A DNA stretch of 64,000 nt from positions 2,112,001 to 2,176,000 of the forward strand of contig OY762654.1 of the NCBI GenBank assembly GCA_963666205.1. Reading direction: 5' to 3'. The position numbers and the translations under genes are program-made. Of this stretch, positions 1 to 64,000 are shown in pieces (position 1 is the stretch's first letter; every line of letters begins with the position of its first letter). The stretch is from Synergistales bacterium. Its GTDB lineage: Bacteria > Synergistota > Synergistia > Synergistales > JAFGMB01. The notes under the pieces were generated by a model. That model saw only the letters and a program-made list of their open reading frames with translations. It made no database searches and was not told the DNA's origin.

Positions 1-1
1 G

Positions 2-718
2 GTTGCCAAAGCACTTAGAGGGACCATCAAAAAGGTCCTCCAGAAAGGGCAGGTGGACGATACCCTGGTGCTGTTCACAAGCAGCGTGTCTTACGTAGCC
101 ATAATGGCTTTCGTGATCATTGCGGCTCTTGGTCAGCTCGGAATTCAGACCACCTCCTTTGTGGCCATACTGGGTGCCGCAGGCCTGGCAGTAGGCCTGG
201 CCCTCCAGGGTTCCCTGGCCAACTTTGCTGCAGGAGTTCTGATGATAATTTTCAAGCCCTTCAAAGTCGGTGATTACATTGAAGGCGGAGGTGTTTCAGG
301 GACAGTCGAGGAGATAGGCATCTTTACAACTGAACTGAAATCACCTGACAACAGGAAGATCATTGTCCCTAACGGAAAAATGACCAGTGATAATATCGTC
401 AATTACACCGCAAGGGATATCCGCAGGGTGGATATGGTCGCTGGGGTAAGCTATAAAGATGACCTGGATAAAGTCAAGAGCATCCTGAAAGAGATCCTTA
501 CATCTGACGAAAGGATATTGCAAGATCCTGCCCCTGTTATTGGATTACTGGAACTGGGTGAGAGCAGTGTTAATTTTGCAGTGCGTCCATGGGTGAAGAC
601 TTCGGATTACTGGGATGTGTTTTTTGCAACCCAGGAAAGCATAAAGAAACGGTTTGATGCCGAAGGGATAAGTATTCCCTTTCCGCAGCAGGATATCCAT
701 ATTCACAAGATGGAGTAG
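2..718 (+). CDS. mscS: Small-conductance mechanosensitive channel, 5' end outside window
   Basis: GLALQGSLANFAAG, PFKVGDYI, IPFPQQDIH motifs; the frame is open from base 2. Confidence 0.93.
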   Translation, partial: VAKALRGTIKKVLQKGQVDDTLVLFTSSVSYVAIMAFVIIAALGQLGIQTTSFVAILGAAGLAVGLALQGSLANFAAGVLMIIFKPFKVGDYIEGGGVSGTVEEIGIFTTELKSPDNRKIIVPNGKMTSDNIVNYTARDIRRVDMVAGVSYKDDLDKVKSILKEILTSDERILQDPAPVIGLLELGESSVNFAVRPWVKTSDYWDVFFATQESIKKRFDAEGISIPFPQQDIHIHKME

Positions 719-1124
719 AACAGAGCGAAACTCAAAGGAAAGCTTCATCCTTTTCCACTGGCAGGGAGGTAGTGGTGTTAAAAAGAGTTTTATCTGTTTT
801 CCTTGAACATGGGGCATTTCTCAGAGTTGCAGAGTTCGAGGATTCTTTTCTGAAGAGGTCATATCCGGGAAAACCGGTGTTGACCTCCTCTTTATGTTGA
901 AGTATGGGCTGATTCAGCGACCCTGATCTCCTGATCCTCCATCGGGGTACTCAGTTTCTGCTCACCTTAATAGCTTATGGCAATGCCTGCAAGCCAGGCT
1001 ATATATCCCAGATAGCAGGCCAGGAAAAAAGAGCCCTCCAGGTGAGATACAGGCTCTTTTGCCTTTGGCTTTTTCAGGGACTATTGGGAGCTGGGTTGGG
1101 ACTTATCCTGCTGCGGTTTGGGTT

Positions 1125-2585
1125 TCATAAAGTTCTTGGGATGTTCGACAGGATAGCATCTTTCAGGACGCTCAACCCGTGTTTCATTTCTTCTTCACTC
1201 ACGTAGGAAAATGACAGCCTGATGGCGTCGCGATTCTTCGGGTCGTACATATAGCCCGGATTGATCAGGACGCCATGACATCGACAATACTCGAAAACGC
1301 TTTTGATGTCTGCCCGGTTTTTCAGCCTCAACCAGATATAGAAGCCGCCCGATGGTTTCATCCATTCGGAGAAGCCGGTAAACCCCTCTTTCAGGATCTC
1401 ATGCATGAGGTCCCTTTTCGCCCTCAAGGTCTGTCTCAGTTTAGAGAGGTTCTCTTCGAACCTACCACTCCGAAGGAGGCTATCGAGGACAAGCTGGGAA
1501 AGAGAGCTGGTGCCGTAGTCGATCTGCATCTTGAGATCGGCCAGTTTTCTGATGACTTCTTCCTGGCCTATGATCCAGCCGACTCGCAGGCCGGCGCAGA
1601 GGGTTTTGGATATGCTTCCGACGTGGATCACGAACTGACTCTCATCGCTTGCTTTCAAAGGCAGGGGCCTTTCTTCGTCATAGTAAAGTTCCCGATAGGT
1701 GTCGTCTTCGATGACCGGGATCCTGAGTTTCCTGTAAGTCTCCATGAGTTCAATACGTTTTCTGTCGCTCAGGCGATGTCCCGTGGGGTTGTTGAAATAG
1801 GGGATGGTGTAGTGGCTCGCCGTGCTGCCCCTTTTATGTATATTGACAAGCCTGGCGATGTCAAGGCCTTCGCCATTGCAGGGAACTCCGCAGAGGTTGA
1901 TCCCGGAAGATTTGAAGAGATTAAGTGAATAGAGATAGGAAGGGGTCTCGCAGGAAACGGATGCGCCTTTCGGGAACAGTCCTACAGAGATCAGGTGGAT
2001 GGCCTGAAGGGCGCCGGATACAATAAGGATCTGTGTGGGTTTGGCTTCCACGCCCAGACGACGGTAATACTGGACGAGAGACTCCCTGAGTTCGATGGTT
2101 CCGTTGGGATGATCGTAGCCCAGGCTGTACCCACCGGCGATCAGGTTTTCCAGAACCCGGTCCGTCGAATTCCTGGGCAGGTAGTCGGGCGAAAGCTCGC
2201 CGGTGCTTAAGCGGATAAGGTTTGAACTGAATTCATGATCATGGATACTGCGCGTGATTTCGCGATTGGGGCTGAGACTGCCCGACCGGATGTATTTGAG
2301 CCAATCCGGCGAAAGGGGTTTGCGGAAAAGAGACCAGGTATTGTTCCTGACATAGGTGCCGCTCTTACCCCGGGTACCCAGGATGCCGTCTGCCGTCAGA
2401 TCTTCCAGAGCTGTTTTCAGTGTGCTTCGGTTGACTCCGAAATACAGGGCTAACTCTCTCTGCGGAGGAAGCTGAAAACCCAAAAACCACTCGCCGCAGG
2501 AGATCTTCCGGATGACGAACTGTTTTATCTGCTCATAAAGAGGCTCATCGAGGTTTTTATCAGGTTTCCAGTCCAGATCGTGCAT
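1125..2585 (-). CDS. MocR/GabR-family regulator (GntR wHTH + PLP aminotransferase domain)
   Basis: N-terminal PLYEQI..LPPQRELA..GVNRST; IEDDTY and GSISKTL..GLRVGW. Confidence 0.92.
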   Translation of the reverse strand: MHDLDWKPDKNLDEPLYEQIKQFVIRKISCGEWFLGFQLPPQRELALYFGVNRSTLKTALEDLTADGILGTRGKSGTYVRNNTWSLFRKPLSPDWLKYIRSGSLSPNREITRSIHDHEFSSNLIRLSTGELSPDYLPRNSTDRVLENLIAGGYSLGYDHPNGTIELRESLVQYYRRLGVEAKPTQILIVSGALQAIHLISVGLFPKGASVSCETPSYLYSLNLFKSSGINLCGVPCNGEGLDIARLVNIHKRGSTASHYTIPYFNNPTGHRLSDRKRIELMETYRKLRIPVIEDDTYRELYYDEERPLPLKASDESQFVIHVGSISKTLCAGLRVGWIIGQEEVIRKLADLKMQIDYGTSSLSQLVLDSLLRSGRFEENLSKLRQTLRAKRDLMHEILKEGFTGFSEWMKPSGGFYIWLRLKNRADIKSVFEYCRCHGVLINPGYMYDPKNRDAIRLSFSYVSEEEMKHGLSVLKDAILSNIPRTL

Positions 2586-2683
2586 TAGTTCACCTGTTTC
2601 TTCCCCGCATGCCTCGCTGCCGGGAAGAATGTCGTCCTGACAGTGAGGCTATGACTCATGGTTATTGAATATTCCTCTGCAGT

Positions 2684-3802
2684 TTACCGGTCAATAAAGT
2701 CACGGATGTTGGCGGAAATGCCCTGCAGCCCGCTCCTCAATTTGTCCATGTCGTTCCAGGCAAAGCCGATGCGCATGTAGTTCTTCCCGAAACCGAACCA
2801 GTGCCCCGGCCCGACGTAGGTGCCGTACTTGCTCAGTAATCGTTCATAGAAGACATCATAGTCGATCTCGAGGCCGGCATCAATTCGGACGAAGCAGGTG
2901 CTCCCACCGTCCGGTTCAACCCAGTCGAGATGGGGGTCTTCCGAGATCCACTTTCGAACGATCTCCTTGCCTTCGAGAATTTCCGGCAGCACCTCGGCGA
3001 GCCATACCTCTTTCTGCAGGAGCGTCTCGTAAGCTACGGTTTCGTCCAGGATGCTGCCGTGGATGCTCATCTGCTCCTTGGCACAGAGGAACGATTCCAT
3101 CAGTTCCCTGTCCTGGCAGTGGATCCAGCCAATGCGGATCCCCGGGACGCCGTAAGTCTTCGACATGGACGAAATGCTGACCACATGGCTGCCCAGGGTG
3201 GCCGCCACAGGCAGGAGATTTTCATGAGCCATCTCCCGGTAGGTTTCGTCCACGAGCAGGCGGCAGCGTTTCTCTTCTGTGATCCGGACCACGGCTTTGA
3301 GCTCCTCCAGTGTGAGCATACTCCCGTCGGGATTGTTAGGACAGGTGAGGCTTACGTACTTTGTTCGGGGTGTGACCACTGCTTTCAGGTAATCCGGGTC
3401 AAAGCGGAATCGCCTGTCGTACTCCAGTTCGACGAAGGAAACGTCACAGCCGATGGCCTCGGGTGTTTCGATATTCGTGCAGTAGTTGGGCCTGGTAATG
3501 ACGACATGGTCATCCTTTTCCAGAAGTGTGATGGCCATGATGAACAGCGCGGCCGATGCACCAGCCGTTATCATTATGTGGTCCCTTTCGACGTTCGGAC
3601 CGCTCTGAGAGGCGATGAGCTCTCTCAGTTCCGGCAATCCAAAGTGATCCTGAGCGTAGGGAAGGTCCAGGCCTTTGAGTTCGATGCCCAGATCCTTCAG
3701 GGAGCGATCCCGAACGGAGCTCTCGGCAAGGTTGTACCGTATCCTGTCATAGCCGATGACTTCAGCGCCCTCGGCTTCAATTGCGCTTCTGTAGAATTTC
3801 AT
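2684..3802 (-). CDS. PLP-dependent class I/II aminotransferase
   Basis: PNNPDG, VDETY, SSMSKTYGVPGIRIGW. Confidence 0.9.
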   Translation of the reverse strand: MKFYRSAIEAEGAEVIGYDRIRYNLAESSVRDRSLKDLGIELKGLDLPYAQDHFGLPELRELIASQSGPNVERDHIMITAGASAALFIMAITLLEKDDHVVITRPNYCTNIETPEAIGCDVSFVELEYDRRFRFDPDYLKAVVTPRTKYVSLTCPNNPDGSMLTLEELKAVVRITEEKRCRLLVDETYREMAHENLLPVAATLGSHVVSISSMSKTYGVPGIRIGWIHCQDRELMESFLCAKEQMSIHGSILDETVAYETLLQKEVWLAEVLPEILEGKEIVRKWISEDPHLDWVEPDGGSTCFVRIDAGLEIDYDVFYERLLSKYGTYVGPGHWFGFGKNYMRIGFAWNDMDKLRSGLQGISANIRDFIDR

Positions 3803-3811
3803 GGTGTCCTC

Positions 3812-5044
3812 CTAAACCATTTCTCTGACTGCACTCAAGAGGCGATCGACCTCTTCCATGGTGTTGTACATGGAGATCCCCATCCTGACAACACCGCCGC
3901 AGTCCACCGTATCCAGGACCTCGATCGCTCTTTCGGCAGCGAAATCTCCGTCCCAGACCAAGATCCCTTTTTCAGCCAACTGTTGCGCCACCAGATCTGA
4001 GCTCATCCCTTTAACGACGAAGGAGACGGTTGGCGCACGGTTAGGACAGTCGAAGGATTGCCCGAAGAGGGTCACATGATCCATTGAGCTGAGCTGACTG
4101 TAGGCGTGTCGGGCCAGTTTCCGTTCGTAAATTTCTATTTTTTCCATTGCATTGACCAGCTGTTCTCTTAAGCCTGTTCCCGAACCGAAAGAAGCGATGT
4201 AATCAATGGCTGCTATAGTACCGTTGAGTCCTTCATGGTTAAGGGTCCCCGATTCGATCCGGTATGGAGAAGAGTTGTCCTGCGAATGTATCTTCTCAAC
4301 CGGTAACCGGGTAAGCAGCCCTGGTCTCGTGTAGAGAACCCCCACATGGGGGCCGTAAAACTTATAGGCTGAGCAGAGCAGGAAGTCGCAGTCGATCTCC
4401 TGGACGTCAATCGAGAAATGAGGTGCGTAGTGTACGGCGTCCACCAGCAAATAGGCGCCCACTTCCCTGCTTGCCCTGCGGGTCTCGGCGATTTCGTTCA
4501 CTGTTCCGATGGCGTTGGAAGAGTAACCCAGGGCCACCAGTCTTGTTCGATCTGTTACGCGCCTTCGGAAGCCCTCCATGTCCAGCGTGCCGTCCTGCTT
4601 CAACGGAATGGACCTGACGATAACTCCCTCTTTCTGGAGGTTCAGCCAGGGACCGCGGTTCGCTTCATGATCAAGCTCGGTGATGACGATCTCGTCGCCT
4701 GGTGAGAGCAGGTTTCGAAATGCCCGGCTTAGAGCCAGGTTGAGCGATGTCATGTTGGGCCCCAGGGAAATGCAATCCCATGATGGGGCTCCCAGGAAGG
4801 TGGCCAGATATTCCCTGCATCGCTGGATGATGGCGTCCGATTCCCTGGATACGAGGAAATTGCCGTGGATGTTGCTGTTGTAGTTTCTCAGGTAATCGAC
4901 GACGCTGTCTATCACGGCTTGTGGAGGCTGTGTTCCTCCTGGTCCGTCGAGAAAGGCAAGGGGCATGCCTCTGTGTTCTCGACGCAGCGCGGGAAAGTCT
5001 TCCCGGCAGAACTCGATCTTTCTCATAAACCCACCTCTTTTCAT
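3812..5044 (-). CDS. Class V PLP enzyme, cysteine desulfurase-like
   Basis: FLDGPGGTQ, LDHEAN, VDAVHYAPH, CSAYKFYGPH. Confidence 0.88.
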   Translation of the reverse strand: MKRGGFMRKIEFCREDFPALRREHRGMPLAFLDGPGGTQPPQAVIDSVVDYLRNYNSNIHGNFLVSRESDAIIQRCREYLATFLGAPSWDCISLGPNMTSLNLALSRAFRNLLSPGDEIVITELDHEANRGPWLNLQKEGVIVRSIPLKQDGTLDMEGFRRRVTDRTRLVALGYSSNAIGTVNEIAETRRASREVGAYLLVDAVHYAPHFSIDVQEIDCDFLLCSAYKFYGPHVGVLYTRPGLLTRLPVEKIHSQDNSSPYRIESGTLNHEGLNGTIAAIDYIASFGSGTGLREQLVNAMEKIEIYERKLARHAYSQLSSMDHVTLFGQSFDCPNRAPTVSFVVKGMSSDLVAQQLAEKGILVWDGDFAAERAIEVLDTVDCGGVVRMGISMYNTMEEVDRLLSAVREMV

Positions 5045-5471
5045 CTTGAAGCACTCAACCGACTTGTGTCTGACAGGATCGATTTACTTACCACCCATAA
5101 ATATCCCTGGCGTATCCTTGTCCAAGCTGCCCGGGGAGACTGAATAGAGCGGTTGATCAGGGTTTTCATCCTTATTTATGCCCAAGCCGGAAGTTCTGTT
5201 TTTCCAATTTTATCTCAAGAAGTGTGGCTTGTATCCACCCATAACTTTCGCTAGTAACCCACCCAGAAAAAGTGTTTTTGAGAGATCCTTCCATGTTGTT
5301 TCAGTCTTGCCAGATCTACCCGAACCCGTTCATTCTTTCCTGGTCTGATCCTTATCCTGCCTCTACAAACCTTAATGAACGAGGTTTGACATAAACACAT
5401 TTGTAGTTCAAAAAGATGAATGTTCATCTTTCTGTTTTACGAGAATTAACTATTCTTTTCTCTGTATTCAT

Positions 5472-5512
5472 CCACAAAAACCCACCCTCAATCTCAGGGT
5501 GGGTTTTTGTGG
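5472..5512. terminator. Inverted repeat, probable intrinsic terminator
   Basis: CCACAAAAACCCACCCT / AGGGTGGGTTTTTGTGG downstream of the antiporter gene. Confidence 0.7.
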
Positions 5513-5538
5513 CAAAGCTATTTCAGGTTTTCAGAACA

Positions 5539-6510
5539 CTATGGATGAAGTACAGATTTGGCAAGGAAAAAGATATATCCCATGTAACAGGCCAGGAAAA
5601 GGGCACCTTCAAAACGGTTGATCCGACCGGGTCCCCTGAAACCGTAGCCGATGATGAAAAGCGATATGGTAAGGGCTGCCATGAAGAACATATCCCTGTA
5701 GAATACTTCCGGCCCGAAGCCTATATGGTTAATAGTACCGGCAATTCCCACCACTGCAAGTGTATTGAACAGGTTGGATCCCAGCACGTTGCCCAGGGCG
5801 ATTTCGTGTTCTCCTTTTCGAACAGCCGTAATGGAAGAGGCAAGTTCCGGCAGTGATGTGCCTAAAGCCACAATGGTCAGGCCTATTACCAGGTCACTGA
5901 TCCCGAAACCCCGGGCTATCTGGACTGCTCCCCATACCAGTATCCTTGAACTGACAACAAGTAAAACCAGGCCTGCCACAAGAGAGAAAAGTGCCCTTCG
6001 GACAGGCATGGGATGTGCCAGGAGTTCCTTTTCAGTTTCAGTACCCAGGGCATCAGGTGATCTCTGCATTCCCTCCCAGATACTCCAGGCCATGATAACT
6101 CCGAAGACCGTTAGGAGTTCTACCGCTTCTAAACGGGTGATCTTTCCATCCCACGCCTGAAGGGCTGCCATTACTGTGACTGCAGTAAGGATGGGCAGTT
6201 CCTTGCGAAGAACCCGAGAATGGACTGCCACGGGGCTGATGATCGCAGTCAGGCCAAGAATGAGGGCTATGTTGGCAATGTTCGAGCCATAGGCATTACC
6301 CAGGGCAATGCCCGTGTTTCCCTGCAGGGCAGCCACAGTGGATACCACCATTTCAGGTGCTGATGTACCGAAACCGACAATGACCATCCCGATCAGGAGG
6401 GAGGGGATCCCGAAATGCCTTGCCAGGGAGGCGGAACCCTCTACAAAATGGTCGGCGCTCCAGAAAAGCAGGGTCAAACCGATGACTACAGCAAGAAAGG
6501 CAAGGATCAT
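5539..6510 (-). CDS. Calcium/sodium antiporter (CaCA, YrbG-like)
   Basis: Two alpha repeats GFGTSAPE / ALGTSLPE with GNAYGSN / GNVLGSN. Confidence 0.92.
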   Translation of the reverse strand: MILAFLAVVIGLTLLFWSADHFVEGSASLARHFGIPSLLIGMVIVGFGTSAPEMVVSTVAALQGNTGIALGNAYGSNIANIALILGLTAIISPVAVHSRVLRKELPILTAVTVMAALQAWDGKITRLEAVELLTVFGVIMAWSIWEGMQRSPDALGTETEKELLAHPMPVRRALFSLVAGLVLLVVSSRILVWGAVQIARGFGISDLVIGLTIVALGTSLPELASSITAVRKGEHEIALGNVLGSNLFNTLAVVGIAGTINHIGFGPEVFYRDMFFMAALTISLFIIGYGFRGPGRINRFEGALFLACYMGYIFFLAKSVLHP

Positions 6511-6547
6511 GTCCTGGAAAACCTCATCATGTATCCCTTAAGATAGC

Positions 6548-7198
6548 TCAATTCTTCCTGGCCAGCCTTTGGCCAAGTCTGAAACTCTTTTCCAGGTCCT
6601 GTGGGAAGACCTCTCTGTGTCGTGCCAGCTTTTCTTCCGTATCGAACATATCCGACACATAGAGGGAATAGTCATCAAACTGCAGGGTATTGAAAGAGAA
6701 AAGGGATTCGCAGTTTCCGAAAAACCATGACATCAGGCTTTCATTCTTACCGGTCCATTTGTCATAAGCCCGTTCTTTAAAAGACTCTTCCTTTGCGTTC
6801 ATGGTGTAGATGAAGGCTGTCTTTAATTTGCCGGGGAAAATGCTCCTGTAGTCCTTTGAATATGCAAGGTAGGGAAAGAAGAGCCTTTCCAGGAAGGATC
6901 TCATCTCCCCGGTTACGTCACCGAAATAGACAGGAGAGCCGAGTACCAGGGCATGGATTGTATCGACTTTTTCAAGAATGGGCGTCAGGTCATCCTTCAG
7001 GGCACATTTCCCGTAACTTGGGCCGTTTTTCAGTTTGCAGGCAAAACAGCTGGTACATCCCTTGAAATCGAGGTCGTAAAGATTGACCATTTCAGTATCT
7101 GCTCCCAGGGATGCGGCACCTTCCAGGGTTTTCCCAAGCAAGGCGGCAGTGTTGCCGTTCTTTCTGGGACTTCCGTTAATTGCCATGATCTTCATGAG
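6548..7198 (-). CDS. Flavodoxin-family (iron-sulfur flavoprotein-like) protein
   Basis: MKIMAINGSPRKNGNT, CTSCFAC..C, GSPVYFG. Confidence 0.85.
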   Translation of the reverse strand, partial: LMKIMAINGSPRKNGNTAALLGKTLEGAASLGADTEMVNLYDLDFKGCTSCFACKLKNGPSYGKCALKDDLTPILEKVDTIHALVLGSPVYFGDVTGEMRSFLERLFFPYLAYSKDYRSIFPGKLKTAFIYTMNAKEESFKERAYDKWTGKNESLMSWFFGNCESLFSFNTLQFDDYSLYVSDMFDTEEKLARHREVFPQDLEKSFRLGQRLARKN

Positions 7199-7390
7199 GG
7201 TCACCTGCCTTTCATTACAGGATATTTTCTCATATCCAAAACTGGAGGTCGAACTTTGAGATTGTGTTAAGGAAAGGTCGTCTGGGGAGTAAGATAAGGT
7301 AGACTATAGTGGAGTTAAGTTTTATTACAACCTTTAAACGCGGGCATTCTCTAAATAACCGTTTTCTGAAACTGATACAGGAGGGAAACC

Positions 7391-7444
7391 ATGGCTGAAT
7401 TTAACTTCGATATTATCAAACACTTTGGAACCTTATCCGAATAA
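7391..7444 (+). pseudogene. 5' stub of a YdbC/PC4-like ssDNA-binding protein gene
   Basis: RBS AGGAGG, then ATG; MAEFNFDIIKHFGTLSE* resembles YdbC N-termini; ends at the repeat at 7446. Confidence 0.6.
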
Positions 7445-7479
7445 TGGGGTCAAGCCTTGCATGCACGGTTTTGTAGTGC
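7443..7479 (+). repeat. GGGGTCA junction site, subtype 1
   Basis: AATGGGGTCAAGCCTTGCATGCACGGTTTTGTAGTGC; near-identical to copies at 31106 and 36338. Confidence 0.9.
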
Positions 7480-7571
7480 TATCCAGTGTGTGGGTCATGT
7501 TTAGAAAAGGAGATATCTACATTCTTCTGGTGGAAAATCGTTCTTATTCGGATACCTGGATCTTAAGATCC

Positions 7572-8060
7572 TTATTTCCTTTCATACATTTTTTTGATGA
7601 TCTTTTTTCCTGAAGCTGTTTTGAAGTATTTGTCTGCAAAATCCATGGCAGTATTTTTATCCAAATCCTTTTCTGGTGCATTGACGAGGAAGTCCGCTTC
7701 CACAAGTACTTGGAAATCAATGCCATCAATATACTCAAAACTGTGATGATGGCCGATGATGAAACACACTCTTTCTATTATGTCTTCATTTATCTGCAGT
7801 TTCTCCAGAATACCCCTGGCTACAGGAGGACCTTCGGTTTCCTGGCATTTCCAGGCGGAGGTTTTGAACTTGCGTTCGCATTCCTTTATACCTATGTCGT
7901 GGAGTATTGCTGTAATGGCGATTATTTTCCGGGTTTCGGGATCGAGGGACTCCAGTTCGGATATGGCACTGGCGTAACCGTACACCTTAACTGCATGATC
8001 TATTCTCTTTTTGTCATTCCCGAATGTTGCGATCATTTCTGCTATGGGCAATGGAGACAT
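7572..8060 (-). CDS. HD-domain phosphohydrolase, copy 1
   Basis: IDH..V, LHDIG, GHHH, EADF; RBS AAGGAGG before ATG 8060; ~80% aa identity to 23508..23996 by manual count. Confidence 0.85.
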   Translation of the reverse strand: MSPLPIAEMIATFGNDKKRIDHAVKVYGYASAISELESLDPETRKIIAITAILHDIGIKECERKFKTSAWKCQETEGPPVARGILEKLQINEDIIERVCFIIGHHHSFEYIDGIDFQVLVEADFLVNAPEKDLDKNTAMDFADKYFKTASGKKIIKKMYERK

Positions 8061-8161
8061 ATGTGCTCCCTCCTTAGTAAATCGATTCTGATCTATTCTA
8101 TTTGTTACATAATTGAGTTGAATATATCCCAGTGTAATAAGAAAGACAAACCCCCATCTAT

Positions 8162-8193
8162 AAAATAGGGTCAGGTCTTGAATTGCCACATCT
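8162..8193 (+). repeat. GGGTCA junction site, subtype 2
   Basis: AAAATAGGGTCAGGTCTTGAATTGCCACATCT, matching AGGGTCAGGTCTTAACTTGCCATATTT at 15323. Confidence 0.75.
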
Positions 8194-8720
8194 TTATCAT
8201 TTGGGATGTTACGATTCTGAGGCACAATGTTCTCATAACAGAAAGCATTTGAATTCTGGGTGATATCACTCATAGTAAAAAGTGGATAGTAGATTAAGAC
8301 TGAAAAATGTATTTTCCCAAGGAGATTCCTTTCAAAAATCCTAGAGTTTCACGGGAAAAAGTTGTGGTGTCTGAATTTGCTTTTTATGAGAGCTATCTCA
8401 TTCTGGATGATCTGGACAGGTGCTATAATTAAAATCAGTTAAATTTCATTTTATTTTTTCTTTACCTATATACTTTCTTCTATTTTCAGGTCTTTGCATA
8501 AATACAAATTATTCAGCCCTTTTGATAAGACAAAAGAGAGGTGATGCGATCTGGTAAACCCTTTTTACGTCTTGCTGTGCATACTGGTTGAATAACTGGG
8601 ATATTCGTGGTTCAAGAGCATTTCATGTCTCATTTATTCCTAATATCTTTACCCCCAAACATAACATAGATACACCAGACTTCGAAGAATATTTCACAAC
8701 CTATCATTCTTCTTAAGGGA

Positions 8721-10442
8721 GTGGTTAGAGTGAAAAAGACATTTCTTGTTCTTTTTACTGTTCTGGTTCTGTTGATCTTTTCAGGTTCCTGTTATGCATA
8801 TGAATTTGAGGTTGCAACATCAGATGATTTACGGTTTGCTCTTGATATTGCTGATGATAACGGTGAAAGTGACACTATTACATTATTGCCAGGGACGTAC
8901 GAGACAGGAGGTACTTATTTTTTCTATTCAGCAATTGTACCTCCGGGAGCTACAGGTGACCTGACAATTATCGGATCAGGCGATGTTGTACTGGATGGAG
9001 GAAGCTCAAGTCAAGTATTAAATATAGCTTCAAATTATTCAACAGTTATTACTCTCAGGAACCTGACTGTCCAAAAAGGAGTTGCTCTTGAAGGGGCTGG
9101 AGCAAACATTGATATCGAAACAGGAACGATCAATGTGGTTAACTGCTCTTTCAAAGATAATTCCGCAATCGAATATGACGCGGGAGGACTGTATGCCAAC
9201 ATAGATAATGGAGGCAATATCCAGGTTACAAGCTGTGATTTTTCCGGGAATACGGCAAACGAGACAGATGCAGATGGAGGAGGCTTATACGCCAGAGTTA
9301 ATAGCGGAGATATAACTGTTATCGCCAGTTCCTTTAATGGGAACGAAGGTGCACGATATGGTGGAGCTGCCCATCTTTATTTAACAAACGGGAACCTAGC
9401 CCTTTCAGACTGCACCTTTACGAATAATACAGGCAGTGCTTCTGACTGTTATGGAGGCGGCGCATATATAGAAACAGACGAGGTCAACTGTGTGGTCACC
9501 GGAAATACATTTTCAGGCAATATCTCCCCTTACACTGCAGGTGGTATATCTCTTTACAGTTATAATGGCGGCGCATATTTTGCATCCAATAACCTGGAAG
9601 TTAATAGTGCGGACTATGGCGGTGGAGCGTTTATTTACTGTGAGGGGAACCTGACAGTGGAGAACAACATATTCACCGACAACATGGGTGCAGAATATGG
9701 TGGCGGAATAGCATTTGAGACAGGTGGCTGGCTGGAGGATGCCCATCACGTGATCTTCAGGAACAATCTGGTAGCAGACAATACTACTGACTATAAGGGA
9801 GGAGGAGTACATTTCATTTCACGTTATGTTGCAAGTGCAGATATAATCAACAATACCATTACCGGCAATACCTGCACTGGTGATGCCACTTGGTCATACG
9901 GCGGAGGTCTATATATCGAATGTGCCTATTCTGAAACAGACTTTTCTATATACAACAACATTCTATGGGGCAACACCAGTTACAGTGTTAATAGGACTAC
10001 CATCGGACCTGATGACCTTTTTCTCTATGACGACGTGTATATGAATTATTTCTACGTATATAACAATCTTCTCTCTGTTATCCAGAAGGATTTCAACGAC
10101 GGAGGCAGCGTCTTCTCAAGCGGATCTAATTATAATACCCTTGATCCTCTCTTTGTCTCCGAAACAGATTATCACCTTCAGGAAGGTTCTATTGCCATAG
10201 ACCGGGGAGATAACCTGGCACCAAGCCTTCCTTTAACCGACCTGGACGGAAATGACAGGATCTACGGAGGTACCGTGGACATGGGAGCCTATGAGTACGA
10301 TTCGATCCCAACGGGAGACGACGAAGATGATGACGATGAAGATGGCAATGGAGGCGGTGGTGGAAATTGTAATATCGGTTCCTTCATTCCTTCGATGTTA
10401 CTGCTGATCGCTCCTCTGCTTCTTCTTGTAAGGAAAAGATAA
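8721..10442 (+). CDS. Secreted right-handed beta-helix repeat surface protein with Synergist-CTERM
   Basis: Signal peptide; repeated FxxNxA..GGGLY; DYHL..GSIAIDRG..DLDGN..VDMGAYE; GGGGGNCNIG-TM-RKR terminus. Confidence 0.85.
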   Translation: MVRVKKTFLVLFTVLVLLIFSGSCYAYEFEVATSDDLRFALDIADDNGESDTITLLPGTYETGGTYFFYSAIVPPGATGDLTIIGSGDVVLDGGSSSQVLNIASNYSTVITLRNLTVQKGVALEGAGANIDIETGTINVVNCSFKDNSAIEYDAGGLYANIDNGGNIQVTSCDFSGNTANETDADGGGLYARVNSGDITVIASSFNGNEGARYGGAAHLYLTNGNLALSDCTFTNNTGSASDCYGGGAYIETDEVNCVVTGNTFSGNISPYTAGGISLYSYNGGAYFASNNLEVNSADYGGGAFIYCEGNLTVENNIFTDNMGAEYGGGIAFETGGWLEDAHHVIFRNNLVADNTTDYKGGGVHFISRYVASADIINNTITGNTCTGDATWSYGGGLYIECAYSETDFSIYNNILWGNTSYSVNRTTIGPDDLFLYDDVYMNYFYVYNNLLSVIQKDFNDGGSVFSSGSNYNTLDPLFVSETDYHLQEGSIAIDRGDNLAPSLPLTDLDGNDRIYGGTVDMGAYEYDSIPTGDDEDDDDEDGNGGGGGNCNIGSFIPSMLLLIAPLLLLVRKR

Positions 10443-10465
10443 ACTAACTTAAGAAACAAGTATTG

Positions 10466-10494
10466 AAGGGTCCTTTCACCAGGACCCTTTTTTT
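10466..10494 (+). terminator. Intrinsic terminator
   Basis: AAGGGTCCT / AGGACCCTT followed by a T-run. Confidence 0.75.
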
Positions 10495-10584
10495 ATTCTG
10501 GCAGGGATCTGTATTGGCTCAGGAGGTTTGGAGATTTTATCCAGGTTCTGTCAAAAGATCACTGTAAAAAACACTAAGGCCCAG

Positions 10585-10645
10585 AAAATCGGGGTCAGGC
10601 CTTGCGCGTGCGGTTTTGCACAACAAAATGATTCCTCTACATTTC
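10585..10645 (+). repeat. GGGGTCA junction site, subtype 1 variant
   Basis: AAAATCGGGGTCAGGCCTTGCGCGTGCGGTTTTGCACAACAA..TTCCTCTACATTT. Confidence 0.8.
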
Positions 10646-10661
10646 ATTTTTTAAAAACAAA

Positions 10662-10693
10662 AAAAGCCGCTGCCTTTTACGACAGCGGCTTTT
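10662..10693 (-). terminator. Intrinsic terminator of the DUF3089 gene
   Basis: AAAAGCCGCTG / CAGCGGCTTTT. Confidence 0.7.
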
Positions 10694-10742
10694 GAACATT
10701 TCGAATTATATCGGTTCGGCGGAGGCTTACGTTCTATCTGCC

Positions 10743-11747
10743 TTACTCGCCGTGGGATTTCATGTAGGAACTGACCCGAAGTTCGGCGTTCCGCCTGAGG
10801 TTGCGGTAGAAGAAGGTGTAGTCGTAGGGGTGGTAGAATCCGGGGATACTCATGGCATCAAGGTCTTCGATATTTGAGGGCGTTGAAATGACAAAAGCCC
10901 CGTTGACAGTCTGTCCACCCGTGTAATGCGGGATATCCATTACACCTGTCTCGGTGAAGAAGACGGCCCCCAGGTTCCTGTCGGCCTGAGCTGACTCTCC
11001 GGTGATTTTCATGGTGAGCGGGTTTACTGCCACAGCTCCCTCGCGAACGATGCTGTAATCCGCGTTCAATCCCTGGGTGTTATAGCTGATGATGCAACCC
11101 GTCTGATCGTGGGTTTCTGCCATCTTCAGGTGGGGATACCGGGCCAGGTCATCCTCTGTAACGGACCAGCCAATGATATAGGCCGCAACCAGTTTCTTTC
11201 TCAGATCCGGGTTGCCGAAGCGCCGCTCCATAAGGTGCAACAGGTGTTCCGATCCCTGGCTATGGCCGGCAAGGATGAATGGGCGTCCCTTGTTCCAGTG
11301 GGCCATGTAGGCGTTGAATGCGGCCTCCACATCAGTGTAGGCTAAATCCAGGGACTGCCTTTCAGGACTGTCCTCGGGAGTGTGCAATACGGCCAGATTA
11401 GCCTGGCGGTAGTAGGGTGCAACGAGGCAGGCAGAAGACGAGAATACCCCAGCCTGGCTCATCATGAGCTCTTTCACCTCGGGGTCGGCGGCCTCTCCCT
11501 CGAGGGACTGGTTCCAGTTATCGTCTCCTCGATAGGTCGTGGGGTGAACGAAGAAGATATCCACCGGATAGGAACGAGAGTCTTCGGGAAGGACGGCCCA
11601 ACTGTCCTGTGAGGAATAATCAGGGGTTGCTGGCACAAGATTCAAGTCGAAAGTATGGTTCGGATCGGCACCGGACGGCCCGGAAAAGCCCAGGACCAGA
11701 ATGAGTGTGCATAATATGAGGAGTGTAAAATCGAGACGTTTGGACAT
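10743..11747 (-). CDS. Secreted DUF3089-family alpha/beta hydrolase
   Basis: Signal peptide; DIFFVHPTTY, APYYRQA, ILAGHSQG, YHPYDY..FY.NL. Confidence 0.85.
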   Translation of the reverse strand: MSKRLDFTLLILCTLILVLGFSGPSGADPNHTFDLNLVPATPDYSSQDSWAVLPEDSRSYPVDIFFVHPTTYRGDDNWNQSLEGEAADPEVKELMMSQAGVFSSSACLVAPYYRQANLAVLHTPEDSPERQSLDLAYTDVEAAFNAYMAHWNKGRPFILAGHSQGSEHLLHLMERRFGNPDLRKKLVAAYIIGWSVTEDDLARYPHLKMAETHDQTGCIISYNTQGLNADYSIVREGAVAVNPLTMKITGESAQADRNLGAVFFTETGVMDIPHYTGGQTVNGAFVISTPSNIEDLDAMSIPGFYHPYDYTFFYRNLRRNAELRVSSYMKSHGE

Positions 11748-11959
11748 GTTGTTTCGCTCCTTTGTTTTATGTATGTTTGAGGTCCAGCGACCATGCCTCA
11801 GGCCGTTGCTCTTCTGGATTCCCCTATTTTCATACGCCTGAAGACCGGTCTCAATGACGGACTCTAGACAGGTGGTTTTTCTATCGGGGAAATGATCCTT
11901 ATTATACTCACGTGTTGCTCTTTTTCAACATGATTACGGTCGTAAGGTTTATATACAGG

Positions 11960-12020
11960 GAAATGGGATCAGGCCTCGCACTCTAGGTTTTATCGTACAG
12001 AAATTCCTCCTCTGCAATTT
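11960..12020 (+). repeat. Degenerate GGGGTCA junction site
   Basis: GAAATGGGATCAGGCCTCGCACTCTAGGTTTT..CTCCTCTGCAATTT, collinear with the 10591 copy. Confidence 0.6.
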
Positions 12021-12178
12021 CTTTAATATTCTTCTGATTTTGTTTTATCCTATTAGCCTGGATATGGTAGGGTATAGCTTATATGGAATGGTTCATTAAT
12101 GGGCTGTGGAAAATTTATCGGAGCAGTCGATGTACTGAATTGACGTGTTTTTATAACAGCAGGGGGTACGAAGATAAC

Positions 12179-13816
12179 ATGACCAGGGTCTGTGATGTTG
12201 ATGTGCTTATCGTCGGAGGCGGACTTGCCGGGTTATCGGCAGCTCTTGTGGCTCGGGAACAATTTCCTGAAGTTGGCCTTGTCTGCAAAAGTAAGGCTGG
12301 AAAGAGCGGGAATACCCTTATCTCTGCCGGGGTCCTGAGTCTTGCAACAGAGGAGGGTGGATACGGAGACGATCCGGCTATCTTTGAAAAGGATATTCTG
12401 GATTCGGGTAGCAAAATAAATAACGCAGAACTTGTTAAGGTCTTTGCTGAAGAGTCAGGGTCTGTAATTCCATTTCTGAGAGAAAATGGAGTGGTATTCA
12501 AGAGCATTGACGGCAAATTCCTGGTAAAACATCCGCCGGGACATTCGATAAGCAGATCCTTTATCGCTGAGTACAAGTCCTGTTCCTACTTTAACAGAGG
12601 ATTGCCTCTGACTTTACCCCTGCTTCAGAGAGCTTTGGAGGGGAGAGTAAAGGTCTTTGACGAAACAACAGTTATAAAACTTCTGACAGACGAAAAAGGA
12701 ATTGTTGGTGCAGTTGCCCTGGACAACAATACGGGTGAAAAGCATCTCTTCAGGTCAAAAGTGGTCATCCTTGCAGCAGGCGGGGGGGCAGGGTTGTTTG
12801 AAAGACACAACAACACTTCCGATGTCTCCTGCGATTCCTGCAAACTGGCATATGAGGCCGGAGCTGTCCTGAGGGATATGGAAATGGCCCAGTTTCATCC
12901 TTCCATGATGTTCGAACCTGTAAAAATGATTATTTCCAATCCACTCTTCGGTGCTGGTGCCGTTCTGAAAAACATTAAGGGCGAGGAGTTCATGTATCAT
13001 TACAGCGAGAAAGGGAACCTTGCTACAAGGGATGTCATGACCAGGGCGATCAAGACTGAGATAGATGAAGGGCGAGGGAATCCCCATTACGTGTTTATGG
13101 ACTGTTCAAAAATTGACCCAGAGGTGCTGGATAAGAAGTACGAAGAACTTTCACTTATTCTTAAACGGGTCGGTCTTGATATAAAGAAAGATGGTATTCC
13201 TATCTGTCACGCGGCCCATTTCTATATAGGCGGAGTGGATATAGACAGAGATTGCCAAACATGTGTGGAGGGCCTTCTTGCATGTGGTGAAGCGGCGGGA
13301 GGTCTTCATGGGGCGAACAGGCTGCCGGGGGTAGCCCTGGCAGAATCGGTTGTTTTCGGCAGAATAGCCGGTAAAACCGCGGCAGATCTCTGTGAAAAAA
13401 GGACAGGAACAGCAACACTTACAGAATCAGTGGATATCCTGTCTGAAAGAAGATCCGGCGGAGTACGGCTGCAGGACCTGATGAAAGACCTCCGTTCAGT
13501 TATGTGGGAACATGCTTCCATAACGAGAAGTGAAGGATCACTGAGTCGTGCAAAAAAAGAACTGGAGCACATAGTAGAGCAGAAGGATCTGGCAGGGGTG
13601 AAGAATATCAGGGATATTCTCTGCTTCCATCAGCTGGAGTCGATGATCTTGGAAGCCCGTATGCTGATTGAGGTCAGTGAACAGCGCAAAGAAAGCAGAG
13701 GTGCTTTTTTCAGGACTGATCACCCTGAAAAGGACGAAAGGTTCCGGGGGAATTTCTTTGTTAAAAAGAATGCTGATGGAGAGATGGAGTGTTGTTTCAG
13801 AAAGGCAAAACCATAA
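12179..13816 (+). CDS. FAD-dependent oxidoreductase, SdhA/FrdA/NadB family
   Basis: VGGGLAG, QFHPS, LATRDV, HFYIGG, GLHGANRL, RKESRG; start taken at MTRVCDV. Confidence 0.85.
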   Translation: MTRVCDVDVLIVGGGLAGLSAALVAREQFPEVGLVCKSKAGKSGNTLISAGVLSLATEEGGYGDDPAIFEKDILDSGSKINNAELVKVFAEESGSVIPFLRENGVVFKSIDGKFLVKHPPGHSISRSFIAEYKSCSYFNRGLPLTLPLLQRALEGRVKVFDETTVIKLLTDEKGIVGAVALDNNTGEKHLFRSKVVILAAGGGAGLFERHNNTSDVSCDSCKLAYEAGAVLRDMEMAQFHPSMMFEPVKMIISNPLFGAGAVLKNIKGEEFMYHYSEKGNLATRDVMTRAIKTEIDEGRGNPHYVFMDCSKIDPEVLDKKYEELSLILKRVGLDIKKDGIPICHAAHFYIGGVDIDRDCQTCVEGLLACGEAAGGLHGANRLPGVALAESVVFGRIAGKTAADLCEKRTGTATLTESVDILSERRSGGVRLQDLMKDLRSVMWEHASITRSEGSLSRAKKELEHIVEQKDLAGVKNIRDILCFHQLESMILEARMLIEVSEQRKESRGAFFRTDHPEKDERFRGNFFVKKNADGEMECCFRKAKP

Positions 13817-13822
13817 CAAGAA

Positions 13823-13963
13823 TTTTACCGCAGAGGTCGCGGAGAAACCCGTAAACCCTTTGTATGACTGAGCAAAATCAGACTAGATTTTTCTCGAGGA
13901 AATCAAGAATCCAGAATCGATTTACCGCAGAGGACGGGGAGGTTGCGCTGAGGTGCGCAGAGG
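13823..13963 (+). repeat. TTTACCGCAGAGG short repeats
   Basis: TTTACCGCAGAGGTCGCGGAG (~13824) and TTTACCGCAGAGGACGGGGAGG..GCGCAGAGG (13921). Confidence 0.6.
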
Positions 13964-14451
13964 AGACCTTATACCATTAACCCGGAACATTATGGTCAAA
14001 AGAAGACCTGTTTTGCCCTTACGGTAATGCAACAAATCCACTTGAAAACTTTGACAATCTTTCCCGTGAATTTTTTCCCATTACCTGGAAAAGGATTTCA
14101 TCATTTTCCTGATGTTACGGGTTTTGAGGACACTTCTTCACAAAGAGACAAAAAGAGGGCAAGAGCTCTTCAACCCCGGACATGTGAGTAAAATGATAGT
14201 TCATTTTACTCATCGGCATTAACATATTCTATCCAGGCTCTTACGATCCTGTCTTCGACTATGTATTATGCCGAAAAAATAATATACATATTTTTTCATA
14301 TGTCCCGGGTTTCAGGGGAAAGTTCGCATGAGGTGCTTAACCCCGATTCATCAGAGAAAATAAAAAACAATCATTAAATCTGGATAGTTACAGGGCTTAT
14401 GACATGTATGTAGCAGATATGCATCACACCTGGTCAGAAAGAAATCGTGCT

Positions 14452-14520
14452 TCTTCTTAACATTTCCAAACATTTCTTAACCCCAAATAAACAGCTTTAT
14501 CTGTATACTTCTGTCCGTAG
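14452..14520 (+). promoter_or_regulatory. Promoter block shared with the Spy/CpxP-like gene
   Basis: 57/69 ungapped identity to the reverse complement of 20839..20907; TATACT -10-like hexamer. Confidence 0.7.
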
Positions 14521-14572
14521 AGCGGAAGTCTGGTTCAAAAACATGTTCTGACTGCAGGAGGGTATAAGAGTT

Positions 14573-15295
14573 ATGAACAAAGCTATAATGAAAATGTCCA
14601 GGTTACAGATTGCAAGAATGGCAGTGCAACTGCTTTTTCTAGGTGTTTTATTTGCAGGGTTATTGCTTAAGATAAAACCGGTGTTGATGGTTTTTCTTCC
14701 GCTGGCACTTTTGTCCGGGTCTTTCTTTTGCGGGTGGATCTGCCCATTCGGGGCGATACAGGATTTCTTTGCTAAAGTTGGCAGTCTTTTTGTAAAACGA
14801 AAATTTAAAATGCCCAGAGCTATCCAGAAATATGCCCAGTATTCGAGGTATGTTCTGGCGATAGCGCTTTTCTTTATGGTCGCGGGAGATTCTATTATCA
14901 AAACGTCAATGAATTCATATTTAACCTTTATATTTACTGCAACGGGGCAAGGTGCTGAGCCCGTAGCGATCGGTATCATGGTTGGCTTCATTATGATCGC
15001 CATGTTCTTTGAAAGGCCCTTTTGCAATTATTTCTGCTCAGAGGGGATCAAATACGGAGTGTTAAGCCTTGGAAGACTGTTCACGATCAGGAGGAATACA
15101 GAAACCTGTATTAATTGTAAGCAGTGTGATAAGTCATGCCCCATGAATATTGAGGTTTCAGCGAAAAAGCATGTAAGAAATGCCCAGTGTGTGAACTGTT
15201 TCGAGTGTATAGATGCCTGCCCGGTCAAGGGAACATTGACCTTTGGCCCGGTTATAAAACTGGGGAAAAAGGATAATAAGGAAAATACGGCATAG
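14573..15295 (+). CDS. Membrane 4Fe-4S binding protein (NapH/RdxA-like)
   Basis: FCGWICPFG, PFCNYFC, CINCKQCDKSCP, CVNCFECIDACP. Confidence 0.88.
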   Translation: MNKAIMKMSRLQIARMAVQLLFLGVLFAGLLLKIKPVLMVFLPLALLSGSFFCGWICPFGAIQDFFAKVGSLFVKRKFKMPRAIQKYAQYSRYVLAIALFFMVAGDSIIKTSMNSYLTFIFTATGQGAEPVAIGIMVGFIMIAMFFERPFCNYFCSEGIKYGVLSLGRLFTIRRNTETCINCKQCDKSCPMNIEVSAKKHVRNAQCVNCFECIDACPVKGTLTFGPVIKLGKKDNKENTA

Positions 15296-15320
15296 TGCTG
15301 TATTCTCCAGAACAGGAAAA

Positions 15321-15447
15321 TCAGGGTCAGGTCTTAACTTGCCATATTTGCTCTATATGCTGCTATATCAATAGTTTTTTAAGTTAAGATTCAGCAATTA
15401 TTCTGGCAAAAAAACCTAAAATATGACAAATCAAACCCTGACCCTGA
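15321..15447. mobile_element. 127-bp MITE-like element with 29-bp GGGTCAG terminal inverted repeats
   Basis: TCAGGGTCAGGTCTTAACTTGCCATATTT vs reverse complement TCAGGGTCAGGGTTTGATTTGTCATATTT (24/29). Confidence 0.7.
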
Positions 15448-15452
15448 GGGTG

Positions 15453-16331
15453 CTAGATGGAATGGCGCTCGGGTACGCTGTCCAGGTATTCGTCGTCCAG
15501 TTCTGCTATCATGTCATCCACTTTTTCGATAGCCCTTTCCCTGTCCATTGGCAGAACTGCATCGAAGGTGGCTGTGTTAAGGGCGTGTATTCCCATGTAA
15601 TAGGTATTCGGAACATCTATGAGTTCGATGAGTTTTTTCTGTTCCTCCAGAACTTCCCTTTCGGTTGCGGGTACGAACCTGCCGGTTTTAACATCTTCTG
15701 CAAGCTGGCTGTCGCCGAAGGCCCCCATGGTAGTTGTAACGACACCAATGGGTTTCGATGCATTGAACAGTTTTGCACTTGCTATGGCATTTTCTATTCC
15801 CTTGCCTGCGCCTGCACCACCGAGAATGTAGGCATCGAAATGCTTTATTCCCGCTTTGTTCAGCCTTTCAAGCTGCTCGCAGGAATCTTTGAGGGTAAAG
15901 CCCTTGTTCATATATTTCAGGGTCTCTTCGTGACCTGTTTCAACGCCGATCCAAAGTTCATCTATCCTGAGGTCATGGAGTTCCCTGAGTTCCTGGTCGG
16001 TCTTGTCCCTGATGTTGTTGATGGAGGAGTACATAGTAATGACTTCCATATTAGGAAAGTATTTGAGTATCAGCTGGGCAATGGGTTTGAGACGGCCGGC
16101 AGAAAGAACAAAGGCATCTCCGTTGACCAGGAATATTCTCTCCAGATCTCCGTAAAGTTCCTTTGCTTCCTGTATATCCTTTTCAACCTGTTCAATGGAT
16201 TCCATGGAAAATTTAACATCTTTGTACATGGAGCAGAAGGTACATTTGTTATGAGCACAGCCCACAGTAACCTGAAGCAGCGGGGTACCTGCTTCATAGG
16301 GTGGTCGATATACGGGTCCTGTAAATTTCAT
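15453..16331 (-). CDS. Radical SAM protein
   Basis: YRPPYEA..LQVTVGCAHNKCTFCSMY (CxxxCxxC). Confidence 0.88.
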   Translation of the reverse strand: MKFTGPVYRPPYEAGTPLLQVTVGCAHNKCTFCSMYKDVKFSMESIEQVEKDIQEAKELYGDLERIFLVNGDAFVLSAGRLKPIAQLILKYFPNMEVITMYSSINNIRDKTDQELRELHDLRIDELWIGVETGHEETLKYMNKGFTLKDSCEQLERLNKAGIKHFDAYILGGAGAGKGIENAIASAKLFNASKPIGVVTTTMGAFGDSQLAEDVKTGRFVPATEREVLEEQKKLIELIDVPNTYYMGIHALNTATFDAVLPMDRERAIEKVDDMIAELDDEYLDSVPERHSI

Positions 16332-16332
16332 G

Positions 16333-17139
16333 TTATTTCTCTAATCCAAGCAGGTCATTGGTGACTGTAATAAGCCTGTCGATCCTGGCTTCGTCATAGG
16401 CATCCCTGTGTGCCGGTCCGAAGGTGCCTTTGTCATTGTCGAAGTACTTGCCTGTAACTCCCTTGTACTCATCGGAGATCGCCAGGTTGTGGAGGATATT
16501 TGCTCCTTTATCGGCTGAGGACCAGTGCCTTCCGTAGGCTTCCTGTACCAGTTTCGTGTTGAGGAGCGAGCCCGGATTTACTGCGATCACAGAAATGTGA
16601 GGGACCTTTCTGGCAAGGTCGAAGCACCACATAGTCAATGCCAGTTTGCTTTGGGCATATGCTTCCTGGACTGGAAGTTCTTCTTTGCCGATGAGGGCTT
16701 CAAGGGAAACAGAGGCCTGTGCGGCAGAACTCAGGCTTATGATCCTTGGTTCATTGCCCTTTTCCAGCAGGGGGAGCAGTTCCCGGGTGAGCAGGAAGGG
16801 AGCCAGGTAGTTGACCACCAGCCTCATATCGATACCGTCTGTATTGAGGGGCTGTGGACTCATGAATATACCTGCGTTATTGATCAGCACGTCGAGTCTG
16901 GCCACTTCGTCCCTGATCTGTTGAGCGAGCTTTCTTACTGAATCCAGGTCCGAAAGATCTCCGGCAAAGCCTGTTACGTTCTGGTTCTGCGCTGCTTCCT
17001 TTATTTCTGAAGTGACTGCAGCGAGTTTTTCGGGGTTCCTTCCATGGAGATATATGGTATGTCCTTCTTTAGCCAGCTTTGTGGCTGCCAGCTTTCCTAT
17101 TCCGTCTGTGCTTCCTGTAATTAATATAGTCTTTTTCAT
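16333..17139 (-). CDS. Short-chain dehydrogenase/reductase
   Basis: TGSTDGIG, NNAG, YAQSK; start at MKKTILITG. Confidence 0.9.
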   Translation of the reverse strand: MKKTILITGSTDGIGKLAATKLAKEGHTIYLHGRNPEKLAAVTSEIKEAAQNQNVTGFAGDLSDLDSVRKLAQQIRDEVARLDVLINNAGIFMSPQPLNTDGIDMRLVVNYLAPFLLTRELLPLLEKGNEPRIISLSSAAQASVSLEALIGKEELPVQEAYAQSKLALTMWCFDLARKVPHISVIAVNPGSLLNTKLVQEAYGRHWSSADKGANILHNLAISDEYKGVTGKYFDNDKGTFGPAHRDAYDEARIDRLITVTNDLLGLEK

Positions 17140-17158
17140 TGTTATTTTCTCGTTGTCT

Positions 17159-19033
17159 TTATGTTTCTTTCGGTTGGTGCTGCGGGTTCTCGGCAGTCCA
17201 GGCCTTGTCGAGTTCTTCCATGTCAGATCCAAGGTCCATGGACATAAGTTCTTCCAGGTCAGAAGAATGCTTCTGATAGGTGGAAATGTAGTTCTCTTCA
17301 TCTTCACAATGTGTTTTGTAGAGTTCAGGCATCATTTTCTGGTCATGTCTGCGGAAAATCCGCATTAGTCTGTATGCTTCGTAGGGGTCGACTCCAAGTA
17401 GCCTCAGGGCATCCTGGCCAAGTGCCAGGGCACTGCCTAAAGTTTCTCTTCTAAGGCTGGTGATCCCAAGATCCATGAGTTCCCAGGCGGAGGAGTGGTC
17501 GTTGGCATTGGCCGCGATTTTAAGGTTCGGGTAGTGTTTTGATGCCAGTTCGACCAGTTTTCTCGAAGGTTCTATATCTCCTATGGTTATGATAAGAAGT
17601 TCCGCTTCGGCTGCTCCTGCTGCTTCGAGCAGGTCGAGCCGGGTAATGTCTCCGTAATACACTTCGAATCCATATTTTCTGAGAACATCCACATTTGCTT
17701 CGTCATGGTCAATGATAACCGGTCTGATGCCTGCTGATATGAGGAAACGGCCCAGATCCGTTCCCAGACGGCCGAATCCTGCAATTATTACTTTATGTCC
17801 ACTACGATCGATAGTATCTGGTTCAACTCTACCTTTTGTCTCTCCTCCTTTGACTTTGATACTGATCTTTTCATAGATCAGGAACAGGAGGGGAGCCAGG
17901 AACATGGAGATCGCCACTGCTGAAATAAGGGGTTCTGTTACCTGGGCTGGCAATACGCCCTGAGTCCTGGAAAACTGGAAGAGCACAAAGGCGAATTCTC
18001 CCCCCTGGGCAAGGGCTACAGAAAAGAGGGCTCGCTCTTTTTTAGTCTGTTTAAAGATAAGTCCGGTTACGACCAGAACCACCCATTTGATAGCTATCAG
18101 AGATACTGTAAGTCCTTCAATGAGAAGGATCTTTTCTCTTATAAAGGTAAAGTTGAGACTGGCCCCTATGGATATGAAAAATATTCCCAGTAACAGACCC
18201 TTGAATGGTTCAATGTCGCTTTCAAGTTCGTGGCGGTATTCGCTGTCTGCCAGAACAACGCCGGCAAGGAAGGTTCCCAGGGCAGGTGAAAGGCCGACTG
18301 CTGTCATGAGCAATGATATGCCTACTACCATGGCCAGTGCGGCAGCTACAAAGATCTCTCTTACCCTTGTGGCTGCAATGGTCCTGAAGATGGGCCTGCT
18401 TGCAAATTTACCAATAAGGAAAACAGACAGTACTGCCAGCAGGGTAACAGCCATTTGCATATATCCGGGGAGTGACCCTATATCGAAAAGAGCAGACTCC
18501 AGATGGCCACCATCATGGATTGCAACGGTTGCAAGGAATGGTAGCAGTGCAAGCATGGGAATGACCGCCAGGTCCTGAAAAAGGAGCACCGAAAAAATGG
18601 ACCTTCCGGTACAGGTGTTCATTAGCCCTTTTTCGCGCAGGGTCTGCAGCACTATTGCGGTCGAGGAGAGGGACAGGGTCAGTCCTACAGCTATAGCCTG
18701 CTGCCATGGCAGGAAGATGAGAGATACTCCTGTAATTGCAATACTTGACAGGAGTACCTGTGTTCCTCCCATTCCCAGTATGGGGGTGCGCATCTGCCAG
18801 AGCAGGGACGGCTTGAGTTCGAGCCCCACAAGGAAAAGCATCATAACTACGCCGAACTCGGTGAAGTGCATTACTTCGTCCACATGACCGATAAGGGAGA
18901 GGCCGAAGGGGCCGATGATGATGCCTGCTATCAGATATCCCAACACTGAGCCAAGGCCGAATCTTTTGGCCAGGGGAACGGCAATGGATGCTGCTGCAAG
19001 GAAAATAAACAGCTGAAGGAGGAAATGTTCCAT
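17159..19033 (-). CDS. KefC/KefB-type CPA2 potassium efflux protein with TrkA-N domain
   Basis: [27 protein letters not shown]. Confidence 0.9.
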
Positions 19034-19034
19034 T

Positions 19035-19643
19035 TTATGACCTCCTTATAGCCGAGTTGAGATCGGTGTTCAGATATTGGCTTCGTTGAACTGTATCGAT
19101 ATCAAGTGTGTCATCCCTCAATGCGATGACAGCACGACGGTAGTCTTCCGCGTGAGCTGTCACAGTTTCATCGGGCAGGCCCCTGTGTATGCCCAGAACG
19201 GTGAATGGTGGCAGCCAGGTCATTCCACAAAGCTTCGCTGTAGCCTGAAATGGGGAGGTCAGCTCTGCGAAAGTAAATCGGTTGAACCCTTCTTTCCTGT
19301 AGGTACTGCTGTCGCCGCCTGCCGTAATAACATGCAGAAAAAGCTTACCCTGCAGTGCATTGCCCAGTGGCCCGTATGCCCAGCCGAATTCCAGTACCTG
19401 GTCGAACCATTCCTTCACGATCGCCGGGGCATAGAACCAGTAGAAGGGATACTGAAATATAATTACATCATGATCTTCACAGAGATCCTGCTCTTTTCTG
19501 ACATCGATAAGAAAATCCGGGTAGGCTGCATAGAGGTCAGTAAGGGTGACACCTTCAAGACCTTCTACTGCAGCACGAAGAGCATTATTGATCCTTGAAC
19601 GTGATCTTGCCGGATGGGCAAAATTAATAAGTATCTTATTCAT
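19035..19643 (-). CDS. KefF/KefG-like NAD(P)H:quinone oxidoreductase
   Basis: [27 protein letters not shown]; adjacent to the kef gene. Confidence 0.88.
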
Positions 19644-19887
19644 GATCTGAAGTCTCCTCTTCCAGGGTGCATTCGAATGCCCGGATATGGCGGTTCATCA
19701 GCTTTAAATTCTCCAGAAATTCCTGCTGCACCGTATTTCGGCTATTATCACACAGAATCATATTGTGATCGGACCGTGTATGTTTATTATATATTTATCT
19801 GAAACAAACTGAGCCGCCGCCATACAGGACAACGGCTCAGGGATGAAAGAGGTTTTCCTTGCAGAAACAGTCAAAAGATCTTAGTAA

Positions 19888-19983
19888 TTACACAAACCTG
19901 AGAATTTCATCCACATCTTTGCGCGGTGTGGCTTCGGGATGTTCTTAGGGATAGCTGTAGACGATAAGGGCAGACCTGCGACC
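19888..19983 (-). pseudogene. 3' remnant of a nitroreductase-like gene
   Basis: SALIVYSYP*EHPEATPRKDVDEILRFV* followed by hairpin 19809-19840. Confidence 0.45.
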
Positions 19984-20122
19984 CTGGAAATTGAGTCGTC
20001 ATCGATGATAACGAAAGTTATATGATTCGCTGAAGCAAATCCTATCAATTCAATGAAATCAGGAATGGAATGGGATTGCAGGGAAGAAGAGATCCAGGAA
20101 CCTCTTTTGATAACTGTAGGAA

Positions 20123-20166
20123 AAACAGAAACCGGCACTTCAGATCTGAAGTGCCGGTTTCTGTTT
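20123..20166. terminator. Perfect 44-bp palindrome, probable terminator
   Basis: AAACAGAAACCGGCACTTCAGA|TCTGAAGTGCCGGTTTCTGTTT. Confidence 0.65.
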
Positions 20167-20232
20167 CTATGTGTAACTCATAAAAGCAGCCCGAGATATT
20201 CGGGCGTACTGACAAAAAGAGAAATCACAAGG

Positions 20233-20787
20233 TCAGTTTCTCGGACCTCCTCCAGGGCCTCCTCTTTGTCCCATCTGTGCAAACATCTCAGCCCTGTTCT
20301 GAGCTATCTCGTCTGCAAGGTCATCGTCCCACTGGCCGCTCTCAAACATGTTAAGCAGGGCTTGATTTTCATTTTTCATCTTGCTGGATGTATTTGCTCC
20401 TCCCTGATCGCCGCGGGGGGGATGGTTTCCCATCTGTTCCATGTTCTTTTTAACCTGGACCTTCTGATCGTTTTTAAGAACACTGTTCCACACCTCGAAC
20501 TCGAGCTTAAGCATATCCTTGTGGTAGGACTGGATCTCTTCCTCGTCTCCGTTTTCCATAAGTTCCCTCATATCTTTCATACTGTCTCCCATGATCTCTT
20601 CAGATATTTCCTTTATTTCTGACTTCTGGTCGTTAGTGAGGTTAATACCTTCCAGGGAACGGGGGATCCCTTTTTCTCCCCGGTTCCCTGGGCCGGTTCT
20701 GCCTCCCTGGGCAAAGCTTGCAGAAACACCTGCCAGAAGAAATACTGCCAAAAGAAATAGTGCTGCCACCTTTTTTGTGCTGTTCAT
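20233..20787 (-). CDS. Periplasmic Spy/CpxP-like (LTXXQ) protein
   Basis: Signal peptide; NLTNDQK and VLKNDQK; Gly/Met-rich. Confidence 0.65.
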   Translation of the reverse strand: MNSTKKVAALFLLAVFLLAGVSASFAQGGRTGPGNRGEKGIPRSLEGINLTNDQKSEIKEISEEIMGDSMKDMRELMENGDEEEIQSYHKDMLKLEFEVWNSVLKNDQKVQVKKNMEQMGNHPPRGDQGGANTSSKMKNENQALLNMFESGQWDDDLADEIAQNRAEMFAQMGQRGGPGGGPRN

Positions 20788-20838
20788 AGTTGTGATGTCC
20801 TCCTGTATAGATCATATTCATGGCCTGTACTTACCGAA

Positions 20839-20907
20839 CCATGGACATAAGTCTACAAAGAAAACTGTTTATTGGGGGTTAAGGAATGTTTAAAAATATT
20901 AAGAAGA
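20839..20907 (-). promoter_or_regulatory. Promoter block shared with the 4Fe-4S gene
   Basis: See 14452..14520; TTAAG-type direct repeats at ~10-bp period. Confidence 0.7.
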
Positions 20908-21171
20908 GTTAAGGATAATTAAGGTCTCTGCTGGGGTAAGATATTTTTGATTATTAGACCGAAAACCTTTGTTTCAGGCCTTATGGCCCAATTAATATGG
21001 TGGTCTGTACACGAAAGATTAAAAATCCAAAATCAATTTACCGTTGAGGGAAGTCTGTTAACCCTGTGGAAAAATTTTGCTGGAACAAAAAGCCCCCTCG
21101 CGGTCATGAGGGGGCTTGAAGTATTAAAAGCAATAATCAGAATGGAATGATCTTTCTGGTAACCCTGCTTG

Positions 21172-23166
21172 TCAGGGCTGACCGATCTTTACCTTCTTTA
21201 TATCGAATTCCACCATATCCTGTATTCTCAGGGGTTTTATAATATTTTGAAGCCCTGGAATGTCCATATCCTGCCACAATGGGTCTACCACTGTACCCCC
21301 TGAAACTAACGGATAGGTTTTACCGGGTTTAAGTCCCTTCTTCATAAGAGGTTCTGCCGATCTTGCTCTGGTGGCACCAAGCTTTAACTTGCCCAGATCC
21401 GGATAGGATGCTCCCGGCATATTCTGCGTTACCGTGGTATAAACCGAGGGCAGATCTGGGGGCGTGGGGACAAGGGTCGGGGAGAACAGGTGAGGACGAA
21501 GGGTGGGATCCCCGAACAGGGTCTGACTGTAATACCTTTTGGGGCTCACATGACCAGGATTTGGAGGGAAGGTGGTGCCCCAGTTCTGGTGTCTGGCGTA
21601 GGACCTCTGAGTGATCATCTGGGCCTGCCCTATGTTCATCCCGTAGGCCATGGAAACATAGAACATCCCTGTTTCATGGGGACCCACGGTGGTGTTCCCC
21701 AGTACAGCCATGGGTTTCAGCTCCCCTATGTGGTTGGGGAAGAATAGATAATGCTCTCCCAGGTTATCTCTGTGCTTATAGTCGCAGGCAGAGCATCCAT
21801 GGTGGTAATAGAAAAGGGCTTTCATTTTCTGTGCCTTGAAAAGTTCTTCTTTGAAAACGCTTTCAATTCCCGAAGATATTCTGAACTCGTGCAGGTCATG
21901 GGCAGAATGCATGAATGTCTCCACCCAAAGGTAGTTTCCAAGTTTAAGCCTTTCGATATAATCGGCCTTGTTCGTGGTGTTCGTCCCGTTGACTATGCGG
22001 GTATATCCTTCAGTGTGCCCTGTTCCGGCATAGGAAGTTTCACCGAAGACCGGTCCTGGCCATGTAATGGACATCATGTTCGCTGTTGCCTGGGCAAGGT
22101 CCTGCATATCGTCATCGTAATAGATAAGGCGGTTTTTGAAGGTCTGTTCTTCCACATCTTCTGCGGAAGGGGTTTCCAGGCCCTTGCGGTAACAATGGTT
22201 GGCGTAGAGATACTTGCAGATCGCAACCCCATCCGAAGTCTGTAAAAAGTCAAGATTCTGAGGATTGATCCGCCCCATCCATATCTCGGGTTTTGCTCCC
22301 ATTCTTCCCCAGTCCTGGGTGTCGCCGGTCCAGTAAGGGGATACTTCATCCCCGGCCACACATTCATGATCTATTGGAATTTCCGGGTAGTCCATGGTGG
22401 TCACCAGGGGGTAGCCCGTTTCGTCAATCAGATTCCAGTTACCATCCATATCGGTAAGGTAGAGGTCACAGGCGAAAACACCTTCGTACAGCGTCTCATT
22501 CATCGTTCCCGATCCCGGGGTATCCTCTTTCCATGTCCTCATCCTCTTGTGGACCAGGGGAAGGGGAAAAGGACCCATCAGCACAAAACCAGTACCAAGG
22601 TCAAAGGCTTCTTTTGAAAGCTTGCCTTCTTCACATTCCTTGAGGGTCTCCAGCCACTTGGACCGAATGAAGCCCTTCAGATTTTTCACGTTGGTAAAGA
22701 AAGGGTCTATGTTTCCTTCAAAGCTGATGGTAAAAAGCTTCACCTTGTAGCCTTCGCTGGCCACATCTTTAGCATAGGTATGTACGTGAGGTAGAAGACC
22801 CTTTAACTGACCGACCTTCTCGCTGAGAAAAATAAAGAAAGTTCCTTCCCGGCCACCCTGTGCTTCCCAGATCCCCCCTGGCATGGCTTTCAAGGTGCCG
22901 TAGGTTTCAGGAGCTATGGTCACCTGCGAGATCATCCCCGGGGTTTTGATGATCTCCGCAGGGATCTTTATAGTATTTACAGGTGTTTTTTTAAGTTCGG
23001 GTGTTTTCTTGATGATGATCTTCTGAACATCAGTCTTTGCAGGGGGTTTCTGGATGGTGACGCTTGCAGCCCGGGTTTCAAATGCAACCCCCAGGACAAG
23101 CAGGCATAAAAAACAGGGGAGAATTATCATTAAGGTTTTTCTTATTTTTTTTTTGCCGCAGGACAT
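21172..23166 (-). CDS. Secreted protein with putative C25 (gingipain-like) peptidase domain
   Basis: Signal peptide; CDLYLTDMDGNW, PEIWMGRI, MHS, GCSAC, LFGDPTL. Confidence 0.55.
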   Translation of the reverse strand: MSCGKKKIRKTLMIILPCFLCLLVLGVAFETRAASVTIQKPPAKTDVQKIIIKKTPELKKTPVNTIKIPAEIIKTPGMISQVTIAPETYGTLKAMPGGIWEAQGGREGTFFIFLSEKVGQLKGLLPHVHTYAKDVASEGYKVKLFTISFEGNIDPFFTNVKNLKGFIRSKWLETLKECEEGKLSKEAFDLGTGFVLMGPFPLPLVHKRMRTWKEDTPGSGTMNETLYEGVFACDLYLTDMDGNWNLIDETGYPLVTTMDYPEIPIDHECVAGDEVSPYWTGDTQDWGRMGAKPEIWMGRINPQNLDFLQTSDGVAICKYLYANHCYRKGLETPSAEDVEEQTFKNRLIYYDDDMQDLAQATANMMSITWPGPVFGETSYAGTGHTEGYTRIVNGTNTTNKADYIERLKLGNYLWVETFMHSAHDLHEFRISSGIESVFKEELFKAQKMKALFYYHHGCSACDYKHRDNLGEHYLFFPNHIGELKPMAVLGNTTVGPHETGMFYVSMAYGMNIGQAQMITQRSYARHQNWGTTFPPNPGHVSPKRYYSQTLFGDPTLRPHLFSPTLVPTPPDLPSVYTTVTQNMPGASYPDLGKLKLGATRARSAEPLMKKGLKPGKTYPLVSGGTVVDPLWQDMDIPGLQNIIKPLRIQDMVEFDIKKVKIGQP

Positions 23167-23300
23167 CACATACACCTCCCAAAGTTTGAACTGACAGGAT
23201 CTCCAACTTATGACCTTGATCTGAGAGCAAATCCGGAAATCAATTGCTTAATAGTATAGACCTTTTGAAGCATGTTTTGTTAAACAGATAAAGTAACTAA

Positions 23301-23494
23301 TGGGGTCAGACCTTGATTTTAACCGTATGTATGCAATGTAAGGATAGTCAAGGTGTCAATCATTGTATTACCGAACTATCCATCCATGGAGTGGAGCATA
23401 TTAAAACAGGGAGGGGACCAAATTTATCGGGTATGTTATTACCTTTCCTCGATAATCATCAATAGTCCATCAAAATAGCCAGGGTCTAACCCGA
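23301..23494. mobile_element. Degenerate MITE-like element; left end is a subtype 3 GGGGTCA site
   Basis: TGGGGTCAGACCTTGATTTTAACCGTATGTATGCAAT at left; inverted degenerate CAGGGTCTAACCCGA at right. Confidence 0.55.
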
Positions 23495-23507
23495 AGTATT
23501 CAGGACT

Positions 23508-23996
23508 CTATCTGTTTTCATACATTTTCTCAATGATCTTTTTCCCTGATTCCGTTTTAAAATGTTTATTAACAAAATCTATAACCGTATTCTTATCCAT
23601 GTCTTTTTCCGGCGCATTCACAATAAAATCTGCTTCCACCAGGACCTGAAAATCCATACCATCAATATATTCAAAACTGTGGTGATGGCCTATGATAAAA
23701 CAGACTCTTTCGATTATGTCTTCATTAATCTGTAATTTCTCCAGGATATTTCTGGCAACAGGAGGCCCTTCCATTTCCTGGCATTTCCACGATGAGTTGT
23801 TATACTTTCTCTCGCATTCTTTTATCCCTATATCGTGGAGTATTGCTGAAACAGCTATTATTTCCCCGGTTGAGGGATCAACTGCTTCAAGTTCGGCTAT
23901 GGCATTGGCGTAACCGTAAACCTTCATCGCATGGTCTATTCTCTTCTTGTCATTCCCGAATATTTCGATCATTTCTCCTATGGGTAGTTGAAACAT
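23508..23996 (-). CDS. HD-domain phosphohydrolase, copy 2
   Basis: LHDIG, GHHH, EADF; paralog of 7572..8060. Confidence 0.87.
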   Translation of the reverse strand: MFQLPIGEMIEIFGNDKKRIDHAMKVYGYANAIAELEAVDPSTGEIIAVSAILHDIGIKECERKYNNSSWKCQEMEGPPVARNILEKLQINEDIIERVCFIIGHHHSFEYIDGMDFQVLVEADFIVNAPEKDMDKNTVIDFVNKHFKTESGKKIIEKMYENR

Positions 23997-24174
23997 GCTT
24001 ACCTCCTTTTATCGATCTATTATGAGTTGGTCTGTTTTCTCTGTGGTGAAGTTTCTTTCATTTTCAAGCCAAGCATTTTTCGACCTGTCTGGTATCGATT
24101 TCAATTGAATATAGCTCAAGGGAGGGAGAAAAACAAACCTTTTATCCTTTATTCAGAACCTACTGTTCAAATAG

Positions 24175-24212
24175 AAAGGCCTCTCCCCAAATGGAGTGGG
24201 GCAGAGGCCTTT
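24175..24212 (-). terminator. Intrinsic terminator
   Basis: AAAGGCCTCT / AGAGGCCTTT downstream of the CTERM gene. Confidence 0.65.
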
Positions 24213-24236
24213 TTCACTTCTGCTGAAAGATGGTTC

Positions 24237-26606
24237 TTATCTTTTCCTGAGCATCATGATCAATGGTATGAGCATCATCCAGAGAATCATTCTCAGGCTG
24301 GCAATGCTGCACCCACCACCACCTGAACCGGCTGAGGGTTCTGGTTCTTCAGGGCTGCCTGGCTCTGATGAAGTATCCCTGTTCAGAATCTCAGGATCAA
24401 GTGTAGATGCCATCATGGAGCCCCAGGCTTCTTTGGGGATCTGGATGAAACATGACCAGTCTCCCTCTGTTTCCATTTTCCAGGTCAGAGGCATTCTGAT
24501 CCATTCCGTACCATCATGCCACCAGAGATCGGGCCTCTCTCCTGTAAGCCATGGATAGTCTTTCTCATTGAGTGAAGAACTCAAGGAAAGATAGTCGATC
24601 TTTTCTGTACCCTCCGGAAGAAGGTAGAAGAAGATGCTGTTTTCAGACCATTCTGCACCTTCCTTCAGCAGAGAAGACACCAATCCTGCTTCTGGTTCTA
24701 TCATTGCGGCTGAGATCTGCCCATTATATTCTGCAGAACATGGAGTAAGGACTATCCTGTAGGGTATACCCTCGGAGTCCGGATAGAATCCTTCTATGGT
24801 GGTTTCCATGATTCCCGATTCCGGGCCCGGAGGTATTACAGGACCAGGAGTGATATCAGGATTGATGAGCCAGATCTGGCATCCCTTGCTGGAATTAGCT
24901 GTTCCCAGGAATATCCCTTCTGAAGTTGAGATCATGGTTCTTCCCCCGATGTTCAGTTCATCTCCAATGATGTCATTGACTTCGTCAAAGTAGCCGAAGG
25001 TCTCACCGAACCCTCCGTCCTGGGTAATGGGTGTCCAGTCAGTTCCATTTTCCGTAAAATACAGGTCGAAGCCGCTCCTGTTGCTGTTCACAAGCCTGAA
25101 AAATCTGACCAGACCTTCCATGATTTCTTCGTTTCCTTCTCCAAGCATCTGGATTATGCCCTCGAACATAGCCCTCAAATCAACGGTAGATGCATAAAGC
25201 CTGTTATCATGAGCGCACATCCTCCATATATATCTCTGGATGCTCAGATTCGGGAAATACTCCTTGAACAATGGCAATGAAGGCATGGGACCGAAAATGG
25301 ACTGGAAGATATCCATGATCTCAAAGCTGGAAAGAGATGGAGCTTCGAACCATCCTGCTCTCCAGTTGCCTATCCTGTAATTGAAATCCTCAAGGGGAGA
25401 GGACCTTCCAGGGTCACCGATCACCATTTCCCAGTTATCACTGGTATCAGAACGGTATATCTGTGGAGGAGTCCAGTTATTCAGGAGGGTAACAATACCT
25501 CCGAGAATATCTTCCGTCGCCCCTCCTCCCATTGCCTGGAGCATCATCATTATCAGATCTTTCCAGTTGGAAAAGGTTCCCATGTACATCATTCCGTTGA
25601 AGATAACAGGACTTGCCGCTGCATTCTCGTAATTGCCCAGCCCTGCAGGGTATTTACCACCTGCACTTTTCGTTACCACCTTGTGCCAGCCAGGATCCCC
25701 GGGGTTTTCTCCCTTGAACACCTGGAAGCCGTTAATGGGGTCGGCAATGGAAACATAGAGGTAACCGTTGAAACTGACCATGTCCCATACACCTGACCAT
25801 CCCGGGAAATAACCTATCTCGGTGAAATGGTCAGGGGAACCCACCTTTTCCCATCCAACCCAGGAATTAATGTTCGAGAAATCCGATGAAAGGGGTTCCT
25901 GGGCAACTGGAGCTGCAGTGCTCCTGTAGATATCTACCAGGGTGTTCCCGTAAGGAATTCCGTTCTTGTCCACTCCAAGGATATTTGCGGAGTCGGCACC
26001 AACGTAAAGTCTGCAGTTGTGGACCGTCATTCCCCTCAGGCCAGATCCGCTGGTATTGGCCATGCGGAAGACTTCCTCAACCTCAGATGACCCATCAGTG
26101 AAACGGAGTATCCTTGAAAAGGGACCAGTAAAGAAAGGATAGGAAACAACGTACAGGGACCCATCATAGACCTCCATGGCCCGATACCCTTTTTCCAGGG
26201 TCACATCCTCACTTCCCACAGTGATCTTAGGGGATTCATAGACCAGTTCCCAGTTTCCTGTCAGATCGGTCTTGTCCCTCCTGTAAAGTTTGGCCCTGTC
26301 ATCCGACAAGGGAGGCAGCATTCCGGGGGGCATGGAAAAACCTGGTCCTCCCGGATAACCCATAAGCATTTCATTCATGTAATTTCTGACGGTTCCCACG
26401 TAAATATCTCCTGCATATTCCTGTTCGCACCATGCATAGCTGTTCTCAGCATCATTAACCAGTCCGTCTACTTCCATCGGATTTACAGGAAGGATCTGGT
26501 TTCCGCTAACCTTCTGAACGTTATGTACAACATCTGCTCCTGCTGCATAAGGTAAAAGGGAAAGAACAAGTAAAAGAAGAAACCCTGTCAGTGCACTTTT
26601 TTTCAT
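24237..26606 (-). CDS. Secreted surface protein (probable beta-propeller) with Synergist-CTERM
   Basis: Signal peptide; repeated (M/F)xx(F/Y)(N/D)GxLY(V/M)G blades; GSGGGGCSIA-TM-RKR terminus. Confidence 0.75.
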   Translation of the reverse strand: MKKSALTGFLLLLVLSLLPYAAGADVVHNVQKVSGNQILPVNPMEVDGLVNDAENSYAWCEQEYAGDIYVGTVRNYMNEMLMGYPGGPGFSMPPGMLPPLSDDRAKLYRRDKTDLTGNWELVYESPKITVGSEDVTLEKGYRAMEVYDGSLYVVSYPFFTGPFSRILRFTDGSSEVEEVFRMANTSGSGLRGMTVHNCRLYVGADSANILGVDKNGIPYGNTLVDIYRSTAAPVAQEPLSSDFSNINSWVGWEKVGSPDHFTEIGYFPGWSGVWDMVSFNGYLYVSIADPINGFQVFKGENPGDPGWHKVVTKSAGGKYPAGLGNYENAAASPVIFNGMMYMGTFSNWKDLIMMMLQAMGGGATEDILGGIVTLLNNWTPPQIYRSDTSDNWEMVIGDPGRSSPLEDFNYRIGNWRAGWFEAPSLSSFEIMDIFQSIFGPMPSLPLFKEYFPNLSIQRYIWRMCAHDNRLYASTVDLRAMFEGIIQMLGEGNEEIMEGLVRFFRLVNSNRSGFDLYFTENGTDWTPITQDGGFGETFGYFDEVNDIIGDELNIGGRTMISTSEGIFLGTANSSKGCQIWLINPDITPGPVIPPGPESGIMETTIEGFYPDSEGIPYRIVLTPCSAEYNGQISAAMIEPEAGLVSSLLKEGAEWSENSIFFYLLPEGTEKIDYLSLSSSLNEKDYPWLTGERPDLWWHDGTEWIRMPLTWKMETEGDWSCFIQIPKEAWGSMMASTLDPEILNRDTSSEPGSPEEPEPSAGSGGGGCSIASLRMILWMMLIPLIMMLRKR

Positions 26607-26924
26607 TTGTTTCTACCCCCCCTTTTTTTGGTAATACATCTTTTGTTGACATCACATTTGCCGGTTTGAAGGCAAAAAAATCCCATGCAAACTCTATAGA
26701 CATTTCTTTATTTTCTGAATTGAAGCAAAGACGTTCTGATTTTTAATAATTAAGAAGATTATTTCAGGAAATTAAGTAAAAATAAAAAATGACGTGATGT
26801 TCAGGAAACACTGAGGAGTTATTAGTAATTCTAAGTATTAAGCTAAAGAAGCATTGCATTAACAATACATCATGAAATAGGATTTGTAAATCAACTAACC
26901 TGGAATTTGACAATGAAATAGGGA

Positions 26925-26997
26925 TAATAAAAGCGGGGTCAAACCTTGCACGCAACTCGTCAAGGTCAGAGCTTGATTTTAACCGTATGTATGCAAT
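26925..26997 (+). repeat. Tandem pair of GGTCA sites (subtype 1 head + subtype 3)
   Basis: TAATAAAAGCGGGGTCAAACCTTGCACGCA then AGGTCAGAGCTTGATTTTAACCGTATGTATGCAAT. Confidence 0.85.
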
Positions 26998-27324
26998 CAC
27001 AGTTATATCACTATGCATGTGTACCATATCCTTGAGGATTTGTAAGGAAATGACAGATCCTACCTTAATGAATTACGCACATTTTCTTAATTTTCCCGGT
27101 AAATCAGAATTCTACATGGGAAGCCTGGAGCAGTAGTTCGAATTTATAATGGGAAGTTAAGAAGAATCTGGCTCTTTTCTTTCAGACCTATTTCTACGCA
27201 TTGACTTGGTGAAGGTATGTTTAATTGACACTCTTTCTTTATATAAGTATTCTGTTAAATAAGAATTGAAAGTTGTTTCCTCATTAAATCCATCCGCAGA
27301 TGCCTGCGGTATCCCAAGTCGGAG

Positions 27325-28887
27325 GTGATACCCATGATAAAGAAAAACAGAAGTTTATCTTTTCGACTGGCGGCATTGGCTGTCCCGTTGCTCTTGATAT
27401 GCCTTTTTATCCATTCCTCACAGGCATCTGCCACGGTCTTCATGAATGTTCCTGATGGATCTGAACTTGAAGAGATCCTGGGCAAATTCGAGACCCTGGT
27501 CGAAAAGACCCGCCAGGAATTCGGTATACCAGGTATGGCTGTTGCCATAATCCAGGACGACGAGGTCGTATATTCAAAGGGGTTCGGTGTAAGGAAGGTG
27601 GGCAAGGACAAACCAGTGACCCCTGAAACAGTTTTTCAGATCGGTTCTACTTCCAAGGCTTTTACCGCAGCCCTGGTGGCAACCCTGGTTGATGAGGGTG
27701 AAGTGGGATGGAAGGATCCTGTGGTCAAGCATCTGCCGAATTTCGTCATGGCTGATCCTTGGGTGACACAGGCTTTCCAGGTACGAGACCTTATGGCCCA
27801 GCATAGCGGGATGAAACAGTATACCGGTGATATCCTTTCACTTATGGGTTACGGAAGGGATGATATTGTACGGTCTACAGCATTTCTTCAACCTGTCTCA
27901 AGTTTCAGATCGGAATTTTCTTATGTTAACAACCTCTGGGTTACAGCTGCTGCTCTGCTGGAGAAAAAAACCGGGAAGAGCTGGGAGCAGAACCTGCAGG
28001 AGAGGATACTGGATCCCCTGGGTATGAAAAACACAACCTTTACAAAAGAAGGCCTGCTGGGTTCACCCGAAGCCACATCACTCCACATACTGGAGAACGG
28101 GAAAGTGGTTCCTCTTGAAGGAGACTGGATCTTTTTTGACTGGTGCTATACCTATGCTCCTGCAGGAGGTATCAATTCGACAGTCATGGACATGGCAAGA
28201 TGGGTTAGATTCCAGCTTGGTGACGGGACTGTTGAGGGTAGAAAGATCCTTTCTCCCCAGAACCTGGAGTATCCCCATCATCCCCAGACTCCAATAGATG
28301 CAAAAAACTCCTACTGTATGGGCTGGTTGAAGTCTGATTTTCAGCCTTATCCCCTGATATGGCACAACGGAGAGACTACGGGATGCAGGACCCTGGTCAT
28401 GATGATGCCTAGGGCGAAATTGGGAATAGTGATCCTCTCAAATCTAGGGACCCGTGCGCCTGAGGGTCTGGGGTTTGCCTTTATGGACATGTATTTCGGC
28501 AATACTCCGGAAAAGGACTATATCTCAAAGGTTCTTAAGGCCTGGAATCGATCAAAAGAAAAGGCGGAGAAGAATGATCTCTCACAACATGCCTGGGTTC
28601 CTGAAGATCGTTCCGTATATGAAGGCATTTACAAAAGTGACTTTTTAGGAAGGGGTACGGTCATTGAGGAGGAGGGATGTCTTTGGTTACAGCTAGGTCC
28701 TCTGGGCCGGCGACTTAGCCTCAATCCCCTGAAACAGGATTTTTTCGCCTGCGAGGTTGAGAGCCTGGGACTTGCGGGGATGGTCCGGTTTAAACATGAT
28801 CCGGATGGAAAGGTCCTGGCCTTTGATATGACCGATGAGGATGGAGACCATTTCACTTCTTTTGTGAAAAAGAGTTCCCTGAAATAA
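27325..28887 (+). CDS. Secreted serine hydrolase (beta-lactamase class C family, DUF3471-like C-terminus)
   Basis: FQIGSTSK, FSYVN, WHNG. Confidence 0.88.
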   Translation: MIPMIKKNRSLSFRLAALAVPLLLICLFIHSSQASATVFMNVPDGSELEEILGKFETLVEKTRQEFGIPGMAVAIIQDDEVVYSKGFGVRKVGKDKPVTPETVFQIGSTSKAFTAALVATLVDEGEVGWKDPVVKHLPNFVMADPWVTQAFQVRDLMAQHSGMKQYTGDILSLMGYGRDDIVRSTAFLQPVSSFRSEFSYVNNLWVTAAALLEKKTGKSWEQNLQERILDPLGMKNTTFTKEGLLGSPEATSLHILENGKVVPLEGDWIFFDWCYTYAPAGGINSTVMDMARWVRFQLGDGTVEGRKILSPQNLEYPHHPQTPIDAKNSYCMGWLKSDFQPYPLIWHNGETTGCRTLVMMMPRAKLGIVILSNLGTRAPEGLGFAFMDMYFGNTPEKDYISKVLKAWNRSKEKAEKNDLSQHAWVPEDRSVYEGIYKSDFLGRGTVIEEEGCLWLQLGPLGRRLSLNPLKQDFFACEVESLGLAGMVRFKHDPDGKVLAFDMTDEDGDHFTSFVKKSSLK

Positions 28888-28981
28888 CCTGCAGTAAAGA
28901 TTGCTTGATGTAACACTGCAACATAACTATGGCCTGATGAATCTGTTTCAGACCTCCGATCCGATGAGAAGGAGTGAAACT

Positions 28982-31003
28982 ATGAGTAATTTCAAAAGAT
29001 ATGTTGTTCTTGTTCCAGTTCTTATTGCGCTTCTGTTTATTCCTTCATGGTACGCTGAGGCCCTGGAGTCAGGGGGGAATTATCCTCAAACCATCTCCAC
29101 AGCCCGGGAGGTTCTGTGGAAGGCCATATCATCAGGTGTTAACTCTGCCACAGTTGCTGTAATGGATGGAGGGAATATCATCTATTCCGAGTGTTTTGGT
29201 CCGGCAGACCGTGCAGAGAACAGGCTGGTGGATGCCAATACCCGTTTCAACATAGGATCCACCAGCAAAATGTTCGTTGCAGTTGCTACCCTGCTGCTTG
29301 TCGACGAGGGCAAGCTCGATCTTGATGACCCTGTGGTCAAATATATTCCGGAATTTACCATGCCTGACGAGCGGTACAGGGATATAACGGTTCGAATGCT
29401 CTTCAACCATTCATCCGGTTTACCGGGTACAACCTTCCTGTTCGGTGAAGATCCGGGCAGGGATCTCTATATGCTTCTTCTGGATAATCTCAAGGAGACT
29501 TATCTGAAGCATGTCCCCGGAGCTATGAGTATTTACTGCAATGACGGTTTTACCCTTGCGGAAATGATCGTGGAACGCCTTTCGGGACAAAAATATATGG
29601 ACTTTATCGATGAAAGGATCTTCAAGCCTCTGGGAATGAAGAACACGGGGCCCAGTATAGGTGAAAGAGGCGGAAATGTTGCGGAGTACTATGATCCCGG
29701 CAATGGAAAGAAATATCCCCTGGAGACGGTGCTGGTCCATGCCGCAGGAGGGCTCTCCTCAACACCGCAGGACCTCTGCCGTTTCGGTGACAGTATGGCT
29801 CCAGGCGGGAATAATATTCTTTCCAGGGCTTCTCTGGAAGAATTAATGAAAGAACAGCCTACAACTTCGGTGGGTTGGTTTAAGGGGAATGCCCTTTATA
29901 ATTCATTCGGTTGGGAACATGCCTGGCTTCCCGACTATAAAGAAAAGGGGTACCAGGTCCTGGGTAAGGGAGGTAATACGGTATATTATTCCACCGGATT
30001 ACAGATACTGCCGTCTGAGAGAATCGCTGTTGCCGTAATAATTTCAGGGCAGGCCAGCGGAGAAGGTCTGACCAGTCCCATTCTGGATGCCCTTATGGAG
30101 GATAAGGGGCTTTTTGACAGGGAAGCACAGGTAGTTGCAAAACCGGTGAAGCCTCAATCTGTTCCCTCCGAGATGCTTCCCTTTGCGGGCTATTATGCAG
30201 ATGAAAAGACGGCTGTACAGTTCGTCTTCGATCAGGAAAAACAGACCCTGAGCATCTATCCCATACTGCCATGCCCTCCTGAAGGGAATGGAGAGAGGGT
30301 ACCTGCGCTGGTGTTGACCTATAACAACGGGTATTTCCATAATTTTGAGAAAAACATGCACTGCTATTTTCTGGAGGAAGAGGGAAATACCTTTCTTGTA
30401 GTTGAGAAGATCCCTGTCTATGGCAGCGATGTCTGGATCTTTCAGAAACTTGAAGAGATGGAAGACCCTGTGAAGCTTTCAGTTGAAATGGATGAATCCA
30501 TCTGGCTCGTGAGAAATATGCCTGCCCTCACCATGGTAGATGACGATCCATTTATGGTCAGGTCTTCCCTAAACCCTGCTATGCCGGGATATCTTTCCTT
30601 CTACGGGGTGGTGAAAATAGACGATCCCGATCATGCAGGCATTGCCGCTACTGCTTTTCGTGATCAGAGGGATCTGGTGCTTTTCCGGAAAAACGGTGAA
30701 GTACGTGTTAAGACGGGATTATTTGTTTTCTCTTGGGAGAATGTGGCCAGGATTCCTGAACCAGGGGTGAACACTGTAACGATCGGTGCTGAGGGAGAGA
30801 ATGAATGGATGAAGGTCGAGTCGGGATCTGTTCTTTCCTTCGAAAAGCCGAAGAATGGGCGTGTTCTCTTAATGTCGGCCGGGAAAGATACACCAATGCT
30901 ATACGACAGCGAGGTTGATAGCGGAGAAATATATGCGCCCGCGGGCAGCTTTATCTTTTTCGCCGGATCTCCGGGGGATGTGTTCGAGGTAAGGGCACGG
31001 TAA
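28982..31003 (+). CDS. Secreted serine hydrolase (beta-lactamase class C family)
   Basis: FNIGSTSK, YCND, KGG; RBS AAGGAG before ATG 28982. Confidence 0.85.
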   Translation: MSNFKRYVVLVPVLIALLFIPSWYAEALESGGNYPQTISTAREVLWKAISSGVNSATVAVMDGGNIIYSECFGPADRAENRLVDANTRFNIGSTSKMFVAVATLLLVDEGKLDLDDPVVKYIPEFTMPDERYRDITVRMLFNHSSGLPGTTFLFGEDPGRDLYMLLLDNLKETYLKHVPGAMSIYCNDGFTLAEMIVERLSGQKYMDFIDERIFKPLGMKNTGPSIGERGGNVAEYYDPGNGKKYPLETVLVHAAGGLSSTPQDLCRFGDSMAPGGNNILSRASLEELMKEQPTTSVGWFKGNALYNSFGWEHAWLPDYKEKGYQVLGKGGNTVYYSTGLQILPSERIAVAVIISGQASGEGLTSPILDALMEDKGLFDREAQVVAKPVKPQSVPSEMLPFAGYYADEKTAVQFVFDQEKQTLSIYPILPCPPEGNGERVPALVLTYNNGYFHNFEKNMHCYFLEEEGNTFLVVEKIPVYGSDVWIFQKLEEMEDPVKLSVEMDESIWLVRNMPALTMVDDDPFMVRSSLNPAMPGYLSFYGVVKIDDPDHAGIAATAFRDQRDLVLFRKNGEVRVKTGLFVFSWENVARIPEPGVNTVTIGAEGENEWMKVESGSVLSFEKPKNGRVLLMSAGKDTPMLYDSEVDSGEIYAPAGSFIFFAGSPGDVFEVRAR

Positions 31004-31095
31004 ACAATGGACAACCCATAGTCCTGGAGCTGTTATTCAATCCTTTATCCTTGTGAATTGACGATGTCAATGGTGCTTTGCTACCATAGGTCCCG

Positions 31096-31158
31096 TAATA
31101 AAAGCGGGGTCAAGCCTTGCACGCACGGTTTTGTAGTGCAACTGAATTGAAAACAGAG
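31096..31158 (+). repeat. GGGGTCA junction site, subtype 1
   Basis: TAATAAAAGCGGGGTCAAGCCTTGCACGCACGGTTTTGTAGTGCAACTGAATTGAAAACAGA. Confidence 0.9.
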
Positions 31159-31269
31159 TTTATGATTGCTTAAAGCCCAAAAAGGTAGAAGATTAAACAA
31201 GAGACTGGGGTATGGCTTTAGTCGCCCATCTGGTTCGCCGGATGGATTAGACTGTATATGTCCCCCCAG

Positions 31270-31328
31270 TCTTTTTTTTTGGCATTCCCCAAAACTCTGA
31301 TCATTTCAGCTATCGGCAATGAAGACAT
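31270..31328 (-). pseudogene. 5' stub of a third HD-domain gene copy
   Basis: RBS, then MSSLPIAEMIRVLGNAKKK vs MSPLPIAEMIATFGNDKKR of copy 1. Confidence 0.75.
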
Positions 31329-31550
31329 ATTCACTTCCTTGATAGATCTATCCTGATGATCCTGATTTATTCATCAAATAGTTTTGTTCGGTGAGTTTCA
31401 CCATACACCATTTACCCGTCCTAATTTCTGGGATGGCCAGTTTATTGAAGTCTGAATAAATTTTTCCGTATCTTGAGTTATCTCCCTTAACGTGACCACA
31501 TTTATTTCAATAGAGTGACTCAGGCGGGAGTTTTTTAGGCATCTGCAGAG

Positions 31551-32401
31551 TTATATTCTGTTTTTACCATCTCTTTCAATTATTGTATCGACCTTTTTAC
31601 CCAGATTTTCCTGAATGATCATTTTGAAAATCTCGATCGATTCATTGGAGCTCATTGCTCTTCCGGCAGCAGAAATAATACAATCACCCGCTTTTAGGCC
31701 GAGTGAGGAAGCTACGCTTCCACTGTAAACTATTAGTAAGTAGAATGGGTTTCCTGGTCGGGGCTGAACTCCAAGTCTGAATTTTGACGGACGGGAGCTT
31801 ATCCCAAGGAAATATGTCAGGTCAACAGGGACGGTTTCCTTAAATGTTGCAGACTGTTGATAGAGGTTTGCGGTCTGCTCGCTTTTTTCGAAAATAGTTT
31901 CCTTGGCCAGATTGCGTAAAGCTATGGAACGTTTCAACAAATAGCGGCATTGGGTGGGAAATCTTTTGCCTGTTGTCCGGTTACAATAGCATTAATAAAA
32001 TACTCGCCAGCGCTCAGTCGCTTGTTTACGGCTGCGATAGCGGTGCTGATAAGGTCTTTGCGGAGGGAGTCTTCCGTTGTAATGTCAGCCATCTTGCTGT
32101 CTGCCTGTTTCAGTTTCATCTGGTAGTTATACACATCCTGGGGAACTCCCTGCAGGTATCCGTTGCCATTTGTATTTGTGTCAGCCCAGTCTAATATCAC
32201 AACGTAATCGTAAAGCATCAGAAGAAGATTACCAAGTGCAGAATCTTCTGGTGCCGAGGTTTGTGAACTTTCAGCTACCTTTTGTGGCAGGGGCTGCATG
32301 GTTGCCCATAAGGGACTGTAAAAATTACAAAGTACAGTGTAACTGTCAAGAGAGCAGTGATAGAAGATTTCAGAGTTCTTGTCATTATTCTTACCATCCA
32401 T
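31551..32401 (-). pseudogene. Frameshifted gene for a PDZ-domain protein
   Basis: Overlapping fragments in different frames; C-terminal FRLGVQ..VYSGSVASSLGLKAGDCII..IERDGK is PDZ-like. Confidence 0.55.
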
Positions 32402-32533
32402 TCACAAACAATTAATTTTCCAAGTTTATTATAAGGCTTCCTGGTTTCAATTTTTAGGTGCAATTTAAATAGATCAGTCGAACCGAACATTAATTTCGCC
32501 CCTTCATTCACTGCATTTCTTACATAGATATCT

Positions 32534-32893
32534 TCATGGAAATTGGGTGAAGTCCCACCACAATTCCGAAGCGTAAAAACCCCTTATTAAAGCTTTTTGT
32601 GCGTTGTGAAGTACCACTATCGCTTTCACAGGAGGTAGTGTGGTTATTTCCCAATAAGACTCGTGAATGTCTTTCCGAAGAGGAGAGGCCAGATGAATAT
32701 GACAATCGATCAATCCGGGCATTCCATAACAATTATTACCTGGGATCACATCGTAATTCCCAGTATCAATTTTCATGCTTTTCTCATCAATAAACGAGAT
32801 AGAGTTATTTGAAATACCTGGATTACCCTTATATGGTTCTTTGTTTATTCTGTCTATGATATTCAGATCAGTAATTACTATTAGTTTGTTCAT
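32534..32893 (-). pseudogene. Truncated amidohydrolase (N-terminal part only)
   Basis: MPGLIDCHIHL metal motif, NAQKALIRGF, then a stop at ~120 aa. Confidence 0.7.
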
Positions 32894-34862
32894 ATCCTTT
32901 CTGCTCTCTTTGCAACTTATCGGAAAAGACATAGATCACTACCAGACCTATGATGGCAGTGCCGGATAAAAGCTTGTTAGGTACCATAAGCATAAGGGAA
33001 AGAAGAAAAAGCAATAATTGCACAAACCTGGAGAGGTTGACCCTGAAATATCCTTGTGTCGCTATTCCCAGGGTAATAACCCCGATCAAGGCTGTCAGAA
33101 AATCAATCGAAATATTCAATGCTTTCCCATAACCTAGCAAAGAGGGATTATAGACAAAGAAATAGGGGAGGAAAAATGCTACAAGGCCAAGTTTGACAGC
33201 ATTAGATCCAACCCTGAAAGGATTAGCCCCTGCTACTCCTGCGGCAGCATAGGTGGCAAGTGCCACAGGTGGAGTTATTGGGGCCAGGGCAGAACAGAAG
33301 AATATAAACATGTGGGCAGCCATTGGAGTAACTCCCATTTTCACCAATCCAGGAGCAACCAGCACCGCAAGAAGGGCATAGGTAGCAGGTGTTACAAGGC
33401 CCATTCCCAAGATAACCGCAGCAAGCTGGGTCAATAGTAACCCCAAGATCAGTTTCCCATTTGATACTGTCACTATTATGGAACTTAACTTGAATCCCAG
33501 ACCGGTAAGGTTTAATACAGCAATTACCACTCCTGCGCTTGCACAGGCTGAAGAAACTACGACAAGTGATTTTGATGCTGATCTTGCACCTTTCACTATC
33601 CTTTCAAAATTCGGCCTGGTTGACTGTTTAAGGGAAGCAAAAACAAATAACGCTATAGTGGAATAAAATGCTGCGTTTATGGCTACATTTCTTCTGATAA
33701 GGAGTAATACCAGCAAAAAGATGGGGATTAGCAAATGGATGTTGCTGATAAATGATTCTCTCAAGGGCGGTAGTTTATCCTTTGGGAAACCAATAAAACC
33801 CTGTTTACAGGATTGAGAGTGGACTGCAGAAAAAAAGCCTGCATAGTATAAAAATGCGGGAATGGCGGCTGCTTTCATTACCTCCAGGTATGGAACTCCC
33901 ATGAATTCAGCCAGAATGAACGCAGTGGCACCCATTATAGGAGGTGTAAAGGTCCCACCTGTAGATGCAACGGCTTCCACTCCTCCAGCCCATTCTTTGG
34001 GATAGCCCATGTTTTTCATCAAGGGGATTGTTATTGAACCTGTGGAAACAACATTTGCTACAGTGCTACCTGAAATCATCCCAAAAAACGCACTTGCGAT
34101 AACTGCCATTTTTGCAGGTCCACCAGTCAGACTTCCTGCTATCGACATTGATAATTTCATGAAACCCCTCAATCCCCCAAGGACTTCGAGGTAACTTGCA
34201 AAGAAAATAAAGCCTGCTACGTATGTTGCAGATATGCCCAGAGTGGATCCGAACAAGCCTTCAGTTCCTACAGCTATTTGACTTAAGATCCTTCCAAAGG
34301 AATATCCTCTATGGGCAATGATATCAGGCAGCCATGGCCCTGTTAATGAATAAAGGACACCCATTACTACGATCAGAACGAGAGCCCAACCCATGGTTCT
34401 TCTTGTAATCTCCAGGGTTATCAATATGATCACCAAACCTGCAACCTGATCTACCAAAGTCATTTCTGAAATATACAGCTGTTTCCAGTGCGTTGCCAAA
34501 TGGGCAAGGGCTGCAAGGGCCAATATGATTATCAGGCTATTGACCAGACTTTCAATAACAGGCAAGTTCTTTTTGTCCTTTTTTGTGCGTGGATAAATTA
34601 TCATTGCCAAGGGTATTATGAAAGCCATGTGTATTGCTCTTTGTACATATGCCGGCATGGGAAACAGTGCTGCAGAATAATAAGTAAATAAAAGAAGCCC
34701 TACTGAAATAACAGAAAATGCAACTTGAACAAATCGATTGTCCGGATCAAACCCTTTTGGCTGGATCTCCTGTATGTTCATAACATCGATCTTTTGTAAT
34801 AATGTGACCAAAGAATGTTCCTGAACTAACTTTTCCACGGGTTCCAATCTCTGTTTTCCCAT
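32868..34862 (-). CDS. TRAP transporter fused 4TM/12TM permease
   Basis: GGPAKMAV, FGMISGS, STGG..PPIMG, ITPPVALA. Confidence 0.92.
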   Translation of the reverse strand: MGKQRLEPVEKLVQEHSLVTLLQKIDVMNIQEIQPKGFDPDNRFVQVAFSVISVGLLLFTYYSAALFPMPAYVQRAIHMAFIIPLAMIIYPRTKKDKKNLPVIESLVNSLIIILALAALAHLATHWKQLYISEMTLVDQVAGLVIILITLEITRRTMGWALVLIVVMGVLYSLTGPWLPDIIAHRGYSFGRILSQIAVGTEGLFGSTLGISATYVAGFIFFASYLEVLGGLRGFMKLSMSIAGSLTGGPAKMAVIASAFFGMISGSTVANVVSTGSITIPLMKNMGYPKEWAGGVEAVASTGGTFTPPIMGATAFILAEFMGVPYLEVMKAAAIPAFLYYAGFFSAVHSQSCKQGFIGFPKDKLPPLRESFISNIHLLIPIFLLVLLLIRRNVAINAAFYSTIALFVFASLKQSTRPNFERIVKGARSASKSLVVVSSACASAGVVIAVLNLTGLGFKLSSIIVTVSNGKLILGLLLTQLAAVILGMGLVTPATYALLAVLVAPGLVKMGVTPMAAHMFIFFCSALAPITPPVALATYAAAGVAGANPFRVGSNAVKLGLVAFFLPYFFVYNPSLLGYGKALNISIDFLTALIGVITLGIATQGYFRVNLSRFVQLLLFLLSLMLMVPNKLLSGTAIIGLVVIYVFSDKLQREQKGYEQTNSNY

Positions 34863-35002
34863 ACAGCCCCTCCTGAAATATCCTTATCAAAAAAGAAGAA
34901 ACTCATGATAGCCTTTAAGGTTCAAATCAGAGAAGGAACTCTCTCTCGTAAATTCGTAAGGGGAAAAGGAAGAGAGTTCCTGGGAGGGTATTGATATTAT
35001 GG

Positions 35003-35980
35003 TTATTCGATCAATCCAGCTTCCCTGTAGAATTTTTCTGCTCCAGGATGGAATTTTACAGGCATCCCTTTAACTGCACTTTCAGGGGTGATTACCGCAA
35101 AGGTACTACTTATGTCCTGTAGAGATTTGATATTTTCCATTAGAGTTCTGGTGAATTTGTACATGGTTTCTTCAGAAAGGTTTTTACTGCAGATAACGAT
35201 GTGATTCACTGCAAGAATTTTTGATTTTTCCGGCATATCAAGTTTTTCAAAATCTGAATGAGGCATAGTTTTCACAACGAGATAAGGCAAGGTATCTTCC
35301 ACTTTGCTGTAGCCTTCGTCAGAAATCTCAACAAGTTTGAGTGACTTGGTGGCCAATAATTCCGTCAGACTTGGTAACTTGGGTTTTGCCACATAGGCAA
35401 ATGCGTCAATCTGATTCTGTCTGATCAGATCCATTGCCCCAGACAAACCTGAATATTCAGCTTTGAAATCATCCCACTTTAGCCCGAGAAGGGAAAAGAC
35501 TTCCTTATTAAGAGCTTCATCGCCATCTCCGGGATTTCCAATGGCAATTCTTTTCCCTTTAAGATCTTCAAAAGTATTGATGCCGCTGTCAGCTCTCGCG
35601 AGGAGATACCAATAACCAAAATGTGCAGAGAACCAGCCGTTTACTCCCTGTAGCTTTTCTTTAAAGGGAGGGAGTCCTCTGGTTCCCAAATAAGTAATAT
35701 TGGCCATTGTAAGACCCAATTCTCTTTCCTGATTTGCTATAGTCTCGATATTTTCCATGCTTCCCCGAGGGCTTGGTACTGGGGTGATATTATAGTCTGC
35801 TAATTTCCCATTAAGGATCTGAGACACTCCAGAAGCAAGCATCATCCAACCTCCAGTGGGCGAGGCTGTACCAAAAGTGATCTGTTCTTTAGCTAAACTA
35901 ACTGAAGGAACCAATACTACAGTGAATATCAGAGCTGACGTAAGAAAACCTAAAACAGAGTGCGACTTCACCATTGACAT
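35003..35980 (-). CDS. TAXI-family TRAP solute-binding protein
   Basis: FGTASPTGGW, GSMENI, DLKGKRIAIG, FHPGAEKFY. Confidence 0.9.
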   Translation of the reverse strand: MSMVKSHSVLGFLTSALIFTVVLVPSVSLAKEQITFGTASPTGGWMMLASGVSQILNGKLADYNITPVPSPRGSMENIETIANQERELGLTMANITYLGTRGLPPFKEKLQGVNGWFSAHFGYWYLLARADSGINTFEDLKGKRIAIGNPGDGDEALNKEVFSLLGLKWDDFKAEYSGLSGAMDLIRQNQIDAFAYVAKPKLPSLTELLATKSLKLVEISDEGYSKVEDTLPYLVVKTMPHSDFEKLDMPEKSKILAVNHIVICSKNLSEETMYKFTRTLMENIKSLQDISSTFAVITPESAVKGMPVKFHPGAEKFYREAGLIE

Positions 35981-36110
35981 CTTTCTCTCTCCTTAAATTA
36001 GCTTCCATAATTTTCAGTTCTCGTTTCTCAAATGCCTTCTGAACCAGCAGCAAAAAAGAGTAAATCAGGGGCAAATCTTAAACGGTCAAAACTAGGGTCA
36101 ACTATTGAAA

Positions 36111-36333
36111 CTTGGATTCAACTTATAAGTGCAACGGGTTTAGGAGTGGATAAAAAGGCTAGCTATTGTAATGTCAAGGTTATCCGACCCTAAGCGCCTG
36201 AAAGCAGCACTTATGAGACATTACAGGCAGCTAACCCTTGAACAAAGATACCATCTTTATGCACTTTGTAAAATATATATAAGCCAGAAAAAAAGGCGCA
36301 GGAGATAGGAGTTCATCCATCTAGCATAAGAGA
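36111..36333 (+). mobile_element. IS30-family 5' remnant (left IR + frameshifted transposase start)
   Basis: CTTGGATTCAACTTATAAGTGCAAC end; ATG 36213 MRHYRQLTLEQRYHLYAL.. then shifted AQEIGVHPSSIRE (IS30-type HTH). Confidence 0.7.
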
Positions 36334-36389
36334 AAATGGGGTCAAGCCTTGCCCGAACGGTTTTGTAGTGCAAATACATTGAAATCAGA
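36333..36389 (+). repeat. GGGGTCA junction site, subtype 1
   Basis: AAAATGGGGTCAAGCCTTGCCCGAACGGTTTTGTAGTGCAAATACATTGAAATCAGA. Confidence 0.9.
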
Positions 36390-36748
36390 CCTGGTGGGAT
36401 CAGGTTACAGGATCTTGTTAAAGATCTCCGTTCAGTTATGTGGGAACACGCTTCAATAACGAGAAGTGAAGGATCACTGAGGTGTGTCAAAAATGAACTG
36501 GAACGAATAGCAAGGCACAAGGATCTGGCGAGAGTTGAGAATGTCAGAGATATCCTTTGCTTTCATCAACTGGAATCAATGATCTCGGAGGCTCGCATGT
36601 TGATCGAGGTGAGCGAAAAATGCAAGGGAAGAAGGGGTGTTTTTTCAGGACCGATTACCCAGTAAAGAACGAAAGGTTCAGGGGGAACTTTTTTGAAAAA
36701 AAGAATGCCATTGGAGATATGGAGTGTTCCTTCAGAAAGGCTGAATAA
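36380..36748 (+). pseudogene. 3' fragment paralogous to the flavoprotein gene 12179..13816
   Basis: DLRSVMWEHASITRSEGSL..DILCFHQLESMI..(frameshift)..FFRTDYP..MECSFRKAE matches ~13444-13816. Confidence 0.85.
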
Positions 36749-36940
36749 GGAACTCTGGACCTGTGCTTTCCAATCATTATGGCGGCCAGGGTCTGGAGGG
36801 GCAGAGACACCAGGTAGCGGATGGCAGTGAGGGGGGGGCGACAGAGGTCCGAGGTGGTTACTCTGAATTGACGATGATTGATCAATTCTGCTAACATGAA
36901 TTTTATAACGTTGCCATAACATCGAAGGGAGACGATCATT

Positions 36941-37888
36941 TTGACAGAACAGAAAAAGGCTGTGTACTTCTTCTGTACCGCCCCTATGGACCATGTGGGG
37001 GGCAATGTCCTGTCTGCCGTTTCAGAAAATCATGCCATGGAAGAGACAGATATCGTTGTGGACGGAGACAAAGTTTTAAAATATATAGATGATAAGGGGA
37101 ACAGCTTCTTTTTTGTTTCCACCCGAAAGCCTGTCAGCCACGACTACGTCCACTACCTTCCCATCATGAACCGTCACTTTTCAGACTTCGATGTGGCCGG
37201 TATCGTTACATGGCATGAGGGTCAGAATGCCCCTGAAGCCATCCTTACCGTACATACCACCGGAGATGTGGACTCGGGCAACTTCGGTCCGGCATCACCT
37301 GAGTATATGAGAAATATACTTCTTTCAATGGAAAGGAACAGGATAGAAGCTGGGCTGGATGATTATAGTGTCACCACGGAAGCAACTCACTGGTCCGGGA
37401 TGGTCTATGAGGGTGGCAGTCCGGAGATGATACCCCAGTATCCTGTAACCATGCTCGACATTGAGATAGGGAGTTCCCCCCCTTACTGGTCCAATAAAAG
37501 GGCTGCAGGGGTACTTGCTCGATCCCTGACCTCTGTTTTCGAGAGTGACGGGCTAAGGGTAAGGAATCTGCTGTGTGCTGGAGGTGTTCATTTTGAAACA
37601 GGTTTTGCAAGTGCAGTCTTCACCAAATGGGAGAATTCAGCTTTCGGCATTTCTCACATCCTCGCCAATCAGTGGCTTGTCTCCGGCGGTTATGACAGGG
37701 AGGATGGGATATCGAGATTGAGGGCCTGTGTAAGCAGCATCCATGGAGGTATCGAAGGGATTGCATTTCACGACAACCTTAAGGGAGTCTATAAGGATCA
37801 GCTCCGTGCTTTGGCTGAAGAACTGGGAATCCCCGTTTTCAAACACAAGAAACTGCGGAAACCGGAAACGATCCAGTGGAGTGACTAA
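36941..37888 (+). CDS. Archaeal/plant-type D-aminoacyl-tRNA deacylase (DTD2/GEK1)-like protein
   Basis: LTVHTTG, TEATHW, IEIGS..W, GGVHF, SHILA motifs. Confidence 0.7.
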   Translation: MTEQKKAVYFFCTAPMDHVGGNVLSAVSENHAMEETDIVVDGDKVLKYIDDKGNSFFFVSTRKPVSHDYVHYLPIMNRHFSDFDVAGIVTWHEGQNAPEAILTVHTTGDVDSGNFGPASPEYMRNILLSMERNRIEAGLDDYSVTTEATHWSGMVYEGGSPEMIPQYPVTMLDIEIGSSPPYWSNKRAAGVLARSLTSVFESDGLRVRNLLCAGGVHFETGFASAVFTKWENSAFGISHILANQWLVSGGYDREDGISRLRACVSSIHGGIEGIAFHDNLKGVYKDQLRALAEELGIPVFKHKKLRKPETIQWSD

Positions 37889-37920
37889 GGATGCTGATCA
37901 ATAACATTAGTTGAAAAACC

Positions 37921-37951
37921 AAGGCTCTCCCTAGTATACGGGGAGAGCCTT
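37921..37951. terminator. Bidirectional terminator between convergent genes
   Basis: AAGGCTCTCCC / GGGAGAGCCTT. Confidence 0.7.
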
Positions 37952-37981
37952 GGTATATTCTACGGGTTGGTGTTCGGAAGG

Positions 37982-38812
37982 TTATCTAATCTCGAACTCA
38001 ATAGTGCCGAGCTTGCCGAAATCGGCCTTATACTGTCCGGGTTTACCGGGGATCATGTTTCCCAGGGCACCGGTCATGAGGACGTCACCTGGTTTTATTG
38101 TCCAACCCTTTTCAACCATTGTATTGACGAGCCAAAGAGCGGCTTTCCATTGGGATCCCATGGCATCTGAACCTTTCCCTTCGTTGACGGTTTCTCCGTT
38201 TCGGGTGAGGACAACGCTAACTGAGTCGAGATCCATGGATCTGTTCTTTTTGTCTCCCACTATGAATTGAGTGGCTGAAACGTTGCCTGCTATGAGATCA
38301 ATTCCCTTGAGGGCTTTAAGATCCGCGAAGTTGAGATCGGGGAGCTCGATGGAGGGTAGCACTGCACCGATATGTCTTTTCAGTTCGGCCACTGAAGACA
38401 TTCTACGGTTGATGGTCTTTGTTATGAAGAAGGCTATCTCTGTCTCTATCATGGGCATGGCAAATGCTTCTGAAAGGATAAGAGGTGAGCCTGATTTTTT
38501 GCCGGAAAGGTAAAGTACTCCTGCTACGGATTCATTTACCCCGAACTTCTTCTGGGCTCCGGGAGTGGTGAGTCCGGCTTTGTAGCCTGCAATGGAATCG
38601 CCCTCCAGTCGCCTGTTCACATACTGTTTCTGTATTTCGTAGGCCTGAGAGGCGGTCATTGTAGAATCTGTTTTCGAAAGAACAGGGATAAGTTCGTTGT
38701 TCATGTGAGCATCTACGAGCATTTGAGCCATATCTTCGGTGGAAGACCATGCAGTGACCGAGAGCAGTAACATGAGTATAAAGGCAATTATAGAAATATA
38801 TCTTTTTTTCAT
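37982..38812 (-). CDS. 2-keto-4-pentenoate hydratase / FAH-family protein with signal peptide
   Basis: AYEIQ, GYKAGLT, IETEIAF, PGDVLMTG. Confidence 0.8.
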   Translation of the reverse strand: MKKRYISIIAFILMLLLSVTAWSSTEDMAQMLVDAHMNNELIPVLSKTDSTMTASQAYEIQKQYVNRRLEGDSIAGYKAGLTTPGAQKKFGVNESVAGVLYLSGKKSGSPLILSEAFAMPMIETEIAFFITKTINRRMSSVAELKRHIGAVLPSIELPDLNFADLKALKGIDLIAGNVSATQFIVGDKKNRSMDLDSVSVVLTRNGETVNEGKGSDAMGSQWKAALWLVNTMVEKGWTIKPGDVLMTGALGNMIPGKPGQYKADFGKLGTIEFEIR

Positions 38813-39036
38813 ATTTTCGACCTCCTTAAAATTATCTTTAAGTATTGATTTATTTTAATATAGTATCACTACAAAGAATCGGGAACCAGTCTACCTTGAT
38901 CTTGTATTACCTGGAACAGGTCTTTCAGGAATGGTTTCGTGCTAAAAAAATACCTGCAAAATCAGGTATCTCATTATGCAAAAGCTTGAAACACCCAATA
39001 CAAGTCATTATTGACCCTGATGGATATTTGCATCTG

Positions 39037-39516
39037 TCAAAGGATCGGATGTACATTCTGTGCAGGATCGACCAATTTTATCAATTCAGGATAGCTCGCT
39101 ATTATCCGTTTACCCACCTCTTCACCCGGATCCATCAGTTTAAAATCCGGGTACTCAAAACCTGGAGCTACTGAACACCCCACAAGCACCCTCCCGCCTA
39201 TAGGCACTGCTGCCTGCCATAATCCTGCCTTGATCACATGGCAATATTCTTTTTTTGAGGGAGACAGTTCAACCCTATCCATCTCTTCTTTAACGTCATC
39301 CCAAAGGTAGAGGATCAGACCCTTACCTTCATAAAAATTCCACACTTCATCGCTCTCCACCTTGTGGAATCTGCTTACTTCTTCTTTCCCAAGAGAAAAA
39401 TAAATATGTGTCAGTGCTTGCCGTTCTCTTGTGCCTTCAATCACTTTTGTCTCGGAGCGATAAACCTGTTTGAATCTGCCCCCTTCGGGGTGTTCCTGCA
39501 ATTCATTATCCTTCAT
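39037..39516 (-). CDS. Cupin DUF985-family protein
   Basis: HPEGG.F, SRFHKVESDEVW, WQAA, VGCSVAPGFE. Confidence 0.88.
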   Translation of the reverse strand: MKDNELQEHPEGGRFKQVYRSETKVIEGTRERQALTHIYFSLGKEEVSRFHKVESDEVWNFYEGKGLILYLWDDVKEEMDRVELSPSKKEYCHVIKAGLWQAAVPIGGRVLVGCSVAPGFEYPDFKLMDPGEEVGKRIIASYPELIKLVDPAQNVHPIL

Positions 39517-39784
39517 CTGTTGTCATCCCGATCCATAATTTATATTGTGTATATGACTCGAATACATCAGATGAGAATAATCAAACCAGGGCTGGAAAGT
39601 CAAGTCATTACAACAGTTGAGATCTGCCTCCATTTTATCTTCGGATGAAATTGCTTTTCCTGATAGCCCCGGGAGCTTTAAAAGGTATAAGATGGAGTTT
39701 GGATTAGTAGCTTATATTCTCTGGTTTGAGTGTATACCACTCTATGTTACTCCTGAAAAAATCTGATATGGAGAAGAAATCTGA

Positions 39785-40552
39785 ATGAAAAAATATGGAG
39801 AAAATGAAAAAATCGGATTGGCTCTCGGGGGCGGTGCTGTTCTTGGTGCCGCTCATATAGGGGTGTTAAAAGCACTCGAAGAGTCTGATATCCCTGTAAG
39901 TTATGTCGCAGGGACGAGTATTGGAGCTTTGATCTCAGCCTTTCTGGCCTTTGGCAAGGGGTGGGAAGAAATTACAGAGGTATTGAAAGACCTGAACTGG
40001 CTGGATATTTCGGGGATCTCCCTTTCGCAATTTGGATTGCTCTCGAACAAGAAACTGGGCAGAATCATAATAGAAAATATGGGAGATGTAAGCTTTGATG
40101 AAGCCCTTATTCCCCTTGCTATGGTGGCGACGGATATCTCGACTGGAGAAAAAGTTGTCTTGAAAAAGGGAAGTGTTGCTACTGCTGTGATGGCGAGTAC
40201 ATGCATTCCAGGTATCTTCGTGCCTGTTGAGGTAAACGGAAAAATCCTTGTTGACGGTGGTATTGTGGAAAATGTTCCGGTAACTACACTGAAGGATATG
40301 GGTGCCGATCTGATCATCGGTGTTGATCTGAATTCTAAACATACCTTTAAAAAACCCCGCAATATAGTTGAAGTATTATTAAGATCCTTTGATTTCACAT
40401 TGAAGACAGCGACGAAGCTCCAGACAGAACAGGCAGATATTCTCGTAGAACCTGATCTTTCATCTTTTAATATGGTTGACGTCGATCAGATGGATGATCT
40501 GATCGAAAAGGGCTACCAGGAGGCAAATCTCGTATTCCATCAGATAAGATGA
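39785..40552 (+). CDS. Patatin-like phospholipase
   Basis: GGGAVLG, GTSIG, VDGG. Confidence 0.9.
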   Translation: MKKYGENEKIGLALGGGAVLGAAHIGVLKALEESDIPVSYVAGTSIGALISAFLAFGKGWEEITEVLKDLNWLDISGISLSQFGLLSNKKLGRIIIENMGDVSFDEALIPLAMVATDISTGEKVVLKKGSVATAVMASTCIPGIFVPVEVNGKILVDGGIVENVPVTTLKDMGADLIIGVDLNSKHTFKKPRNIVEVLLRSFDFTLKTATKLQTEQADILVEPDLSSFNMVDVDQMDDLIEKGYQEANLVFHQIR

Positions 40553-40711
40553 AGCAAAAAATGATCACGTTTTGCGTGAGCCTTTCTGTAGTTCCAGATT
40601 GAGTTTTCTGCTTCTGATTTTGTATAAAAACCCCTGGATACATCGTATATAATTAACAGGTCTGCAGATTCATTAAATTAAGATGATAATTTCCGGAGGA
40701 GGGATCAGGTT

Positions 40712-41701
40712 TTGATGAAAATTATGCAGAAGGAACTGAGAGCCTCTATCATTCAGTATCCCCCGGTGTATATGAACCTTGAGGCAAGTATCGATAAGGC
40801 TTCAGGCCTTATTGCTGAAGCAGCTGGGGATGGTGCGCAGGTGGTAGTGTTTCCCGAAACCTGGCTGCCGGGGTATCCCGTATGGCTGGACAGTTCTCCG
40901 GGAGTCGCACTGTGGGGAAATGAACCCACTAAAAAACTCTACAGAGCCCTGGTAAATAATTCACTGACCATACCTGGGCCCCATTTCGAAAGGTTAATTA
41001 AGATAGCGGGAGATAACAAGGTCTACGTTGTTATGGGATGTCACGAATTGGTTGGCAATACGCTCTTTAACACCATGCTTTATTTAAAGCCGGATGGCGA
41101 GACCTACTCCCTGCACAGGAAACTGATGCCCACCTTCACAGAAAAACTCATATGGGGAATGGCTGACGGAAGCACTCTTTCTGCCGTTGAAACCGAGTTT
41201 GGAAATATGGGGGGATTGATCTGCTGGGAGCACTGGATGCCTTCTGCCAGGCTCGCCATGCATGAGCAGGGAGAGGTTCTGCACATTTCCCAGTGGCCAT
41301 CTGTAAAGGACCTTCACCAGGTGGCAAGCCGTCATTATGCTTTTGAAGGACAGTGCTTTGTGGCTGCTGCTGGTACAGTTCTAACCAAAAAGGATGTTCT
41401 CAGCGGTTTTGATTCCCTTAAAGATCCTGATCCATGTGCAAGGGAGGTCCTTGCAGCAATTGAAGGAGAAGAGGATGAAATGCTCCAGAATGGTGGAAGT
41501 ACATTCATCAGGCCGGATTCCAATTATGTAACCGAGCCTGTTTTTGAGAAATGTGAAATCATTACAGCATCGCTGGATCTTCAGGAGATATTGGAAGGGC
41601 ATCTTCTAATGGATACAGCCGGCCATTATTCGAGACCGGATATTTTTGAGCTCAAGGTAAACACAAAAGCACAGAAGAACATATTTTCAACCAATAATTA
41701 G
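40712..41701 (+). CDS. Nitrilase (carbon-nitrogen hydrolase)
   Basis: FPETW.PGYP, HRKLMPT, LICWEH, GHYSRPD. Confidence 0.9.
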   Translation: MMKIMQKELRASIIQYPPVYMNLEASIDKASGLIAEAAGDGAQVVVFPETWLPGYPVWLDSSPGVALWGNEPTKKLYRALVNNSLTIPGPHFERLIKIAGDNKVYVVMGCHELVGNTLFNTMLYLKPDGETYSLHRKLMPTFTEKLIWGMADGSTLSAVETEFGNMGGLICWEHWMPSARLAMHEQGEVLHISQWPSVKDLHQVASRHYAFEGQCFVAAAGTVLTKKDVLSGFDSLKDPDPCAREVLAAIEGEEDEMLQNGGSTFIRPDSNYVTEPVFEKCEIITASLDLQEILEGHLLMDTAGHYSRPDIFELKVNTKAQKNIFSTNN

Positions 41702-41841
41702 AACACCTTTTCCCAGAGTAAAACTGATGAAACTTGAGAGATGTTAAAAGCTTGTACGGACATGCAATGTTAATGTTCAGAAGATGGGCAGGAGTCATTG
41801 GAAAGACTACTGCCCATCTTCTTATGTTTTACCCTGAAGGA

Positions 41842-42639
41842 CTATTCCTGCAGATCCGCCAGGTTTGTTATGATGGTTCCGGGAGGAAATTTACCTATTG
41901 CATCCACTGCCAGGAAAATTCCAGGGAGATATACTTCGCTTGAAAAATCCTGAACGTTGATCCTGATGATCTCGTCAGTCCGTCCAAGGGTTATCTCGTG
42001 TTCCGAGTAAGGGCCGGGGTAGGGCATCCTCTGGGAAAGAATCTGTACTCTACCTGCACTTCCTCCAAGGACATGGGGTAGAACTTCCATGCTTCTTACA
42101 TTACCGGATTCCCCATGGGCAGCGGATTCTGCAATGGACATGGCAGTCCCGCTGGGAGCATTGGCCATTTTTGAGTGATGACGGTCGATGATGCTTACAT
42201 GGGGGTAATATACGCTCACTTTCTTGAGGAAGTCCATAACGAAGTTCATTCCCAGCCCGAAGTTGGAGATGATCGCCCACCTTGTACCTGCCTCTTCTGC
42301 AAGTGTATGGACTTCATCCATCATTTCATCGTCAAAACCGGTAGTCCCTATTACTGCATTGATCCTGTTCCTGGCGTATATCCTCATGTTATCCATTATG
42401 ATCCTGGCGGAAGTGAAATCGATTACCATATCGGGTTTTAACTGGTCCATAGCATATTCCAGGTCTGAATTACAATACATGCCGATGGGTTCCAGACCGG
42501 CAGCAGCAGCGATATCCAGACCGGTATCGGAACAGTAACCGCCTGCAATCTGATATTTATCGCTCTCTATTATGGTCTTTGTAATGCATCTTCCAACATT
42601 TCCAGTGGTTCCTGAGACGAAGATCTTCATTCTGTCCAC
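41842..42639 (-). CDS. Dihydrodipicolinate reductase (DapB)-like protein
   Basis: GTTGNVG, IDFT, IGTTG, NFGLG, HHSKMANAPSGTA. Confidence 0.75.
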   Translation of the reverse strand: MDRMKIFVSGTTGNVGRCITKTIIESDKYQIAGGYCSDTGLDIAAAAGLEPIGMYCNSDLEYAMDQLKPDMVIDFTSARIIMDNMRIYARNRINAVIGTTGFDDEMMDEVHTLAEEAGTRWAIISNFGLGMNFVMDFLKKVSVYYPHVSIIDRHHSKMANAPSGTAMSIAESAAHGESGNVRSMEVLPHVLGGSAGRVQILSQRMPYPGPYSEHEITLGRTDEIIRINVQDFSSEVYLPGIFLAVDAIGKFPPGTIITNLADLQE

Positions 42640-43106
42640 GATACAACCTCCCGAGTGTTAGAGATTTCATGTTTCTCTTGAACTATTCTAGCAGTTACTG
42701 AAATATTTCATCGATATACATGACTGGTGTTATGGAGTGAAATAAAACAATAGAGCCAGGCTTTGAGTACACACGTTCAGGTTTAAATGACAACTGGCCT
42801 GTTCCTGTTGCTTCTTTAGTGGATCTACAGGAAAGAAAAATATAAAAATGTATCCCAGAACTGTCTGGCAAGATCACCAGCTATTCTATGAATGATAATC
42901 TTTATCAACTTGACAGAATAACCCGGGGAGTGTGAAAATGAATTTTATAAGACAACAGGTTCTTAGTTCAGACCGCTGCCACTTCAGAATAATGATATTA
43001 CAGGCCAATTCCGCTCTGCGGAAGGGGTGTTTTTCAGAATAAACCGAATATGGAGCTGCAGGTGAACCGGTGATCCATGCTTTAGACACACCCGGGAGGT
43101 GTTAAT

Positions 43107-43934
43107 ATGCTCAGGATTACTACGCTGGTTGAAAATACAGCGGGGGAGCACCACGCACTTATCAACGAACACGGTATCTCCTTCTATATCGAAAAAGACG
43201 GCCATAAGCTACTGTTCGATACAGGTCAGTCTGATGCCTTCCTCAGAAATGCCACCCAGATGAGAATAGATCTTTCGGATCTTGAATATGTTGTTATAAG
43301 CCACGGACACTACGACCATTCAGGGGGATTCCGCCATATTGCTGATCGAACCAGTTCTTTCAGGTTGAGAGTGGGGCGGGGTTTTTTTGACGAAAAATAT
43401 GCTCTCCGTAACGGTGCCTATGATTTTCTCGGCAACAATTTCGATGAAACCTTTCTTAGAGAACAACGTATTTCCTGGGCTTACTCAACCAGGAAGGTTG
43501 AGGAAATTCTTCCAGGTGTTTTTATCCTTTCATGTTTTTCCCGTTTTCAGGATGATGAAAAGGTCAATTCCAGGTTTCTGATCCGTAAGGATGACATGTT
43601 CGTACAGGATAACTTTGATGATGAGATACTCCTTGCCATTGAAACATCCAGGGGATTGGCAGTTCTGCTCGGATGTTCCCATCCTGGAATGCGGAACATG
43701 CTGGACACCGTAAAAAAACGTCTTGGAAAGCCAATTTATGCGGTGCTTGGTGGGACCCACCTGGTGGAGTCAAAGGGAGGAAGTCTTGACAGGTCTCTGG
43801 AGTATCTTGATGATCCTGAAACCTGTATTGTCGCGGTATCCCACTGTACCGGAGAGGAGGCGATGTCCTTTCTGAAGGAGACGAATAAACGGTTTCTCCA
43901 TAATATAACCGGCACTTCACTGTTCCTCGAGTAG
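43107..43934 (+). CDS. MBL-fold metallohydrolase
   Basis: EHGISF, FDTG, SHGHYDHSGG, GCSHPG, GGTHL, HCTG. Confidence 0.88.
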   Translation: MLRITTLVENTAGEHHALINEHGISFYIEKDGHKLLFDTGQSDAFLRNATQMRIDLSDLEYVVISHGHYDHSGGFRHIADRTSSFRLRVGRGFFDEKYALRNGAYDFLGNNFDETFLREQRISWAYSTRKVEEILPGVFILSCFSRFQDDEKVNSRFLIRKDDMFVQDNFDDEILLAIETSRGLAVLLGCSHPGMRNMLDTVKKRLGKPIYAVLGGTHLVESKGGSLDRSLEYLDDPETCIVAVSHCTGEEAMSFLKETNKRFLHNITGTSLFLE

Positions 43935-44012
43935 TTTTCCGGTTTCGCAGAAGCATGCAGATATCTGTTTCTGTGTGTTTCCTGAGAGACACAATAAAAA
44001 GGGGGTTAAACG

Positions 44013-45068
44013 ATGAAGGTGTTCAGAAATGTGTTTCTTGTATTGCTTGTTTCTGCTTTTGTCCTGGGGGCAATGATGCCAGGCCAGTTCGCGGAGGCTG
44101 CAGATGCTCCAAAGAAGATAGTATGGAAATCTTCAGGCCATGGTCCTGCTTCTGATCCTTCCCAGATCTTCCATGACGAGTGCTGCAAGGCCATTACCAA
44201 GGCTTCTGGCGGCCGCATGGAGATAAAGCCCTTTGTGGGTGGCTCAATAGTCCCTGCCTACAAGGAGCTTGATGCTGTTAACGAAGGAGCTCTGCAGATG
44301 TGTTACACCTGCCCCATGTACAACCTTGACAAGTGGTCAGCGGCGGGGCTTATAAGCTCAAGACCCGGAGCTCTTGCAGGAGAGGCCCTTCGTACATGGT
44401 TCAACTATGGCGGCGGTGCAGATCTCATGAACAAGATGATGGGCGGGTACGATGCTCTTACCTTCCCTGGAGCTCTTTCTCCCCTTCCCGAAGAGGTTTT
44501 CTTCCACTCAAAGAAGAAACTTGAAACCCTGGATGATCTCAAATCCCTCAAAGCACGCTGTATGGGCGATGGCGGCGAGATCCTGAAGAGAATGGGAGCT
44601 GCCACCGTAATTATCCCGGGTGGAGAACTCTATGAGGCCATGAAGAGAGGAACCATCGACGCTTTCGAATATTCAACCCTTGCATCCAACTGGAACATGC
44701 ATTTCAATGAAGTTGCCAAGTACGTTTATATTTCTCCCACCCGTGCTCCAAGCGATCCCCAGGTATTCTTCGTGAGCAAATCCGCCTGGGAGGCTCTTCC
44801 TGAAGACCTCAAGCTTCTTGTCCAGACCACAGTAGACAGGTTTACCCAGGCCCAGCATGAATATCTGGTATACGAATCCATCAAGGCTGTTGACAAGTTC
44901 AGGGAAGCCGGTTGCGAGGTCCTGAAGGTTCCCAAGGAGATCGAAGATGCTCTCCTGATCGAGGCGGACAAGTTCTACGAGGAAAAATCTGCAAAAGAGG
45001 GTCCGATTTTCGGTGAGATCTACTATTCGATGAAAGAATACGGAGAAGCCTACAGATCCGTTAAATAA
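44013..45068 (+). CDS. dctP: TRAP substrate-binding protein (DctP family)
   Basis: Signal peptide; SGGRMEI, GELYEAMKRGTIDAFE, AWEALPEDL. Confidence 0.88.
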   Translation: MKVFRNVFLVLLVSAFVLGAMMPGQFAEAADAPKKIVWKSSGHGPASDPSQIFHDECCKAITKASGGRMEIKPFVGGSIVPAYKELDAVNEGALQMCYTCPMYNLDKWSAAGLISSRPGALAGEALRTWFNYGGGADLMNKMMGGYDALTFPGALSPLPEEVFFHSKKKLETLDDLKSLKARCMGDGGEILKRMGAATVIIPGGELYEAMKRGTIDAFEYSTLASNWNMHFNEVAKYVYISPTRAPSDPQVFFVSKSAWEALPEDLKLLVQTTVDRFTQAQHEYLVYESIKAVDKFREAGCEVLKVPKEIEDALLIEADKFYEEKSAKEGPIFGEIYYSMKEYGEAYRSVK

Positions 45069-45100
45069 CTGCGGAAGCAGTCTGGCTCAAGGAGAAAAAC

Positions 45101-45619
45101 ATGTCTGGCTTAAAACGCATACTTGGAATAATTGATTCGATCAGCGAATTATCCGGTTCTGTGGGGAAATGGTTCGCCCTTCTCCTTGTGCTTGCAGGAA
45201 CTTACGAAACTGTTGCCCGGCACTTTTTCAATGCTCCAACCATCTGGGCATATGATGTTCTGTGCATGTCAGGAGGCACCCTTTATTTACTGGGTGCCTC
45301 CTATGACTATCTCCACGATGCCCATACGCGGGTGGACCTTTTCTTCAACATGCTTTCTCCCCGTAAAAAAGCGTTCATGAATGTTATATGCTCACTTCTT
45401 TTTTTCTTCCCCCTTATGATAATCATGTTCAAGCTTGCCTTCACATGGGCAGTACGGGCATGGAAGATCAAGGAAGTGTTCTTTAACAGTTTCTGGTATC
45501 CGCCGGCAGGTCCCTACCGCACAATTTTCGCGATCGGTCTTTTCTTGCTCATCCTTCAGGGGGCAGCCAATTTTATCAGGGATCTCTATTTTGTGATAAG
45601 GGGTGAGACTCTTGATTGA
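45101..45619 (+). CDS. dctQ: TRAP small permease
   Basis: RHFFNAPTIWAYD, HTRVD; four TM segments. Confidence 0.88.
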   Translation: MSGLKRILGIIDSISELSGSVGKWFALLLVLAGTYETVARHFFNAPTIWAYDVLCMSGGTLYLLGASYDYLHDAHTRVDLFFNMLSPRKKAFMNVICSLLFFFPLMIIMFKLAFTWAVRAWKIKEVFFNSFWYPPAGPYRTIFAIGLFLLILQGAANFIRDLYFVIRGETLD

Positions 45620-46955
45620 ACTTAGCCCTGAGCTTGTTACTATCTTAATGCTGGGTGGAGTCCTGTTCCTTGTCATGACGGGGTTTCCCATCGCTTTTGT
45701 GATCGGGAGCGTAGCTTTCTTTGTGGGTCTTCTCGTTTTTGGCCCCACTACTACGTTCCACATCCTTTACAGCAGGTTTTACGGTCTTTCACTGAATTAC
45801 CCATATCTGGCGGTGCCTTTATTCACCTTCATGGGGGTTATATTGCAACATTCAGGGGTCACAAAAGATCTTTACGAGTGTCTTTATGAAGCTCTTGGAA
45901 GGCTTCGTGGAGGATTGGCAGTGGTAACTATAATCTTTGGAACCATCCTTGCAGCCTGCCTTGGCGTAATAGCTGCATCGGTAACCATTCTTACCCTTAT
46001 TGCCCTTAACCCTATGATCTCCCGTGGTTATGATAAAGCCCTTGCTTCCGGTTCCATAGTTGCCGCAGGCACTCTTGGTATCCTCATCCCGCCCAGTATA
46101 ATGCTTGTGGTCTATGCCCCTCAGGCGGGGCTTTCCATCGGTCAGATGTTCATGGGCGCCGTTTTCCCCGGGCTCCTTCTTTCTGCGTTCTATATTACCT
46201 ACGTCGTTATTCGGTGTGCCCTGAATCCGGCCATAGGACCGGCGATTCCGGAAGAGCAGATCACTCCCTTTTCCTCCAAAAAGCTTATCCGACTTCTGGT
46301 ATCCCTTGTTCCTCCTCTGCTACTGATAGTGGCTGTTCTGGGGACCATATTTGCTGGTATAGCTCCACCCACGGAGGCGGCGGCTATAGGATGTTCCGCG
46401 GCGATACTCCTGGCAATAGGCTACAGGAAATTCACCTGGAATCTTATCCGGGAGGCATCTCTCCAAACCATGCGGGTAAGTGCCTTTGTTGTTATGATCG
46501 CAGCATTGTGTTATGCATATGTAGGGATCTTCATGAGTGCGGGGGCAGGGGATGTGGTCGCTGATTTTATCCTCTCCGTTCCAGGAGGGAGATGGATGTC
46601 CTTTTTCGTGATCATGGCAATAGTGTTCATGCTCGGCATGTTCATCGAATGGATAGGGATAGTTTTCATAGTTGTTCCCATCTTCTCTCCCATTATAGTA
46701 GCTCTGGGTTTTGATCCCCTCTGGGCGGGGATGATGGTATGTATAAACCTGCAGATGGCCTTCCAGACACCCCCTATGGCCATGTCGATCTTTGTCCTTA
46801 AAGGCACGGCCCCTCCGGAACTTGGTGTTACCATAGGGGACATAATAAGAGGTGTAATTCCTTTCATCCTGATCATTATGGTTGTACTGACACTGTGTGC
46901 CGTATTCCCCGGTATCATAACCTGGCTGCCGGCAAAAATGATCGGGACCTTTTAA
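45603..46955 (+). CDS. dctM: TRAP large permease
   Basis: LAVPLF, GTLGILIPPS, PTEAAA, TPP. Confidence 0.9.
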   Translation: MRLLIELSPELVTILMLGGVLFLVMTGFPIAFVIGSVAFFVGLLVFGPTTTFHILYSRFYGLSLNYPYLAVPLFTFMGVILQHSGVTKDLYECLYEALGRLRGGLAVVTIIFGTILAACLGVIAASVTILTLIALNPMISRGYDKALASGSIVAAGTLGILIPPSIMLVVYAPQAGLSIGQMFMGAVFPGLLLSAFYITYVVIRCALNPAIGPAIPEEQITPFSSKKLIRLLVSLVPPLLLIVAVLGTIFAGIAPPTEAAAIGCSAAILLAIGYRKFTWNLIREASLQTMRVSAFVVMIAALCYAYVGIFMSAGAGDVVADFILSVPGGRWMSFFVIMAIVFMLGMFIEWIGIVFIVVPIFSPIIVALGFDPLWAGMMVCINLQMAFQTPPMAMSIFVLKGTAPPELGVTIGDIIRGVIPFILIIMVVLTLCAVFPGIITWLPAKMIGTF

Positions 46956-46991
46956 AGAAAAGGATTTTTTCTGAATTGGAGAATAGCACTT

Positions 46992-47034
46992 AAAGATCAG
47001 GGCGCCCAGGTATTACAGGGGCGCCCTGATCTTT
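46992..47034. terminator. Bidirectional terminator
   Basis: AAAGATCAGGGCGCCC / GGGCGCCCTGATCTTT. Confidence 0.75.
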
Positions 47035-47075
47035 TCCTTTTCAGATGAACATCTTCCCTGAAAGAAAAATGACAC

Positions 47076-47510
47076 CTATGAAAAAAGCTTCTTAAGGGCC
47101 AGCAATCCCCCGAGGAAAACACCCTTTCCGACGGTTTCAACAAGTGCTTCTTCATTTTCTGGTGCCGTATCGAATTCTGCAGACCATATTGCCAGGGTAG
47201 TGTCTTCTTCTGTTACAGGTATGAGAGATAAAACGGCGTGATAATTGGTAAGAGCCATGCCGGACTTGAGAATGGTGTAATCACATCGATAATTTACATC
47301 ATCCAGTGCCAGCAGCTTTTCTCTTATGTTATCCCCGTTCACAAGAAAAAAATTGCGTATACAGCCAACAGAATCGGCTGGTCTGTTATCTTCGATCTCG
47401 CTTTTTGCTATTGCAGGATGCCAGGCAGGCAGGCCGTTGAAATCCCTTACCACATCCCAGACCCTGTCAACCGGGGCACAGATAATTGCACTTTCAAAAA
47501 CCTTTGCCAT
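47076..47510 (-). CDS. SRPBCC (polyketide cyclase-like) protein
   Basis: APVDRVW..VRDFNGLPAWHP, VGCIR, EKL. Confidence 0.85.
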   Translation of the reverse strand: MAKVFESAIICAPVDRVWDVVRDFNGLPAWHPAIAKSEIEDNRPADSVGCIRNFFLVNGDNIREKLLALDDVNYRCDYTILKSGMALTNYHAVLSLIPVTEEDTTLAIWSAEFDTAPENEEALVETVGKGVFLGGLLALKKLFS

Positions 47511-47715
47511 AGAGATCCCTCCTGAAGTTTAAAATGCTACTTGATTTATCATATCATCAACTTAAAGAAGAGTCATAATTCTGATGTGGTGGTATAACAT
47601 GTAATATAAAAACGTCAGCTGTAATAAAATCAATTTTCTACCTGGTTCAAGGGTGTGTACATTAAACAGAAGGGATCCTCTGATCCGGGGATAGGAAAAG
47701 AGAGAGGATAGGGTC

Positions 47716-48294
47716 ATGAAAGGACATGTCAGAAAGTTTCATCTGATCGCTCCTATCTATCAGTCTTTCTTTAAATTCCAGGTTCTTTATTATTCAAAGA
47801 TAATAAAAAAACATTTACCGCAATTAACTTCAGAAAGAGAGGGATGTCTCCTTGACCTGGGGTGCGGTACCGGAGCATTCGCATTCAGCTGGCAGAAAGC
47901 AGGGTTTAAAGTCCTTGCTGCAGATGCTGCTCCGGGTATGATCAGACAATGTTTACAAAACGGTCTTGACTGCATTGAACTGGATATTCTTGAGAAGTTA
48001 CCCTTTGCAGATAACAGCTTTAAGATCATTACTGCTGCATACCTTGCCCATGGCCTTACAAAGGAAGAAAGGATTATCCTGTACAGAGAATCATCCAGAG
48101 TTGCGGAAAAACTGGTTGTCTTTCATGATTTCAGTACCAGATTCAACCTGATCATTTCATTTATTGAAGCTCTTGAGGGGAGTCATTATAACGAATTTAT
48201 CAATGCTGTTCCGGATGAGATGGGGATCTGTTTCAGGAATGTCAGAGTGATCCCTGTTAACCCCTGGCATAACTGGTATGTCTGTGAACCGTGA
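47716..48294 (+). CDS. Class I SAM-dependent methyltransferase
   Basis: LDLGCGTG, LPFADNSF. Confidence 0.85.
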   Translation: MKGHVRKFHLIAPIYQSFFKFQVLYYSKIIKKHLPQLTSEREGCLLDLGCGTGAFAFSWQKAGFKVLAADAAPGMIRQCLQNGLDCIELDILEKLPFADNSFKIITAAYLAHGLTKEERIILYRESSRVAEKLVVFHDFSTRFNLIISFIEALEGSHYNEFINAVPDEMGICFRNVRVIPVNPWHNWYVCEP

Positions 48295-48409
48295 ATTTTA
48301 CACATAATACTCAGGTTCGTGGTCTGTCTTTTCTTTACTTATGCAGTTTGCGGCATCCATGTTTGCTTTATATAATGACACACAATTTCAGAGAGAAGGA
48401 GAATGAGGA

Positions 48410-49087
48410 TTGATGAGTACACAGGAGAGAGGATTTTGCCCATTATCAGGGTACCAGGAGTATTCTCCGGATGAAATGAAGGAACGATCACGTCTTTTCT
48501 ATGAAAATATGAAACGCCGAAGGTCTGTTCGTCACTTTTCCGATCGTGATGTACCAAGGGAAGTTATTGAAAACTGCCTGCTGACAGCATCTACTGCTCC
48601 AAGCGGGGCAAATATGCAGCCCTGGCATTTTGTGGCAGTTTCTGACAAGGCCATGAAAAAACAGATCCGGCATGCTTGCGAGAAAGTCGAGCGGGAGTTT
48701 TATCGCAAACAGGCCGAGCAGGCGTGGGGTAAGGCTTTGGAACATCTGGGAACTAATGCACAGAAACCATTTCTGGAAACAGCTCCTTATTTGATCGCTA
48801 TTTTTGCCCAACCCTACGGGATTTCTCCCGAGGGTGAAAAAATACCACATTATTATGTAACACAATCAGTAGGCCTTGCCACCGGTATGCTCATTTCAGC
48901 CATACATGAGGCAGGGCTGGTCTCTTTGACTTATACCCCGGGTGATACAAGATTCCTGAATGATATGCTCTCCCGCCCTTCCCATGAACAGCCCTTTATG
49001 ATCCTTGTTACAGGTTATCCGGCGGAAGACACGGAAGTGCCTGTTATTAAGAAGAAGAAGCTGGAAGAAATGACCACCTTTATTTAA
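48410..49087 (+). CDS. Nitroreductase-superfamily protein, iodotyrosine deiodinase-like
   Basis: RRSVRHF, APSGANMQPW, EREFY, LGT..KPFLETAP, YYV..SVG. Confidence 0.8.
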   Translation: MMSTQERGFCPLSGYQEYSPDEMKERSRLFYENMKRRRSVRHFSDRDVPREVIENCLLTASTAPSGANMQPWHFVAVSDKAMKKQIRHACEKVEREFYRKQAEQAWGKALEHLGTNAQKPFLETAPYLIAIFAQPYGISPEGEKIPHYYVTQSVGLATGMLISAIHEAGLVSLTYTPGDTRFLNDMLSRPSHEQPFMILVTGYPAEDTEVPVIKKKKLEEMTTFI

Positions 49088-49264
49088 TTTTACCATTTGG
49101 GCTTTTATTACCCCGGTTCTGTCGATAGTACTTTGAGGATGATCTGAGAATAAATAATAATAGCCGTTCAGGCAACTCAACCGGTTCTTTCAGTTTTAAG
49201 GGAGTTAACAGTTTTTTTCGTGACTGTAATATAATGCAGACAAACCTTTTTAAGGAGTATCTTA

Positions 49265-49594
49265 ATGAATCCTGATATTTTCCGTAAAAAAGCTAATGAC
49301 ATTGTTGAAGATCTGCCCGTGGATCTTTTTAAACAGCTTAATGGAGGGATCCTTGTCCTTGATGAGAAAAAAGAAGAGGATGACTGCCTTGTAATGGGGG
49401 AGTATATCGAGGATCCCGCCATGGGTAAAAGGATCCTTCTTTACTACGGTTCTTTTGCAGATGACCTGGAGGGTGCGTCTGTTGAGGAGTGGGTTGAGGA
49501 AATAGAGGATACCATACTTCATGAACTCCGTCATCACATCGAATCCCTGGCCGGAGTGGATTATCTTTCCGATGAAGAGATGCAGGAGTCATGA
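49265..49594 (+). CDS. Small zincin-like metallopeptidase family protein
   Basis: QLNGGI, IxLYYGSF, HELRHH.ESLAG. Confidence 0.75.
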   Translation: MNPDIFRKKANDIVEDLPVDLFKQLNGGILVLDEKKEEDDCLVMGEYIEDPAMGKRILLYYGSFADDLEGASVEEWVEEIEDTILHELRHHIESLAGVDYLSDEEMQES

Positions 49595-49650
49595 TATGGC
49601 AGACATGGAAGATCATGTACTCCAGATAAACACAATTAAAAATATCCGGG

Positions 49651-50163
49651 GTGAATGAATTGGAGATCAGGACAAAGATTGAAGGATTTACCATAAGGCG
49701 ATGTACCGTGAAGGATGTTCCCCAGATTCTTGCTTTTATCCAGGAGCTTGCAGATTATGAGGGACTGGGTGATGAGGTGGTAGCTTCGGAGGAGATACTT
49801 GAAGAGTTTCTCTTCGGAACAAAGAGCTATGCCGAGGTCGTCTTTGGATGCATGGATGGTGTTCCTGTAGGTTTTGCCCTTTATTTCCATAATTTTTCAA
49901 CTTTCTTCGGCAGGCCGGGCCTATATCTGGAAGATCTATATGTAAGGCCTGAAATGAGAGGAAGGGGAATGGGGAAAACATTACTGCAGTACCTGGCGAG
50001 GGTTGCCCTTGAAAGAGACTGCAGACGCTTTGAATGGTGTGTTCTGACCTACAATACACCGGCTATTGAATTTTATCGATCCATTGGGGCAAAAGGAATG
50101 GATGAACTGCTGATCAACCGTGTTACCGGCGATGCCCTGAAAGAACTGGCGGGAGATTTATGA
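49651..50163 (+). CDS. GNAT N-acetyltransferase (diamine acetyltransferase-like)
   Basis: ELADYE, FSTF.G.PGLYLEDLYV, RGRGMG. Confidence 0.88.
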   Translation: MNELEIRTKIEGFTIRRCTVKDVPQILAFIQELADYEGLGDEVVASEEILEEFLFGTKSYAEVVFGCMDGVPVGFALYFHNFSTFFGRPGLYLEDLYVRPEMRGRGMGKTLLQYLARVALERDCRRFEWCVLTYNTPAIEFYRSIGAKGMDELLINRVTGDALKELAGDL

Positions 50164-50241
50164 CAGCGGACCCTTGAAATTACCTGATATCCGGTTATAC
50201 AAAAACGGATATCTTGATAAAAATATCATTTTAAACAACAA

Positions 50242-50274
50242 GAAGGCAGGCCTTTCATTCAAAGGCCTGCCTTC
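50242..50274. terminator. Bidirectional terminator
   Basis: GAAGGCAGGCCTTT / AAAGGCCTGCCTTC. Confidence 0.7.
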
Positions 50275-50295
50275 GTTTATTATCAGGATGATCTT

Positions 50296-51120
50296 TTATA
50301 TCCAGGTTATATCAGCCTTATTCCGTTTGGGAATCGTCCTGGCGGGATATTTCGCATAACCGAAGGCCATGGAGTATCCAAGTTCATAACCTTCAGGTAT
50401 TTTCAGATCCTCGAGTATGGAAGGATCGTTAGTAACAGCCATTTTTACCAGTCCCAGCCAGCAGGTACCGATACCGTAAGATTGGGAAAGTATTTCGAAC
50501 CAGGAAAGGGCTATGGTCGAATCGGTCTGGGCAAGTATGTTACCCGAAGGAACTATGGAGAGGATCATCTGGGGAGCTTTACGGGTTATAAGATCCTTGC
50601 CTTCCTTAAAGGCTCTTGCAGCAGTCCTGAAGAAAGGAGTATAGGGGTTTTCCCTGTCCCTTTCAGCTGCGTGTCCCATCCAGGATGCCACTCTGGCTCC
50701 GATATTCTGTACCTTTTCAGGACCATTCAGAATTATCCACTTCACCGGCTGTCGATTGCTTCCGGAAGGAGAATAACGGACAGTATCCATTATCTCCTCC
50801 AGTTTCTCCGGTTCGACAAGTTTTTCCTGGAAAAGCCTTATAGTTCTTCTTGCATAAAGATGATCCTTAAGCTGCTGCGGTCTGACTCTGGAGATACTTT
50901 TGCCCCACAGAGCAGAGTATTCCCCCTCATAGCTTGACGAGACAGCTCCTGTCGGGCAGAATGCCTCGCAATGACCGCATTTCCTGCAGGTATTCAAGGA
51001 TTCTTCTTTAACAAAAGGAACATTGTCTCCTTCCTGAATGATTATCCCTGCAGGGCATACCAGTTTACATAGACCGCAACTGGTACATTTTTCATTGCTG
51101 AAATTTATCATCTGATCCAT
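50296..51120 (-). CDS. Nitroreductase with N-terminal 2x[4Fe-4S] domain
   Basis: CTSCGLC..CP, CRKCGHC..CP, RRTIR, SPSGSN. Confidence 0.88.
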   Translation of the reverse strand: MDQMINFSNEKCTSCGLCKLVCPAGIIIQEGDNVPFVKEESLNTCRKCGHCEAFCPTGAVSSSYEGEYSALWGKSISRVRPQQLKDHLYARRTIRLFQEKLVEPEKLEEIMDTVRYSPSGSNRQPVKWIILNGPEKVQNIGARVASWMGHAAERDRENPYTPFFRTAARAFKEGKDLITRKAPQMILSIVPSGNILAQTDSTIALSWFEILSQSYGIGTCWLGLVKMAVTNDPSILEDLKIPEGYELGYSMAFGYAKYPARTIPKRNKADITWI

Positions 51121-51176
51121 TCTCCTCTATCTCTATCTTATCGGGTTTGAATATCCTGAAACATGGACGGAAGATG

Positions 51177-51956
51177 CTATCTTTCCTTCCACTCGGGTTT
51201 CCTTTTTTCAAGAAAGGCTGCTACCCCTTCTTTTGCGTCTTCGGTGGTACATAACCGGGCAAATATTTCGTTCATATAGGCGAACTGTTTTTCATAATCC
51301 ATATCTTCAGAGGCATAGAATGCCTCTTTGGCCATACGCACTGCTATGGGGCTTTTCTGAGCCAGGGCTGCGGCCCAGGTAACTGTTTCTTCGTCCAGTT
51401 GATCCAGAGGGACAACCCTGTTTATCAGTCCAAGGGCAAGGGCTTCCGATGCGGATATCAGGTCACCGTAGAGGAGCATTTCCAGGGCTTTCTTTCGTCC
51501 TACAGATCTGGCAACTGCAACCACCGGCCCTACACAGTTAAGACCCACTTTTATGGCGGTCAGACCCATTCGGGCATCTTCAGAAACAATGGCGAGATCT
51601 GCTGCAGCTAGAAGGCCCATTCCGTTTGCTGCAGCCACACCATGAACCTGGGCTATTACGGGTGTTCTCATTTTTGATATGGTTATAAAGGGTTTCTCCA
51701 TTTTTTCAACCCATTCCCGGTACTCCATGGCGTTCTTGCCGGAAAGCTCCTTAACGTCGATACCGGCGCAGAAGACTTTTCCTGATCCTCTGACTATAAT
51801 TACACGAACATCTCTGTCCAGATCAAATTCCTGAAGGGCATTGTCCAGTTCCCGGGCCATCCGGCCGTCGAAGGTGTTGAGGCTTTCTGGCCTGTTGAGA
51901 GTTATACGGGCGACATGATCTTGCAGGGTTTCCATGATCACTTTTTCATAATTCAT
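51177..51956 (-). CDS. Enoyl-CoA hydratase/isomerase family protein
   Basis: LNRPESLN, FCAGID, EGVAAFLEKRKP. Confidence 0.9.
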   Translation of the reverse strand: MNYEKVIMETLQDHVARITLNRPESLNTFDGRMARELDNALQEFDLDRDVRVIIVRGSGKVFCAGIDVKELSGKNAMEYREWVEKMEKPFITISKMRTPVIAQVHGVAAANGMGLLAAADLAIVSEDARMGLTAIKVGLNCVGPVVAVARSVGRKKALEMLLYGDLISASEALALGLINRVVPLDQLDEETVTWAAALAQKSPIAVRMAKEAFYASEDMDYEKQFAYMNEIFARLCTTEDAKEGVAAFLEKRKPEWKER

Positions 51957-52156
51957 TCCGGAACCTCCCCGTCTTTACAATAATTATACTGAATACTCAC
52001 CTGGTCTGAAAATCTTTCCTGAAATATCCTTCACCGAAGTTTTTCCACTGAGTCTCTATTGTAAATGCATCCGCACTGCCTTGCCAGGATGGTATATTAA
52101 TCCCAGGGGACAAAATGGTAAAAAAACCGTAAGAAGCTCAAAGGTTATTTACATTT

Positions 52157-53242
52157 TTGGAGGTAGTGAAGATGTGCCTTGACAAACTTGGATTTAATGA
52201 TTTTTCCAGATGCAGCTCAGAATACAGAAATGAGCAACCCTTTGTTCCTGCCCGGATAATTGCAGTAAACAAGGAACAATTTGTGATCAGTAATGGAAAA
52301 AAGGAAATGAAAGGAGAGCTTTCCGGCAGATTCAGGTTCAATGTCGAAAACTCCCTGGATTTTCCAACGGTGGGAGACTGGGTAAATATCCAGATCTGTA
52401 GTGAGGATCTTGCAATAATACAGGAGCTTTTTCCAAGAAAAAGTCTGCTTAAAAGGAAAGTTGCCGGAAAACGAACAGACTACCAGCTTATCGGAGCAAA
52501 TATCGACACGGCTTTTGTAGTCCAGTCTCTTGATGAGAACTACAATCCCCGCCGTCTGGAACGTTACATTGTTGCTGTTAATGAAGGGAATATCACTCCA
52601 GTGGTGCTTTTCAGCAAGAGTGATCTCCTGACCGATCTTCAGATCGAAGAACGAATGGAAGAGATAAGAATCCTGATGCCGGATCTTAAGACCTTGATAT
52701 TCAGTAACCTGAGCGGAGATGGATTGAAAGAGATCAGGGAACTTATGGTTTCAGGCAGGACATATTGTCTGCTGGGTTCCTCCGGAGTTGGAAAGACCTC
52801 TTTGATCAACTGTCTTGTTGGAGAGGACAGATTTGAGACCCGCGAAGTTCGGGATAAGGATCATAAAGGGAAACATACTACGACAAGAAGACAGCTGATA
52901 ATCCTTGCCAGTGGAGCAATGCTTATAGATACCCCGGGGATGAGGGAGTTAGCTTCGATCGGCGGGCAGTATGGAATATGCGGGACGTTTGGGGAGATAT
53001 CTGAATTAGCCCTTGAATGCAGATTCAAGGACTGTACTCATATCACGGAAAAGGGATGTGCTGTTCTGGCTGCGCTGAAAGAAGGCACTCTTTCACGGGA
53101 GCGATACGAAAATTATCTCAAGATCAGAAAGGAATCTGCCCGGAATGAGATGTCATACTATGAAAAGCGCCGAAAGGATAAAGAATTCGGCAAAATGTGC
53201 AAATCGGTTATGAAAGCAAAGGACAAGGGCTCAAACAGATAA
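52157..53242 (+). CDS. rsgA: Ribosome small-subunit-dependent GTPase A
   Basis: SKSD, GSSGVGKT, GKHTT, DTPG, CRFKDCTH..GC. Confidence 0.92.
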   Translation: MEVVKMCLDKLGFNDFSRCSSEYRNEQPFVPARIIAVNKEQFVISNGKKEMKGELSGRFRFNVENSLDFPTVGDWVNIQICSEDLAIIQELFPRKSLLKRKVAGKRTDYQLIGANIDTAFVVQSLDENYNPRRLERYIVAVNEGNITPVVLFSKSDLLTDLQIEERMEEIRILMPDLKTLIFSNLSGDGLKEIRELMVSGRTYCLLGSSGVGKTSLINCLVGEDRFETREVRDKDHKGKHTTTRRQLIILASGAMLIDTPGMRELASIGGQYGICGTFGEISELALECRFKDCTHITEKGCAVLAALKEGTLSRERYENYLKIRKESARNEMSYYEKRRKDKEFGKMCKSVMKAKDKGSNR

Positions 53243-53260
53243 TAACAAATAGTATTGTCG

Positions 53261-53866
53261 CTATCCCTTCATCAGGAGAAGGCTTATGGCAGTATAGACA
53301 AGAAGCAGACTTAGAAAGATATTTATATATTTCTTGAGCCTTGGGTTGGTAATGTACCGTTTCAGTGCTGTTCCAAACAGTGCCCAGAGGGAAAGGGTGA
53401 AAAAGGCTGATATTGTGACACCAACTGTCCAGATGAGTACCAGTGAGATATTGCCGGCAATTGAGGCCAGGAACGCGCTGAAGAGGGTTATCCCGTAGAA
53501 CATCAGTTTCGGATTGAGGAACTGGAGCAGTATTCCCCTTCCGAAGCCAAGCCTGGTTACTTCCTTTCCCTCTTCGAAGGAATAGCTGGCCCTGCAGGTC
53601 AGCCAGGCGAGCCAGAGAATGTAAAGACACCCTGCCCACCTTACCCATGATGAAAGGGAGGGTAAAATATTCAGGACTGCAGTAGACATGCTTCCGCAGA
53701 AGAGCATTATTCCGAAAAAACCTGTGAGAATACCTGAGATGAATGGCAGCGTCTTTCCATAACCGAAGACAAGTCCCATGGAAGCACAGGCTATGTTATT
53801 CGGGCCGGGTGTAATGGATGCTACTCCTATAAAGATAATTGCAGATAATATCTCTGGATTCGACAT
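53261..53866 (-). CDS. LysE-family amino acid exporter
   Basis: ITPGPNN, GCLYILWLAW, FLNPK. Confidence 0.88.
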   Translation of the reverse strand: MSNPEILSAIIFIGVASITPGPNNIACASMGLVFGYGKTLPFISGILTGFFGIMLFCGSMSTAVLNILPSLSSWVRWAGCLYILWLAWLTCRASYSFEEGKEVTRLGFGRGILLQFLNPKLMFYGITLFSAFLASIAGNISLVLIWTVGVTISAFFTLSLWALFGTALKRYITNPRLKKYINIFLSLLLVYTAISLLLMKG

Positions 53867-54080
53867 AATAGAATTCTACATCATTTTAACAGCCTAATTC
53901 AATGGACAGGATTCCTTTTTTTCCTGTCGCTAAGGGGTTTCCCCGTACCTTAAATCTCTTTTTGAAATAAAAGTTGACTCTCTTGATACCCCGTACTAAA
54001 CTTGTTCCCGTGTTTATTCTTATACGGGTAATGGTATATAAGGAAACGGTGCAGTTATTTTGAAAGGAGTTGATGCAGTA

Positions 54081-54653
54081 ATGCCTCAGGCCATTGAGAT
54101 TCGGTGGCACGGAAGAGGAGGTCAGGGAGCCAAGTCAGGTTCGGCCATTCTCTCCGAGGTGTTGTTCGAGGCCGGAAAATTCGTCCAGTCATTTCCGGAA
54201 TATGGAGCAGAGCGCCAGGGAGCTCCCATGAAGGCCTACAACAGGGTATCCGATCAGCCTATCCGCAAGCGTTGCGGAGTACAGAACCCTAACGTGGTGG
54301 CCGTAATTGACCCGACCCTTCTCGATGCAGCCCGTCCAACCGAGGGATGCGATGAGGATACGGTCTACCTTATCAATACACCCATGTCGCCAGCGGATAT
54401 CAAGAAAAAACTTTGCCTGTCTGATGCAGTCAAGGTCATAACCATTGATGCGACAAAGATCACCCTGGAGGAGTTTGGTCAGAACCGTCCCAATGCTCCC
54501 ATGCTTGGGACCTTTGCCCAGATATTTACAGAGGTTCCCATCCAGGCATTTGTGGATCACTTCTCACACAAGATGTCTAAATTGCCAGAGAAGATCCTGT
54601 CTGCCAATCTTCGGGCTATCCAGAGGGGTTACGAGGAGGTGCAGATCGGATGA
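54081..54653 (+). CDS. porC: Pyruvate/2-oxoacid:ferredoxin oxidoreductase gamma subunit
   Basis: EIRWHGRGGQG, FPEYGAER; RBS AAGGAG. Confidence 0.92.
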   Translation: MPQAIEIRWHGRGGQGAKSGSAILSEVLFEAGKFVQSFPEYGAERQGAPMKAYNRVSDQPIRKRCGVQNPNVVAVIDPTLLDAARPTEGCDEDTVYLINTPMSPADIKKKLCLSDAVKVITIDATKITLEEFGQNRPNAPMLGTFAQIFTEVPIQAFVDHFSHKMSKLPEKILSANLRAIQRGYEEVQIG

Positions 54654-54976
54654 GCGACTGCAGGAACTGGAAAGAAATGAAAGATGTGGGCAAGCCGAAA
54701 AAATGGCAGGATGTTCCCATGGGGGGCATCGCCTACGGAGCTTCAGCCGAGAATGTGGAGACAGGCCAGTGGAGAAGCATTCGTCCCGTATGGAATGAAG
54801 AGGAGTGCATTTCATGCATGCTCTGCTGGGTACAGTGCCCGGACCGTTCCATCACTACCGATGAGAACGGTAAGGTTACGGGTATCGACTACTTCTACTG
54901 CAAGGGCTGCGGTATATGTGCACACGTATGCCCCAAAAAGGCGATAGAGATGCGGCCAGAGGCCGACTTCGCGTAG
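54650..54976 (+). CDS. porD: 2-oxoacid:ferredoxin oxidoreductase delta subunit
   Basis: TGQWR..RP, CISCMLC..CPD, CKGCGICAHVCP. Confidence 0.92.
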   Translation: MSDCRNWKEMKDVGKPKKWQDVPMGGIAYGASAENVETGQWRSIRPVWNEEECISCMLCWVQCPDRSITTDENGKVTGIDYFYCKGCGICAHVCPKKAIEMRPEADFA

Positions 54977-54992
54977 AAGGGAGCAAAAGAAG

Positions 54993-56159
54993 ATGCCACG
55001 TAAAGAAATTACATCAGGAAACTGGGCTTTTGCCGAGGCAATGCGCCAGATCAATCCGGACGTTGTTGCAGCATATCCCATAACTCCTTCGACAGATATA
55101 ATAATGAAGTTTGCCGAATTTGTGGCCAACGGTAAAGTTGAGACCAACTTTGTAACCGTAGAGAGTGAACACTCTGCCATCACTGCCTGTGTAACAGCTT
55201 CAGCCGCCGGTGCCCGAGTAATGACCGCATCCAGTGCGAATGGAGTAGCCCTTATGCACGAGATATTCCCCATCGCAGGCTGTTTCAGGACCCCCATCGT
55301 TTTCGGTCTTGTCAACAGGAGTGTGGGTGCTCCGATAAACATTCACTGTGACCACAGCGACAGCATGGGCCAGCGCGATCTGGGATGGATCCACCTTTAC
55401 TGCGAAGATGCCCAGGAAGCCTATGATTCCGCCATTATGGCAGTCAGACTGAGCGAGAACAATGATGTCCTTACACCTGTATTTGTCTGCCAGGATGGTT
55501 TCATCACCAGCCATGGTTTTGAACCCGTTGAATACCTTGATGATGATACAGTCAGAAATTTTGTAGGCGAAAGGGAGCCCCTCAATTCGCTCCTTGACGT
55601 TGATAATCCTGTATCTTATGGATCCTTCGCCATGTCTGAGTATTATTTTGAGATCAAACGCCAGCAGATCGAAGCCAATAAAAAGGCTCTCGAACTCTAC
55701 GATGGAATAGCAAGGGAATATGAGGCAATATCGGGCCGTTATTATCCCATGATCGACTGCTACAAGACGGAGGATGCAGACCATGTGATCGTCATAATGT
55801 CTTCAGCATCCGGAGCCGTCAAGGATGTAGTGGATGAAATGCGCGATAAAGGTCACAAGGTAGGCTGCCTGAGGATCCGCATGTTCCGTCCCTTCCCCAA
55901 AGAGGCAGTAGCAGCTGCACTTAAGGGTAAAAAATCCGTAGCAGTTCTTGACAGATGTCTCAGCTTAGGCGGTACCGCCCCTCTTGTTGCGGAGGTAAGG
56001 AGTGCCCTTTACGCTACAGGCGAAATGATCCCGACCAACAGCTGTATCTACGGCCTTGGCGGAAGAGATTTCTTCCCCCAGTATGCCGAGGACATCTTTA
56101 TGGACCTCATAAATGGCAAGATCTCGCCCGAAGAGCGCTACATCGGCCTTCTCGAATAG
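54993..56159 (+). CDS. porA: 2-oxoacid:ferredoxin oxidoreductase alpha subunit
   Basis: AAYPITP, VESEHSA, YGLGGRD. Confidence 0.93.
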   Translation: MPRKEITSGNWAFAEAMRQINPDVVAAYPITPSTDIIMKFAEFVANGKVETNFVTVESEHSAITACVTASAAGARVMTASSANGVALMHEIFPIAGCFRTPIVFGLVNRSVGAPINIHCDHSDSMGQRDLGWIHLYCEDAQEAYDSAIMAVRLSENNDVLTPVFVCQDGFITSHGFEPVEYLDDDTVRNFVGEREPLNSLLDVDNPVSYGSFAMSEYYFEIKRQQIEANKKALELYDGIAREYEAISGRYYPMIDCYKTEDADHVIVIMSSASGAVKDVVDEMRDKGHKVGCLRIRMFRPFPKEAVAAALKGKKSVAVLDRCLSLGGTAPLVAEVRSALYATGEMIPTNSCIYGLGGRDFFPQYAEDIFMDLINGKISPEERYIGLLE

Positions 56160-56166
56160 GGAGGTA

Positions 56167-57117
56167 ATGAAGATGAGTATAAAGATAAAAGATGTTCTGA
56201 ACAAAAAAAGCCCTATGACACAGGGTCATCGCATGTGTCCCGGATGTGGAGCCCCGACGGCAGTCCACCAGGGACTGATGGGAGTGGATTCCCCCCTTGT
56301 GGTGGTAAACGCTACCGGATGCCTTGAGGTTTCTACAACTGTATATCCTTTCAGCGCCTGGCGTGTGCCATGGATCCACACCGCTTTTGAAAATGCCGGT
56401 GCCGGGGTTTCAGGAGTAGAGGCCGCTTACCAGGTATTGAAGAAAAAGGGTAAGATCGATAAGGATATCAAGTTCGTCGCCTTCGGCGGCGACGGGGGGA
56501 CCTATGATATCGGTCTTCAGTCCCTTTCCGGAGCCCTTGAGAGAGGTCATGATTTTACCTACATCTGCTACAACAACCAGGGATATATGAATACCGGAGC
56601 TCAGAGGAGCAGTGCAACCCCAAGGGGAGCAAATGCTACAACTACTCCGGCAGGCAGCGTCATCCCCGGAAAACTTCAGAAACCCAAGGATCTTACGAGC
56701 ATAGCAGCAGCCCATCATATACCCTATGTTGCCCAGACCACCCTCTACAACCACATGGATGTAGCCAACAAGATAAAAAGGGCCATAGAAACACCGGGAC
56801 CAGCCTTTGTTAACATTCTGGTTCCCTGCGTTCTCTTCTGGAGGATCGACCCGGCTCTTCAGGGAGAAATATGCAAAAAAGCAGCAGATACAAGATTCTG
56901 GCCTGTCTATGAAGTTATCGACGGGGAATGGAAGCTTTCCTATAAGCCCAAAAAGCGTGTACCGGTTGAAGAATTCCTGAAACCCCAGGGACGTTATTCC
57001 CATCTTTTCAAGGGAGAGAAATCAAAGGCTCTTCTTGAGCAGGCCCAGGCGGATATCGAGACTGGCTGGCAGTATATTCTTGACCGCTGTGGAGAAACCT
57101 GGGAACCCCAGGATTAG
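56167..57117 (+). CDS. porB: 2-oxoacid:ferredoxin oxidoreductase beta subunit
   Basis: GHRMCPGCG, TGCLEV, GGDGG, YMNTG.QRS. Confidence 0.93.
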   Translation: MKMSIKIKDVLNKKSPMTQGHRMCPGCGAPTAVHQGLMGVDSPLVVVNATGCLEVSTTVYPFSAWRVPWIHTAFENAGAGVSGVEAAYQVLKKKGKIDKDIKFVAFGGDGGTYDIGLQSLSGALERGHDFTYICYNNQGYMNTGAQRSSATPRGANATTTPAGSVIPGKLQKPKDLTSIAAAHHIPYVAQTTLYNHMDVANKIKRAIETPGPAFVNILVPCVLFWRIDPALQGEICKKAADTRFWPVYEVIDGEWKLSYKPKKRVPVEEFLKPQGRYSHLFKGEKSKALLEQAQADIETGWQYILDRCGETWEPQD

Positions 57118-57147
57118 CTTCCTGTTTTAAAGAATATAAGTACAAAG

Positions 57148-57183
57148 AAGGCCGGACCTCTTATTGGGGACCCGGCCTTTTTT
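57148..57183. terminator. Terminator between convergent genes
   Basis: AAGGCCGG / CCGGCCTT followed by a T-run. Confidence 0.65.
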
Positions 57184-57220
57184 ATTGAAGACATGAAAGG
57201 TCCTGTTTATCTGTCATGAT

Positions 57221-59986
57221 TTATTTTTTTGCAGAAATACTGTAACCCATTCTTTTCATAAGTTTCAGGGCTTCGAAGGTTCCCAGGAATATAGCTCCAG
57301 CGCCAAGAACGTACATGAAGTCCTTTATGGAAGGAGGCGAAAAATAAAGGAATGACCTTACAAAGGGAACATTGGTCCCGAGATATACCATGAAGATGGA
57401 AAAAATAACGGAGCCTACAAGGACCCTGTTGCTGAAGAAATTGCGGCTGAAGATGGTGTTGAGTTCGTAGCGTCTCGAAAATATGTTGACGAACTGACAG
57501 TATGCCACAGTAAGGTATGTAAGAGTGGTCGCCTTTGCGAAATTTATTGTTCCCATGGCATCCGGGGAAAGGGTTATTCCTGTCCTGGACATGAAAAATC
57601 CGAAATTTCCAAAGGCAAGGATGCCGATAAGGGTTCCAAGGAATAACACCTCAAGGGAGCTGGAAAGGTTCATTATATGTGCATTGAGATCACGAGGGGG
57701 CTCATGCATTATTCCTTCAGTCGGTGGATCAAATGTCAGAAATGTAAGGGGCATAACTTCGGCCAGGAGGTCTATGGCAAGTATCTGTATTGCCAGGATA
57801 GGTATTGGCCAATTCCAGAGAGCGACTCCCAGAAGTCCCAGGAGAACGATCACGAGCTCCGCCACGTTGGTCGTCATGGAAGCAATGACTGTCTTTTTCA
57901 GGTTATTGTAGATAGTCCGGCCTTCCCTGACCGCTTCAACCAGAGTGGGGAAACTGTCATCCAGAAGGATGAGCTCTGCTGCTTCTTTGGCAACGTCCGT
58001 TCCTGTCATTCCCATAGCTACTCCTATTGCCGCCCTTTTGAGGGCCGGAGCGTCATTGACCCCGTCTCCGGTGACGGCAACAACTTCTCCCTGGGCCTGA
58101 AGCAGCTTGACTATACGCAGCTTGTCTTCAGGTGCTACCCTGGAGAAAATGACAGAATCTGTTGCTAAAAGTATCTCTGTCAGTTTCGCATCATCCATTT
58201 TCTCCATTTCCGCACCAGTATATACTGGAGGTTCCCCTTCACTGGAGAGGCCTATCTGTTTTCCCACGGCCTGGGCTGTTATGGCATGATCTCCTGTCAT
58301 TATAATTATCCGTATGTGAGCCTCATGACAGCTTGCAACAGCTTCTTTGACACCTTCTTTGGGAGGGTCGATCATACAGACAAGGCCCAGGAAGACTACA
58401 TCCTTCTCTGCTTCTTCCATGGTGTAATCTCTTCCATTTGCTTCAAGGGGACGGAAGGCTATGGCAAGAACCCTAAGCGCTTTTTTCGAATAACTTTCAT
58501 TCAGGTTTCGGATATACTTTTTGTCTTCTTCGGTTATTGGAAGGATCTTTCCATCCCTGTAGATGGATCTGCTGATGGCAAGGACGCTGTCAGTCGCTCC
58601 TTTAAGGGCCAGTTCCCGGCGGTTTTTGAACTGCCGTACGGAACTCATGAGTTTACGTTCTGAATCGAAGGGAAATTCCTTCAGTTCCGGATTTTCTTCG
58701 TCTTCCCGAGGACTCCTGGTCCCCAGCTTTGTGGAAAGGGTTATCAGGGCTGCTTCGGTAGGATCCCCAATGGGGTACCATCCCGGGTGTTCATCGTCTG
58801 CAGGATGGATCTCTGCATTAGATGCCATTGTGGCTGCATCCATCATTATTTCAATCTCATCTATCTGTTCCTGTGTAAGGGATTTTTCATTTTCATCGAG
58901 GATATCACCTTCAGGGGCATAACCTATTCCGGTAATCTTATATTCTTTTCCATCGAACCAGAGGTTTGTGACTGTCATTTCATTTTTGGTAAGGGTTCCC
59001 GTTTTATCCGTGCATATGACGGTGGTTGACCCCAGTGTTTCCACAGAGGGAAGGTTCTTGACCACAGCTTTGCGGTCGGCAAGCCTTTTGCTTGTTGCTG
59101 AAAGGGCTACCGTGACCTGCGCTGGCAGAGCCTGGGGTACTGCCGCTACAGCGACACCAAGGGCATAGACCATGCTCATGAAGAAACTGAATCCCTGCCA
59201 TAGTGCTATTCCAAAAAGAGCTATACTGATCACTATTACAATGCTTGTGAGCCATTTTGCGAGAATTCCAAGTTCCTGCTGAAGAGGTGATCTTACTGCC
59301 GTTGTTTCCGAGGTCATACTTGCTATTTTGCCCATTTCAGTGTGCATGCCGGTTTCCACAACAAGACCGAGGGCTGTTCCTGTTGCTACGGTAGTTCCCA
59401 TATATGCAATGTTTTCCCGATCGGCAAGAACGCATTCTTCAGTAATGATCATGCTTGTTTTTTCCTGGGATGTGGATTCCCCGGTGAGGGAAAACTCGTT
59501 TGTCCTGAAATTGAAAGCTTCCAGTATCCTGGTGTCTGCCGGTATTTTATCCCCGGCTTCCAGCATTATTATGTCTCCGGGAACAAGAAGATCCTGTGAT
59601 ATCTGCTGAAGTTCTCCGTTCACCCTTATCTTGGCAGGAGATTGTATAAGTTTCTGAAGGCTTTCAAGGATCTTTCCGGCTTTATACTCCTGGGTAAATC
59701 CTATAATGGCATTAACGAGAACAATGATAAGCATTACCGTCGCATCACGATAGCTTCCTATGATGAATGAGATAATGCCTGCTGCAATAAGGACCATAAC
59801 CAGAAGGTCCTTGAACTGCATAAGGAAGATCAGCCACTTGGGAAGGGTTATGTCCGTCGTGATCTGGTTTGGCCCGTATGTTTTCCGACGCTTTTCTGCC
59901 TCTTCCCGGGGAAAACCCTTTTCAGTCGAGCCCAGAGATTCCAGTGCATCCTTCGCATGCATCCGATAATATTCTTTATTATCCAT
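57221..59986 (-). CDS. Cation-translocating P-type ATPase (type II-like)
   Basis: TGES, DKTGT, GDPTE, TGDGVNDAP. Confidence 0.93.
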   Translation of the reverse strand: MDNKEYYRMHAKDALESLGSTEKGFPREEAEKRRKTYGPNQITTDITLPKWLIFLMQFKDLLVMVLIAAGIISFIIGSYRDATVMLIIVLVNAIIGFTQEYKAGKILESLQKLIQSPAKIRVNGELQQISQDLLVPGDIIMLEAGDKIPADTRILEAFNFRTNEFSLTGESTSQEKTSMIITEECVLADRENIAYMGTTVATGTALGLVVETGMHTEMGKIASMTSETTAVRSPLQQELGILAKWLTSIVIVISIALFGIALWQGFSFFMSMVYALGVAVAAVPQALPAQVTVALSATSKRLADRKAVVKNLPSVETLGSTTVICTDKTGTLTKNEMTVTNLWFDGKEYKITGIGYAPEGDILDENEKSLTQEQIDEIEIMMDAATMASNAEIHPADDEHPGWYPIGDPTEAALITLSTKLGTRSPREDEENPELKEFPFDSERKLMSSVRQFKNRRELALKGATDSVLAISRSIYRDGKILPITEEDKKYIRNLNESYSKKALRVLAIAFRPLEANGRDYTMEEAEKDVVFLGLVCMIDPPKEGVKEAVASCHEAHIRIIIMTGDHAITAQAVGKQIGLSSEGEPPVYTGAEMEKMDDAKLTEILLATDSVIFSRVAPEDKLRIVKLLQAQGEVVAVTGDGVNDAPALKRAAIGVAMGMTGTDVAKEAAELILLDDSFPTLVEAVREGRTIYNNLKKTVIASMTTNVAELVIVLLGLLGVALWNWPIPILAIQILAIDLLAEVMPLTFLTFDPPTEGIMHEPPRDLNAHIMNLSSSLEVLFLGTLIGILAFGNFGFFMSRTGITLSPDAMGTINFAKATTLTYLTVAYCQFVNIFSRRYELNTIFSRNFFSNRVLVGSVIFSIFMVYLGTNVPFVRSFLYFSPPSIKDFMYVLGAGAIFLGTFEALKLMKRMGYSISAKK

Positions 59987-60223
59987 ATCTATCCTCCCGA
60001 GGTTTCTCTAAACCTGCCCGATGGTTAGTCTGGTAAAGCTTTAAAAGTGTTCTTATTCTAACCATAGGTTTTGGACTTATCAAGAAAAGTTTCCTGTATG
60101 TCAGTCAGATGTGCAGGATCGGGAACTGGAGATCGGTGGGGAGTAGAGATAAAAAAATAAGGGACCATCCCCTGGGACAGTCCCTTCAGCAGCTTTTCCG
60201 TCCAGGAAAAGAAATTATCAGGC

Positions 60224-60613
60224 TCAGGAAGAGCAGCCAGCCTGGATGGGAAGGTGAGCTTTATTACAGGACATGCCACCCTTAAGAGAGCAGGCATTAA
60301 AGCCAAGTATCCTCATTATTCCAACAAGCTGACCTGCTGTCTGCCCGGAATAGCAGATGGGTATGACTTTGCAGTTTCTGGGTATATCGTCAAGAAATTC
60401 TCCGACCTCTGCCCACGGTATATTTACAGCACCTTCTATATGGCCTTCCTGAAAATCTTCGGGTTTTCTGATGTCGAGGAGAAAAAGATCTTCTCCCTTT
60501 TTTATTTCTTCTTCCAGTTGTTCACATGTTATCAGGTTATTGCAGCCCCTTTTGAGATCTTCAAAGTAACTTTCAACAGCTTTGCCTAACGATGGTTCCA
60601 TTACTGTCTGCAT
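60224..60613 (-). CDS. Rhodanese-like domain protein
   Basis: LDIR..GHIEGA.NIP, ICYSGQ, LKGG. Confidence 0.85.
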   Translation of the reverse strand: MQTVMEPSLGKAVESYFEDLKRGCNNLITCEQLEEEIKKGEDLFLLDIRKPEDFQEGHIEGAVNIPWAEVGEFLDDIPRNCKVIPICYSGQTAGQLVGIMRILGFNACSLKGGMSCNKAHLPIQAGCSS

Positions 60614-60682
60614 ATTACTTAACCCCCTCGGTTAACTGGTTTGTCGAAATATAGATAATATTTTCACTTTAGGTATCAAGTG

Positions 60683-60725
60683 ATATTGATAATCAATATT
60701 TACAATAAAGAGAAGGAAGTGTCAA
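60683..60725 (-). promoter_or_regulatory. Sigma70 promoter overlapped by an 8-1-8 palindrome (Fur/PerR-like)
   Basis: Minus strand TTGACA-17-TAAATA; ATATTGAT-A-ATCAATAT at 60683-60699. Confidence 0.55.
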
Positions 60726-60963
60726 GGTAAATTTAACAGTATATACACCTGCCCGTATATCTTTCTCTTCAAAGGTCTAGACATAGTCTTTACGGGTATG
60801 GGTATATTGTTTTGGGAAGGATCCAATTCTGAGGGGAAAAAGAATGAGAAGGCCGGGAACGTGAACCGGCCCTCTCATGATCATAAGGCAGATGTAACCC
60901 CAATCGTTTCGGATATCGGAAAAGTAAAGCTGATATCTTTCTTCTGTTTCAAGGGTTCTGATT

Positions 60964-62079
60964 TCAGGAATGGGCTCTGAAATACTCCAGGGTGCTCCTT
61001 GCCAGTGCTCTTTCAAAGGGAAAATCACTTGTCTCTGTAATATTGGAGGGATCCCTTTCAAGGAGTATTCTGAGAAAGGGCATGAGCTGGCTCTCATAGC
61101 GTTTCATGCATCTTTCCGGGTCAAAACCAGGCCATGCATTGCAGCTTATGCATAATCTCCTGTTTGTAGTGTCAACAAAGGGAGGGATCTCGTCATAAAG
61201 GGGGTCATTTTCCTCTATTACATATCTTTCCATTGTTCCGTAAGGAACTCCCTCCAGGGCCTTGACGGAAGGAGGATCAGCTTTTGTATCATAGGGATCC
61301 GCGGTAATGTCCAGTATTATAGAATGTCTGGGGAGGTATCCTAGCATGGTGTTCTGCAGGATTATTTCCGAGCCATCCCTTCTTCCTGTCGCATCCACAA
61401 GGATATCCGTCATTGTGAGTAGCGTAGCCATCCTCTTTTTATCCCTTACAACAGCTCTTGGTAGTGCCGTTATGAGCATTCCCGGTAAACCCTTTTCCAG
61501 GAATTCCGCGTCACTGAATTTCTGAAATGCCCTTATGGCTGTCTGTCCTACCGGTCCGCAGCCGATAAGGGATACCCTGAGAAGTTCCCTTGATGGCGAG
61601 TAAAAATGAGGATGCCTTTTTTTCAGTTCATCCATGGCCACTTTTACCGCGGAAAAGGATGTTCCTTTAAAGAACACAAAGAGTCTGTTACCTTCGTCAT
61701 CCCTGAGTCCATCCATGGAGTATGTCTTTATTCCTGTTTCTTCTATAACCCTGTTACGGACAGGTCTGGTCTCGTAGTGAAGCATGGAAAAGAGAGTGGA
61801 TCCTTTTCTCATTCTTCTTATAACATCTTCCTCTGGAGTCCGTATTACGATGACAGTGTCCTTCTGGTAAAGTTCTTCCAATGAATCAAGGAAGACAAGT
61901 TCGGGATTACGGGCCAGGTAATCATCTTCAGTGTAACCCATACCGCTGCCGTATCCTCTTTCCACAAAGACCTTCACATCGGACATACGTCCGATCTTTC
62001 CAAAAAGGGTAGGCAGGAAATCCCTTTTTTCGGCTTCTTCTTTATGCATTCTGGGAAAAGCGAGGGAACGAATTCTCAC
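60964..62079 (-). CDS. Alanine dehydrogenase/CEO synthase-like NAD(P)-binding oxidoreductase
   Basis: EKRDFLP, VERGYGSGMG..DY, SMLHY, GCGPVG, DILVDAT. Confidence 0.7.
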   Translation of the reverse strand: MRIRSLAFPRMHKEEAEKRDFLPTLFGKIGRMSDVKVFVERGYGSGMGYTEDDYLARNPELVFLDSLEELYQKDTVIVIRTPEEDVIRRMRKGSTLFSMLHYETRPVRNRVIEETGIKTYSMDGLRDDEGNRLFVFFKGTSFSAVKVAMDELKKRHPHFYSPSRELLRVSLIGCGPVGQTAIRAFQKFSDAEFLEKGLPGMLITALPRAVVRDKKRMATLLTMTDILVDATGRRDGSEIILQNTMLGYLPRHSIILDITADPYDTKADPPSVKALEGVPYGTMERYVIEENDPLYDEIPPFVDTTNRRLCISCNAWPGFDPERCMKRYESQLMPFLRILLERDPSNITETSDFPFERALARSTLEYFRAHS

Positions 62080-62372
62080 TGCACATCTCTCCTTTTCTGA
62101 ATATTGCTATCTGAAATAAACCAGGTTTATTGACTTATGGTCTTTTTTTGAGAGTGAATAAATTCTTACATTCTGTAAATGATGCAGAAAATATTTTCCT
62201 GAAAATTACCTTATGGTATGTAAAAAGGTGGGAGAGAGTAAAACTCTGCAATAAATAATTTTAACATATCTGGTCTTGTCTGTTTTTCTGTAAAGTTTAT
62301 GGGGTGGCGATATAATGATCCTGGTTTTGCAGGTCCCTCAGGAGGAAGTTCTCGAGAACGGGCGGCCGCAGG

Positions 62373-63200
62373 TTGAAAATGTATGTAAATTCTAATGAAA
62401 CTATCAGAGTATTTTCTATACAGGATATGGAGAACCCGGACATGACGGATATGTTGACAAAAGAATTCCCGGTAAGGATATATGAGGTGGGGAAGGATGG
62501 AACTTTATCTTTTCCAGGACTTATGAATTTTTTTCAGGATGCGGCAACGGATCATGCCTGCATTCTTGGTGTGGGACTTCCACAGATCATCCCAAGGGGA
62601 ATGAGCTGGTTCATAACTCGATGCCATCTGAAAATTATCCGCTACCCGGAATATGGAGATATTCTGAAGATAAGGACCTGGCCGAAAGGACGCAAAAAGA
62701 TCTTCGCCTATCGGGATATTGAACTGAGCCTGGGTAATGAAATTATCGGGATCGGAAGCAGCGTATGGTGCCTCATAGACCTGAAAACCAAGAAGGTCCT
62801 GTCTCCTTCCAGGGTCCTGCCTGCCTTCGCAGAGAGAGACGAGGATGCCCTGAAAACGGATTTTCCTTCCATTCCATTGATAGAAACCTGTGACAGAGAG
62901 CTTGAATTCTATCCACGCAGATCTGAAATAGACCTAAATCAGCACGTGAATAATGTAGCCTACATGAATTGGGCTCTTGAAACAATTCCAGAAGGGTTAA
63001 CTGATGGATATATTCCTTCGGAAGTACAGATCTTTTTCAAAAAAGAAGCCAGAAGAGGGGACAGGATCCTGTCGAAGGTAAATATAATCGATGAAAAAGA
63101 TGTACTTGAAACCATTCACCTACTGGTTAATGAAAGCATGGATACAGAAGTTTTCAGACAGAAGATCAGGTGGACCAGGGATAGTCACAGGAAGATATGA
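62373..63200 (+). CDS. Acyl-ACP thioesterase (start uncertain)
   Basis: FQDAATDHA, IRTW, SEIDLNQHVNNVAY. Confidence 0.88.
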   Translation: MKMYVNSNETIRVFSIQDMENPDMTDMLTKEFPVRIYEVGKDGTLSFPGLMNFFQDAATDHACILGVGLPQIIPRGMSWFITRCHLKIIRYPEYGDILKIRTWPKGRKKIFAYRDIELSLGNEIIGIGSSVWCLIDLKTKKVLSPSRVLPAFAERDEDALKTDFPSIPLIETCDRELEFYPRRSEIDLNQHVNNVAYMNWALETIPEGLTDGYIPSEVQIFFKKEARRGDRILSKVNIIDEKDVLETIHLLVNESMDTEVFRQKIRWTRDSHRKI

Positions 63201-63212
63201 GGTAATGTATTT

Positions 63213-63998
63213 TCAGTTACCAGCGAGATTAACCCGAAGCCTGGCAAGGGGATAGAAAAGAGGTTCTTTTTTTCTGAATCCACAGATGTATCTGAAACCA
63301 AGTTTCTCCAGAAGTTCTGTTGTCTGGTCGAAATCTTTTCCAATATCTTCCGCCCTGTGGGCATCCGATCCGAGGGTGATTATTTCTCCACCAACTTCCC
63401 TGTAGCGGGATAGTATGATGCTGTCAGGATGGGCATGTCCCAGGCCATACCTGTAGCCTGAGCTATTAACCTCAAGTCCTGTGCCTTTTTCGACAGCCAG
63501 TTTGAGTATCTCATCGATAAGGTCCATGTGAAGATCGTAATCAAGTTCGCTATGATCTTTCCCGTAATGGTTCTTTCCGTACCGTTTTATGAAGTCCATA
63601 TGCCCAATTACTGAAAAACCGTCAAAAATCTTAAGGTTCTCATAGACAGACTGAAAATATATTCTGTGGGCCTCATCCTTCTGTTTCCCATCAAAATAAG
63701 TTTCGTCGAAGAAGTCCCCCCTGTCAGCGCAATGAATCGAGGCTATTATAAAATCCAGATGGGGGTCGGACAGCACATGGTCAAGGTCTCGGGCAAGATG
63801 CTGCTGTAACCCCAGTTCAAGACCTGTCCGGATGGACAGTTTCCCTTCCCATTTTTCCCTGTAAGTTTCAAGTATCTGAAAATAGCTGGGCAGGTCTATA
63901 TCAAATATTACCCGTTCACTTGGGAAATCAGGGTCAAGATGGTCTGTGAGGGCTATTTCCTGAAGTCCAAGATCGAAGGCATGCTGGAATATTTCATC
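63213..63998 (-). CDS. Histidinol-phosphatase HisJ-family PHP protein, 5' end outside window
   Basis: ALTDH, GLELG, SIH, GHMD, EVNSSG, GSDAH; frame open to the window edge. Confidence 0.88.
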   Translation of the reverse strand, partial: DEIFQHAFDLGLQEIALTDHLDPDFPSERVIFDIDLPSYFQILETYREKWEGKLSIRTGLELGLQQHLARDLDHVLSDPHLDFIIASIHCADRGDFFDETYFDGKQKDEAHRIYFQSVYENLKIFDGFSVIGHMDFIKRYGKNHYGKDHSELDYDLHMDLIDEILKLAVEKGTGLEVNSSGYRYGLGHAHPDSIILSRYREVGGEIITLGSDAHRAEDIGKDFDQTTELLEKLGFRYICGFRKKEPLFYPLARLRVNLAGN

Positions 63999-64000
63999 GA

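Follow-up and report, generated by a model that had tools for sequence, protein, structure and literature searches.

Solo TIR copies of the TIRYT/TIRtron kind concentrated in a scrambled accessory-gene zone of a Synergistales chromosome

The locus described here raises the question of what a series of short sites beginning with GGGG, scattered between unrelated genes of a Synergistales bacterium, represents. The window, i.e., the whole stretch of DNA analyzed, comprised 64,000 nucleotides (contig OY762654.1, positions 2,112,001 to 2,176,000). A first-pass annotation made from the sequence alone had described about 11 plus-strand copies of a GGGGTCA core as a polarised array and proposed a cassette capture system functionally analogous to an integron array. 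The results below place the repeats in a known family, and no new recombination system has to be introduced for them.

The 7-mer GGGGTCA proved too short to serve as a marker of the array. It was not enriched in the window (11 occurrences vs 10.9 expected), and 54 of 100 shuffled sequences reached 11. The genuine repeat is an extended element of ~36–44 nt, found by a profile search (E ≤ 9e-4) in 10 copies, all on the plus strand; the nhmmer profile used for the window and for the congener was built on 27 genome copies. The count of about 11 was thus nearly right, except that the possible copy at 36094 had no profile match. No match at E < 10 was found between positions 36375 and 64000, in line with the emptiness noted earlier for 37–64 kb. 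A repeat search recovered the families D3/D4 (at 7441, 10586, 26925, 31101 and 36333), D12 (23304 and 26964) and D13 (8162 and 15318). A degenerate 14-nt box matched the window 9 times vs 0.22 expected, with none of 100 shuffles reaching 9, although this test is partly circular because the pattern came from the same copies; all 9 matches were on the plus strand inside 7446–36351.

Three tail subtypes had been annotated, and all were confirmed: A (7446, 10591, 11965, 26935, 31106 and 36338), B (23302 and 26964) and C (8167 and 15323). Subtypes B and A2 begin with GGGGTCAG, in agreement with GGGGWSAS, and subtype A1 begins with GGGGTCAA, in which A takes the place of the final S. The start of subtype C and of the degenerate copies reads AGGGTCAG or GGGATCAG. 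Identity to the consensus was 23–35 of 36 positions for the subtype-A copies and at least 33 of 36 for all 14 subtype-B copies. Ten folds of the repeats (5 copies, both strands) gave no hairpin better than shuffles (z from −0.45 to +1.57); two further copies were folded on the plus strand only. Among the degenerate inverted copies proposed earlier, that at 15445 is real, while those at ~14344 and ~23493 were at chance level; the best inverted partner of the 23302 copy matched 13 of 22 positions (random mean ~12, maximum 14–15). The window had no Rfam match at the gathering score, neither the window nor the 20 kb on its left side yielded a tRNA, and no recombinase or transposase domain was found in the 59 window ORFs, as the annotation had stated. 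The positions of the features are collected in the table.

Table. Repeat copies and associated genes (window coordinates; the two TIRYT genes in genome coordinates).
Feature	Position	Strand	Evidence and context
Solo TIR, subtype A (GGGGTCAAGCCTTG...GTAGTGC)	7440..7480	+	nhmmer E = 3.1e-8; D3/D4; between FMN-reductase gene and HD gene
HD-domain gene	7572..8060	-	Pfam HD; duplicates elsewhere (D1)
Solo TIR, subtype C (AGGGTCAGGTCTTGAATTGCCACAT)	8162..8197	+	nhmmer E = 1.9e-6; D13; upstream of HD gene
Solo TIR, subtype A2 (tail GCACAACAAAA)	10585..10628	+	nhmmer E = 4.6e-7; convergent intergenic gap
Degenerate subtype-A copy (GGGATCAGGCCTCG...)	11961..12000	+	nhmmer E = 2e-5; 83 nt before flavoprotein gene
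Full flavoprotein gene	12083-13816		Pfam FAD_binding_2 + Succ_DH_flav_C
Subtype-C copy, left arm of the sole inverted pair in the window (MITE-like, ~127 bp)	15317..15360	+	nhmmer E = 6.8e-5; I3; 17/22
Inverted partner of the 15323 copy	15419..15447	-	I3: 29 nt, 83% complementary, 69 nt between arms; 17/22
Solo TIR, subtype B, 36/36 to genome consensus	23298..23338	+	nhmmer E = 1.7e-10
Second HD-domain paralog	23508..23996	-	Pfam HD E = 2.8e-6; 79-80% to 7573-7872; 170 nt after 23302 copy
Subtype-A copy truncated after ~22 nt	26930..26957	+	nhmmer E = 9.2e-4, model positions 2-29 only
Subtype-B copy without first two G	26964..26998	+	nhmmer E = 7.1e-7; D12, 97% to 23304-23337
Solo TIR, subtype A	31101..31141	+	nhmmer E = 8.5e-8; after two serine-hydrolase (Beta-lactamase family) genes
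Solo TIR, subtype A, truncated gene directly 3'	36333..36374	+	nhmmer E = 4.7e-8
3' fragment of flavoprotein paralog	36380..36741	+	cut 5 nt after repeat; 78-84% to 13444-13806 (D2/D5)
TIRYT gene 1	1556563-1557411 (genome)	-	Y1_Tnp 50.2 bits (cut-off 23) + HTH_28
TIRYT gene 2 (paralog)	1642331-1643173 (genome)	-	GGGGTCAGGTCTTG 46 nt before ATG

A profile scan of the whole genome (G000) at E < 0.1 revealed 30 copies, all at 1.055–2.148 Mb, i.e., limited to the origin-proximal 37% of the chromosome. Coding sequence makes up 85% of the genome, and all 30 copies lie in the intergenic remainder, as had been claimed for the window; the three seeming exceptions are ORFs extended upstream of their real start. 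With the leading strand assigned from dnaA at 1.635 Mb and the GC-skew minimum at 1.70 Mb, the GGGG strand is leading-strand sequence in 24 of the 30 copies, counts which do not represent independent events because 13 of the 24 form one cluster. Random dispersal and orientation, with which the capture proposal could not be reconciled, were not what was observed. The polarity of the array held for the window (10/10 copies) but not for the orthologous cluster of the congener (G001, compared as a sister species), in which 5 copies are on the minus and 8 on the plus strand. An inverted partner within 400 nt is absent for 29 of the 30 copies, the only exception being that at 15323. Near genes, the copies occupy convergent, divergent and tandem gaps and show no fixed relation to their neighbours.

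GGGGWSAS is the motif common to the TIRs on either side of TIRYT genes (Di Nocera et al. 2013, PMC3733652), and TIRYT/TIRtron forms subclass 2.1, whose RAYT-like Y1 gene encodes an HTH at the C terminus (Quentin et al. 2018, PMC6006769). In the available text of these two papers, the link between GGGGWSAS ends and RAYT-related Y1 transposases, which the annotation had named, is thus in print. Three Y1_Tnp genes were found in the genome. Two TIRYT genes lie beyond the window with the repeat immediately before each of them, so that the expected adjacency to a Y1/RAYT-like gene was found; a classical RAYT with hairpin REPs is also present at 2.458 Mb. Gene 1, with a REP_Tyr_transpos score of 78.2 bits (below the cut-off of 80), is flanked by subtype-B copies at 1555575(+) and 1557458(-) as 36-bp inverted repeats, and the GGGG of the TIR is located 47 nt before its ATG. 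Two extra ORFs lie between this gene and the distal TIR, and DNA can therefore end up between TIRs. For gene 2, a downstream partner of the GGGGTCAGGTCTTG TIR was not found. The TIRYT protein (282 aa) combines Pfam Y1_Tnp with C-terminal HTH_28/HTH_23, both genes are situated less than 80 kb from dnaA, and both loci are single-copy and colinear in G001.

A PDB sequence search with the TIRYT protein gave no match at E ≤ 0.01, and a fold search was therefore used. The predicted structure of the gene 1 product (pLDDT 82.9) was closest to the E. coli RAYT 4er8_A (E = 1.9e-8, TMt 0.75); the transposases of ISDra2 and IS608 came next. All 20 homologs compared keep H60 and H62, at the H-x-H position, as well as R118-Y119..N123-P124; the intact HUH and Tyr positions suggest a retained catalytic function. 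In distant TIRYT loci, GGGGWSAS (mostly GGGGTCAGGTCTTG) was found upstream in 49 of 72, 44–112 nt off and mostly 45–53, and 34 of those 49 also had an inverted copy, mostly 22–75 nt past the stop. The family is widespread, with at least 7997 of 8000 scored candidates at E ≤ 1e-10 and 45–64% identity across phyla, and the 14-nt end box is kept across phyla as well. The copy at 23298..23338 belongs to the same subtype (B) as the one flanking the TIRYT gene at 1.557 Mb. For subtype A, no matching TIRYT exists among the three Y1 genes of the genome, and its copies, the majority in the window, may be old relics, judging from this and from their identity to the consensus. Based on the above results, the window sites are solo TIR copies of TIRYT/TIRtron units, and the array is probably a by-product of repeat spread in a plastic region; a novel class of site they are not.

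The TIRYT/TIRtron units share with the system described here the RAYT-like Y1 gene with a C-terminal HTH, the non-palindromic GGGGWSAS TIRs at a fixed distance from the gene and, in the available literature, the dispersal of TIRs singly, in pairs or in groups, as a family of moderate abundance. In contrast, nearly all copies here are solo, while the relatives G027 and G028 carry dimers, and one subtype (A) lacks a cognate gene. The origin-proximal confinement, the orientation bias and the packing into scrambled zones found here are not mentioned in the available text of PMC3733652 or PMC6006769. REP/BIME/REPIN systems with RAYT (TnpA_REP) likewise pair a vertically inherited Y1 gene, present once, with a short intergenic repeat of its own that flanks the gene and is dispersed in the genome, and the predicted TIRYT fold is closest to that of the E. 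coli RAYT. However, REPs are palindromic GTAG-tagged hairpins and REPINs are doublets, whereas the repeats here are fold-free singletons with no GTAG-tagged hairpin. With IS200/IS605 elements (IS608, ISDra2), the TIRYT protein is predicted to share the Y1 HUH fold, and the orientation bias fits the lagging-strand-template targeting stated for IS608 and ISDra2 in the accessible part of PMC6006769. Unlike these elements, with their distinct left and right ends, subterminal hairpins and transposases of ~130–150 aa, the TIRtron has 36-bp inverted repeats without hairpins and a protein of 282 aa with HTH.

The likeness to integron attC arrays consists of one-directional short sites between unrelated genes with no recombinase within the array. 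An IntI-type recombinase, attI, a common promoter and the imperfect palindrome of attC are absent here, and the units are 1–6 genes on both strands or fragments, not single promoterless co-oriented cassettes. IS91/ISCR elements encode two-tyrosine Rep-like HUH transposases beside captured DNA and act by one-ended rolling-circle capture. The HUH enzyme, the single recognisable end beside captured or truncated DNA and the apparent absence of a target duplication are common to both; however, no gene of the IS91/ISCR kind was present among the scanned ORFs, and the distance over which the enzyme here would have to work exceeds 450 kb.

A comparison with G001 showed that a 43-kb zone (window −3063..39756) is scrambled relative to G001:C8:309293-347308, with both flanks colinear. 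Repeat-rich 20-kb stretches aligned to G001 over about 27%, 59%, 31% and 18% of their length, vs 96%, 100%, 98% and 87% for four control stretches. Of 11 evaluable repeat-bearing intergenic gaps, 10 are synteny breaks and 1 is conserved, vs 10 broken and 21 conserved among 31 other gaps (Fisher p = 0.0012), the test having been filtered by hand: 10 rows left of −16764 (outside the G001 stretch used) and 9 rows without a match on both sides were left out, and gap 8274-8720 was relabelled as repeat-bearing. Module boundaries that fail to coincide with the sites in a relative, which would have spoken against the capture proposal, are thus not what the repeat-bearing gaps show. Within the scrambled zone alone, unfiltered, gaps with and without repeats do not differ (p = 0.30), and 10 of 20 evaluable breaks there have no repeat. 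Of 21 further copies in G001, 14 either lack homology to G000 or continue at a remote place in G000, on one side or on both. The 59 + 15 + 18 ORFs from the zone and from the corresponding part of G001 yielded no other recombinase domain. In an otherwise colinear stretch, G001 carries a clean 99-nt insertion, consisting of a subtype-B TIR and a degenerate inverted TIR, without rearrangement; it is readable as having an imperfect 7–8-bp target duplication, but the reading is ambiguous. In G027 and G028, the repeat occurs mostly as ~60-nt head-to-head dimers, and no flank duplication was visible in the 6 inspected. Orthologous solo copies differ by 3 changes in 36 at two loci and are not clearly better kept than their flanks; some are decaying (that of G000 at −6022 is reduced to 14 nt, and the 1974009 copy is degenerate).

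Several junctions lie at the repeat edges themselves. The flavoprotein 3' fragment in the table agrees with the earlier remark that genes are cut at the sites. The segment 7454-8009 (556 bp) has a 98% identical duplicate at genome 2109006-2109561, a truncated HD copy which stops at the repeat at 2109570; both ends of the duplicate are illegitimate, one inside the repeat and one inside the coding region. The subtype A2 of 10585..10628 recurs at that same repeat and at G001:C8:324471. Three HD-domain paralogs occur in the zone, each adjoining a repeat copy. The synteny block shared with G001 begins at 12023, just past the degenerate copy, and the subtype-B copy at 26964 starts 5 nt past the truncated A copy. 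In G001, one fragment starts 17 nt after the repeat 323845-323880 and another stops at the repeat starting at 324157. The 3' flank of the beta-lactamase genes carries subtype A in G000 and subtype B at the orthologous place in G001. Moreover, a 1.3-kb gene segment lies between direct copies in both species, again of differing subtypes (G000 1403394/1402035, G001:C14:168082/169820). A circular permutation considered between genome 1.402–1.4035 Mb and G001:C14:168–170 kb was dropped; the 115-nt "moved" piece is itself repeated, with matches of 80% and 86% identity at two places in G000, and is therefore a paralog and not a moved ortholog.

We suggest the following course of events. TIRYT proteins would act in trans on solo TIR ends, the target strand probably being the one exposed as the lagging-strand template, as with other Y1 enzymes. 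Cutting and rejoining at or beside the ends, or recombination between copies, would then contribute to insertions, deletions and re-ordering of neighbouring genes. In the available text of PMC3733652 and PMC6006769, no experiments on TIRYTs binding, cutting or moving TIRs are reported, and the action in trans is our inference. The array itself would have arisen incidentally, as the repeat spread through a tolerant and plastic region, and would not be a machine dedicated to capture. A role of the repeat in the shuffling of the zone is plausible but unproven. In its full form, in which TIRYTs encoded once or twice near the origin cut and rejoin solo TIRs on the lagging-strand template, and DNA flanked by copies on one strand is cut out, lost, put back or exchanged, we consider it unlikely.

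Four other readings were weighed against the data. The repeats may simply spread and survive where insertions are harmless, in accessory, horizontally exchanged DNA, with no part in the rearrangements. The scrambling of the whole zone, with its ten repeat-free breaks and the non-significant test within it, agrees with this, as do the strictly intergenic placing, the 99-nt insertion of G001 that left its surroundings colinear and the decay of several copies. However, random co-occurrence does not predict several truncated genes and homology ends at, or 0–17 nt from, the repeat edges, and the zone yielded no other mobile-element gene that could explain the shuffling; this passive role is possible, if doubtful. 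Under the hypothesis of an integron-like capture system, DNA lying between two copies on the same strand would be cut out as a circle by a Y1 enzyme in trans and put back at a further copy, so that unrelated gene modules would build up. Y1 enzymes use single strands with same-strand ends, according to the accessible part of PMC6006769, and the single orientation in the window, the modules permuted between G000 and G001 with their broken repeat-bearing gaps, the differing subtypes at one flank and around the 1.3-kb segment, and the two extra ORFs in the 1.557-Mb TIRtron are what it would lead one to expect. The units, however, do not resemble cassettes: they range from gene fragments of ~130 nt to 7-kb multi-gene blocks, on both strands and with their own signals. 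Together with the repeat-free breaks, the mixed orientation in G001 and the failure to find any module at high identity in two repeat contexts, except the HD gene with its illegitimate ends, this makes such a system quite improbable.

It is also conceivable that the host uses TIRYTs as DNA-binding factors, with the solo TIRs as their chromosomal sites, e.g., in regulation or origin-proximal organisation. The single-copy, vertically inherited and syntenic genes, the large, well-conserved protein family with its box common across phyla, the location of copies and genes near the origin and the near-invariance of the 14 B copies would suit such a domestication. Orthologous solos no better conserved than their flanks, the lack of a fixed relation to neighbouring genes and the intact HUH and Tyr positions, which suggest that catalysis is kept, speak against it, and we hold it for improbable. 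An unseen DDE transposase moving the repeats as cut-and-paste MITE remnants, with the TIRYT gene merely sitting inside, would account for non-palindromic TIRs, for the head-to-head dimers of G027 and G028 and for the possible target duplication at the G001 insertion. The recurrence of the TIR–gene unit, with a TIR 45–50 nt ahead of the TIRYT start and an inverted copy shortly past the stop, in 34 of 72 distant loci, the six dimers without flank duplication and the lack of a DDE transposase domain near any cluster examined make this origin very improbable.

TIRYT is a very large family without experimental study, and the term was rarely used in the literature searched. If the shuffling by TIRYTs is true, this large uncharacterised family would acquire a function, that of a widespread Y1-driven engine of accessory-gene shuffling, a loose and promoter-independent cassette system. 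If TIRYT acts on solo ends, the spread of such repeats would be explained and a Y1 transposase linked to accessory-gene turnover; if it does not, the annotation of the sites as TIRYT-derived repeats is still useful. The G000/G001 pair offers a compact natural system, with two intact TIRYT genes, three TIR subtypes, one of them near-invariant in 14 copies, and two repeat-dense zones scrambled between the sister species next to colinear control regions.

Breaks exactly at the repeat edges are also expected from RecA recombination between copies or from plain deletions beside an insertion. In Logan contigs of the strain's own runs (X13 and X15), paralogous loci or repeat ambiguity account for the joints at repeats, e.g., 8009->10586 with 'CGG' (the truncated HD locus) and 7479->13484 (the 36338 locus). 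In assembled contigs of a metagenome run, a related organism has the repeats joined differently, namely 10626->8237 and 7479->12020.

The heptamer GGGGTCA, which the first-pass annotation had taken as the defining site of an integron-like cassette shuffling system, is uninformative by itself, with 11 occurrences in the window where 10.9 would be expected. The longer element (~36–44 nt, beginning with GGGG) is real: a profile made of 27 copies from across the genome found ten copies in the window at E ≤ 9e-4 and none in 36375–64000 even at E < 10. A degenerate 14-nt box gave 9 matches vs. 0.22 expected, all on the plus strand and inside 7446–36351, although this enrichment is partly circular, the pattern having been taken from the copies themselves. 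The repeat search grouped the positions 7441, 10586, 31101 and 36333 (family D3; D4 adds 26925) and paired 23304 with 26964 (D12) and 8162 with 15318 (D13). The proposed division into three tail subtypes (A, B and C) holds, and the inverted partner at 15419–15447 was recovered by both the repeat search and the inverted-match comparison. The profile search lent no support to the copy claimed at 36094. Equally unsupported are the degenerate inverted sites suggested at ~14344 and ~23493. A separate feature, a perfect 22+22-nt palindrome without a spacer (20123–20166, I6), lies between two ORFs of no known family.

A profile search of the whole genome yielded 30 copies at E < 0.1. The copy at 1557458(−) ends 11 nt ahead of a 282-aa ORF, and a second, inverted copy is located 1.9 kb away at 1555575(+). 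This ORF carries Pfam Y1_Tnp (50.2 bits, cut-off 23) and HTH_28 domains and scores 78.2 bits against the NCBIfam model "REP-associated tyrosine transposase" (cut-off 80). Its residues H60, H62 and R118-Y119..N123-P124 are invariant in 20 homologs; in RAYTs, the tyrosine of the YxxxNP motif is the catalytic residue. The closest structure to its model (pLDDT 82.9) is 4er8_A, the E. coli RAYT–REP complex (E = 1.9e-8), with the transposases of ISDra2 and IS608 coming next. A paralog at 1642331–1643173(−) has GGGGTCAGGTCTTG 46 nt ahead of its ATG.

The tie between GGGGWSAS repeats and RAYT-related Y1 transposases, stated in the first-pass annotation, is correct, since the arrangement has already been named in PMC3733652 and PMC6006769. 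PMC3733652 defines TIRYT genes and "TIRtrons" (the gene with its terminal inverted repeats, TIRs), the TIRs having GGGGWSAS in common, lying at a near-constant distance from the gene and forming "moderately abundant families" whose members occur singly, as dimers or in groups. According to PMC6006769, most TIRYTs belong to subclass 2.1, with C-terminal HTH_23, HTH_28 or DnaA-like domains. Among 72 TIRYT loci of distant bacteria, each with at least 250 nt upstream, GGGGWSAS (nearly always GGGGTCAGGTCTTG) was found 44–112 nt ahead of the start codon in 49, and 34 had an inverted copy, mostly 22–75 nt past the stop. REPs were considered as an alternative identity and rejected, because the repeats do not fold stably (10 folds, z from −0.45 to +1.57). 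It is thus well supported that the sites are solo TIRs derived from TIRYT elements.

In the subtype-B TIRtron (1555575–1557458), the TIRYT gene is separated from the distal TIR by two additional ORFs, one of 71 aa and PC4-like (Pfam PC4, E = 8.7e-12), the other of 180 aa and without a family. Proteins of the PC4 family bind single-stranded DNA. A third Y1 gene, outside the window at 2458050–2458595, encodes a classical RAYT of ~180 aa bracketed by true hairpin REPs with a sequence of their own; this REP family is tiny, with ~9–12 motif matches genome-wide.

Subtype B (14 copies, each at least 33/36 identical to the consensus) is the TIR of the 1.557-Mb TIRYT gene. Subtype A comprises 7 copies of 23–35/36 identity, all in 2.1096–2.1483 Mb, and no cognate TIRYT gene for it was found in this genome. 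Subtype C is a looser group; the TIR of the 1.643-Mb gene has the 14-nt box in common with it. Although 85% of the genome is coding, each of the 30 copies is intergenic, three seemingly genic ones being counted as such on account of over-extended ORFs. No inverted partner occurs within 400 nt of 29 of the 30, which are therefore solo ends.

All copies fall in 1.055–2.148 Mb, the origin-proximal 37% of the chromosome; dnaA lies at 1.635 Mb, and cumulative GC skew reaches its minimum at 1.70 Mb. Both TIRYT genes are less than 80 kb from dnaA, one of them only 7 kb; that a DnaA-like HTH could target replication is a speculation made in PMC6006769. For 24 of 30 copies, the strand reading GGGG matches the leading-strand sequence (the lagging-strand template; binomial p = 0.0014, the copies being clustered and not independent), in agreement with the behaviour of IS608 and ISDra2 as described in the abstract of that paper. 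The bias is not absolute, as the orthologous cluster of the congener G001 counts 8 copies on the plus strand and 5 on the minus strand. Another dispersed repeat (~100–150 nt, many copies at 78–89% identity) occurs at ~1.03–1.09 Mb and in G001 (contig C3, 53–58 kb); two TIR copies, at 1.055 and 1.076 Mb, lie in its midst. Two inward-facing inverted subtype-B copies bracket 7.4 kb at 2092144–2099570, where genes for LysE, EamA, DUF4412 and pyridoxamine-oxidase-like proteins accompany an ArsP_1 permease gene broken up into two ORFs.

The sole close relative compared was G001, whose ~10–20% nucleotide divergence places single events below resolution; its assembly comprises 20 contigs. The flanks are colinear with it on the left (window −16733 to −3063, ~90% identity) and on the right (39756–47446, 88%). 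The 43 kb between them are scrambled: blocks of 71–88% identity have changed order, are missing or occur in duplicate. Alignable fractions of repeat-rich and control stretches are given in the table.

Fractions of 20-kb stretches aligned to the congener G001; values for repeat-rich stretches are manual sums over those listed matches that reach 300 nt
Stretch	Class	Aligned to G001	Arrangement
Window 1–20000	Repeat-rich	~27%	
Window 20001–40000	Repeat-rich	~59%	
Genome 1.370–1.390 Mb	Repeat-rich	31%	
Genome 1.395–1.415 Mb	Repeat-rich	18%	
Window 44001–64000	Control	~96%	Colinear
Genome 0.30 Mb	Control	100%	Colinear
Genome 0.90 Mb	Control	~98%	Colinear
Genome 2.50 Mb	Control	~87%	Colinear

The idea that module boundaries coincide with the sites stands in part. 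Gene adjacency is lost in G001 at 10 of 11 evaluable intergenic gaps bearing a repeat vs. 10 of 31 without one (Fisher p = 0.0012; one gap relabelled by hand as repeat-bearing, 10 rows outside the G001 stretch used and 9 matching on neither side left out). Within the scrambled zone alone, however, the contrast disappears (p = 0.30), and repeats are missing from half of the zone's breaks.

A flavoprotein 3′ fragment begins 5 nt past the 36338 copy; in G001, one gene fragment begins 17 nt past a copy and another stops exactly at one. Downstream of the serine-hydrolase genes there is a subtype-A copy in this genome and a subtype-B copy in G001, homology ending just upstream of the repeat. Window 7454–8009 (part of a repeat and most of an HD gene) has a 98%-identical duplicate at 2109006–2109561, cut off within the HD coding region by the copy at 2109570. 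This small HD-domain gene is present three times in the zone (window 7572–8060 and 23508–23996, and the duplicate) and three times in that of G001; for 4 of these 6, the distance between the 3′ end and a repeat copy is 90–210 nt. In one metagenome run, contigs from a related organism have other joints at repeats (10626 to 8237 and 7479 to 12020), together with one that links the HD and flavoprotein genes in a G001-like manner.

The TIRs lie in hyper-variable accessory DNA, in many cases precisely where its segments join. We infer that TIRYT acts in trans on these solo TIRs and that such action causes the gene shuffling. Neither the 59 ORFs of the window, nor 15 ORFs to its left, nor 18 of the G001 zone yielded a recombinase or transposase domain. 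Homologous recombination between copies, or deletions beside insertions, would leave similar junctions. Passive build-up of repeats where the DNA is tolerant accounts for some of the pattern. A clean 99-nt insertion in G001 (a B TIR and a degenerate inverted TIR) faces an empty site in this genome with no rearrangement alongside. Of 21 further G001 copies, 5 are in fully colinear context (4 at TIRYT loci), 2 more share one locus colinear with local replacement, and 14 show homology to this genome lost, or jumping to a distant place in it, on at least one side.

The integron-like system first proposed is improbable and survives only as a loose functional analogy. It fails in every defining feature that could be tested: IntI and attI are absent, the repeats are unfolded whereas integron sites fold, and the units, unlike integron cassettes, consist either of fragments or of blocks of several genes lying on both strands.

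The 14-nt box is present in 13 of 41 searched genomes of the order, the reversed-pattern control giving 0–1 match per genome. G001 has 24 exact boxes, and both its TIRYT loci are colinear with their counterparts here. The solo state is a feature of this genus, since G027 and G028, which represent two further families within the order, mostly have perfect head-to-head dimers ~60 nt long.

Two further loci in the window deserve mention. A PDZ-domain protein at 31551–32401 appears as two overlapping ORFs (129 and 155 aa) vs. one 299-aa ORF in G001, and the gene is probably frameshifted in this genome. A 132-aa ORF at 32534–32932 overlaps the TRAP DctM gene start and keeps no more of an amidohydrolase domain than its N-terminal 50 residues; it is probably the remnant of a gene and does not adjoin a repeat.
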